Assembly (NCBI GenBank): GCA_964016885.1
Contig: OZ024743.1
Span: forward strand, 326,926,001-326,990,000
From: Eledone cirrhosa
Lineage: Eukaryota
Reading direction: 5' to 3'
Length of the DNA stretch: 64,000 nt
Position numbers and translations under genes: made by a program. Below are positions 1-64,000 of this stretch, piece by piece (positions within the stretch are counted from its first letter, which is position 1; the number at the start of each line of letters is the position of its first letter). Under the pieces are notes generated by a model, which was not told where the DNA came from, searched no databases, and saw only the letters and a program-made list of their open reading frames with translations.

Positions 1-198
1 TCACTATGGTCTCAGACTCACAACGACATCAACCTACTACTACAGACCATTCAGAGGTATACAAACCATTACTCTCTCTCTCTCACTATGGTCTCAGACT
101 CACAACGACATCAACCAACTACTACAGACCATTCAGAGGTATACAAATCATTACTCTCTCTCACTCACTATGGTCTCAGACTCACAACGACGTCAACC
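1..198. repeat. Tandem repeat, 82-bp unit, about 2.4 copies visible (runs off window start)
   Basis: Unit tcactatggtctcagactcacaacgac... starts at 1, 83 and 165. Confidence 0.9.
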
Positions 199-490
199 TT
201 CGCAACTCTTGGTAACTTGTTTTATTGTACTTTTTAATTGAAGTGAAGTAAACCATATATAAACTAAATCTTGTTATAATCATATCTAATAACCACATAT
301 AACAATAACTATTTCTTATTTATACCCTTAAAGTTTCAGGCAGTTTGGTATCATAAGTGTTAATCATAATCGTTACTCATTATCATGAAGGTTGACTTTG
401 CCTTTCATCCTTACGGGGTCGATAAAATAAAGTACCAGTAATACACTGGGTAATTGCTGGCCTTGTGCCAAAAAGTAGAAACAATTATCA

Positions 491-806
491 TGAAGGCACA
501 TGGCTTAGTGGTTAGAGCATTGGCCTTGCAATCGAAAGGTTGTGAGTTCAATTCTCAGACCGAGTGATGTGTTGTTTCCTTGAGCAAGACATTTTATTTC
601 ACATTGCTCCAGTTTACTCAGGGGTCCCTATCATTCCACTGCAAAGTGGTCGTGGAGGTGCTACAGCCAAAAAAGCACCCAGCCCACACTGTAAGGTTGG
701 TGTTAGGAAGGGCATCCAGCTGTAGAAAGCCAGAATCAGTTCCCGTCCCACCCTTGCAAGCAGGGAAAAGTGGATGTAAAATGATGATGATGATGATGAT
801 GATGAT
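491..806 (+). mobile_element. tRNA-derived CORE-type SINE with RTE-derived 3' tail
   Basis: A-box-like tggcttagtgg, B-box-like gagttcaattc, CORE-like ccttgagcaagaca...ttcacattgctccagt, tail ending (gat)n; near-identical copy on - at 39604..39951. Confidence 0.8.
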
Positions 807-1205
807 AGACAATACCATGACCTAGTTCATCAGCATCATAATTACCATAATCATAATCACCATCATTATTATCATCACCAATTTGGAATTAGTTCTGTGG
901 GTTTTTTTATCCACATGGGTATGTATTGTATAGATATTGATTTTACATGTTGTTGTTTATCTCCAAGCTCAACCTTGATTAAGCAGATCCATGATCTAAA
1001 GCAAAGGTTCTCAACGGGGGGTATATGCACCCCCAAGGGGCGTTTCGGAAATCCAGGGGGAGGTTTCGGAGCAAGGGGGCATTAGGGGGGCGTTTGGAGC
1101 TTTGGAGTGCACTGGAAGGCTCTTTACTTTGGTAGGTTTTATAAGCCATATTTGTATGTCTTTGAGACAGCCAGTGTGAATGCATTTGAATCAGCATGCA
1201 GACAG

Positions 1206-1555
1206 CACACACATCTAGGACCACATACAACACATAAGTAGGTAATACACACATCTAGGACTACATGCAACACATAAGGAGGTAGCACACACATCTAGGA
1301 TCACATACAACACACAGGCAAGTAATACATACATTTAGGACCTCATACAACACATAAGCAGGTAATATAAACATCTAGGACCGCATACAACACATAATCA
1401 AGTAATACAAACATCTAGGACCACATACAACACATAATCAGGTAATACATACATCTAGGACCACATGCAATACATAAGCAGGTAATGCATACATCTAGGA
1501 CTACCTACAACACACAGGCAGGTAATACATACATCTAGGACCAAATACAACACAC
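1206..1555. repeat. 40-bp minisatellite, about 9 copies, inside the hAT element
   Basis: acatctagga (one variant acatttagga) recurs at 1211, 1251, 1291 ... 1531, exactly 40 bp apart. Confidence 0.95.
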
Positions 1556-1558
1556 ATT

Positions 1559-2611
1559 GTATCATGTGGTACGGACGACGCTAGAGCAATGGTCGGCCAA
1601 CATAAGGGTTTCGTCACTCTTCTGAAGAGAGAAAATCTAACTGTATTTGTTGTTCATTGTGTCATTCATCGACAACACTTGGCTGTGAAGAAACTCAGCA
1701 AGCCACTGAGCAAGTCCTTGCAGGTAGCCCTTGATGTCATCAATTTTATCAAACGGCATTTCCTCAATGAACGAATTTTCCGGCAACTGTGCCAAGATAA
1801 TGACGAAGAATTCATCAAGTTGCTCCTTCATAATGAAGTGAGGTGGCTTTCAAAGGGCAAGTGCCTTACTCACTTCTTTGAACTGTTTGACTCTATCATT
1901 GAGTTTCTGCGAGGACGCAACACAGAACTGTACAAGAAAACCCTCGATGTGAGGCAAGACTGTGCCTACCTCACCAACATCGTCGACAAATGCAATAGCG
2001 TCATTTTGGCTTTGCAGAGGAAGAAGATCACCTTGCTTAAAGCAAGGAATGCTGTGAAAACATTCCTGGCCAAATTGAATGTCATCGAAAGGAATCTTTG
2101 TTGACGGGAATTCTATAATTTTCCTAGTGTCGCCAATGTTCAAAACATTGTAAGCGATGACCAACTCCAAATTTATACCGCTCACCTCTGTGCGCTACAA
2201 GACAACATGAGAGAACGGTTTGTCGACCTTTTGCCGATGGACATCCCAATGTGGGTAGCAGATCCCTTCACAGCTAACGTCGATGATTTGGACGTTATAT
2301 TTCAGGAAGAAATACAGCAGATGACATGATCAAAGTTAGATTTCCCAAAATAGGTGAACCCCTTTTTTTGATGCAAGAGGAAATTCAGCGTCGATTTCCA
2401 CACCTACATGCAGAGGCTAAGAGATTTGCTCTGCCTTTTCCAAGCTCATACTTAGTCAAGAGGAAGTTTGGTGCTGTTTCCAGATTGCACAGTAAGGCTC
2501 GCAACCGCTACAATGTAATTACATGTGGAGATCTCCGGCTACATCTTACGAAAAATCCAGCCTGACGTCAAAGAGTTAGCTAGACTCCATAAATTTCAAG
2601 GGTCCCATTGA
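1559..2611 (+). pseudogene. Disrupted hAT/Buster transposase (C-terminal portion)
   Basis: Motifs TDDARAMVG, HCVIHRQHLA, EVRWLSKG, PFPSSYLV, GDLRLHLT and terminal QGSH*; in-frame stop at 2102..2104, later frameshifts, N-terminus missing. Confidence 0.9.
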
Positions 2612-3345
2612 AATGAGGTCAAAGTTAAAGTAAGTTGATTTATCCGAAAACTTAGATATGCTATTGTTACAAAGCAAACTAACAATTTTTTTTTATTTGT
2701 AGTTGCAGTCTGACTGGACTGGAAACCATCTATTACAATTCACTTACTCATTTGTTGTATATATTTTACCATTTACTAATAAATATACCCTCCCGCGTGG
2801 TCATGAAAACCCTCTTCCGTGGTCTCTAAGCTAACACAGCAGAGGGGACATCAAGTTAGATATCAACATTTATTCTGTCTGTTTCATTAAAGGCAAAATT
2901 GGAAAGCTTTGAAATGATATAATTGCCACTTTCTTCCAGATAAGAGCACTCTTTGGATAGACAGAGTTGCTCTTGTATAAATGTTCAAAATAGTTAGTAT
3001 CGCCTGGTGGGAATATAACAAATTCAACTGGTCCTTATTCATAAAATAAAACATTTATGTTCCTTTTTTTTTAATTTATATATTTCCTTTCAAGGAATGT
3101 ATTTATACTCTCAGCTGCCTGCAATGGTATCTTTGGAATATTGTTAATCAATTTTTTTAGTAATCTACAGATATCAAAATCAGTAGTATATTGAAAAATG
3201 GAAAAATAGGGTAGGGGGCGTTTCGTGATTTCGAGGGACAAAAGGGGGCGTTTGGCCTAAATGGGTTGAGAACCTGTGATCTAAAGGATTCCAACCATGA
3301 CTATCCTATCTTTTTGTATGTATAGAACTACTGGGGTCAAGGTGG

Positions 3346-5203
3346 TGTAGGAAGAGTTGCCTCCCTTGTTATGACAATCACATCAACCGCTCTCTAGACA
3401 GGAAGTAGCTGGAGTTACTTCCCGTTGGGGTGGCAGAACCCTTTTTGTCACTTCCGTCTTGGACCCTATAAAAGGGATACTCAGAGCGATCTCTCTCTCA
3501 TTTGCCTTTCGGCTCCTGGCCTTCTAACTTGCCTGGCCCTTCGGCCAGGCGCGTTCGACTGGCAACCCTAACATGGCCTCTTGCGAGCTAACTTCAAAAC
3601 GGTAACAAATAACTTTACTTCATTCTTTCATCTACTACTCATTGACATGTCAACTATACTGTTCTACATAACTGCAACTTGTTAATTAAACATTATATAC
3701 AACATTTCGAATACGCAGCAAGCTTTATTAACAAACTAGGAAAATACGCATACACAGAAACGAACACACGCACATGTGAAATTCTCGTTCAGACAGACTC
3801 CTATGTGTCGTACATCAACTAAGTGTCGCATTTCACTGGATGTATATATATGTTTTTCGTTTCTTCTTACAACGAACATTTAAAAAAAAAAAAAGAAATT
3901 TGATATTTTTTTTTTTACACATTTCAACATGAACATTTACTTTCACTGAATTGAACTCGCCATATTTGTTATACCAAGTGAAGCCTTTCTTTCTGTTTCA
4001 TCATATTATCGCGTTCACACAAGAGTTTTTCAAAATGGCTGCCAACAACCTTGTTTAGGCACGTGTGGGCAGCACACATCTCGACTCACTGAGATACCAC
4101 ATGGTTTCTTGCCAAGGATTCTCCAGCCTTAAGCTATATTCTCCTATTTGCCGGTTTAAAAATTTACCACATAAATTTGCCGATGAAAACTGCGCATTTA
4201 TTCAGAATGCTTATTTCTTTGGTCGCTGGCCTCTTGACCCTTCCAGGTCAACGCATTCTCAACATCGACCATCAACTTTGGCTGTTATTTCTAGCACTTT
4301 GCGCAACTCATTTTTTCTGGGAAAATTTTTACTGTGAATTTAAACATCGAATACGCTCACTCCGCGAGACAACAACATCAACAGCAACACAGCTTCATCA
4401 ACAACCAAAACCAGAAGAACAAGCCAGAGAATTTATTTTTGCAGCACTCTTCCTGTGAGAAAATCCATTCGGAGGTTGGAAATTTCACGTTATACCACAG
4501 ACCAGAAACCACCTGTATTCATTCTCTGGAACACACTTTCTTTCCTGCTGTCATGTGATTGCACACGTGTGAACTGTATTTGGAACATTTGAACTTTGAC
4601 CTCTTCTTTTACTTTGATTACATTGTATCTTTGAGTGACGGATAGATAGATGTCCAGTCGCTCTCTGGCCAAGAGCGGTTGGCTACCTTGATATCCATCA
4701 TTGATTTTTGCATGCATATATTTTGCTGTTTTCCTTTTATTGGAAACATTATTTTTTTCGTAATTTTCATGCTTGTTACATGCTCGCCATCTTACTCCAT
4801 ACATGTTTCATTCGATTTTCATGTTTTAAAAATCTGGCGGTGGATAATGTAGCAAGAGTTGCCTCCCTTGTTATGACAATCACATCAACCGCTCTCTAGA
4901 CAGGAAGTAGCTGGAGTTACTTCCCGTTGGGGTGGCAGAACCCTTTTTGTCACTTCCGTCTTGGACCCTATAAAAGGGATACTCAGAGCGATCTCTCTCT
5001 CATTTGCCTTTCGGCTCCTGGCCTTCTAACCTGCCTGGCCCTTCGGCCAGGCGCGTTCGACTGGCAACCTTAACATGGCCTCTTGCGAGCTAACTTCAAA
5101 ACGGTAACAAATAACTTTACTTCATTCTTTCATCTACTACTCATTGACATGTCAACTATACTGTTCTACATAACTGCAACTTGTTAATTAAACATTATAT
5201 ACA
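3346..5203 (+). mobile_element. Non-autonomous LTR-like element (TRIM-like): two 356-bp direct repeats around a 1.15-kb non-coding core
   Basis: 3346..3701 and 4848..5203 both run TG...CA and differ at about 3 positions by eye; each has tataaaa and attaaa; no recognisable gag/pol, PBS or TSD. Confidence 0.75.
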
Positions 5204-5383
5204 CAACCTAGTGTCTTGTTATATTCATACACGCCAGTATTTTGTTATAGTGGCTATAAGATGTGATTTGATGAAAATTTGGTAGTTATTTCTAGCACAT
5301 TCAGTAACCATATAGAAACATTCTCTGCTGTTTTCTAAGTTAGAGTGGGCCAAGATATACTGCTCAACACACCTGAGAGATTC

Positions 5384-5616
5384 ATCATCATCATCATCAT
5401 CTTCGTTTAACGTCCGTTTTCCACGCTAGCATGGATTAGACGGGAGTTGTCCCACTTGAGGCAAGGTTGGTCGGGTGACCGTGTCTCGCTCATATAGGAC
5501 TATCTGGCAGTTTTCTACAGCTGGATGCCCTTCCTAACACCAACCACATTTACAGTGTGGAACTGGGAACTTTTTACCGTGTTACCTACACGACCACATT
5601 ACAGCGTGGACTGTGT
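5384..5616 (-). mobile_element. RTE LINE 3' end fragment
   Basis: (cat)n tail followed by the same 3'UTR motifs (ctggatgcccttcctaacaccaaccacatttacag) as the RTE copies at 43515 and 61155..64000. Confidence 0.75.
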
Positions 5617-5789
5617 GTTTTTTTTTTTTTTGTAAAAAACTATAGCTAGATGTTCTGAGTGAAAGAGTAGGCTGAGATAGATGAGAGGGAGCTGAAAAGT
5701 TCCTGGCTTTGGGTGAAAGAAAATACATGAGGATCAGTTAATTATGATTTTCTTCAACATATTCCCCTCTCAGATTCACACACTTGTTG

Positions 5790-5840
5790 ATCCCGTTAAA
5801 GGTGAAAGCAGCGATTCTTTGCTTAAATTTTAATCTGTTA

Positions 5841-5908
<68 letters not shown>

Positions 5909-6054
5909 TATATTCGTGTACAGATCTTTTTGCATACGCAATAACAAAATATAAACAAACGTATTTATTTCACGAGGCTCGATAAGGATAAATATATATC
6001 AAATATATAAGAACCCTAGAGCAAATCCCGAGCAACGCCAGGCCATTCTGCTAG
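5790..6054 (+). mobile_element. Possible non-autonomous Helitron (3' terminus)
   Basis: cccgagcaacgccaggccattctgCTAG-t resembles a Helitron subterminal hairpin plus CTAG; a similar end occurs near 16220..16248. The 5' boundary is uncertain. Confidence 0.45.
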
Positions 6055-6569
6055 TCATATTTATTTGGCTGTTAAATTTTTATTTGCTCCACAAATTAAA
6101 ATTTAACACCAAAAGACGATAATAGCCTTGATGAAATTGGAAAAGGAGAGCCGTTGCAAATGGGTACTCAATATAAATATAATAAAGTCCCAGTCGGGGC
6201 GAAACGAGACGATCCTTTTGTAATAAATGCTAGGAAGTGAATCTCTTACCCATTCCGTCATGCTGAGACCACACAACTTTCACGAAAGTGAAAGTGAAGC
6301 GCTATAAACGGAGATGGTCTTCCTATATAAAGAATAGGTAGAGAATATTATGAGAACGAAAACAAAATCACGGAAAATGTCTTAGTTAACTCGAATGACA
6401 GTGTTAAGTGAGTAACAGTAACACAACATAGTTTATAACAGGCGTATATGAAAGCATATACAATATAAATATATGTATATTAAACATAGATAAGACTCGT
6501 TATGAGTATTCCCAGCTGTGATCATGTCACAGATACATCGATAGGTATGTGAGAGAAGTCCAGTGTTTA

Positions 6570-6880
<311 letters not shown>

Positions 6881-6900
6881 TAAAGGAACGACACACACAC

Positions 6901-6957
<57 letters not shown>

Positions 6958-6973
6958 CAGTACTTACATACAA

Positions 6974-7005
<32 letters not shown>

Positions 7006-9324
7006 TTATTTAAAAGTTAAACAAGGTTCAATAAATACATCAAAGAATGAGGTACTTAACTCAGTACCTCTGAAATATGTATAATAAAATATAATTGATC
7101 ACAAGAATATCTATTTTGTTAATATTTTGAATTAATATTATATATATATATGCATTCGTATAAAAATACAGTGTATGCATATACATTCATACATACTAAC
7201 ACGTCTTTCATTTGTTACAAGATATCCCACTCTCTTATTTTGCTTAGCTGGTCAGTTGTCACTTGTAACTGGTAATTAATGTGTTCTGATGGGGAAAACA
7301 GGCATTTGTTGTATCAGATTTTTTCCTCAAATTATCCGAAACAATTACAATTTAACTTCGTTTGTATGTAATGAATATGTAGATATACACAGTACTAAAA
7401 AAGAAAAAAGGTGGGGCGAATAACAAGGCAGAAATAGTATTACAATCTTCACCGAAGCGACACTGCTAGACATAAGACCAGCAGGGTGGAGAAACAAGTT
7501 ATATTGGCCCCAGTACTTAAATGATACTTTATTTTATCAACCTCGGAAGGATGAATACAAAGTTGACTTCGGTGGGATTTGAACTCAGAACGTAAAGTGC
7601 CAGAACAAATACTGCTAAATATTTGACCGACCCTTTTCTAATAATGACACAAGGCTAAACACACTTTAAGAGATGGTTTTTATAATGGGCTAGAACAGTA
7701 TTTTACTGGTATTTATTTTGTCAATCCTAGATTAAATAACATAGTTATCAACTTGAGAGACCTAGCTACCGTTTTGGAATCATATCCACCTCCTTCGCGA
7801 TTGTTATTCATTGCTTATGATGTAATAATAAATCTCACTCATTTCTTCATTATTTACATCTGCAGTATTAATTAATACCACTTTTATTATTTTACTGGTT
7901 TCAATTATTCGACTGTTGACATTGTGGGTCACCACCTTCATTTTCTATCACATCGACCCCAGTACTCAATTTTTCAAAATTTGGTCCTTATTTTATCGAT
8001 CCATATTTTGTCGAACCGCTATGTCACGCGACTTAAACTCCTGCACTCTCACGAAGTGCTTCTGCAGTTTCTATCTACCAAATTCCATTCACAAGGCATT
8101 GGTCGATCCGGGGCTATAGCAGAAGACACCATGCAGTGGGACTGAACCCAGAACCACACCTGAACTTCTTAACCACACAGCTGTACCTACGCTTATAATT
8201 TAATAATAAATATCGCTAATTCCTTGATTATCTGCTTCTACATTATTAACTGATACTATTTTTTAATCTTAGTAATTTAATCCTGAACTGAATAGAAAGT
8301 CTGCAATAAATTAAACATATTTTGTAAGAAGCATTGGAAAAATCTGAAATGTAGTCATCCTAACAGTAGCTCACTCTAAAGAATTGTGAACATCGGGTAA
8401 AGTACTCTGCTCACCATTTGTTTCGTCTCCACCGAATACCCAATTTTCTTAACTATTATAGCAATTTCAAATTCATATTTGGATTTCTTCACAGAAAAAA
8501 TACTATTACAAATGTAGTAGTAAATGTCAAAAATAATAGAATAAAACAAGAAATATTAACTTTAAGTCAATGTTAACATATTTGATAAATAGGACATTAA
8601 AAAGTTAACTTAAAATAAATATGAGAAAATAACGATTTTATTCATACTGATGATTTTAAAAAACAAAAAAAAACATTTTAATGTATAACCGACATAGCTA
8701 TGTGTTCGAACACTTAATCTCTGCACATGTTTTGGTATTTGTTATCTTTTAGTTCCATAATATATTCATTAGTTCATTTTACTAACAACAGTTTAAGTAG
8801 AATTAGATAAAAAAAAATACTAATCAAAGTCGTATAGTGTGGGTGTAAAAGTAGCAATTGGTTACATTTTATGTTGTTCGAATTGTCAAATCTTTTATGC
8901 CATTTAACTCTTAACAGCCTGTAGTCTAGTTGAAAATATTGAAAAATTGGTATGTTAATTCAAATGTTTATAGTATATTTACTATTGGACAGATCGTTGT
9001 GAAAATTAGCAACTTTAAAATAAAGATTTAATTTTTAATGTAATGCAGTCACTGCTGTTGTGATATAGGATATTAAAAGTTGGAGAAAGTTAAAGGCATA
9101 TATAGTGTTTGTGTGGACTTGTTTTCCATGAAAGTGGATGTATCATTTACAATAGTTTAGGTTGCTACAATTATGTAAATGTTGCTTTCATATGTAAATG
9201 CAAGCCTGAGAGAATCTCAATGGTACAATATTCACATAAAATGAAAAGAAGCATATACAACTGTTTTAGTTCCATGTGCAGTAAGTAGCAAGAGCCTACA
9301 GAATACTAGCTCCTTTAAATGCAC

Positions 9325-10335
9325 AGAGGGCTCTGTATAAATAGTCAACAGTTTCTGTTACCTGGGGAGCCAAATTAGCAGTGAAGGAGGGTGTTCCAAA
9401 AGTAAGAACGGGATGGGGAAAGTTCAGAGAGCTTCTACTGCTGCTAGCTACAAAAGGTTTTTCCCTCTAAATGAGGGGCAGATTGTATGATGCATGTATA
9501 TGAACAGCAATGTTGCTTGGTAATGAGACTTGGGTGCAGAGGACTTACAAAGATTGGAAAGAAATGAAACCTACATGCTCCGATGGATGAATAATAGTAA
9601 TATACATGAATGGCAAAGCGTAAATGAACTGAGAGAGAAACAATTGACTACATAAGAAGGATCAGATGCAGTGTGCAGGAGAGAAGATGGCATTAATATG
9701 GCCATGTGATGAATATGAAGGATGACAGCTGTATAAAAAGGTGCAAGGTGATCTAAGTTGATGGAAGCTATAGAGTAGGATGAGGAATGAGGTGATAAAA
9801 GCTGACCTTGCACAATTGCTCCTCTCAAAGGCAATGACACAGGATTGAGATCTCTGGTGTTATGTAGTAATACTTGCCTTGAAATGTGCATGGATTGAAG
9901 CATACATTTAGTATGCACCACTTAACCCTTATCCTCCCTTCCCCATGCCCTAACACTCCACCCACATCCTAATCGGCCTACCCTTCTCCCATGCCTTTAC
10001 AACCCCCTGCCCCTAGTCATCAGTTCACACTGTAAAGTGCTTGTTTTGGTGCCACAAAAAGTGCTCACTAACACTGTAAAGTGGTCATGTTGGTATCATG
10101 ACAAAAAGCACTCAGCCCACATTGTAAAGTGGTCATTACAGTGCCACGATAAAAGGCACCCAGTCCACACTGTAAATGTGGTTAGCATTAGGAAAGGCAT
10201 CCAGCTGTAGAAACCCAGCCAGAAACAGTTCTGTATGAGCAAGACCCAGTCACCTGACCTGACTTGCCACAAATGAAACAACCCATTTAATCCATGCTAG
10301 CATGGAAAATAGATGTTAAACGATAAGGATGATAA
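9325..10335 (+). mobile_element. Old degenerate RTE LINE 3' part in ZFPL1 intron 1
   Basis: Decayed colinear similarity to 42395..43300 (EGSV..VNSFCYLG, gcagattgtatgatgc, aggcatccagctgtagaa); many stops and indels. Confidence 0.8.
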
Positions 10336-10354
10336 TGAGCAGACTTATATTTAA

Positions 10355-10552
10355 CCCTTTAGCATTTAAATCGGCCGTATATGGCAAGAATTCTTTCACC
10401 TCTTTCTGTTCAAACTGGCTGTAACTGGCCCCTCATACAGACTTTAAAGTATTGTTCTCCAAATAAATAATAACAAAGTCTCATTCGATATTATGTGAGG
10501 TAAAGCCTTTACCGTGAAAATATAGTAGTATATATAGAGTAATGCTAAAGGG
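10355..10552. mobile_element. piggyBac-type MITE
   Basis: TIRs ccctttagcatt / aatgctaaaggg flanked by TTAA on both sides; second copy at 17284..17467. Confidence 0.8.
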
Positions 10553-10824
10553 TTAACATTTTAGATATTTTCTGCTAAATCATTACAGTATGTTAAGAAT
10601 TAAGAAATTTGATACTGTGATGTTTGACAATGAATGTTGTAAATCAACAAATCAAATTTCACAACAGTGTTTTCAAGGCATGAATGAAATGACTATCATT
10701 TTAAGAAATGAAGTTTTTTTATGCTTTATACCAACTTTTCTATGCTAGTATGGTTGACATAACTGAAGAAAGTTATTTCATTCTGATGTAATTTTTTTAT
10801 ATTGTTTTCATTATATCTTTCTAG

Positions 10825-10945
10825 TGCATTGTCCAGTCTTATTTACAATGGTTGCAAGACAGTGACTACAATCCACTCTGTACACTTTGTAATAAAGGTT
10901 TAGCTGAAGATGACTCTGGTGATTGTGTTAGATTAGTCTGTTATG
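10825..10945 (+). CDS. ZFPL1: ZFPL1 coding exon 2
   Basis: tttctag acceptor; [40 protein letters not shown]; gtatgt donor (phase 1). Confidence 0.97.
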
Positions 10946-13900
10946 GTATGTATAAAGTATTTTATATTTTCTGTTAAACTATTTCATTAGTCAATTGATC
11001 AAACTGAACACATTTCTTCCATAATCCCAATTTACATGAAATTGTATGAAACACCAGGCAGCAGGATAACCCCAAATGATTCATCACCATCATCTGTTTA
11101 TTTGTCTTTTTTTCATATTTGCATGGATTAGACAGGTTGTTGACCCTCTCTAGCTCATGTATTTCATTTTCGATTTGGTTTTCTATGGCTGGATGCCTTT
11201 CTTAATAACCACTTTACAGCATGTACTGGGAGCATTTTATTGTGGCACTAGCACGACCATCTTATAGGGTAGACAAGGTGTTTTTTATTGTCATCAACAT
11301 TACTACCTTACGTAGTAAATTGAGTCTTTTTTTATTAAGGCACCAAAACTACCACTATGTATATTTTACGATGGCACTAGCACTTTAGAGGGTGTATTGG
11401 GTATGTTTATCATGGCACCAACACTGCCATCTTACAAAGTATACTGGATGCTTTACATTGTGGCACCAGCATTACCACTTTACAGAATGGACTGAGTGTT
11501 TTTCACTGTTGATAGCAAATTTATATAAGTAATATATGCTATTGTTTAGCACTAGGTCAAGCCTAATTAGTCAGACATTTGATCAAAAGCATTCCAGCAG
11601 TGACCATCCTCTCATTTTAGGAGTATCTGAGACTGCATTATCTAATGCTTCCTTATTTAAGATAGTAGGATGTGACTTGAGGGAGATTTGACTGCTATTT
11701 GTAGAGTAACCATGTAGAAGTTCATTGGTTCATTTAAAATATATGTAGTCAGTAATCCTTCAGAATAATATTGGGGTTATATTTCCAAGTAGTTTTTATT
11801 TTAATTATCTGACTGCAAATGTAACAATTGTTTTTAGGACTTATTAGTTACAACGCATCCAGTCTGCAGATGGATGCATAAAACATATAAACAAGCTGTA
11901 GTGGATAATTGAAGTGCTGTCAGTTGTGAAACTTGTTAAATATTATTCTACAAGACAATGTTTTATCCATATAAATAAATGTTTGTTAAATATAAACATA
12001 CATTTGTTGTTGGACCTCCTTCAGTTCCGATGACAAGTATACCATTTTGAACAACTGGTTGATCTGTTCATAAAATTTACATGTAAGTGGCTGAGTATTC
12101 CACAGACATGTACCCTTAAATATAGTTTCTGGGGAGATTCAGCTTGACACATTGTGTAACAAGATTGGCCTTTTAAATTACAGATACAACTCATTTTTGT
12201 CGGCTTCGTGAACTGAAACAATATGAAATAAAGTGTCTTGCTCAAGGATACAATGAGTCTCCAGGGATTGAATTCATGACCTTACAATAACCATACTCTA
12301 GCCATTCACCTTCACAAACATACATTTATAACATTAAACATTCACATACTGAAACTACTTTATCATGTTACATGGCAATTAGGATAATTCTAATTTATCA
12401 GATCTATACTAGTAAATCATGTGGTAATTTTGAAACAAGTTATTGTGAAGTGAACTGTTTAACTATTTGACTATTCTGCACCCACAGCCAAGGACTAAGT
12501 AGTGATGTTCAATTGGCCAGCTGATCACCCATGAACTCAGAATGGAAAGAGCTGGAACTGAGAGTCTTTGACAATTCTACCATTCTTCCAGCCTGGACTT
12601 TATTTCACCTACCCCAAAAGATGATGATGATGTGTCAACCAAATGTTAACTGCATTACTTTTGATGGTGAGAGTGATGTGAAGTTGTTTAACATGGCAGA
12701 AAAAATACAACACAGGGTTTACATCTGTCAGTATTAACATTGCATTGGACCTTCGTCAATTCCAATGATGAATATTCCAGACAATTCAATCAACAGAATG
12801 ACTTGCTCGTGAAATTAATGTGCAGGTAGCTGAGTCTTCCACAGACACGTGTAGCCTTAACATAGTTCACAGGGATATTCAACATGACAGTGTGTGACAA
12901 AGCTGTTGCTTTGAATTACAGGTGCAACTTATTTTTTTCCAGGTTAGTCAGCCGGAGTGATGTGAAATAAAATGTCTTGCTCAAGGACAACGTGTTGTCC
13001 TGTCCAAGACTCAAACTATGATCATGAGCCCAAAATTCTGACCACTAAGCCACAATATCATCATTATGATTTGTATGTCTGCTTTTCCTTGCTGGCATAG
13101 GCTGCATGCAACTTTTTGAGGTAATGTTTTACAGTCAGATGCCTTTCCTGATGCCAAGTGTTTTCAGTTACCTGTCACAACATGCAGGGATCACACACAC
13201 ACATGTATATATGCCAAACAAAGAGTTGGGAGGACACTCAGTTGTGTCAAAGACATGACACCTCTCCTGTGCACTTGGTAGAATGTGAGACTACATAAGC
13301 AAGATACAGATCCCTGGCCTGTCTGGGAGGTCAGTAGCCCCAATTCAGTACTGACTTAGTCTATTTAGACCCGTCTAACCCTTGCTAGCAGGGAAAGCGA
13401 ATGTTAAAACGATGATGTTATACATATATATGCACGCATGCACACACACATACACACACAAAAGACCTCTGTGCAATTTCCATCTACAAAATTGCACCTA
13501 CAATACATTGATGAATCCAAGGTTATGGTTGAAGACACTTACCCAAGGTGCTGCACGGTGGAATCAAACCCAGAACTATGTACTTGCAAAACAAACTTCT
13601 TAACCACACAACCACATCTGCATCTACATAGTCATTTCTAAATTTCTTAGCGTGTTGTCTATTAATGTCAACAATATACTTTTAACCCCCCTCATTACCA
13701 TATTTCTAATGAAAAACATTGCCTATAATTTTTAAATAATTTTGAAAATAAAGAATTTGGAGACATTTTACCTGTATAACTTTTTAATTGATACATTGGA
13801 ATATAATAGTGGTTCTTACATAAAATTATAAAGGAATGATTTTAGATAAATATAAACACTTTAAAATGAACAGTTTTGTATTGTAGAGCCAAGTGCAGTT

Positions 13901-14461
13901 TCGGGCAGTTTGGTATCAAAAGGGCTTACCACACAGCCACGTCTGCATCCACACAGTCATTTGTAAATTTATTAGACTGTAGTCTATAAATGTCAGTCAT
14001 CATCACTATTTTCTATGCTTAGCTAGACTAGTCAGGTGACCCCATCTTGCTCATGCATTTCATTTTTGTCTTGGTTTCTATAATCGGATGACCTTCCTAT
14101 TCCAAACACTTTACAGCGTGTACTGGGAGCATTTTATTGACTCTAACACTACCACTTTACAGGGTGAATTGGATGCTTTATATCATGGCACCAACACTGC
14201 CACTTTACAGAGTATACTGGGAGCATTTTATTGTGAAACCAGCACTAATACTTTATAGGATGAACTGGGAACATTTTATTAGGACACCAGAACTACCACT
14301 ATACATGCTGGGCTGGGTGCATTTTATCATTGGCGCCAGCATTACTTCAATACAACTGACGTATTTTTAATGTTGGTATTTTTCAATTTTGCTTTTGTTA
14401 TACAATTTTATGTAAAATAATTGACATGCATGAAACAGCTTTTTGTTGATTATATTTTCAG

Positions 14462-14655
14462 ATGTTTTTCATTGGGAATGTCTAAATCAGTATGCTTTAA
14501 AAATGCCTCCAAACACAGCACCAGCTGGTTACACCTGTCCCACATGCAAACATGGCCTTTTCCCTGCCAATAATTTGATGTCACCTGTTGCTGAATCACT
14601 AAGGGAGGTGCTAAAAACTGTAAACTGGGCCCGTGCTGGCCTTGGCCTCCCTTTG
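14462..14655 (+). CDS. ZFPL1: ZFPL1 coding exon 3
   Basis: ttttcag acceptor; [12 protein letters not shown]...[12 protein letters not shown]...[12 protein letters not shown]; gttagt donor (phase 0). Confidence 0.97.
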
Positions 14656-15400
14656 GTTAGTACAAAGTATTTTTCTTTATTGACAATTATTGCAATGGAT
14701 AATTTTATTTTTGATGTTGTTTCAATTGATCAATAAGATGTCAATATAGTCTCTTAACATCCTGTACCACATGAAACTACAGTAGCAAGTTGTTCTTGAA
14801 AGGTACAAAACAGCGCTATGACTACATCACAGGAAAAATTAAAGTCTTTACTGTAATACTGCAAATTTTCACAATGATCTATCTACCAGTGAAGATACAA
14901 TAAACATTTGATTAACAAACCTGGTTTTTTTTTAGATATTTTCTGTTAAATTAGTACAAGCTGTTAAGAGATAGTACTGTAAATTTTCACATTGATCTAT
15001 CCACTAGTGACAATACTATACACTTTTGAATTAATAAATCCATTTTTAGATATTTCCTGCTAAATCATTGTAGGATATTAAGTGTTAATGAATGAAAATA
15101 ATTAAAAACTCTGTTATTATTGTCTTTTCAAGAATATTACTCTTAATCTGTGAGGGTCATAAGTCTAAAGAGAGTATTGTGATTATGTTACTTAATATGA
15201 TGCTTGTAAAGTTAAATGCTACTCTAGTGTAGGAACAGAGAGAAAGGATGGTGTCCTCACAGACTGATAGACAATCCTTGTATTGTTATAGTTATATGTG
15301 AGAATTGTGACAAGGAGCAGAAAGGCTCATAGAATAAGTTGTATATTACAATTAGAAATATTTAATATTTCAATGTGTTTTTTTTTTTTCTTGTCAATAG

Positions 15401-15674
15401 ATCAAAGAAGAAAGACAATCACCTGATAAATTCCTTTCTGAAAATGTGCATTCTTCTACACCTTTGGCAATCCATACTACCTCAATAAATGCCCCAACAG
15501 TTCACAGTCCTACTGATGCAAAGAAGTCATCTAGCCCTCAGTATATTCGTCCAAGTGCACAAGTCAGTCCTTACACCAGTACACCAACTCTTGCATCTTC
15601 AGCAGCATCTACACACAGTATTATCAATCTGGACCCCGGCACTACAGCCAGAGGAGATAAAGGAATTTTTACTA
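15401..15674 (+). CDS. ZFPL1: ZFPL1 coding exon 4 (Ser/Thr/Pro-rich linker)
   Basis: Poly-T tract and caatag acceptor; open frame IKEERQSP...GIFT; gtaagt donor (phase 1); phases match the neighbouring exons. Confidence 0.85.
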
Positions 15675-16563
15675 GTAAGTAATGATGTTTTCAAACTTTT
15701 CCTTATTAATGATCCAAATCAACAAGATCCCAGACCTCATTCACTTAATGACTGAGTGGGGTGGAACTCGTCCAATCGGACCAAGGAAACACTGTTTCCA
15801 ATGGTATTTCTAATTGCTGATACTATCTACTGGTCACAAGTAGCAGAAGGAGCAATGTGAAATAAAGTGTCTTGTTAAAGGACATAACACATTGCCCAGC
15901 CCAGGAATCAAAACCACAACCTCACGTTTGTGAATCCAACTCTTTAACCTCTAAGCCTTCACTTCCTTATTAATAGTAATTCAAATATTTAGTACTTTAG
16001 TCATTGTTTTGGGTAAAATACATAACTGTAAAATTGTTGTGCAAAATAAGTAATAAATCATTGGACAGAAGCAACAACATTGTTTATCTGATGCTTTGCA
16101 TTGGACAAGTGACAGAAATTTCTACTATAATTGCTACTTAAGTGAAAATACACAAAGATTCTATTTGATTCATCAAATATTTTTTAACATGTACCAAAAT
16201 ATGTTGCTTTCATAAAATACCCAGGCATCACCAGGTAACTCTGCTAGTATTATATAATTGTTTCTACTTTAGGCACGAGGCCAGCAATTATCCAGTACAT
16301 TACTGGTACTTTATTTTATCGACCCCGTAAGGATGAAAGGCAAAGTTATAATGTAATCTTATATACCTCTAAAAAAATGGAATATTCATTGCTGGAATAG
16401 CTTTTATCATAGGTCTACTAGGTCAGAGTTAACCTCAAGCTAAACTTTTATCAATTCAATGTTTTGTAGTTTATTTGGTTTGGTATTCTCATATTTAGGT
16501 CAAATTTAACTTTTTTAAATTTCATGATGTATTTTTTCTTCCTTTCTTCATTCACTCTTTGAG

Positions 16564-16678
16564 GTCCTAGAAAATTATTTGACTCCACAAAAGATGATGT
16601 GTTCAATATGTCACATGACCACGATGAGGACAAATATAGAAGACGGCCTGCTCTCAACTGGTTAGCAAGACTTTTCAA
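16564..16678 (+). CDS. ZFPL1: ZFPL1 coding exon 5
   Basis: SPRKLFDSTKDDVFNMSHDHDEDKYRRRPALNWLARLFK matches the conserved PRK..D / DKYRRRPA..WL motif; gag acceptor (alternative start 16571), gtgagt donor. Confidence 0.88.
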
Positions 16679-17283
16679 GTGAGTGTTAATTCTTTGACTA
16701 AAAAAGGAATGTACTCAATACACTCTGTAAGGTGGTTGGTAATATGAAGTGTATCCAGTTATAGATATGCTAAATAACATGCTAAAAAAGGGTTGAGAAG
16801 ACTCTTCAGTTTTGTTAAGCGCATAACAACTTCTCTAGTGTTGGTGACATGATAAAACATTGCCAGTTCACTGTTAAATGTATGATGAAAGGAAGGGTAT
16901 CTAACCATAGAAAACTTGCTAAACAAGGATTCTTCAGTTGTGTCAAAGACGTGACAATTCCTCTAGTGCAGTGCTGCAATCAAATGCATCTTGTGTACTC
17001 TGCAGAGTATGGAAATGTGTGTGAAAGGTCAGTAGCTCCAATTAAGTACTGGCTTGGTCTGTGACAACTCGTCCAACACTTGCTAGCATGGAAAATGGAC
17101 ATTAAATGATAAGTTCCAGTAAACTATTGAGATGTCAGATGTCACAACTACTTATTCCATATAGTTGTGGCCTTGACATCTCTTGATAGTTTATACCATA
17201 CAGAATACACTAGGTGCATTTTATTGTGACACAAGCACTAGGGAGATTGTTTTGCCCTCTATACAACTGAAGAGTCCTCTTAA

Positions 17284-17467
17284 CCCTTTAGCATTTAAAC
17301 TGGCCATATCCAGCCAGAATTATCTCACCTCTTTCTGTTCAAACTGGCTGTAACTGGTTGTTCATACTTATGTTCATACTATTGTTCTGAAAATAAATAA
17401 TATCTGAGATAAAGCCTTTACTATGAAAATACAATAGTATATATAGAGCAATGTAAATGCTAAAGGG
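17284..17467. mobile_element. piggyBac-type MITE (same family as 10355..10552)
   Basis: Same TIRs, TTAA flanks and similar internal sequence. Confidence 0.8.
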
Positions 17468-17620
17468 TTAATTCTCTTTGGCATATTTTCTACAGCTGGG
17501 CTCCCTTCCTGTCATCAACCACCTTACTGGGTGTACTGGCTGCATTTTTCGTGTGGAAAGATTAATTTTTATGATAAAATTATGTTATCATTAAGTTGTA
17601 TTTCGTTTTTATTTTTCTAG

Positions 17621-17858
17621 AACAAATGACTCTTATCGAACAAAAGACCCAAATGCAACAATGAAGAAATTTCTTGTTGTTCTCGTTATTGGTTTAATTG
17701 GCTTCATAACTGTGGTTATGGTCTTCTCTCATCTGGGTCATATGGCAACCCAAGACGATCCTGCTTTTAATCCACTGGCAAATCCCAACATTCATGTGAA
17801 GGACCAACAAATACCCAATGAAGAAATTATACAGCAGAAAGTGAAACCACTTCATTAA
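17621..17858 (+). CDS. ZFPL1: ZFPL1 last coding exon (transmembrane anchor and luminal tail)
   Basis: tttctag acceptor; TM segment FLVVLVIGLIGFITVVMVF then DPAFNPLANPNIHV; stop at 17856..17858. Spliced CDS is 1044 nt, 347 aa. Confidence 0.95.
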
Positions 17859-18333
17859 AGATGGGCAGCATCAATTTGTTTCCTGGTAAAATATCTTATA
17901 TCTTAGATCAACTGCTGTCGCCCATCAGCATAATATATATGTATATATAGCTCCCTGCTTTGACAAATTTACTGGAAGAAACATAACTATTTCTTTAGTG
18001 TCAAATTTTGGCGACTTATAAAGAAATGTACTTAATTTGATTTTATTAACGTATTGTTTGTATTCCAAGTCATTAGAGAGAAAGAAAAATATTTTGTCAG
18101 TCTTTAATATTTAAACGAACTTTGGACTTGATTTCTTCTCCAGTGATGCAGCTGCATGATTGTGTAAGTTTATATATATATATATAAATCTGAGCTGTAG
18201 AGAACTTCAGTGTCTGATCTATACTGTGATTGACAGTTTCAACAGTTTGTGGTCAGTGAGCGTAAGTAATAAAGTTATCTCCCTTAACCAAATTAAATAA
18301 ATATGGAAACGTTAGAGCGGCTACAATGCAAAC

Positions 18334-18641
18334 GGGGTTGTAAATGTTGAGGTAACAAGGTTGGATAAAAGAGATAAGGATGAAAGGAACAAAGGAAAAA
18401 GAAAAGAGAACAAGAAATTTATTTACCTTTGTAATATTTAGAACGGATTCAGTTACAACTCGAATGCAAGCTATATAGAGTCTAATGGAATTCTCCATGA
18501 CAGTGACTAGTTGAATCTGAACTATATCAAAAATAATTACTATTACCAAGGTAACAAAATCTCTCGTTTCTCAGTCTATTTTTCTTTTTTCTTCCTTTCA
18601 TTCATCTTTACTTCTATTGTTACCTCAATATTTACAACCCC
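18334..18641. repeat. Imperfect inverted repeat (old MITE-like) downstream of the ZFPL1 stop
   Basis: ggggttgtaaatgttgaggtaacaa ... ttgttacctcaatatttacaacccc, with patchy complementarity continuing inward. Confidence 0.75.
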
Positions 18642-21463
18642 ATCTTCATTTGAGCAACTTCATATTCCACAATGCAAACTACAACAATCTCTAAATAAAC
18701 AGTGATTTGATGGAAATAAACTAAAAATTTCAAGTTGCCAAATTCTATATTCATTCCAGTATGTCAACAAATATAATCACAAAAATGTTTCTTGAGAACA
18801 ATTGTTTTTGTGAATGTTAACTTTTATGAAAGGAATTTTACTGTCTGAAATTTGTAATGGTTAATTACTGGCATCTTTTGTATTTTCATGGCACCATAGA
18901 TTATCTATGTGGATAGATTTTGGCAAGCTGAGCCAGTAAGTAGTATGGTTTTACGTTCCAATTTTAGTGTATATACTCCCAAAGGAAGTTGATGATAATA
19001 ATATACAATCATAGTGCAAATTTAGTTCCTTTTTTTTTTTTTTATATTATGGGCGGTGAATTGCCAGAGTTATTAGAGCATCAGATTAAAAATGCTTTGG
19101 TATTTGTTCTGGCTCACTGCACTTTGAGTTCAAATATTGCTTTGCCTCTCATCTTTTTGAGAGCAATAAAGTACCAGTCCAATACTAGGGTTCATTCCCC
19201 CACTCTCTCTCTTGGAAAGAAATTGGTTATGTTCCAACCTGGAGCCAGATGGGCTCTGTTTAAAATGCCCAAGATACGCCATGTCTCACAACAGTGCTCC
19301 TACAAATCTCAAGTTAAGGACCTCTTACCCACCTTTTTCTCTCTATCTCTCACACACACACATTGAAAAATATTTAAATTTATATAAAGTCTAATTTTGT
19401 ATAACCATTCTTTAGAAATACTGATTTGAAAATGTTGCTACATTTGTTAGATATTTAATATAAATTTATTTTATCCCTTCCTTCTATCATCATTCAATTT
19501 CTTCAATGTGTTGGACTGTAGTGAAAAGATCTGAGAGTTTCATCAGTTATTTTTCTTCGCCCACTTATTCCTGAGAGGGTCATGGGGGCAGAGTCCTCAA
19601 ACACTCCTTCCAGTGGGTCCTGTCTGAAGCAACCGTCTCCAACTGATACAGTTGGATCCCTAAGCAAGACCAGCCAAGCTCATGGATGTTATCCAACCAT
19701 CTTGCCAGGGTCTACCCTTGGGTCTCCTGCCAGTTGGTTTTGCCTGTAAAATCTGTCCAGTGATTCTTTTCAGACAAGCCCATAGTATCAGAGCTTTAGC
19801 AGCTCTACCTAGAGTGACTCTCTGATCTCCGAGCTTATCAGTAATCCTCTTTCTAAAAAAAAATCTTTAGAATAGAGAATTTGTTAGTATATTTTGTTAT
19901 ACATATAACTTACATATAATTAGATTGGACTAACAGTTTCAACAATTTTGTAGGACCAATTAGTGACATTGAAACTGTAAATATGTTTATTTTATATTCA
20001 TTATTTGTGTCTGTTAGATTAGTTTTATTTATTTACTTAAATTAATCCTAAACTTTCATTTGAAAAAAAAAATGGCTCAATCTTTTTGATACTAACCTGC
20101 CGGAAACGACTCTTATATCATGATTTTAGGTAAAAAATTCCAAACACCAGCTTAATAATGAGAAACTTGGGTATTTTAGTAAATTTCTGTCATAATTTTG
20201 GTAGTATGATTATCTCCCTTCATTAAACAAAACTCTTTACAATGACGAGCAAACCACTTTACAATTGTTTAAAAGTGTGTAAAACTAGTAAGATAGCAAA
20301 TTGATTCTAATCCACCTATCTGTATCTTAGAAAGCCATTTCAGGTTTATTTCTGCTTCTATAGATTCATGCCTTCTAATCTCTTCATGAATAACCCCTTA
20401 ATTTATATGAATGACATTTTATTGATGATTAAAAAAAAATCGAAATATTATTGACAAAGGCAGATCGTTGATCATTTTCCTTTGCGCATTTCTCCAAAAA
20501 TCTTCTTTTTTTTTTATGTTATCATACTTAACCATTTAGTTACCATATTTCTAATAAAAGACATGATTTTCAAAGAATTTGGAAGGATTCTCATTATTAA
20601 GTTGGTGTTTGGAACATAATTTTACAAAGCTTCTAATATAAAATTATGATATAAGTTGTTTAGATACATATAAACAGTCCTAAAACTGGGGGAGATTTGG
20701 TATCAAAAGGGTTATGGTTTGATCTAAACAGTTTCTCAAGTATTGGGAGAATGTTTTTGTTGGTCACTAAAGATTGTCTGTATCATTCCAAGAGTGACAT
20801 TAACCCTTATTTATACAAACCTCCTTCTAGTTTTGATGAAACAAAACTGCCCATTTTAAGGAGCTCATACTTGAATTAAAATCTTCTAACATTACCAATA
20901 CCATTTTTCCAGAACCAGAGGCGCTTTGGGGCAAATTGGTATCAAAAGCATTAATAAATCATCCCAGATATTTAATACAAAAAAAGGTTTCTTTCAATTT
21001 AGTCAGGAACAATATAGCATAAATTTTCTAACATATAGGCACCATTATATTTAAATGGAGTGAATGAACAACAAATCTATTGTATACACTTGGTATTAAA
21101 ATAATTGAGAATCTGAGCATAAGAAAATTTCATAATTTTCTGTTTATATATATATATTCACTGGGTTTTTTTTATAGGTTTTTAACTAATTTTCTTTTTA
21201 CATATTCCCATTAATGTAGTTTTTGTTATCTATTTGTATCATATATATTCAAAGAAAATAAGGATTTGTATTCTTTTATGGGTTTCAATCATAAAACTGT
21301 GTCCATGCGGGAGCATGATCTTAAAGGGATTACAGACAATCATATCGACCTCAGTACTTATTTTTCAAGTCTGGTATTTGTTGAATCTCTAAGTTACAAG
21401 ACCTAAACATAGACACACATGTCAATATCTCCATTTAACGTCTGTTTTCTTGCTCTGTATGTA

Positions 21464-21508
<45 letters not shown>

Positions 21509-22785
21509 GATTTCCTTCTACCAAATTCCTCTCAAAAAGCATTCAGCAACCTACAAATATAGTAGAAAACACTTGTCCAATATGCATGCTGCAAGACTAA
21601 ACCCAGAACTACATGGTCATGCCTGTTTCATTTTAAACTATTTAATCAAGAATTGTAACAGTGCTTTCATTTGAATTTGTTCCCTATATTTAATAAAATA
21701 TTCTAACTCTAGCTGTTTGATGCTAAATATTTGCAAATCTTTAAACTATCAATAAATCTAATTTATTACATTCAACAATTGGAGTTTATTTTTTATTTGT
21801 GAAATAGAAAAAAAAAAAATTTCATTGTACATAACTGATGCACTGAACCCAGTAGTTCGCCTCCTTCAAAATTTCCATGCTTCCTGATATTCCCCCTCCA
21901 TACACATGCACACATGTATCTGTGTGTATATCATGACTCATACACTGTTCACTTTCCTGACATTTGTACATTATTCTATGTACTATACATACACCTTTTC
22001 ATTATTATTATTTTAACCATATTCTAAAAAGTACTCAAAGTAATCAGTAAGTTAAAAACAACTTTAGATTAGAGAATATTTTTGCACCACTTTTAAAAGT
22101 AAAAGGTTGATCTAATTTTATTTTAACCCAAACTGCTCTGGTTCTACAATACAAAGCTACTCATATTAAAGTGTTTATCATCATTACCATTTAACTTCTA
22201 TTTTCCATGCTAGCATGGGTTAGACAAGTCAGATCAGGTGACTGTTTCTGGCTTGATTTCTATGGTTGATGCTTTCCCAAATGTCAACCACATAGTGTGG
22301 ACTAGGTGCTTTTTACCATGGCACCAAAATGACCAAGTAGCAGATTGGTTTGGGTACTTTTGCATCATGTCACCAGCATAACCACGGTGCAGACTGGGTC
22401 TTTTTGTTGTGTCAGCAATACAACCACTTTATAGCGTGAACTGGATGCTTTTTCTCGTGTCATCAATATTTAACTAAAAACATGCCATAATAATTTTATA
22501 TTATGTTTAAACACCAGTGTAATAAAAATTTAATGAAATTTAGTAATATAACTTTTGAAAATTATAAAGTCTTATCAGAAATATGGCAATGAAAGGATTT
22601 AACCCTACTAGATTTGACAGAAACAGTAGTGCAAATTAAATGCTTGTATTGAAATGTGATATTAAACCCAACAGAATGACAGGATGGAGTAAAACCAAAA
22701 CAGTCATTGAGAAGGTCACAGAATGTGACAAATAACTATCTTGTCACTAATATAAGTGAAGAATGGATTAGTTAATTGAATAATA

Positions 22786-22972
22786 ATTGTTTCTACGTTA
22801 AGCACAAGGCCAGCAATTACCCAGTGCATTACTGGTACTTTATTTTATCGACCCTGTAAGGATGAAAGGCAAAGTCAACCTCGGCGGGATTTGAACTCAG
22901 ATCGTAAAGGGACGTAACTATGCTGGAAAGCAGGGCGTCCGACCCTCTACCGATACTGCCAATCCACTGCCC
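22786..22972 (-). mobile_element. tRNA-derived SINE, second family
   Basis: On -, head with B-box-like gagttcaaatcc then gttgactttgcctttcatcc...ggtcgataaaataaagtaccag; fragments also near 388..488, 7490..7620, 16256..16346 and 23000..23140. Confidence 0.75.
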
Positions 22973-24333
22973 TATTTTTTAATTGAATAATAATGATTTC
23001 TAATTTAAACACAAGGCTAACAATTATTTCAAAACCAGTATTTGACTGGTACTTTATTTTATCGAACTTTGAGAGATGAATGGCAAAGTTGATTTGAACT
23101 CAGAATGTTAAAAACCAGAACAAATGATGCAAAGCATTTAATTCTGACAGTTCACTATTCTCTATGCCTGACTTACAATAAGACCAAAGTGAAACTCAAC
23201 TGGTGTGTGTGGTTTTAATGGCAGCAAGTCCTTCTCAAAGTGTATCTGTTCCAACATGATTTCATATTACTGCAAAATAAATACAATGATTATATACATA
23301 TATATCAGGATAGAACCAGTTTTAAACTAATTAGACCATTACTCAACAGAATACTCAATACTTGGGATAGTAAGGTATGGCTATATTAGAGTTGGGGCCC
23401 CAACAGCTGAGTTCTATAGGAACAATGTGTCTAATGTGCTTCCATCTACCCAATTTCACTCACAAAGTATGGGTCAAAATAATGCTTGTTTAAGATGCCA
23501 CATAATGGGATCAAACCTGGGACATGATTGTGAAGTGAACTCCTTAACTATTCAGCCATGCTATATTCACTCAATCAAGAGTATATCGCGACGTGGGGAG
23601 GGAGGCCATTCTGAGAAGGGCCTATCTTACCCATGCAAGCATAGAAAAGTGGATCTATATATATGATGATATATATATAGATAGAGATGTCATGTAGACT
23701 ATATATACACCGAGAAGACTCTTCAGTGTGTCAAGCGCAAACCACTCTAGTGTTGGTGACATGATAAAACACACCTGATACAACCTGTTAAGTGTGGTTG
23801 GTGATAGGAAATGCATCCAACCTTAGAAAACTTGCCACAGACACGGTAAAAAGGACAATTCAGTGGTGTCAAATATATGATGGCCTTGTTGGTGCTATGA
23901 TTTGTCAGCATTTCTCACTCTCTAGAGAGCAGGAACATTTGTAAGGAAGATGGGTCCCAGCCTATCTGAGAAGTATTAAGTACTGACTTGGTCAGTGCTA
24001 AGCCATTGAATCTTGTTAGCAGGGAAAAATGGACATTAAATGATGAGGATTATATATAGAGAGAGGCAGATATATAGATATCATATAGTCAAACTGTATT
24101 TTTCAAAAAGTAGTTTGAGGCATGAATACATAAAAAATATATATGTGTATCACTGGGATATGTTTCTGCTAATGTAAAAAGTACAACTACAGGTTTTATC
24201 AGTCACAATTAAGTGCAGGTCAGCCTGAAATATTCCAGATTAAATATATTTCTGACAATGATGTCATACAGTGATGAAATTTCAGGCAAGTCTACAACAT
24301 ATACAGCACTAATATCAAGAAGTCTTCCTGTGA

Positions 24334-25021
24334 ACGTGACCTGGGCATTACGGTCAGCAGCGATTTGCGTTGGACGAGGCACGTCTCTAAAATTGTCAAG
24401 AGGGCCGAGGGTGTCTTAGCATCACTCAGCAAGACCTTTGTCAGCCGCTCTCCAGATATCTATTTAAGGCTGTATACAGCTATGGTGCGACCACACTTAG
24501 GGGTTCCAGACTGGTGATGCAAATTCTATCTTGCTCAGAACATTGACCACCTGGAAACTGTTCAGAGACGTGCAACCAAGCGAATACCCTCCATCAGGCA
24601 TCTACTATACTCTGAGCGCCTTGCTTCCCTGGGCATGGATTCATTGAAGCTCCGACGCCTGGCAACTGACTTGGTAAACACCCACAAAATTGTTAACCAT
24701 GTTGCCAACAACAACCCTGAGTACCTTTTTGATTTCCATGTGTCTAACACACGTGGACATGTCCACAAAGTAAGAAAACAGCACAGTTCCCATGACTTTC
24801 GGAAACATTTTTTCACGCTCAGAGTTGCTGAAGCATGGAACAAACTACCTGCATCAGTTGTTAGCTGTCGAGACACTGCATCCTTTAAGGCCTCCATGCT
24901 TCCCGAGATCCGCCAACACTACAGCTAACACATACACACATGTACTTCCCTGACATTTGTGTATTATTCTATGTACTATACATACACCTTTGACGAGTTG
25001 TAGTGCACCTGAGCACTTTAC
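24334..25021 (+). mobile_element. CR1-group LINE 3' fragment (older family)
   Basis: RDLGI..., [37 protein letters not shown]; (tta)n tail. Confidence 0.88.
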
Positions 25022-25707
25022 ACAATAATTTCATTATTATTTAGCCACAGTCATACAGTCAAGAGCAGGTTGGGCCTATGGCCATTTCAATAATGAGGGT
25101 TTCAGTCATTGTTTGGTCAACACCCAGCTCATGGAAGTGGCTGGACATTTTAGACATGTGCACCCCTAATGTAATTCTCAGAAGTTCAGTATGTGACAAA
25201 AATTAACCCTTTGAATTACAGGAACAATCCATCTAATGTTCTTCCAAACAATTTCACTCAAAGCATGGATCAACCCAAGGCTATGGTAAATGATACTTGC
25301 TTAAGATGCTTAATGGGATTAAACCTGGGATACAATGATTGTGAAGTGAACTCTTTAACTATTCGGCCATGCTATGTTCACTCCAGAGTACATCAATTAA
25401 CACTGTCATGAATACAAAAATTCAGGTTGTCCATTCAATTTAAGCTCATGAAGCTTATGGTGAGACTTTCTAATACACCAGTTTGCAGTAACGTGATGTG
25501 CCATGTGATATATATATATACATACACACACACTCTTTCTTCTTTTACTGATTTCAGGGATTACACTGTGGTCATGCTGGGGTACTACCTTGATTTAGTC
25601 AGTCATATAGCCTCCAGAACTCATTTTTGCAAGTTTGGTACTTATTTTATCAATCCCTCTTTTGTTGAACTGCAATTGATTCAGGACATGAATACACACA
25701 CACATCA

Positions 25708-26300
25708 TTATAATAATAATAATGAAATTATTGTGTACAGTGCTCAGGTGCACTACAACTCATCAAAGGTGCATGTATAGTACATAAAATAATGTACAAA
25801 TGTCAGGAAAATGAACAGTGTATGAGTCATGATATAATAATAATAATAATAATGATGAAATATTGTGTACAGTGCCCAGGTGCACCACAACTCATCAAAA
25901 AGTGCATGTACAGTACATAGGGCAATGCACAAACATCAGTAAAATGAACAGTGCACGAGTCATGATACACACGTGTGCATGTGTATGGAAGGGGTACATC
26001 AGGTGTATTTCGGGAAGCATGAGTGTCTTAAAGGATGCAGTGTCTCGGCAGCTAACAACTGACGCAGGCAGTTTGTTCCATGCTTCAACTCTGAGCGTGA
26101 AAAAATGTCTACGAAAGTCATGGGAGCTGTGCTGTTTTCTGATTTTGTAGGCATGTCCACGTGTGTTAGACACATGGAGATCAAAAAGGTGCTCAGGGTT
26201 GCAATTGGCGAGATGGTTAATAACTTTGTGGGTATTCACCAAGTCCATTGCCAGACGTCGGAGCTTCAATGAATCCATGCCCAGGGAAGCAAGGCGTTCC
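25708..26300 (-). mobile_element. Two tandem CR1-group 3' fragments (same family as 24334..25021)
   Basis: Reverse-complement matches; tails near 25708 and 25837; ORF 25895..26302 carries TRGHAYK and FFTLRV. Confidence 0.85.
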
Positions 26301-28381
26301 ATTGATTAACATCCATTTTCCATTTTAGCAAAGATTGGACAGATCTTCACAGACCAAACAATATTTAATCAGAGCTACTGACCTCACATATATATATACA
26401 CACACACACATATATACGTTTTCAGTCTCCACTTAACAAATTCTGCTCACAAGGCATTGGTCAACACAAAACTATAGTAGAGAACATTTACCCAAGGTGC
26501 TGCACAGTAGGACTGAACCCAGAACCACCTGGTTGTGAAGAAAACTCCTTAACCATAGAACCAATTTTGGATTCTCTTTGCCTACTTAATATAGAATGGG
26601 CCTACATTTGTTTCAGCAATGAGTGTTCAATTGTTTAATCAACAGTACTGCCTCCTTGTGAAATCAACAAATGGCTAAGTATTCCACAAACATATGTACC
26701 TCTATTGTACTTCTGAGAGATTCAACATGACAGTGTGTAAGAAGGCTGACCCTATGATTTCCCAGCTGACAAGCTGACAAGCAGTTTCCCTCTACCCAAT
26801 ATCACGAACAAGGCAGGAATCGACCTGAGGCTATGGTAAATGCTACATGCCTAAAATGTCAAGCAATAGAATCAAACCCTGATGACTGCGAAGCGAATTT
26901 CTTAACCATTTGGCCATACTGCATCTACCTACTTAATATAAAGCTCTTAACATTAGTTTGAGCAGTCTTGTAGATTTCTACTGAGGAATGGATGTCTCTG
27001 TAATTAAGGAATGGTGGGGAACTTTTCTTTTTCTACATGAAACTTACTTAAAATTGAAAACAATTAACAAAATTGTCTTTTGTTTAACAAATCATTTATT
27101 AATAAATTTTGCAGGGCATGGAGGAATTAAAACACTTCTGCAACATTGATATTTCTGCAACTGAAATAGTTAATGTGTAATGTGTAATGATTAACATAAG
27201 TGTAAAGAATGGACTCAAAATAAGAAGTAAAAACCCTTACTGACATGAGTACAGGTGTGTGTGTGTGTGTGACAGCAGAGAGGTTCCATAGAATCTCATA
27301 CAACACCCCACTTGCTTTTCAGTGTAGTTCTGGTCTCATAGGAACCTTACTGCTGGGATTAACACTTAACTGATCACCATCAACTTTACTCTTATGAAGA
27401 AAATTTCAGTAAGTTATATATAAGTTCAGTTAATCTGTAATCTATTTAGTAATTTGAACAGATTACAAATTAGGGGGTTTAAAAATTGAAACAGATTATA
27501 GATCATGGATCACTAACTAATCTATAATCTAAAATAGATGTGGGTAGTTTGGATGAATCCCAAATACTATTTGAGAGAAAGAGTGTTTGGGCGTGTGTGA
27601 GTAAGTAAACCGTAAAACTGTATCCAAGTGTGTGTGTGTGCAAGTAAATCTTAAACAGTTTCCAACTGTTTAGAAAAAAAAAAAAAGAACACAATGTTTA
27701 CCTTTTAGACACTTTACTGAGTACAGTTGTTGTAATTAGTTGCCAACACTGCGCCAAACATTATCACATTTGCAAGCTAGGAGTGATAGCTTTGCAGCAC
27801 TATTAGTAAAGTGTTTCAGTTGTTCAAACAATGGAACAGCATGCTGATGAAATTAACATGACATTGACTCAGCATTCCACAGACATGTGTATCCTTAATG
27901 TAATTCTCAGAGAGATTCACCATGCCAGTATTTAAATCACAAGTTCAACTCATTTTTGCCAGCTGAGTGGACTGAAGCAATATTAAATAAAAGTGTCTTG
28001 TTGAAGGACACAATGCACTGCCAGGAATTAAAATAATGACTGCAATTGTGAGCCAAACACTAAGTCCATTGACCACTAAGTCAGGCACCTTCACTGGACT
28101 GGACAGGCAAAACAATGTTATGGACAATCTCTCACTCTCTCTCTCTCTCTGACATGTTTTTAAAACAGATTTTGATTTGTGTATTCAATCATGAATTTTG
28201 AGTCTCTGTATATGTGGGTAGGTAAAAGTTATGACTCTTAGATGAGAAATAGAGAATATACACAAACATGATCTGAAATAATTTGGTGGGGAAGATGGAC
28301 CAGGATTTCAACTTAGTAGGGTCTCATTCAGCTTCAACATGGTTGAAATACATAGAATTCATATATTACATGTTATTGTTC

Positions 28382-28424
<43 letters not shown>

Positions 28425-31051
28425 GGCTAAAATAAAATTATTTCAGTCATATAACACCTTAAATAGCTCAAATACTATAATTTTGTAGAGCTTCATTTTT
28501 GCAAAATTAGATTTAGGTGTAAAAATTTAGAGTATATTAAAAGTAAGCATTGCAAGCAAAAAATACATTTTAAAATAAAAATATAATTTCACCTACAAAT
28601 TCATGCTTATATCATGGTTTTGTTCCAGCAAAGAAATAGATATTAATTAAGATAATTAATTAATTAATGTGAGAGAGAGTTTTACTAGTTAGAACTAGTA
28701 AGACTATTATTCAATGGCAAAGTGGGCAGCTTGACCATTTTATTCTATAAAGAATGGTGTACTCAAACACAGAGATGCTATGAAATAGGGTGAAGACCCT
28801 TAAAGATGGAAAAAGTTGCCATCCTGATACAATTTCTCATAGTGGCCAATGGCAACTATTTTTCTGTTTTTTATTTTATAAGCTATTTTATAGTATTTCT
28901 GCACATGATGAGCATACCCTTTTTTATATTAAGTTTATCTCCTTAGTGCTTTGTAAAAGTCTGAGAGAGCAGCTAAGTGTGTGTGTGTTCATGTTTGTGT
29001 CTATGCATGTGAACTCAATGAAGTTATCTTATTTTAAGGGTTAGTTCTGTTTAGGGATTTCCTTTTGTTTGGTTTGTTTTTGTCTGGTTAGTAACAAATA
29101 AAGAAAAACAAATGAAAAGCTAGAAAACATTGAATAAAAAGTTATCAACTGAAAGCAGATATTGGTTTTGTATTGAAAAAGTTTATCAAAATTCAATTGG
29201 ACATGATTTATATATTTGTTTATATATATATATATATATATATATATCGCACAAACCTATACGTACATACACGCACTCAATATTGGGAACTTCACACTAT
29301 AAAAAGAAAGTTAATGCATGAGATAGATAACTCTTAGTAGAATGAAGAAATTATGTTTGTATTCTTAGTAAAATTAGATTGTGTGAGTGTATAAGGAAAA
29401 ATTATATATATTGTATCATGTTTCTGATACTGTGTTAACTAAAATCCCTGTTGAAAGGTCTCTGGTATGAAGGGGTTTTCTGTTATGATTTTAATTTTAT
29501 TTAACTGGGTAATTGTATTTTGTGTGGTGTATTTTTGGCTAGTTTAGGTTTGTTGTTGTTTGTTGGGTATAGTCGTATAAAAAAAAATATATATATAAGG
29601 AAAAAGACCAGAAATGGGGAAAAAATCACATCTCATGAAAGAATCATAAAAAGATAAAACACTTGTTATCCATATACTGTCAATGAGGTTTCCCCAATAA
29701 ACTTTCACCCATTATTATATATATTTTCTATAATTCCGCTTCCTCATAAAAAAAAATATAAAAAATTGTCAAACATCCCCCAAACACCCCCACCTCTTAC
29801 CGGAAGGTATAAAAAATAAATAAATAAAAATAAGTGCTAGACTAAAAAAAAGGGGAAAAAAAAGATAAGTAAACATTCTTGGTATCTTGTTTTGTTATTT
29901 TACAGTTTTCTAGAAGGATGTCTTATTGAAGTTTTAGAATTTTTAATATCATGAAATTAAAGATGTTAAACAGAGAAATTCAAGTGGAAAAAATTTTTTT
30001 TTTAAATTAAAATAAAAAATAACCTTTTCATGGCCATTTGTAATGAAATATACTATTTCAATTAATTAATGAAGAATTTTGAAGAATTTACTAAAATTTC
30101 ATTACTAAGATTGTAACTTAACATATGGTTCTTATATATAATTATGTTGGAAGATTTTTATTTAAATAGGAACCCTTTAAATGGGTAGTTTTGTTTCATA
30201 GAACCGGAGTTTATTTTGGCCAGAGTAACAAAAGAGTTTAAGGGATTAGGAGAGAAACTAAAGTGGGTAAAAAACAAAAACGAAAAAAAATATTTCTTTA
30301 AAAAAATTGAAGAAATATATAAATAGAGAAAATATATAAATGAAATCATTAACTCTTAACATCCTGTAATGATTTAGTAGCAAATATTTAAAAGGGGATT
30401 TGTTAATTCAAATATTTCTAGTATCTTATCAGTGGACAGATCATTGTGAAAATTTACAATATTAGAATAAAGACTTTAATTTTTTATGTAATGCAATCAT
30501 AGTGCTGTCTTGTAGTTTTCAAGAATGTCTTATGTGGTTTTATGTGGTACAGGATGTTTATAGTTAAAACCAATGGTGGTTAAAAATTTGAAATGAAAGG
30601 TTTATTATTTCCCTGCCAAAAGTAGTAGCTTGGAGGTTTTCAATAATATTTTAGAGCTAAGAGGAAAGAGATAGATAAATGGTGAGAGAGTTATACAATA
30701 TATACACACAGACACATACAATATATATATATCATCATCATTTTTACGTCCGCTTTTCCATGCTTCCATGGGTGTGTATGTATAAATATACACACCCATA
30801 TAAGTATATATCATCACCGTTTTACGTCCGTTCTCCACGCTAGCATGGGTTAGACGGATATATATATGTGTATGTATGTATATATTGCAAGCATGGAAAA
30901 TAGACGTTAGACAGTTACAATGATTATATATATATATGTATATATATATATAAGCATTGTAACTGTTTAACGTCTATTTTCCATGCTTGCAATACATACA
31001 TACATACATACATACATACGTACACACACACACATATATATATATACATAT

Positions 31052-31447
31052 TCTTATACTTTGGGAGGGTCATACTGCCAATAAAAACACATGCACCTGT
31101 TGGTTTTCACTTCAATTTATTATAAATTTCTGGTTGGTTGGTTCGATAACCAGATGGTTGGTTATATACTGTCAAAGGTCTTTTGTCACACATTCTGTGA
31201 CTTCTCCAGTGACTGGATTTTTATTTTGTGCCTCTCCATCTTGTTTTTATGTATTGTCAGAACAAAGGAGAGACACAAAATAAAAACCCAGTCACTGAGG
31301 TCACAATATGTGACGAAAGAGCTTTGGCAATATATAAACAACCATCAGGTTATCCAACCAACCAACTGGAAATTTATAATAAATTGAAGTGAAAACCAAC
31401 AGGTGCATGTGTTTTTATTGGCAGCATGACCCTCCCAAAGTATAACA
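31052..31447. mobile_element. Palindromic MITE with TGT..ACA-type ends and 4-bp TSD (Ginger-like)
   Basis: About 185-bp arms tcttatactttgggagggtcat... / ...atgaccctcccaaagtataaca, ATAT on both flanks; a related single end tgttatacttggggagggtcat at 49496. Confidence 0.8.
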
Positions 31448-31793
31448 ATATCTGTTTCAACACACATTTTCAGATAAGAAATCTTGCAAAACAAATTCAA
31501 AAACGAAGTATATATATATATAATCATTACTCGTTAAAATCTATTTTCCATGCTTGCAATATATACATGTATGTGTGTGCGTGAGTGTGAGTGTGAGTGT
31601 GTGTGTGTGTGTGGAGAAAGAAAGATGGATAGATATATGTATCTATATAGTCACACAGACAGAAGCAAACATTGAGAAAAATGGGTAGAAAACAGGTTTA
31701 TCTCAAATTTCCTGCTGGCTGAATTATAAAGAAAAAAATAGCAAATCACGTGTAAAAGAGAAAAAAAAATATCACAAGTAATGCTTAATTTAA

Positions 31794-31967
31794 CCCTTTT
31801 GATACTAAACTTCTTGAAACTCTCCCTAATTCTCTGATATAAGACTACTATTTATTTTAAAGTATTTATATCTATCTAAAAACCTGCCATCACAGTGTTA
31901 TGTAAGATTCTTTCTTAAATTATTCTCCAAATGCCAGTCTTTCATTAGAAATATAGTAACGAAAGGG
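31794..31967. mobile_element. piggyBac-type MITE (second family)
   Basis: ttaa-cccttttgatac ... gtaacgaaaggg-ttaa; decayed relatives near 13682..13927, 20530..20715 and 20800..20955. Confidence 0.65.
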
Positions 31968-32891
31968 TTAAGGATAAAGTATTTATAAAATATAACACAA
32001 ACAATAAAAACAAAAGGAAAGAACATGATTTAAGTGACAATGGATAACGATTTAGTGGGTAAATGAATCACTCAACCATAACATTATTGGTTGTTGTTGT
32101 GGTGGTGGTGGTGATAACACATGGGGTTGTTATATAAATGGCAAAACACGATAATGGACCTATGTCAGTTTCTACGATGAGTGTTCCAGTTGTTTGATCA
32201 ATAGAACAACCAGCTCATAAAATTAAAATCTAAGTGGCTGAGCATTCCACAGACATGTGCACCCTTAATGTAATTCTCAGAGAGATTCAGCATGATGGCG
32301 TATGACATGGTTGGCCCTTTGAATTACAGTTACAGTCCATCCGAAGGGCTTCCTAATAGTTCCCATCTACCCAATTTCACTCACAAGGCTTGTGTCAACC
32401 CGATGTTATGGTAATTGACACTTGCCCAAGGTGCCACGCAGTGGAATCAAACCCAGGACCTAATGATTGCAAAGTGAACTTCTTAAACACTCCGTCATGC
32501 TGCGCTACATAGATACAGTATAGTTTAGACACCATTACAAAATAATAATTAACAAAGAAAGGGTGGGAAAGCTACGTTCTAGCTTATTTTTCTTACATAT
32601 ATATATATACATATACACAGACATACATACATATATATATACATACCTACATACCTACATACATATATATACATACATACATATACATACACATACATAC
32701 ATACCTACATACATATACATACATATACATACATATATATATACATACACACATACACATACATACATATATATATACATACATACATACATATATATAC
32801 ATACATATATACATATATATACATACATATATACATATATATACATACATACATACATATATATACATACATACATACATACATACATACA

Positions 32892-32927
<36 letters not shown>

Positions 32928-32936
32928 TATACATAT

Positions 32937-33515
32937 GGTGGCTGCCAACTCGTTTTCGAGTACAGCCACTACTTTATATCCATGTAAAAGAACCCTTACC
33001 GATACGCTGAACGAGTGTGACGTTTTAGTCCAGCCAGCAACTTGAAAACTCTGGTACAAACACTACACTTGTGACAATTATTGACACATAGTGCTGGGCC
33101 CATGGTACCATGTGACGACAAGTGTAGAGAGATCTCCAGATATAAAGCAATGCCTGTGCCGTGAAGCTTTTATAGTGAGCAAAGGCACTGCACAAAGCCA
33201 GTCCCACTCTCTTAACCAAGATGATATTTACCAAAAAGAAGAACAAGTCAACATCATTGGATACCATCAGGGTTGCAGGTGTTATATCAGAGTTTTCCTT
33301 CTCCTAGAATTCTGCCTTGACAAAAGCTAAGGGGTCATCTCTCCTGGTGATTTTGGATGGCCATTGACTCTTAAGAGCTCCTTTGGCCTTTGACAGGTTT
33401 TTTTTTTGTCCTGCAGGATGTCCAAAGTCACCCTCCTCACCAAGAAACCTTGGTGGGGTTGCCAGTTTAGTCGCCAACGACCCGACCATGAGACAGGTTG
33501 TACTGGGATACATGT

Positions 33516-33517
<2 letters not shown>
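32937..33517 (-). mobile_element. Non-coding RTE-derived bipartite element (RTE 5'UTR-like part plus RTE 3' stem-loop)
   Basis: On -, ggcgactaaactggcaacccc and ctaggagaaggaaaactctg (RTE 5'UTR-type motifs); ends ctcgaaaacgagttggcagccacc-(at)n; deleted copies at 33657..33754 and 51751..52009. Confidence 0.65.
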
Positions 33518-33555
<38 letters not shown>

Positions 33556-33622
33556 CATACATATATATATACATATATATATATACATATATACATATAT
33601 ATATACATATATGTATATATAC

Positions 33623-33656
<34 letters not shown>

Positions 33657-33798
33657 GGTGACTACCAACTCGTTTTCGAGAATTCTGTCTTGACAAAGTA
33701 ATTTCGAGAATTCTGTCTTGACAAAGGCTAAGGGGTCATCTCTCCCGGTGATTTAAGATATATATATATACATACATACATTTATATATACATATATA

Positions 33799-34650
33799 CA
33801 GAAAAAGTTGTGCATGGATACTTGAGGCGTAAAACACAGACCATAGAGGGGATAAACCACTCAAAAAGCCTGGCATGGAGTTCCGACAGGTTTATGACAT
33901 CACACCTTGAGGGATATCTCTATGCAATACAGGAATAAGAACTCCCTACCAAATATCTGCTGCACAAAAGAGGAGGGCCAGCAGCTGACAATAAATGTAG
34001 GCTATGTAAAACAAAGATCGAGGATGTAAGCCACATTGTTGCCAGCTGCGAAAGAATGTCATCTCGCTACTACCTCCCCATGAGACACGATGGGATAGCT
34101 AGAACCATCTGGAACGCACTTCGGAAAACAAAATTAACAACAAACGAGGAAGAATATATTGAGACAGATGGCACTAAGGAATACTGGTGGAACCTGAAAA
34201 TAAAAACTGCCACCAAATTAAAGCACAACCGGCCTGATATTGTAGTTTGGGACCACACATTGAAAACGTGTTCTGTTGTGGAGATCAGCTGCCCACTTGA
34301 TGTAAACGTTGTCAGAAAAATACAGGAGAAGGAGGACATCTACGGACCATTGATGAGGAGTTTACAAATCCAGTAACCAAGATACACCTTTAGCTTCATA
34401 CCCATCATTATTGGTGCTACGGGTTATATACCAACCCGCTTGGACCAAAGTATGACTGAACTTGGATTTGCGGACAAAAATCGCAGCTCCCTAATTCATA
34501 GTCTACAAATGGCTGCGATAGCTGGCACCTTCAAAATTTGCAAAACATTCTTGCGATTCAAGGGATGACAATTTCTTTTCTTTTACAACCTTGCCACCAG
34601 GAAGGTGGGCAGTCAAAAAAATATACTCGAAATTAAGAGAAAGAGATAAC
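33799..34650 (+). mobile_element. R4/Dong-like non-LTR retrotransposon 3' fragment with restriction-like endonuclease
   Basis: CRLC-x8-H-x4-C knuckle, RHD, RPDIVVWD...VVEISCP...K..EK..Y, IPIIIGATG; two in-frame stops; microsatellite on both sides. Confidence 0.85.
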
Positions 34651-34811
34651 ATACATACATACATACATATATATATATATATACATACATATATATACAT
34701 ATATACATACATATATATACATATATACATACATATATATAAATATATACATACATATATATACATATATACATACATATATATAAATATATACATACAT
34801 ATATATAAATA

Positions 34812-35950
34812 TAACTTTGAATAACTTTGAATAACTTTGAAATGTTTTGGCCAGTATTGGCCCAGGCCATGTCTAACTTAATAGCACCACCTGGCGAAGT
34901 CTTTCAATTCAGGATTTGGGCACCATGGCCCATTCGAGAAGAGAATTACTGTTTGCGGAGACATATCCGGGTGTGGGTGGTTTGTCCGGGATTACTTGGA
35001 GGAATTTGTCCAAAGACTTCTTGAATTTTGTGTGGTCAGTTTCTGTTTTGACGTGTCCTGGTGTGATGTTGAAGAGAGCAGGGCCGATTGAGGTGAAATA
35101 ATTGTGCCGTATTGTTGTTATGAGTTGCGATTTAGATTTTTGAATGGGACGGATAGCACGGGGCCCAAGCCTTGGGTGTATCTTGAAGGCGATGCCAACA
35201 TCATTTGGGCAGTGATGATGGAACATTTTCCACATCATGCAGATAATATAACGCTCACGGCGACGTTGGAGTGAGTAAAGTTTCAGGTTTTCCAATCGAC
35301 CCCAGTAGTCAAGGTCTGACATGCCATCTATCTTTTTCGTGATTGCCCTTTGAGGAGCTTCAAGTTTCATGATACTTTGTTTCGTGTGGGGAGACCACAG
35401 TGGACAACAGTATTCAAGGTGTGGTCGGGCAAAAGTAGAGAAGAGAAGGATAATGGTGCGGGAATCTCTCGACTGGAAGGTTCTGAGGATCCAGGAACAC
35501 ATTCTGCGGGCCATGTCAACTTTGCTGCTTATATGCGTGGTCCAGCTTATGTTGCTGTCCACGGTTACTCCCAAGTCTCTGATGTTGTTAGATGCCACGA
35601 GAGTTTCCCCGGAGGGAAGGGAGTACGGGAGTTTCAGAGCATCCTCTTTTCCAAAGTGGATCAGTTCGAATTTGTCTTCGTTCAGTAACATGTTGTTCTT
35701 TTCTGCCCATTGGGTAACAGCCAGTAGGTCTGACTGAAGGCTTATCCGGTCATCCACGCCATTGATGACCTTTTGGAGCTTGGAATCATCAGCGAAAATT
35801 TTAATGTTGCTGTGTTTGATGATGTCAGTGATGTCATTAATATAGATGATGAAGAGAAGTGGGCCCAACACAGTGCCTTGTGGGACCCCACTACTGACTT
35901 TGGCTGGGCTTGATTTGACTCCCTCAACTACAACATGTTGGGTTCTGTTT
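34812..35950 (-). mobile_element. Young CR1-group LINE, 5'-truncated copy 1
   Basis: [31 protein letters not shown]; 3' tail (gttattcaaa)n; nearly identical to 36788..37919. Confidence 0.95.
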
Positions 35951-35996
35951 ATATATACATACATATATATATATTCATACATATATATATATATAC

Positions 35997-36030
<34 letters not shown>

Positions 36031-36346
36031 ACATATATACATATATATATATACATACATATATACATATATACATATATATATATACATACATATATAT
36101 ATATATATATATACATATATACATATATATATATACATACATACGTAGATATATACATACATACATATATACATATATATATATACATACATACGTAGAT
36201 ATATACATACATATATACATATATATATATACATACATACGTAGATATATACATACATACATACGTATATATATATATATATATATATACATACATACAT
36301 ACGTAGATATATACATACATACATACGTATATATATATATATATAT

Positions 36347-36377
<31 letters not shown>

Positions 36378-36398
36378 CATACATACATATATATATAT

Positions 36399-36433
<35 letters not shown>

Positions 36434-36787
36434 CACATACATACATATATATATATTCATATATATATATATATATATATATACATACATATATATATAT
36501 ATACAAACATATATATATATATACATACATATATACATACATATATATATATATACATACATATATATATATATACATACATATATATATATATACATAC
36601 ATATATATATACATATATATATATATACATACATATATATATATATATATACAAACATATATATATATATATATATACATACATATATATATATATACAT
36701 ACATATATATATATATATACAAACATATATATATATATACAAACATATGTATACATACATACATATATGTACATACATACATATATA

Positions 36788-39108
36788 TAACTTTGAATAA
36801 TAACTTTGAAATGTTTTGGCCAGTATTGGCCCAGGCCATGTCTAACTTAATAGCACCACCTGGCGAAGTCTTTCAATTCAGGATTTGGGCACCATGGCCC
36901 ATTCGAGAAGAGAATTACTGTTTGCGGAGACATATCCGGGTGTGGGTGGTTTGTCCGGGATTACTTGGAGGAATTTGTCCAAAGACTTCTTGAATTTTGT
37001 GTGGTCAGTTTCTGTTTTGACGTGTCCTGGTGTGATGTTGAAGAGAGCAGGGCCGATTGAGGTGAAATAATTGTGCCGTATTGTTGTTATGAGTTGCGAT
37101 TTAGATTTTTGAATGGGACGGATAGCACGGGGCCCAAGCCTTGGGTGTATCTTGAAGGCGATGCCAACATCATTTGGGCAGTGATGATGGAACATTTTCC
37201 ACATCATGCAGATAATATAACGCTCACGGCGACGTTGGAGTGAGTAAAGTTTCAGGTTTTCTAATCGACCCCAGTAGTCAAGGTCTGACATGCCATCTAT
37301 CTTTTTCGTGATTGCCCTTTGAGGAGCTTCAAGTTTCATGATACTTTGTTTCGTGTGGGGAGACCACAGTGGACAACAGTATTCAAGGTGTGGTCGGGCA
37401 AAAGTAGAGAAGAGAAGGATAATGGTGCGGGAATCTCTCGACTGGAAGGTTCTGAGGATCCAGGAACACATTCTGCGGGCCATGTCAACTTTGCTGCTTA
37501 TATGCGTGGTCCAGCTTATGTTGCTGTCCACGGTTACTCCCAAGTCTCTGATGTTGTTAGATGCCACGAGAGTTTCCCCGGAGGGAAGGGAGTACGGGAG
37601 TTTCAGAGCATCCTCTTTTCCAAAGTGGATCAGTTCGAATTTGTCTTCGTTCAGTAACATGTTGTTCTTTTCTGCCCATTGGGTAACAGCCAGTAGGTCT
37701 GACTGAAGGCTTATCCGGTCATCCACGCCATTGATGACCTTTTGGAGCTTGGAATCATCAGCGAAAATTTTAATGTTGCTGTGTTTGATGATGTCAGTGA
37801 TGTCATTAATATAGATGATGAAGAGAAGTGGGCCCAACACAGTGCCTTGTGGGACCCCACTACTGACTTTGGCTGGGCTTGATTTGACTCCCTCAACTAC
37901 AACATGTTGGGTTCTGTTTGACAGGAAGCTCTTGATCCACTGCAGCAGCTTTCCAGTGACACCAATATTGGACAGCTTTCGCAGTAGAATGTTATGATCA
38001 ACCCTGTCAAAGGCCTTGCTGAAATCAAGGTAGATAACATCAGTGTTGGAACCCTCTCCCAAGGCTCTCAAAATGTCATCAAAGTGATGCAGTAGCTGCG
38101 TCAGGCAATCCCTTCCATTACGGAATCCATGCTGGTTGGAGTTCAGCATATTGTTACTCTCAAGGAAGTGGGTCATTCGCGATCTCACCACTCGCTCAAA
38201 TACCTTAATGATATGAGAGGTGAGTGAGATTGGACGGTAATTCACGGCAAGGGATTTGTTTCCCTTTTTGAAAACTGGGACAACAGACTGGGATAGAAGG
38301 TTTTCTGGCACATATCCAGCATCCAGTGAGTTCCGCCACAGATTGGCAAGAGGAGATGCAAGTTGGTGTTGACACACCTTCAAGACACAAGCAGGGAACC
38401 TATCGGGACCTACTGCTGAATTATGCTTGATTTCCTTTATTGCCGCCAAGACATCAGGGGCGCCAAACGTTATGTCCGATAAGGTGTAATGGGGAGTAAC
38501 ATCGCCGATACAGCCCAGATCGGCCATATCAGGATTGCTGAAAACAGAGCAGTATTGTTTCTGCAGTATCTCACCCATGGTTTTAGCATTGTCTTGAAGA
38601 GTGCCATTTTCATCAATTAGAGGGCCAACAGTAGAGCCAGTGATTTTGTGTTTTTTTGCAAATGAAAAGAACACTTTGGGATTGAGTTTGATCTTCTCAA
38701 TGGCCCAGGCCTCTTCAGCTCTTCTCTGATTGTTGATGAGAGACATTATGTTGTTTTGGAGGTTATGTTTTTTAATCTCTAGTGATGAAATGGCAGTCAA
38801 GTTGATGTGTTGCTGCTGACAGTATTTCAGCTTGTTGATTTTTTTGTTCGTTCTCTTAATTTTTCTGATGAGTGTTTTTCTATTTCTAGGGATTCTGCTC
38901 TTAGATTTGTTTATAGTTCTTAATGGGGAGTGTTTAGCACATATGTTTGTAACAGTGTCCACAAATGTCTGCCAGGACTTTTTGATGTTAGTGGGTGTAT
39001 GAGTGTGCGTGAAGGACCAGTCGACATGTGCAAGATCATGACTGATCGCTTCCCAGTTTGCATTGTGGAAATCCATAGCGTCAAACGGATGGACAGGAGA
39101 GATGACAT
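36788..39108 (-). mobile_element. Young CR1-group LINE, 5'-truncated copy 2 (complete RT, open frame)
   Basis: Uninterrupted frame 39108 to 36878 with [29 protein letters not shown]. Confidence 0.96.
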
Positions 39109-39201
39109 ATACATACATACATACATATATATACATATACATACATACATATATATATATACATACATACATACATACATACATATACATACATACGTAT
39201 A

Positions 39202-39233
<32 letters not shown>

Positions 39234-39603
39234 CATATATATATATATACATATATATATACATACATAAGTATACATACATACGTATATATATATATAC
39301 ATACATACACATACATACGTATATATATATATACATACATACATACGTATATATATATATACATACATACATACGTATATATATATATATACATACATAC
39401 ATACGTATATATATATATATACATACATAAATACGTATATATATATATATACATACATACATACGTATATATATATATATACATACATACATACGTATAT
39501 ATATATATATACATACATACATACGTATATATATATATATACATACATACATACGTATATATATATATATACATACATACGTATATATATATATACATAC
39601 ATA

Positions 39604-39951
39604 CATCATCATTTCATCATCATTTCATTTTACGTCCGCTTTTTCCCTGCTTGCAAGGGTGGGACGGGAACTGATTCTGGCTTGATTTCTACAGCTGGAT
39701 GCCCTTCCTAACACCAACCTCATTTACAGTGAGTGCTGGGTGCTTTTTGGCTGTGGCACCTCCATGACCACTTTGCAGTGGAATGATATGGACCCCAGTC
39801 CCTATCATCTCATTTCTACAGCTGAGTAAACTGGAGCAATGTGAAATAAAGTGTCTTGCTCAAGGAAACAACACATCACCCGGTCTGAGAATTGAACTCA
39901 CAACCTTTCGATTGCAAGGCCAATGCTCTAACCACTAAGCCATGTGCCTCC
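39604..39951 (-). mobile_element. Full-length tRNA/CORE SINE with RTE tail
   Basis: Reverse complement of the 491..806 family with intact head and tail; microsatellite on both sides. Confidence 0.85.
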
Positions 39952-40223
39952 ATACGTATATATATATATACATACATACATACGTATATATATATATACA
40001 TACATACGTATATATATATATACATACATACATACGTATATATATATATACATACATACATACGTATATATACATACATACATACGTATATATACATACA
40101 TACATACGTATATATACATACATACGTATATATACATACATACATACATACGTATATATATATATATATACATACAAACGTATATATATACATACATACG
40201 TATATATATATATATATATATAT

Positions 40224-40803
40224 ATCATCATCATTATCACCGTTTTACGTCCGTTCTTCCACGCTAGCATGGGCTAGACGGGTTGTCCTGTTGTGGGCAG
40301 TGTCTGGTCGGCTGACCATGCCTTGCTCATACAGGAACTGATTTGGCTTGATTTCTACAGCTGGATGCCCTTCCTAACACCAACCTTATTTACAATGAGT
40401 GCTGGGTGCTTTTGTGCCGTGGCACCTCCACGACCACCTTGCAGTGGGGGGTGTGGGGGCATATTGTCTATATGCTTCAGCTTGTACCCATGGGAGGTCG
40501 GGTACTCTGTATTAGTGTGTGACACCAGAGGTCACGGTCATGTGTCATCGCCTTGGAGAGGTGTAATTGGGTAAGGTCGGCTTTTATCACCTCATCCCAG
40601 GTCATCTTGGGTCTCCCCACTCCGCGGTTTCCATCGCCTTCTAGTGCTCTGCACCTTTTTATGCAGCTGTCATCCTTCATACGCATCACATGTCCATACC
40701 AATCAACCGCCTCTCCTGCACACAGCATTTGATTCCTCTTATGCTCAGTCTCTCTCTCAATTCATTTATGCTTTGTCGTTCACGTATATTACTATTACAC
40801 ATC
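40224..40803 (-). mobile_element. RTE family A 3' end (host copy, left half)
   Basis: Reverse complement of about 42675..43300; continues at 43308. Confidence 0.92.
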
Positions 40804-43307
40804 TACGACAGTAAAGAAGAACAGATAGAGACATTTAACGTAGAAGAGAACTGGGAGTTCCTAAAAAATAACTTACTAGAGGCGACGGATGAGGTTTGTG
40901 GCTGGAGTAAGACCTCAAGCAGGAGGAGAGTGACTTGGTGGTGGAACAATAAGGTAGATGAAGCAGTCAAGGCCAAGAGACAGGCATGGAAAGAATGGAA
41001 GAACGGGGGGAGCAGGGTACATTACATAGAGACCAAGAGGGAAGCTAGGCGACAAGTATACTTAGCTAGGAGGGAAGCAGAGGATAGAAAATTCAAGCAT
41101 GTTTTACAACGTGAGGACCAGAAACAGGAGGTATTCAAGATTGCGAGGCAGTGTGTCAGAGATAGTTGTGATGTCATTGGAGAGAAGTGTATCCGGAATG
41201 ATAAAGGTGAGCTTGCCCTCACAAGTGCTGAGAAGAAAGATGCATGGAAGAGTCATTATGATAGATTACTAAATGAGGAGAATGCATGGGAAGAAGAGAC
41301 CCTACCCCACGTAGACCCTATAGAGGGACCAGCAGTACAAGTCAGCGGCAGCGTAGTAAGTAAGGCAATCAGAGATATGAAGATAGGGAAGGCAACCGGT
41401 CCATCGGGTATAGCTGCCGAGATGCTGAAGGCATCTGGGTCTGTAGGTCACACTATAACCACACGCATCGTTAACCAGGTAATACTAGAGGGGGCCATAC
41501 CAAAAGATTGGTGCAGTAGCATCATTGTCAACTGCTACAAAGGTAAAGGCGATGCACTAGATAGAGGAAACTATAGAGGTATAAAGTTGATGGACCAGGT
41601 CATGAAAGTAACAGAAAGAGTTATAGCACAGCTGATTAGGGACCGGGTGAATATAGACGAGATGCAATTTGGGTTTGTACCAGGGAAAGGCACCACTGAT
41701 GCGCTCTTCCTTGTGAGGCAATTACAGGAAAAGTACCTAGCTAAAAGTAAGCCACTCTACTTGGCATTTGTCGACCTTGAGAAAGCCTTTGACAGAGTTC
41801 CACGTGCAGTAATCTGGTGGGCTCTTAGAAAACTAGGAGTAGATGAATGGCTTGTGAAAGCGGTACAAGCCATGTATAGGGGAGCAGTCAGCAAAGTTAG
41901 GATTGGCAATGAGTATAGCGAGGAATTTAGCGTACAGGTTGGGGTCCACCAGGGCTCTGTTCTTAGCCCTCTCCTGTTCATCATAGTCCTGCAGGCAATA
42001 ACGGAGGAGTTTAAGACCGGATGCCCATGGGAACTCCTGTATGCTGATGACCTCGCACTCATAGCTGAATCTATGGTAGAACTAGAGAAGAAATTCCAAA
42101 CCTGGAAGCAGGGACTAGAGAGAAAGGGCCTCAAAGTCAACATGACAAAGACTAAGGTCCTTATAAGTAGACGAGAAAACAGAACCCAGATCCCCTCAGG
42201 GAAATGGCCTTGCTCAGTATGTAGGAAAGGTGTAGGTAGGAACTCCATTCTTTGCCCCAAATGCAAACAATGGGTACACAAGAGATGTAGCGGGATCTCA
42301 GGAAGCTTAATTAAGAATGTAGGATTCACATGCAGCAGCTGTGCTGAAACAGCAAGCAAACAGCCACAGGAAACAAGTACCACCAATCTCTGGGAGGGCC
42401 CTGTAGAAACAGTAGACAGCTTCTGCTACCTAGGTGACCGAATTAGCAACGGAGGTGGGTGCTCAGAAAGTACAATAACTAGGGTAAGAACGGGATGGAA
42501 GAAGTTTAGGGAACTACTACCACTGCTAGCTGCAAAAGGCTTCTCCCTCAGAATGAAAGGCAGACTGTATGATGCGTGTATCCGAACAGCGATGTTGCAT
42601 GGTAGTGAGACCTGGGCGCTGAAGGTGGAAGACTTACGTAGATTAGAGAGAAACGAAGCCTGCATGCTCCGATGGATGTGTAACAGTAATATACGTGAAC
42701 GACAAAGCATAAATGAATTGAGAGAGAGACTGAGCATAAGAGGAATCAAATGCTGCGTGCAGGAGAGGCGGTTACGCTGGTATGGACATGTGATGCGTAT
42801 GAAGGATGACAGCTGCATAAAAAGGTGCAGAGCACTAGAAGTTGATGGAAACCGCGGAGTGGGGAGACCCAAGATGACTTGGGATGAGGTGATAAAAGCC
42901 GACCTTACCCAACTACACCTCTCAAAGTCAATGACACACGACCGTGACTTCTGGCGTCACGCAGTAATACAGGGTACCCGTCCTCCCATGGGTACATGCT
43001 GAAGCATATAAACAATATGCCCCCCCCCCCCCACCGCAAGGTGGTCGTGGAGGTGCCACGGCAAAAAAGCACCCAGCCCACACTGTAAAGTGGACGTGTA
43101 GGCGCCACGAAAAAGCACCCAGCACTCACTGTAAATGAGGTTGGTGTTAGGAAGGGCATCCAGCTGTAGAAATCAAGCCAGATCAGTTCCTGTATGAGCA
43201 AGGCATGGTCAGCCGACCAGACACTGCCCACAACAGGACAACCCGTCTAACCCATGCTAGCGTGGAAGAACGGACGTAAAACGGTGATGATGATGATGAT
43301 GATGATG
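40804..43307 (+). mobile_element. RTE family A LINE, 5'-truncated, intact RT frame with internal PHD-type finger
   Basis: Open frame to 43002: NYRGIKLM, QFGF, DLEKAFD, HQGS, YADD, C4HC3 insert, RLRWYGHV; (gat)n tail; flanked by acatc duplication. Confidence 0.95.
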
Positions 43308-43485
43308 ACATCCATCGGAGCATGCAGGCTTCGTTTCTCTCTAATCTACGTAAGTCTTCCACCTTCAGCGCCCAGGTCTCACTGCCATGCAACATCGCTG
43401 TTCGGATACACGCATCATACAGTCTTCCTTTCATTTTGAGGGAGAAACCTTTTGCAGCTAGAACTACTACCACTGCTAGCTGCAA
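43308..43485 (-). mobile_element. RTE family A host copy, right half, with a terminal fold-back
   Basis: acatccatcggagcatg... resumes where 40803 stopped; ends ttgcagctag-N14-ctagctgcaa. Confidence 0.9.
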
Positions 43486-43514
43486 TATATATATATACAT
43501 ACATACATACGTAT

Positions 43515-43819
43515 ATCATCATCATCATCAGGTTTAGCGTCCGTGTTCCACGCTTGCATGGGTTTGGACGGGGGTTTTCCCACTTGAGGCAAGAGTGGTT
43601 GTCTTGCTCGCATAGGACTGTCTGGCGGGTTTTCTACAGTTGGATGCCCTTCCTAACACCAACCACATTTACAGTGTGGGGCTGGGAGGTTTTTACCGTG
43701 TTGCCTACACGGCCACATTACAGCGTGGACTGTCTGGCGGGTTTTCTACAGCTGGATGCCCTTCCTAACACCAACCACATTTACAGTGTGGGGCTGGGAG
43801 GTTTTTACCGTGTTGCCTA
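43515..43819 (-). mobile_element. RTE family B 3'UTR fragment
   Basis: Matches the 3'UTR of 60790..61697; shorter copies at 58431..58640 and 59517..59680. Confidence 0.88.
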
Positions 43820-43994
43820 TATATATATATACATACATACATACGTATATATATATATACATACATACATACGTATATATATATATACATACATACATAC
43901 GTATATATATATATACATACATACATACGTATATATATATATACATACATACATACGTATATATATATATACATACATATATATATATATATAT

Positions 43995-44041
<47 letters not shown>

Positions 44042-44173
44042 CATACATACGTATATATATATACATACATATATATATATATATATACATACATATATAT
44101 ATATATATATACATACATATATATATATATATATACATACATATATATATATATATATACATACATACATACG

Positions 44174-44209
<36 letters not shown>

Positions 44210-44239
44210 CATACATATATATATATATATATACATACA

Positions 44240-47094
44240 GAAGAATATATACTGGCAGAAGAAAGGGCGGAACTGCCATTTATGTCCATAATTCTTTCTC
44301 AACAGAGGCTATGAACATATTCACTAATGGATACTGTGAGGCAGTCACTGTATTCAGTCAAACCAACAACCTATTAGTAGTTGGGCTCTATAGGCCACCC
44401 CAAACGCCTGTACCATGCTTCAAGGAATGCCTCAACAGCATAAAGTGTTTCATCCAAGAGTGTCACCCTGACAACATCTTAATGATGGGGGACTTCAACC
44501 TCCCCGGAGTTGACTGGTCCACAAACACCCTGCCACCAGGTTCTTCTGCCTCAACCTCTGACAGGGAAGCTGTGGAATCGCTTCTTGACTTCATGGATGA
44601 TTTCTTCCTATCCCAACTAGTGCTCGAACCAACGAGGTGCCACAAAAACGTCCTAGACTTAATTTTCAGCAATCACACTGACAATATCCACAATATTGCA
44701 GTGGAGAAAACTCTACTCTCTGATCATGACATGGTTCTCTGTGATCTGAGATTCCACCGTCCAATATACAAACCCAATGTCATTTCTCCTGTCCATCCGT
44801 TTGACGCTATGGATTTCCACAATGCAAACTGGGAAGCGATCAGTCATGATCTTGCACATGTCGACTGGTCCTTCACGCACACTCATACACCCACTAACAT
44901 CAAAAAGTCCTGGCAGACTTTTGTGGACACTGTTACAAACATATGTGCTAAACACACCCCATTAAGAACTATAAACAAATCTAAGAGCAGAATCCCTAGA
45001 AATAGAAAAACACTCATCAGAAAAATTAAGAGAACGAACAAAAAAATCAACAAGCTGAAATACTGTCAGCAGCAACACATCAACTTGACTGCCATTTCAT
45101 CACTAGAGATTAAAAAACATAACCTCCAAAACAACATAATGTCCCTCATCAACAATCAGAGAAGAGCTGAAGAGGCCTGGGCCATTGAGAAGATCAAACT
45201 CAATCCCAAAGTGTTCTTTTCATTTGCAAAAAAACACAAAATCACTGGCTCTACTGTTGGCCCTCTAATTGATGAAAATGGCACTCTTCAAGACAATGCT
45301 AAAACCATGGGTGAGATACTGCAGAAACAATACTGCTCTGTTTTCAGCAATCCTGATATGGCCGATCTGGGCTGTATCGGCGATGTTACTCCCCATTACA
45401 CCTTATCGGACATAACATTTGGCGCCCCTGATGTCTTGGCGGCAATAAAGGAAATCAAACATAATTCAGCAGTAGGTCCCGATAGGTTCCCTGCTTGTGT
45501 CTTGAAGGCGTGTCAACACCAACTTGCTTCTCCTCTTGCCAATCTGTGGCGGAACTCACTGGATGCTGGATATGTGCCAGAAAACCTTCTATCCCAGTCT
45601 GTTGTCCCAGTTTTCAAAAAGGGAAACAAATCCCTTGCCGTGAATTACCGTCCAATCTCACTCACCTCTCATATCATTAAGGTATTTGAGCGAGTGGTGA
45701 GATCGCGAATGACCCACTTCCTTGAGAGTAACAATATGCTGAACTCCAACCAGCATGGATTCCGTAATGGAAGGGATTGCCTGACGCAACTACTGCATCA
45801 CTTTGATGACATTTTGAGAGCCTTGGGAGAGGGTTCCAACACTGATGTTATCTACCTTGATTTCAGCAAGGCCTTTGACAGGGTTGATCATAACATTCTA
45901 CTGAGAAAGCTGTCCAATATTGGTGTCACTGGAAAGCTGCTGCAGTGGATCAAGAGCTTCCTGTCAAACAGAACCCAACATGTTGTAGTTGAGGGAGTCA
46001 AATCAAGCCCAGCCAAAGTCAGTAGTGGAGTCCCACAAGGCACTGTGTTGGGCCCACTTCTCTTCATCATCTATATTAATGACATCACTGACATCATCAA
46101 ACACAGCAACATTAAAATTTTCGCTGATGATTCCAAGCTCCAAAAGGTCATCAATGGCGTGGATGACCGGATAAGCCTTCAGTCAGACCTACTGGCTGTT
46201 ACCCAATGGGCAGAAAAGAACAACATGTTACTGAACGAAGACAAATTCGAACTGATCCACTTTGGAAAAGAGGATGCTCTGAAACTCCCGTACTCCCTTC
46301 CCTCCGGGGAAACTCTCGTGGCATCTAACAACATCAGAGACTTGGGAGTAACCGTGGACAGCAACATAAGCTGGACCACGCATATAAGCAGCAAAGTTGA
46401 CATGGCCCGCAGAATGTGTTCCTGGATCCTCAGAACCTTCCAGTCGAGAGATTCCCGCACCATTATCCTTCTCTTCTCTACTTTCGCCCGACCACACCTT
46501 GAATACTGTTGTCCACTGTGGTCTCCCCACACGAAACAAAGTATCATGAAACTTGAAGCTCCTCAAAGGGCAATCACGAAAAAGATAGATGGCATGTCAG
46601 ACCTTGACTACTGGGGTCGATTGGAAAACCTGAAACTTTACTCACTCCAACGTCGCCGTGAGCGTTATATTATCTGCATGATGTGGAAAATGTTCCATCA
46701 TCACTGCCCAAATGATGTTGGCATCGCCTTCAAGATACACCCAAGGCTTGGGCCCCGTGCTATCCGTCCCATTCAAAAATCTAAATCGCAACTCATAACA
46801 ACAATACGGCACAATTATTTCACCTCAATCGGCCCTGCTCTCTTCAACATCACACCAGGACACGTCAAAACAGAAACTGACCACACAAGATTCAAGAAGT
46901 CTTTGGACAAATTCCTCCAAGTAATCCCGGACAAACCACCCACACCCGGATATGTCTCCGCAAACAGTAATTCTCTTCTCGAATGGGCCATGGTGCCCAA
47001 ATCCTGAATTGAAAGACTTCGCCAGGTGGTGCTATTAAGTTAGACATGGCCTGGGCCAATACTGGCCAAAACATTTCAAAGTTATTCAAAGTTA
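44240..47094 (+). mobile_element. Young CR1-group LINE, 5'-truncated copy 3 (partial APE endonuclease plus RT, open frame)
   Basis: GGTAIYV, LYRPP, GDFNLP, LDLIF, SDH endonuclease motifs, then RT; about 920 aa open to the stop at 47007; gttattcaaa tail. Confidence 0.96.
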
Positions 47095-47493
47095 CATATA
47101 TATATATATATATATACATACATATATATATATATATATACATACATATATATATATATATACATACATACATACGTATATATATATATACATACATATA
47201 TATATATATATACATACATACATACGTATATATATATATACATACATATATATATATATATATACATACATATATATATATATATACATACATACATACG
47301 TATATATATATATACATACATATATATATATATACATACATATATATATATATACATACATATATATATATATACATACATATATATATATATACATACA
47401 TATATATATATATATACATACATATATACATACATATATATATATATATACATACATATATATATATATACATACATATATATATATACATAC

Positions 47494-47558
<65 letters not shown>

Positions 47559-47560
47559 CA

Positions 47561-47955
47561 CACCAAAAAGACCAAGGTCATGAGAACGGCCAGCAACTCG
47601 GGTCCAGTGATCAGAGTCAACCAACAGGACCTCGAGGAAGTCGATCACTTCACCTATCTGGGTAGCATCCTGACAAGCAGCGGCGACGCGGAGCTCGACA
47701 TCAACTATCGGATCGGCAAAGGAGCCGCAGTTTTCTCGCGGCTGTGCCCAGTCTGGTCGTCTTCATGCATTAGCACCAAGACCAAGCTCCGCCTGTACAA
47801 GAACATCGTGCTGCCGACAGTGCTTTATGCGAGCAAGACCTGGAAGAGTACAGGCAAAAATAGGGAGACGGCTGAACTCTTTCCACCAGCGGTGCCTGCG
47901 AAAGATCCTTTGTGTGTCCTGGCGCGACCGAGTGCGAAACGAGGAGATCCTGCAG
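47561..47955 (+). mobile_element. Internal fragment of a further, GC-rich RTE family
   Basis: KKTKVM...[11 protein letters not shown]...RIGK...KTKLRLY...VLYASKTW, then (frameshift) [22 protein letters not shown]. Confidence 0.85.
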
Positions 47956-47984
47956 TGTTTTTTAACCTTCATATCATGTCTCCC

Positions 47985-48055
47985 TATTTTATCTGACGAA
48001 AACGCAAATGTCATCTCATGATGATATTTGTTTTTGAAATGCGCATAATAAAATA
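47985..48055 (+). ncRNA. Type I minimal hammerhead ribozyme motif (Penelope pLTR-type)
   Basis: Stem I tattttat/ataaaata (8 bp); core CTGACGA 47993..47999; 16-position stem II 48000..48035 (1 mismatch, 2 G-U); GAAA 48036..48039; palindromic stem III tgcgca; AUA site, cleavage after 48047. Confidence 0.75.
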
Positions 48056-48126
48056 CTTGGAACTCTTTTCACCATCTTTTGATCTTATATTATATATACA
48101 TATATATACTTACATATATACATATA

Positions 48127-49391
48127 GAGAAGGCCTTTGATAGGGTACCCCGATCTGTCATCTGGTGGTCCCTAAGGAAGCTAGGTGTTGAGGAATGGCT
48201 TGTGAGGACAGTGCAAACTTTGTACAGAGGTACTCTCAGTAAAGTCAGGGTAGGAATGGAGTTTAGTGAGGAATTCCAGATACAAGTAGGAGTACATCAG
48301 GGTTCGGTCCTCAGCCCGCTCTTGTTCATTATAGTCCTCCAAGCCATAACAGAGGAGTTTAAGACTGGCTGTCCATGGGAACTTCTCTATGCTGATGATC
48401 TGGCTCTTATAGCAGAATCAGTAGAGGAGCTAGAGAATAAATTCCGGCTATGGAAACAGCAGTTGGAAGCAAGAGGACTGAGAGTAAATCTAGCTAAGAC
48501 AAAAGTGTTGATGAGTAGAAAAGAGGACAAAACCCTGATTCCGTCAGGGAAATGGTCATGTTCGATATGCAGAAAAGGAACTGGCATAAATTCTATAAAA
48601 TGCACACAATGCAGGTGCTGGGTACACAAGAGATGTAACGGGATAGCAGGCAAACTAACAGGTAGGGAGAAATATGTATGCAGTAGATGTACAGGGAAAT
48701 TAGACAGTAGAAGTCGCACTGATAGACACATTTTTCAAATGCGAGAGGGCGCTATAGAAGTGGTGGATAGCTTCCGGTACCTAGGAGATCAGATTAGCAT
48801 GGGAGGGGGTGTTCCGAAGCCATAGTATCTAGAATAAGGACGGGTTGGAAGAAGTTTAGGGAGCTGCTTCCTCTGTTGACGAAGAAGGGTTTCTCCCTGC
48901 GTACGAAAGGCCGGTTGTATGATGCCTGTGTGAGGAACGCGATGCTGCATGGTAGTGAGACATGGGCAGCAACCGCAGAGGATATGCAACGGCTGGAGAG
49001 AAATGAGGAAAGCATGCTCCGTTGGATGTGCAGTGTAAATGTGTGTGAACGACCCAGCATAAATGTGTTGAGAGAGAAACTGTGTCTGAGAGGGATAGAA
49101 TGTAGTGTACGGGAGAGGAGACTGAGGTGGTATGGACATGTGATGCGCATGGAGGATGACCGATGGGTGAAGAAGTGCCAGGAAATGCCAGTTGAAGGAA
49201 GACGTGGTAGAGGTAGACCACGAAAAACATGGGCGGAGGTGGTGAGAACAGACCTCAGATCATTGAAGCTCACGGTGGAGATGACGAGGGACCGTGACAA
49301 GTGAAGAGATGCTGTGCTGAATAAGACCCGTCCCACCCTTGCAAGCAGGGAAAAGCGGACGTAAAATGATGATGATGATGATGATGATGAT
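48127..49391 (+). mobile_element. RTE family C LINE 3' part (one frameshift near 48810)
   Basis: EKAFDRVP, HQGS, YADD, C4HC3 insert, RLRWYGHV, GRPRKTW; short 3'UTR and (gat)n tail. Confidence 0.93.
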
Positions 49392-49867
49392 ATACATACA
49401 TATATATATTTACACATATATATATATATACATATATATACATATATATATATATACATATATATACATATATATATACATACATATATATATATTGTTA
49501 TACTTGGGGAGGGTCATATTTGTGTAATAATATTGCCAGAATTAAAAACAGAAGACACTCACTGTTTGGTTGGTTTTCGCTACTGTGTCTTTTATATCGG
49601 TTAATTTAATTTATTCGGTCCTCAATGTTACCATTGACTGACCAACGGTCAAAAATACACATACAATATAGACACAAATACATATATATAGTCTAACAAA
49701 GTTCTTTCGTTGCACATACATACATATATATATAGACATACATAAATGTATATATACATACATACATACATATATAGACATACATAAATATATATATACA
49801 TACATACATACATATATAGACATACATAAATATATATATACATATATATATATATAGACATACATAA

Positions 49868-49905
<38 letters not shown>

Positions 49906-50044
49906 ATACATACATACATACATACATACATAAATATATATATACATACATACATACATACATACATACATAAATATATATATATATATACATACATACA
50001 TACATAAATATATATATATATATACATACATACATACATACATA

Positions 50045-50102
<58 letters not shown>

Positions 50103-50183
50103 CATACATACATACATACATATATATATACATACATATATATATATATATGTACATACATACATACATATATACATATATAT

Positions 50184-50214
<31 letters not shown>

Positions 50215-50238
50215 CATACATACATACATATATATATA

Positions 50239-50274
<36 letters not shown>

Positions 50275-50344
50275 TATATACATACATACATATATATATA
50301 TATATGTACATACATACATACATATATACATACATATATATATA

Positions 50345-51103
50345 CGGAGGAGGTTATGAACAACTTAAACTAAATAAATATGCTTTTAGCCTCGACGTTG
50401 TCTCCCTCTACACTACAGTCCCCGCTCACCCAGCTGTCGATTTATTGACGGACTGCGTGGTCGCAGAGGACATCCACTGCTACGGCCGCCACCCGACAGA
50501 CATACACCAGCTTTTGTCCTTCGCAGTAGACAACACGTACTTCACCTTCCACCACCACACATACAGACAGACAACAGGATTACCCATGGGATCCAGCCTA
50601 TCGGGCCTGCTGGCCATCACTTACATGAACCAGCTAGAATGCCGAGCCCTCAACACCTGCCATTCCCATGCCTTCTTCACCCGATATGTAGATGACATAC
50701 TCATCCTCACATCATCCCGTGAGGAGGCAGATAAAATATACACAACATTCTCCAGCATGGACGCCATATAAAGTTCAGCATAGAACACCCCGATGACCGT
50801 GGATCCCTATCCCTACTGGACTTCCAACTCAGGGTAACAGAGGAAGGCAACATCCACACCTGCTTCTATAAAAAATCCGCCAGCAGGGACCTGTTCGTAC
50901 ATTTCAGATCGGCCCTCCTACTCGGTGCCAAGTTCGGATACATAAGGAACGAACTGGCACGTATCCGTATGGCATGTACGGAGTGTCGTAGGGTGTATTG
51001 TATCAATTTTAAAGATAAGCCGGTGTTTACAGTCTTTCTTTTCATCTTCAATAATATACATGAATGGGACAACACTGTCAAAGCTAAATAGTGGGCGAGT
51101 TAA
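50345..51103 (+). mobile_element. Penelope-like element RT fragment plus pLTR remnant
   Basis: [31 protein letters not shown], then frameshifted LSLLDFQL...FYKK...VHFRSA. Confidence 0.88.
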
Positions 51104-51239
51104 TACAGAGGTTAAGGAGGTAATACATATATATATATACACATATATATACACATATATATATATATACACACGCATGTGTACATAGACACATACATAC
51201 ACATCAATATACACTCGTACAAAAATATACATACATGCA

Positions 51240-51750
51240 AAGAGATAAGCATGCTGATTGTAATTATGGCAAAAGGAAGTTAAAGTTAAAGTTACATTGT
51301 AGTAGTGATTTGAGAAATACTTGGATTTAGGATCAAGTGATGGCAGCAGCTGAGAAGGATTAAGTTTATGGGTTGATGAGGTACTTACAGACATTTGTGT
51401 GGTATAGACCTGTGAAGGCTAGAGTGTACTTAATGAGTATATTTCTGTGGTGATTTATGCAGGGTAGTGGGTATCCTAGTTTAAAGCTATGTTGTGTTGG
51501 TTCGATTCACAGAGGTTTGAATCTTATGAATTTAGTGGCAATTCTATGTCTGCAGAAGATAGATCTTTCTAACTTATTGTTAAGTAGCCTTTTTACATTT
51601 TTGAGGATATACATTAGTTCTAGATCACATAGCCTGCGTATGTGTGATTCTATATTTGCTGCTGTCGAGTATGAGAGTTTTATAGTAAATCTATTGAGTA
51701 TTTTGTGATATCTATTAGTTTAAATAATGTCGAGGGCAGTCTAGTTTTTA
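51240..51750 (-). mobile_element. Penelope-like (Neptune-type) C-terminal fragment, internally deleted
   Basis: On -, HKILNRFTIKLSYSTAANI joined to LCDLELMYIL...LLNNKLE...CRH, motifs that flank the GIY-YIG domain in such elements. Confidence 0.6.
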
Positions 51751-52010
51751 AACTCGTTTTCGAGTATGGCCACTACTTTATATCCATGTAGGAGAACTCC
51801 TACCGATGTGCTAAACGAGTGTGACTTTTTAGTCCAGCCAGCGACTTGAAAACTCTGGTACAAATACTACACCTGTGACAATTATTGACACATAGTGCTG
51901 GGCCCATGGTACCATGTGACGACATCATTGGATACCATCAGGGTTGCAGGTGTTATATCAGAGTTTTCCTTCTCCTAGAATTCTGCCTTGACAAAAGCTA
52001 AGGGGTCATA

Positions 52011-55000
52011 TACATATGAGGGCTGCCCCCTCGTTATCGAGTATGGCCATTGCACGAAGAGAAAGAAAAAAAAAAAAATAATAATAATAAATAAATAAAA
52101 AGAAAATAAAAATAAAAAAAAAAGAAATATATATATATACATATACATACACATATACACACATACATTAATAACAATAATAATAATAACAACAATAATA
52201 ATAACGACAACAACAACAATAATATACATATACATATATATATACACACACACGCACACACATAAGCATATCTACACACACACACATAAACACGATAGCA
52301 ACTAACAGCGCTGCGATCGAATGTGGCTTTTTAGCCCAGCTAATGATCTAAAATGTCTTGCACAGAGTCGGCAACCAAAACATTCACTGGGAATAGTCGG
52401 CTGTGGTTGGAGTTCGTGTTCTTTTGCATGTCGCTTGAGCCCTCCTGCTGATTTACATTCTCTACCACATGTTTGGCAAGCATGATGAGTAGCATCTCCA
52501 ACAGCAGCCTGGTAGTCAACCACTGGTCTTACTTTATGACTGCGAAGATGACTTTCGAGTCCAGCTTTGCTTAGGCAGAGTTTCGCACATACGCTGCATG
52601 TCAGCACCATAGGAGGACCCTCACCGTCTGGAAGTGCAACAGCAATGCCCTTCCTCACATCCCGCTTCACTTTCTCGTATGCGATTCGAGATGCGTCAAA
52701 GGCAACATTTCCCTCATATACAGTCTTTCTCCATTTATTACGATCAGCAGCAATATTCTCCCATGTATCAGCAGAGATGTTAACGTCTTTCAGAGAGGCT
52801 TTCAAGGAATCCTTATACCTCTATTTTGGTTTATGTGGCGGTCGTTTTCCTTTAACCAACTCTCCATAAAAGAGTTGTTTTGGTACTCTAGAATCCTTCA
52901 TTCTGGCAAGGTGACCACTCCAACAGAGTCGTTGCTTAAGCACAAGAGCTTCTATACTGTCACACATAGAGCTTTCCAAAATCTCGACATCACTGATGTG
53001 GTCCCTCCAGTGAACGCCATGGATCCGTCTGAGACACATCTGATGGAAACGCTCCAATTGCTTAAGGTGGTGTCGATATGTGACCCAGGTCTCGCAGGCA
53101 TAAAGAAGACAAGAGAGCACACATGCCCTATACACCTTTACCTTTGTCCTCCTGCATATGTCTTGCCGACCCCAGAGTCGCCTTTCTAGCTTTCCGAAAG
53201 CATCACTTGCTTTCCTAATCCTAAGTGAGATTTCACTGTCAAGGTTGTTGTATCGATTGACAGTGCTTCCCAGGTAGACAAACTGATCAACCACTCCAAG
53301 TCGTTTGCCATACACATAGATGTTTGGTTCAGTGTACTGCTTACCAGGGGCAGGTTCGTACATGACGATGGTTTTCTTGAGACTGACAGTCAAACCCAGG
53401 GCAGTGCAAGCGTCAGAAAATGCATTCAAAATGTGCTTCATATCACTCTCTGTGTGCGCTACAAGATCGCAATCATCTGCATACAAGAGGTCTCTTCTGA
53501 TTGATGTAAATACTTTTGTCTTCGCAGCAAAGCGCCTGATGTTAAATATGCTGCCTGAGGTTCGATATCGGATGTAAACACCATGCTCGCAATTCTTGAA
53601 TGCAATACAGAAAACCATTGCAAAGTATATGGCAAACAGGGTCAGTGCTGGAATATCCCCCTGTTTCACTCCATTTTTTACTGAGATAGGCTCCGACATC
53701 TTACCTCCGACATTAACCCAAGCCTTCATGTCGTCATGGAAAGATCTAACTAAAGCAAGGAACTTATCAGGGCAACCAAGTTTCTGGAGAACCTTCCATA
53801 ATGCATCTCTGTTAACAGTATCGAAAGCTTTTGTCAGATCGACAAAAACCTGATACAGATCCAAGCCTTGTTCCATGCACTTCTCCTGGAGCTGTCTAGC
53901 TGAGAAGATCATATCAGTAGTGCCGCGTCCAGCACGAAAACCAGATTGACTTTCAGGAAGAACACAATCTGCAATGTGTGTCAGCAGACGGTCCAGAAGC
54001 ACCCTACATAAAACTTTCCCTACGACAGAAAGCAATGATATACCTCTATAGTTCCCACAATCGTTCCTGTTACCCTTTCCCTTGTACAAGACCACCATTA
54101 CTGCATCTCTCCAGTCCTCAGGTATGGATTCATTAGCCCATATCCTGCCAAACAAAGAGTGAAGATGTTGCAGGAGTCTCTCACCACCATATTGTAGAAG
54201 CTCTGCATGTTTGCCATCCATACCTGGAGATCTTCCACTGTTCAGCTTCGAAATAGCCACTGCAACCTCAACAAGCGTCGGAGGTTCTGCGAGAGCTACT
54301 TTCACAGGACTTTCTGGAATGAGATTGAGGAAATCTTCACTGACGACAGACGGCTGATTCAAAAGATCATCAAAGTGCTCTCGCCACCTTCGTAGAATTC
54401 CTTGTGAGTCACGAAGAAGTTCTTTGCCATCCTTGCTGCGAAACGGTGTCACCAGAGAAGAAGATGGTCCATAAACCTCACGCAAGAGACTGTACAACAG
54501 CTTTGTGTTATTGGAATCTGACGCAGTTTGTATCTCACCAGCCTTCTCACTCCACCACTGATCCTTCACGTGATTTTACATCCCTGAGTTCCTCATGCAA
54601 CGTATTCCTCTCCTGTGGTTTTGCCGTCAAGTAGCGTAACAGAGCACGCCTCTTATCAGCCAACAAGTCTTCTATATGTACATCATTCTCATTAAACCAG
54701 TCCTGATGTTTTCTCTGCAACAATCCCAGAACACGCCTGCCTACATCATAAACCAACTTTTTAAGGGTCGGCCAATCCTCACCAAGATCTGCAGCCTGCA
54801 TCTCTTCTTCCAATGTCCTCTTCACATTTTTATCCTTAAGACGAGCAGCATTCAATCTTTTGGGCAGGGCAACACCAGGAGCCTGGATTTTATGTTTAGT
54901 GATTAGTTTTACTTTTGCGCGTACCAGGCGGTGGTCCGTCCAGCACTCAGCTCCACGAAGAACACGAACACACTGCACATCCTGTCTGTCACGCATCCTG

Positions 55001-55565
55001 ACTAGGACGTAGTCCAAAAGATGCCATTCCTTAGATGCAGGATGCATCCATGTGGTCTTGAATTTGTTCTTTTGTTGGAACATGGTGTTGGTAACACACA
55101 GATCCAGCTCCTCACACATCTGCAGCAGGAACATACCATTGCTGTTACACTTTCCCACCCCATGCCTTCCGATTACATTCCATGTGTTAAAATCCCTACC
55201 CACTCTAGCATTAAAGTCACCAAGCACGATGACTTTGTCTGCCTGAGGGATATTTCTTAAAACACCTTTCAAGGCATGGTAAAAGGACACCTTTTCCTCA
55301 TCGACAGAACTCATAGTTGGAGCATACACACTCACCAGGGTAGCATATCTTCCCTTGTCCAGCGGAATTCTCATGGACATAAGACGCTCACTAATCCCTA
55401 CTGGGAATTCTTCTAATTTATTCACAAGCACAGTCTTAACAGCAAATCCTACCCCAGCCTCTCTTCTGGTTCCTTCATCTCTTCCTTTCCAGAAGAATGT
55501 TTATTCTCCACAAAATTCCGTAAGATGACCATCTCCAGCTAGCCTCGTCTCAGATAAAGCCACGT
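52011..55565 (-). mobile_element. RTE-BovB-like LINE, near full length, disrupted, with three C-terminal C2H2-type fingers
   Basis: APE (ALSETR, VYAPT, GDFNARVG, LDY, TDH), RT (NYRGISLL, DLTKAFD, YADD), fingers in 52302..52805; frameshift near 54570, stops at 52821 and near 55502; 3' stem-loop ctcgataacgag. Confidence 0.95.
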
Positions 55566-56011
55566 AAATTTTCTAAAAATTTTTAAGGGGATCTCTTAGA
55601 AAAATTTTTTTTTCTTTTGAAGGAATTTTTTAGGAAACTTTTTATTTTTATTTTTTTTATTCTCTTAATCTCTTCTGGTTAGTTAGGTTTATTGGGGCTT
55701 ATAAGCTTTATGCGCTTATTGAGGGATTTTTTAAGGTGCTTTTACGAGATCCCAAGTCTTTTACTTTTAATGCGTAACTTATAAATTCTTTAATTTTTAA
55801 CCTTCAATCCCTAACTCTTAGGCCCTTTTCAAATTCTCTTAACTCCCTATAACCGATCCCTTTTACAACTCCTACAACTAATATAAAAGAGCCCCCTTAC
55901 AATATAGACCCCAAATATACAAGCGGAGCTGTTGATGTATACCACAATTTCAAACTGCTAATCTTGAGTGAAACGTTGATGTAAATAATGAACTTACAAT
56001 CACTTGTTATA

Positions 56012-56058
56012 TGCCTTGAAAAGTCCCACCATATGGTCGGACGAAACGGCTGTCGGCA
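56012..56058 (+). ncRNA. Type I minimal hammerhead ribozyme motif, U3-A8 variant (Penelope pLTR-type)
   Basis: Stem I tgcc/ggca; core TTGAAAA 56016..56022; stem II gtcc..ggac with inner acc/ggt; GAAA 56043..56046; 1-bp stem III c-ggct-g; GUC site, cleavage after 56054; aataaa directly after. Confidence 0.75.
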
Positions 56059-56234
56059 ATAAACTTGTTGTAATGTCATAATAGTTCCTTTGTTCTTTTT
56101 CATTAATATTTCTGCTCTGCTTATATGCATAGAGCTTAACTAGCTACCATCGCATATTTGGTAGGTCAGGCGTGATCATCGCGATTTACGTACGACCTAC
56201 CATACATCTTGCTTATACATACATATATATATAC

Positions 56235-56289
<55 letters not shown>

Positions 56290-56326
56290 CATACATATAT
56301 ATATACATACATATATATATACATAC

Positions 56327-56375
<49 letters not shown>

Positions 56376-56484
56376 CATACATATATACATACATATATAT
56401 ATATATACATACATATATACATACATATATATATATATACATACATATATATATACATACATATATATATACATATATATATAC

Positions 56485-56535
<51 letters not shown>

Positions 56536-56891
56536 CATACATATATATATATACATACATATATATATATATACATATATATATATACACATATATATAT
56601 ATACATACATATATATATATACATACATATATATATATATACATACATACATATATATATACATATACACACATATATACATATATATATATATATACAC
56701 ACATATATACATATATATATATATATACATACATATATATATACATATATATATATACATACATATATATATATATATACATACATATATATATACATAT
56801 ATATATACACATACATATATATATACATATATATATACATATATATATATATATACATACATATATATATATATATACATACATATATATA

Positions 56892-56923
<32 letters not shown>

Positions 56924-57013
56924 CATACATATATATATATATATACATACATATATATATATATATACATACATATATATATACATACATATATATATAC
57001 ATACATATATATA

Positions 57014-57065
<52 letters not shown>

Positions 57066-57114
57066 CATACATATATATATACATACATATATATATACAT
57101 ACATATATATATAC

Positions 57115-57175
<61 letters not shown>

Positions 57176-57177
<2 letters not shown>

Positions 57178-57645
57178 GAAGTTGATGGAAACCGCGGAGT
57201 GGGGAGACCCAAGATGACTTGGGATGAGGTGATAAAAGCCGACCTTACCCAACTACACCTCTCAAAGTCAATGACACACGACCGTGACTTCTGGCGTCAC
57301 GCAGTAATACAGAGTACCCGACCTCCCATGGGTACATGCTGAAGCATATAAACAATATGCCCCCACACCCCTCACCGCAAGGTGGTCGTGGAGGTGCCAC
57401 GGCAAAAAAGCACCCAGCCCACACTGTAAAGTGGACGTGTAGGCACCACGAAAAAGCACCCAGCACTCACTGTAAATGAGGTTGGTGTTAGGAAGGGCAT
57501 CCAGCTGTAGAAATCAAGCCAGATCAGTTCCTGTATGAGCAAGGCATGGTCAGCCGACCAGACATGTGCCCACAACAGGACAACCCATCTAACCCATGCT
57601 AGCGTGGAAGAACGGACGTAAAACGGTGATGATGATGATGATGAT
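57176..57645 (+). mobile_element. RTE family A 3' end
   Basis: Near-identical to 42836..43307. Confidence 0.93.
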
Positions 57646-57779
57646 ATATACATATATATATATATACATATATATATACATACATATATAAATACATACA
57701 TATATATATACATACATACATACATATATACATATATATATACATACATATATATATATATACATATATATATACATAC

Positions 57780-57828
<49 letters not shown>

Positions 57829-57845
57829 CATATATATATACATAC

Positions 57846-57892
<47 letters not shown>

Positions 57893-58007
57893 CATACATA
57901 CATATATATATACATATATATATACATACATACATATATATATATACATATATATATACATACATATATATATACATACATATATATATACATACATATA
58001 TATATAC

Positions 58008-58038
<31 letters not shown>

Positions 58039-58776
58039 CATATATATATATACATACATATATATATACATACATATATATATACATACATACATATATA
58101 TATACGTACATATATATATATACATACATATATATATATACATACATATATATATACATACATATATATATACATAGGATTAGAATACTGGAGCGTGTTT
58201 GAGCGTGTCGGCTAATAAAAACTTTTGATGTATTAAAGGATTCTTTGTTTTACTCTATTAATATATATATACATATATATATACATACATATATATATAC
58301 ATACATATATATATACATACATACATATATACATACATATATATCTATATACATACATATATATATATATACATACATATATATATATACATACATATAT
58401 ATCTATATACATACATATATATCTATATATATCATCATCATCATCATCAGGTTTAGCGTCCGTGTTCCACGCTTGCATGGGTTTGGACGGGGGTTTTCCC
58501 ACTTGAGGCAAGAGTGGTTGTCTTGCTCGCATAGGACTGTCTGGCGGGTTTTCTACAGTTGGATGCCCTTCCTAACACCAACCACATTTACAGTGTGAGG
58601 CTAGGAGGTTTTTACCGTGTTGCCTACACGGCCACATTACATATATATCTATATACATAGATATATATATATACATATACATACATATATATATACATAT
58701 ACATACATATATATATACATATACATATATATATACATACATATATATATACATATACATATATATATACATATAC

Positions 58777-58809
<33 letters not shown>

Positions 58810-58847
58810 CATATATATATACATATATATACATACACATATATATA

Positions 58848-59215
58848 TAAACACCCACAAAATTGTTAACCATGTTGCCAACAACAACCCTGAGTGCCTT
58901 TTTGATTTCCATGTGTCTAACACACGTGGACATGCCCACAAAGTAGGAAAACAGCACAGTTCCCATGACTTTCGGAAACATTTTTTCACGCTCAGAGTTG
59001 CTGAAGCATGGAACAAACTACCTGCATCAGTTGTTAGCTGTCGAGACACTGCATCCTTTAAGGCCTCCATGCATTCCGAGATCCGCCAACACTACAGCTA
59101 ACACATACACACATGTACTTCCCTGACATTTGTGTATTATTCTATGTACTATATTGACGAGTTGTAGTGCACCTGAGCACTTTACACAATAATTTCATTA
59201 TTATTATTATTATTA
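58848..59215 (+). mobile_element. CR1-group 3' fragment (family of 24334..25021)
   Basis: Near-identical to 24675..25021; (tta)n tail. Confidence 0.9.
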
Positions 59216-59677
59216 TATATACATACACATATATATATATACATACATATATATATATACATACATACATATATATACATACATATACATACATATATAC
59301 ATATACATACATATATATATACATATACATACATATACATATACATACATACATATATACATATACGTACATATATATATACATATACGTACATATATAT
59401 ATACATATACATACATATATATATACATATACATATACATATACATACATATATATATACATATACATACATATATATATACATATACATACATATATAT
59501 ATACATATACATACATATCATCATCATCATCATCATCAGGTTTAGCGTCCGTGTTCCACGCTTGCATGGGTTTGGACGGGGGTTTTCCCACTTGAGGCAA
59601 GAGTGGTTGTCTTGCTCGCATAGGACTGTCTGGCGGGTTTTCTACAGTTAGATGCCCTTCCTAACACCAACCACATT

Positions 59678-59717
<40 letters not shown>

Positions 59718-60112
59718 CATATATATATCTATACATACATATATATATATACATACATATATATATCTATACATACATATATATATCTATACATACATAT
59801 ATATATCTATACATACATATATATATCTATACATACATATATATATCTATACATACATATATATATCTATACATACATATATATATATATACATACATAT
59901 ATAGATATACATACATATAGATATAGATATACATACATATAGATATACATACACATATACATATATATATACATATACATATACATACATATATATATAT
60001 ATATACATACATATATATATACATATACATATACATACATATATATATATATATACATACATATATATATATATACATACATATATATATATATACATAC
60101 ATATATATATAC

Positions 60113-60165
<53 letters not shown>

Positions 60166-60264
60166 CATACATAAATATATACATATATATATATATACAT
60201 AAATATATACATACATATATATATATACATACATATATATATATACATATATATATATACATAC

Positions 60265-60295
<31 letters not shown>

Positions 60296-60303
60296 CATAC
60301 ATA

Positions 60304-60363
<60 letters not shown>

Positions 60364-60564
60364 CATACATAAATATATACATACATATATATATACATAC
60401 ATATATATATACATACATATATATATATATACATATATATACACATATATACATATATATACACATATATATACATATATATACACATATATACACATAT
60501 ATATACATATATATACATATATACATATATATACATATATACATATATATACATATATATATAC

Positions 60565-60599
<35 letters not shown>

Positions 60600-60646
60600 C
60601 ATATATACATATATATATACATATATATATATACATATATATATAC

Positions 60647-60679
<33 letters not shown>

Positions 60680-60789
60680 CATATATATACATATATATAT
60701 ATATATACATATATATATACATATATATATACATATATATATACATATATATATATACATATATATATACATATATATATATATACATA

Positions 60790-61697
60790 GTGCTCTGGTG
60801 CAATAAGTGCCCACAAAATACTAGCTCCTTCAACTGCGCAGAGGGTTCTATAGAAATAGTGGACAGCTTCCGTTACCTGGGTGACAAAATCAGCAGTGGG
60901 GGAGGGTGCTCTGAAAGTACAGTAGCTAGAGTCAGAACTGGATGGAAAAAGTTCAGAGAGCTTATACCACTATTAGCCGCTAGAGGGTTCTCCCTAAAAA
61001 TGAAAAGCAGGTTATACGATGCCTGCATACGAACAGCAATGCTGCATGGCAGTGAGACCTGGGCATTGTGTGCAGAGGATATACGCAGACTAGAGAGGAA
61101 CGAAGCTTGCATGCTCCGCTGGATGTGCAATAGTAATATACGTGAACGGCAATAATGTACTCAGTAATAGAGAAGACCCGCCTTACCTAAATACAAAGTA
61201 AAAACCTACTACAGTCAGTAGGCATCTCTATCAAAACACCCCCCCGTCCCACCACCTCCACCCCATCCACACCGCCCCTTTCAATGTAAAGTTATGTTGG
61301 CCCCAAAACATCCAGGCCGAAACAAATGAGATCATGTAGGTGTCACGACAAAAAAACACACAGTCCACGCTGTAAATGTGGCCGTGTAGGCAACACGGTA
61401 AAAACCTCCCAGCCCCACACTTTAAATGTGGTTGGTGTTAGGAAGGGCATCCAGCTGTAGAAAACCCGCCAGACAGTCCACGCTGTAATGTGGCCGTGTA
61501 GGCAGCACGGTAAAAACCTCCCAGCCCCACACTGTAAATGTGGTTGGTGTTAGGAAGGGCATCCAACTGTAGAAAACCCGCTAGACAGTCCTATGCGAGC
61601 AAGACAACCACTCTTGCCTCAAGTGGGAAAACCCCCGTCCAAACCCATGCAAGCATGGAACACGGACGCTAAGCCTGATGATGATGATGATGATGAT
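60790..61697 (+). mobile_element. RTE family B 3' part with an internal deletion
   Basis: Matches 62359 onward; about 250 bp missing at 61152; complete 3'UTR and (gat)n tail. Confidence 0.92.
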
Positions 61698-61975
61698 ATA
61701 TATACACATATATATATATACACATATATATATATACACATATATATATATACACATATATATATATACACACATATATATATACACATATATATATATA
61801 CACATATATATATATACACATATATATATATACACATATATATATGTATATATATATATGTGTATATATATATATGTGTATATATATATATGTGTATATA
61901 TATATATGTGTATATATATATGTGTGTATATATATATATGTGTATATATATACATATATATATACATATATATAC

Positions 61976-62010
<35 letters not shown>

Positions 62011-62011
62011 C

Positions 62012-62045
<34 letters not shown>

Positions 62046-62084
62046 GTATGCATATATATATATGTATGCATATATATATATGTA

Positions 62085-62145
<61 letters not shown>

Positions 62146-62173
62146 ATATATGTATATATATATATATATATGT

Positions 62174-64000
62174 AAGTTCTAGTTTGTAGGAAAGAAAATA
62201 AGGCGGCGGTCCCATCGGGGAAATGGCCATGCTCAGTGTGTAGGAAAGGCATAGGTAGAAACTCCATTTTATGTCCCAAATGCAAAGTATGGGTGCATAA
62301 AAGATGTAGTGGGATCACAGGTAAGCTAACTAAGAACATAGATTTTACATGTGGCCGGTGCTCTGGTGCAATAAGTAGCAGCAAGTGCCCACAAAATACT
62401 AGCTCCTTCAACTGCGCAGAGGGTTCTATAGAAATAGTGGACAGCTTCCGTTATCTGGGTGACAAAATCAGCAGTGGGGGAGGGTGCTCTGAAAGTACAG
62501 TAGCTAGAGTCAGAACTGGATGGAAAAAGTTCAGAGAGCTTATACCACTATTAGCCGCTAGAGGGTTCTCCCTAAAAATGAAAGGCAGGTTATACGATGC
62601 CTGCATACGAACAGCAATGCTGCATGGCAGTGAGACCTGGGCATTGTGTGCAGAGGATATACGCAGACTAGAGAGGAACGAAGCTTGCATGCTCCGCTGG
62701 ATGTGCAATAGTAATATACGTGAACGGCAAAGCATAAACGAACTAAGGAAAAAATTAGAAATAAGAGGGATCAGATGTTGTTTACTCGAGAGAAGGCTAC
62801 GTTGGTACGGTCACGTGATGCGCATGAAAGACGACAGCTGTATAACAAAGTGCAGGGCAATAAAGATAGACGGTAGCCACGGAGTAGGCAGACCCAGAAA
62901 AACATCGGACGAGCTGATAAATTCCGACCTCACACGCTTACACCTCTCCAAGACAATGTCACTGGACCGAGACCTTTGGCGGTACTCAGTAATAGAGAAG
63001 ACCCGCCTTACCTAAATACAAAGTAAAAACCTACTACAGTCAGTAGGCACCTCTATCAAAACACCCCCCCGTCCCACCACCTCCACCCCACCCACACCGC
63101 CCCTTTCAATGTAAAGTTATGTTGGTCCCACAACATCCAGGCCGAAACAAATGAGATCGTGTAGGTGTCACGACAAAAAACACACAGTCCACGCTGTAAA
63201 TGTGGCCGTGTAGGCAACACGGTAAAAACCTCCCAGCCCCACACTGTAAATGTGGTTGGTGTTAGGAAGGGCATCCAGCTGTAGAAAACCCGCCAGACAG
63301 TCCACGCTGTAATGTGGCCGTGTAGGCAACACGGTAAAAACCTCCCAGCCCCACACTGTAAATGTGGTTGGTGTTAGGAAGGGCATCCAACTGTAGAAAA
63401 CCCGCCAGACAGTCCTATGCGAGCAAGACAACCACTCTTGCCTCAAACGAACTAAGGAAAAAATTAGAGATAAGAGGGATCAGATGTTGTTTACTCGAGA
63501 GAAGGCTGCGTTGGTATGGACACGTGATGCGCATGAAAGTCGATAGCTGTATAACAAAGTGCAGGGCAATAAAGATAGACGGTAGCCACGGAGTAGGCAG
63601 ACCTAGAAAAACCTGGGATGAGCTGATAAACTCCGACCTCACACACTTACACCTCACCAAGACAATGTCACTGGACCGAGACCTTTGGCGGTACTCAGTA
63701 ACAGAGAAGACCCGCCTTGCCAGTAGGCATCTCTAACAAAATACACCCCGTCCCGCCATCACACCCACCCCACCCACACCACCCCGTTCTATGTAAAGTT
63801 ATGTTGGTGCCGCGCCATCCAGGCCGAAACAAATGAGATCGTGTAGGTGTCACGACAAAAAAACACACAGTCCACGCTGTAATGTGGCCGTGTAGGCAAC
63901 ACGGTAAAAACCTCCCAGACCCACACTGTAAATGTGGTTGGTGTTAGGAAGGGCATCCAACTGTAGAAAACCTGCCAGACAGTCCTATGCGAGCAAGACA
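62174..64000 (+). mobile_element. Two head-to-tail RTE family B 3' parts (junction near 63445)
   Basis: ORF 62236..63015 (PHD insert, RLRWYGHV); the 3'UTR breaks at gcctcaa and restarts at aaacgaactaagg (equivalent to about 62736). Confidence 0.92.

What the first reader, a model, noticed from the sequence alone, without database searches (positions are those of the whole stretch)
32594..64000. 31-kb microsatellite-anchored retroelement trap: about ten families stacked in one TA/TACA locus
Seen: the sequence changes abruptly from an old-repeat landscape to an alternation of microsatellite blocks and about 25 retroelement pieces (two CR1 families, RTE A/B/C, a BovB-like and a GC-rich RTE, R4/Dong-like, Penelope-like pieces, SINEs). 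Both orientations occur and several pieces have open frames. Most pieces keep a true 3' end and break at the 5' end straight into microsatellite, as expected for target-primed insertion. Established: these families use three different endonuclease classes (APE, restriction-like, GIY-YIG). Inference: convergence on one site points to a locus property, such as fragile or cruciform (TA)n DNA offering free 3' ends, rather than one enzyme's specificity. The site may act as a self-renewing TE sink or a piRNA/siRNA-cluster-like archive.
Basis: partly seen in the sequence, partly recalled or inferred. Interest (0 to 1): 0.75.

Follow-up and report, generated by a model that had tools for sequence, protein, structure and literature searches.

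The report
Retroelement pile-up in a TA microsatellite
A long TA-rich simple repeat is split by about 29 young jumping-gene fragments; most of these families sit beside such repeats all over this genome, so the pile-up is likely a by-product of their target choice rather than a special trap, and one CR1-like family is almost never found anywhere else.

Summary
In detail: 29 retroelement pieces of 11 or more families alternate with 7.9 kb of TA/TACA repeat. The locus runs on to about 82,640 (about 50 kb). Only 14 of 29 pieces have both a true 3' end and microsatellite at the 5' side.

The 'locus property, not enzyme specificity' reading is mostly not supported. Genome-wide, families differ sharply in having a TA-type run of 20 bp or more at their end: CR1-like family A 64 of 65, R4/Dong-like 22 of 29 (strand 25:0), BovB-like RTE 17 of 24, CR1-like family B 3 of 29, background 8.9%. 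Five of 40 random 10-kb windows are as densely stacked. One part survives: CR1-A lies beside tracts of 500 bp or more in 16 of 29 cases (4.7% expected), so tract length may matter.

Microsatellite-targeted LINEs and Penelope-like elements are known, and this scan has noted similar stacks elsewhere in this genome. I did not find a CR1-group LINE tied to (TA)n in three literature searches. Assembly continuity and a piRNA role remain untested.

The parts
32594..64000 (.). TA/TACA microsatellite array split by insertions; continues past the window to about 82,640
   Evidence: TATACA 871 vs TGTATA 46 on +; shared sub-motif zone 35,950-47,562
32936..33515 (-). About 600-bp bipartite non-autonomous RTE derivative; fixed 3' end at 32,936, 5' truncated
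33656..33758 (-). Internally deleted copy of the 600-bp unit, 3' end kept
   Evidence: sequence
33801..34649 (+). R4/Dong-like LINE 3' part (zinc knuckle and restriction-like endonuclease motifs), 3' end followed by CATAC repeats
34808..35949 (-). CR1-like family A, 5'-truncated, tail kept
36790..39105 (-). CR1-like family A, 5'-truncated, 741-aa open frame with RT
39606..39950 (-). Full-length SINE with tRNA-like head and RTE-type 3' end
   Evidence: tRNA E 6e-4, 28.1 bits, just under the gathering score of 29
40225..40803 (-). RTE-A-related 3' part (88-90% to the other RTE-A copies), GAT tail; 5' side fused to the next piece
40804..43307 (+). RTE-A, 724-aa open frame (RT + PHD), GAT tail
43308..43485 (-). 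Internal RTE-A fragment without a 3' end
43510..43817 (-). RTE-C 3' end
44240..47092 (+). CR1-like family A, 921-aa open frame (partial APE + RT), tail kept; a different subfamily from the two minus-strand copies
47563..47955 (+). GC-rich RTE-like internal fragment, no 3' end
   Evidence: DUF6451, below cutoff
47956..48090 (.). Small dispersed repeat end, possibly Penelope-type; unassigned
   Evidence: 21 hits in fetched loci; no ribozyme hit
48127..49390 (+). RTE-B 3' part (RT + PHD), GAT tail
49495..49712 (.). Piece of a MITE-like repeat (label by eye); not shown to be a retroelement
50345..50975 (+). Penelope-type RT fragment, no 3' end
   Evidence: RVT_1 E 5e-14; only weak hits, to non-LINE RTs and telomerase
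50976..51123 (.). Unassigned repeat end abutting microsatellite
51204..51750 (-). Penelope-type endonuclease C-terminal remnant and downstream sequence
   Evidence: tblastn 55%, E 6e-11, to the frame at 74,003-74,599
51751..52009 (-). Deleted copy of the 600-bp unit lacking its last bases
52010..55560 (-). BovB-like RTE (APE-RT-C2H2), interrupted frame, 3' UTR carrying its own simple repeats; 5' side fused to the next piece
55561..56213 (+). Penelope-type end with a weak hammerhead-like motif at 56,011-56,060
   Evidence: E 0.043, 20.1 bits, below the gathering score of 34
57178..57644 (+). RTE-A 3' end
58177..58261 (+). Short Penelope-type end (label by eye)
   Evidence: relative in L239
58432..58640 (-). 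RTE-C 3' end
58850..59213 (+). CR1-like family B 3' end, ATT tail; this family is not TA-bound
59518..59680 (-). RTE-C 3' end
60790..61696 (+). RTE-C 3' part with an internal deletion, GAT tail
62175..63446 (+). RTE-C (PHD region), 3' end cut off by the next piece
63447..64000 (+). RTE-C variant; its tail lies just past the window (about 64,090)

Best explanation
This is one long TA/TACA microsatellite array split by about 29 young retroelement pieces, and it likely filled up because several unrelated families each nick and prime in TA or ATAC repeats wherever these occur in the genome. Shown: the family-level association with TA repeats, its strand rules, and independent insertions. Inferred: endonuclease nicking in the repeat; pairing of tails that end in AT or TA with the nicked strand; and self-renewal, because each insertion leaves repeat on both sides, so a long array keeps collecting both strict seekers (CR1-A, R4, the BovB-like RTE and its 600-bp partner) and loose ones (RTE-A/B/C, CR1-B). 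The locus is the long tail of a genome-wide process, not a dedicated trap.
For: TA-type run of 20 bp or more within 15 bp of the element end, window copies left out: CR1-A 28 of 29, 28 of 28 in a second sample whose query left out the tail, and 8 of 8 further loci read by eye; R4 22 of 29; RTE-B 18 of 29; RTE-A 4 of 16; CR1-B 3 of 29; 600-bp unit 21 of 29; RTE-C 13 of 29; BovB-like 17 of 24. Background is 8.9% of 10,000 random positions in 40 evenly spaced 10-kb stretches. Strand rules: R4 TACA 25:0; BovB-like TGTA 17:3; 600-bp unit 22:2. 5' breaks of CR1-A also fall in TA repeat (4 of 4; 8 of 9), with different sub-motifs at different loci, so the repeat is a target and not a tail. The two adjacent minus-strand CR1-A copies carry variants shared by a genome-wide subfamily and have different breakpoints, so they are not a local duplication. 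A CG-containing sub-motif runs through five successive large blocks (35,950-47,562) but occurs in 5 of 231 blocks elsewhere. Library-free stack density: focal 2-6 per 10 kb (mean 4.0), random mean 1.3 and maximum 7, with 5 of 40 at 4 or more. Literature: PMC3812793, PMC8557442, PMC4640811 (passages) and PMC6007223 (abstract, section 18).
Against: The locus is unusual in length: five consecutive 10-kb bins at that density, against 0 young islands in 11 neighbouring bins. With a library built from the locus itself, which is biased, it scores 5-12 pieces per 10 kb against a background mean of 1.1. CR1-A sits beside tracts of 500 bp or more far more often than position-weighted chance (16 of 29 vs 4.7%), which plain sequence recognition does not predict; that background rests on only 6 long tracts. 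CR1-B, at background level genome-wide, is also in the stack. Fifteen of 29 pieces do not show the clean pattern; fused and endless pieces need deletions, nested insertion or repair. The samples are the best-scoring 19-30 matches per family, not all copies, and include a few duplicated loci. No cleavage was measured. Present-day association cannot fully separate targeting from differential survival.
Confidence: 0.74

Rival explanations
1. Locus property: long (TA)n DNA forms cruciforms or breaks, and the free 3' ends would prime any retroelement, regardless of its endonuclease.
For: CR1-A is strongly biased to long tracts and inserts in both orientations (TACA:TGTA 21:8 and 19:8). A family with no TA bias (CR1-B) and several endless or fused pieces are present. 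Three endonuclease classes are represented.
Against: Family rates span 10-97%. R4, the BovB-like RTE and the 600-bp unit are strand-locked to ATAC/GTAT and use short pure runs. CR1-B is at background (p 0.48).
Confidence: 0.12
2. Passive accumulation: elements insert broadly, but copies in long microsatellites in a gene-poor, low-recombination region would survive, and arrays may expand after insertion.
For: A 35.7-kb satellite lies 35 kb upstream of the locus. The review passage in PMC3812793 gives this explanation for Drosophila Waldo-A/B. Expansion after insertion could also explain long flanks.
Against: CR1-A copies 99-100% identical to each other are already 64 of 65 in TA repeat, while CR1-B copies at 98-99% are mostly outside it. 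Strand rules are not explained by survival.
Confidence: 0.07
3. Functional archive: the stack would be transcribed as a piRNA/siRNA cluster. This can coexist with the best explanation.
For: Dense, two-stranded, multi-family, young TE content, as recalled for dual-strand piRNA clusters; recalled resemblance only.
Against: Similar density is common in this genome, so density alone does not mark a special function.
Confidence: 0.08
4. Mis-assembly: separate TA-anchored insertions were joined through their microsatellites.
For: Every long junction is a simple repeat, and uniform TACA polarity would also result from such joins.
Against: There is no N in 264 kb. A rare sub-motif is shared across five successive blocks. 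All blocks inside the window are at most 1.1 kb long, and several junctions are direct element-to-element fusions.
Confidence: 0.04

Closest known systems
Microsatellite-targeted non-LTR retrotransposons: Dong (TAA), Waldo (ACAY), Mino (AC), Kibi (TC), Koshi (TTC) (PMC3812793, passages); Togen (TG) and some HERO families (PMC4640811, passages)
   Same: 5'-truncated copies inserted into a simple repeat, with repeat on both sides; fixed strand for the R4-like family.
   Different: Here many clades share one TA/TACA array. The R4-like family uses ATAC rather than TAA. The CR1-like family tied to (TA)n is not among those listed in the passages read.
Penelope-like elements (Naiad, Neptune) with bias for (TA)n (PMC8557442, passages)
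   Same: Penelope-type RT, endonuclease remnant and a weak hammerhead-like motif lie in the same array.
   Different: Only fragments are present; the clade was not determined.
RTE-clade LINEs with microsatellite-like tails and 3' microhomology (PMC6007223, abstract and section 18); bipartite non-autonomous RTE derivatives (PMC5786205, passages)
   Same: GAT or CAT tails that run into AT/GTAT targets; a 600-bp unit with RTE 5' UTR-like and 3'-terminal parts.
   Different: The T-stretch signature was not tested here; target-site duplications cannot be read inside the repeat.
CR1 insertion preference in a waterfowl genome (PMC2612034, abstract)
   Same: A CR1 whose insertion site resembles its tail repeat.
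   Different: That is a weak 4-base bias in AT-rich DNA, not near-complete confinement to long (TA)n arrays.

Membership tests
Microsatellite-specific non-LTR retrotransposon (CR1-like family A) | Independent copies genome-wide have the same repeat at the 3' junction | tested here: met
   28 of 29, 28 of 28 and 8 of 8 vs 8.9% background
Microsatellite-specific non-LTR retrotransposon (CR1-like family A) | Repeat also at the 5' break (target, not tail) | tested here: met
   4 of 4 and 8 of 9 truncated copies
Microsatellite-specific non-LTR retrotransposon (CR1-like family A) | Endonuclease cleaves the repeat | not testable with these tools
   needs a nicking or retrotransposition assay
CR1 group | APE-RT ORF2 with a tandem-repeat tail and no C-terminal zinc knuckle | tested here: met
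   Pfam APE + RVT_1 only; tail; best PDB hits LINE-1 ORF2
CR1 group | Placement in the CR1 clade by RT phylogeny | not tested
   no named CR1 references were available; the label rests on recalled C-terminal motifs; best named homologue is an Argonauta hypothetical protein at 63%
R4/Dong clade | RT followed by zinc knuckle and restriction-like endonuclease | tested here: met
   a longer copy (L335) hits R2 proteins best, E 4e-20; zf-RVT E 9e-5; PD...E motif seen, its meaning recalled
R4/Dong clade | Strand-fixed microsatellite target | tested here: met
   TACA 25:0; the target is ATAC, not the TAA reported for Dong
R4/Dong clade | Placement in R4 by RT phylogeny | not tested
   label recalled
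Penelope-like elements | GIY-YIG endonuclease | tested here: inconclusive
   no Pfam hit; motif pattern recognised by eye at 73,991-74,599; only a C-terminal remnant in the window
Penelope-like elements | Hammerhead ribozyme in the terminal repeat | tested here: inconclusive
   one weak hit, E 0.043, at 56,011-56,060; none at 47,940-48,090
Bipartite non-autonomous RTE derivative (600-bp unit) | 5' UTR-like and 3'-terminal parts of an RTE, no ORF | tested here: met
   66% over 191 bp to the 5' end of a long BovB-like copy, E 7e-11; similar 3' hairpin and tail; the exact partner LINE was not found
piRNA cluster | Uniquely mapping small RNAs with 1U bias or ping-pong signature | not testable with these tools
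   no small-RNA data could be examined

The most novel reading that the evidence does not exclude
A young, roughly 1,000-copy CR1-group LINE finds its target by DNA shape: it inserts only in (TA)n, in either orientation, and about ten times more often than expected in tracts over 500 bp, as if it used extruded or melted TA DNA. Giant TA arrays would then be self-feeding sinks shared by several clades, and its endonuclease would be a natural probe for TA cruciforms.
Probability: 0.25. Interest if true: 0.68.

Novelty: new variant of a known kind. Interest (0 to 1): 0.38.

Why it matters
The stack itself is a common by-product in this genome. What adds value is a side-by-side series of families with graded TA preference (97% down to 10%), and a CR1-like family that is almost wholly confined to long TA arrays. 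That family gives a direct way to test whether APE-type LINEs reach microsatellites by sequence recognition, by tail pairing or by DNA structure, a mechanism that the review passage read (PMC3812793) calls not well understood. It also explains why TA-rich cephalopod-type genomes hide young LINEs from short-read assemblies (inference).

Tried and rejected
Read support: one search listed 8 runs, with no RNA holder listed. Laying Logan contigs on 40,240-43,817 and 51,660-52,062 gave only short repeat-derived pieces; no listed contig bridged a locus-specific junction, and 51,660-51,743 had no cover. This is no verdict on the assembly either way.

Rfam on the whole locus returned 318 matches; the 150 listed are all microsatellite matches to miRNA models below their gathering scores, rejected as chance. 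A DNA search with the RTE-C 3' end returned nothing, presumably because very common words are skipped; it was repeated with an upstream stretch.

Ideas rejected: local duplication of the two minus-strand CR1-A copies; the 600-bp unit as Penelope; the BovB-like element as dead cargo amplified in trans (other copies have open frames of about 1,200 aa); uniform TACA polarity as proof against mis-assembly (overlap joins would keep it too). The first BovB flank count (27 of 29) was discarded because it measured the element's own 3' UTR.

Rows dropped: RTE-A 2 of 18 (one without a 3' end, one with N); BovB-like 5 of 29 without the terminal motif, and 2 of the 24 kept matched the end of a neighbouring 600-bp unit. 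PDB search with the window's R4 piece found nothing useful. Literature searches gave no directly relevant paper; only their listings were seen. No supplements were consulted; Repbase-type element reports are not in the library and may describe TA-specific CR1 families.
Full report
Setting. The window is G000:C4:326,926,001-326,990,000 in a 3.0-Gb genome. The best named homologue of one element is an Argonauta protein at 63% identity, which suggests an octopod-like host (inference). There is no N in the 264 kb around the locus.

Observation. From 32,594, TA/CA-alternating blocks cover 7,872 bp of the remaining 31.4 kb, against 550 bp of the first 32.5 kb. The array continues to about 82,640, with a 7,456-bp unbroken tract at 64,389-71,844. 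It has one polarity: TATACA 871 vs TGTATA 46, with 21 of 22 large blocks clearly TACA on + and one mixed. I count 29 pieces in the window. They comprise CR1-like A (3), CR1-like B (1), RTE-A (4), RTE-B (1), RTE-C (6), a BovB-like RTE, a GC-rich RTE fragment, an R4-like piece, a tRNA-headed SINE, a 600-bp unit (3), a Penelope-type RT fragment, and six small Penelope-type or unassigned ends. Fourteen have a true 3' end and microsatellite at the 5' side, four are fused at the 5' side to another piece, five lack a 3' end, and six cannot be scored. APE domains are shown by Pfam. The restriction-like class is supported by R2 as best PDB hit of a longer copy. GIY-YIG is recognised by eye only. Clade names CR1, R4/Dong, BovB and Penelope rest partly on recalled motifs.

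One array, independent insertions. A CG-containing sub-motif marks five successive large blocks from 35,950 to 47,562 and only 5 of 231 blocks elsewhere. The two minus-strand CR1-A copies share variants that the plus-strand copy lacks, but these define a genome-wide subfamily, and the breakpoints and tails differ. Read-level confirmation was not obtained.

The key test: where do these families land elsewhere? I took the best genome matches to each family's end and measured the TA-type run starting within 15 bp. Runs of 20 bp or more: CR1-A 28 of 29, 28 of 28 in an independent sample and 8 of 8 more by eye; R4 22 of 29; RTE-B 18 of 29; RTE-A 4 of 16; CR1-B 3 of 29; 600-bp unit 21 of 29; RTE-C 13 of 29; BovB-like 17 of 24. 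Random positions give 8.9%, and 8.1% of 400 kb of evenly spaced genomic samples is such repeat. The families differ strongly (p 5e-11). R4 always faces TACA (25:0), while the BovB-like RTE and the 600-bp unit face TGTA on their sense strand (17:3 and 22:2). CR1-A uses both orientations (21:8, 19:8). These are samples of best matches, with a few duplicated loci; the second CR1-A search had 978 candidates.

Is this locus special? With a library made from the locus it scores 5-12 pieces per 10 kb against a background mean of 1.1 and a maximum of 9; this favours the locus. A library-free count of young repeats bounded by microsatellite on both sides gives 2-6 per 10 kb here (mean 4.0). The same count gives a mean of 3.5 in a second cluster about 100 kb downstream, 2.3 beside 30 CR1-A insertions, and 1.3 in 40 random windows, 5 of which reach 4-7. 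The density is therefore common; the 50-kb length and the load of long LINE pieces are what stand out.

What favours a DNA-structure role. Using one block definition, 16 of 29 TA-flanked CR1-A ends have 500 bp or more of repeat behind them, against 4.7% expected from position-weighted background. The second sample gave 9 of 28 by the run measure. The background rests on 6 long tracts. Long-tract preference, expansion after insertion and survival bias are not separated.

Mechanism. Shown: family-specific association, strand rules, repeat on both sides, independent events. From the literature: microsatellite-specific LINEs (PMC3812793, PMC4640811; passages), (TA)n bias of Penelope-like elements (PMC8557442; passages), and 3' pairing of CR1, L2 and RTE tails with the target (PMC6007223; abstract, section 18). 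Inferred: the tails here end in TA or AT (CR1-A, GAT, ATT, CAT tails) and would pair with a nicked TA strand; each insertion leaves target on both sides, so long arrays keep filling. An Octopus paper reports full-length RTE and Dong LINEs, with non-reference insertions for the RTE, and a microsatellite 3' UTR in an RTE (PMC9115989; passages).

Side result. The 600-bp unit is a bipartite non-autonomous RTE derivative. Its middle matches the 5' end of a long BovB-like copy (66%, E 7e-11), and it ends in a similar hairpin and tail, as described for RTE derivatives in PMC5786205 (passages). The wording and that paper came from an earlier scan note.

Novelty. Microsatellite-targeted retroelements and their stacks are a known kind, and earlier notes of this scan report similar stacks elsewhere in this genome (unchecked AI notes). 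A CR1-group LINE confined to (TA)n did not appear in searches. I saw their listings, keyword passages of PMC13343379 (no mention of microsatellites) and the abstract of PMC2612034 (a weak 4-base preference). A sequence look-up among earlier scan notes found nothing for this family. The library lacks most subscription journals and Repbase reports, and CR1 placement was not tested by phylogeny. PMC12602865 was searched by keyword and gave nothing relevant.

Verdict. The feature is real; it is mostly an expected by-product of family-level microsatellite targeting, with one worthwhile lead in the strictly TA-bound CR1-like family. Interest 0.38.

Noticed in passing
G000:C4 about 326,887,475-326,923,191 (2.8-38.5 kb upstream of the window; L015-L018): 35.7-kb satellite of a 39-bp unit (913 copies, 95% matches, almost no CpG). 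Several frames stay open for thousands of codons; one minus-strand frame reads as a Gly/Asp/Asn-rich 13-residue repeat of 5,804 aa. Satellite or giant repetitive exon not decided.
   Followed up: partly
window 3,346-5,203: 1.86-kb stretch bounded by 356-bp direct repeats that are 99% identical, with no long coding frame inside; possibly a small non-autonomous LTR-type element.
   Followed up: no
window 42,210-42,340; 48,560-48,690; 62,230-62,360: RTE-A, -B and -C carry a PHD finger (above the Pfam cutoff) within the RT-bearing frame, after the RT core motifs.
   Followed up: no
window 52,010-52,290 (minus strand): The BovB-like RTE carries a compound (TG)/(TA)/(TTA)/T-rich repeat in its 3' UTR in most copies, so it spreads microsatellite as well as landing in it.
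   Followed up: partly
window coordinates about 168,000-204,000 (L011-L014): A second RTE/SINE-rich microsatellite cluster with mixed TACA/TGTA polarity, about 100 kb downstream.
   Followed up: partly
window 40,225-43,307: Two RTE-A-type 3' parts, 88% identical, are joined 5'-to-5' with no microsatellite between them and a tail at each outer end; could be two insertions into one break.
   Followed up: no
L201 (G000:C2:365,123,457-365,133,456): A randomly chosen window holds a small stack of four 600-bp units, an R4 piece and another end in TA repeat.
   Followed up: no
window 1,526-2,101: 192-aa open frame without a Pfam hit that looks by eye like a DNA transposase fragment (recalled).
   Followed up: no
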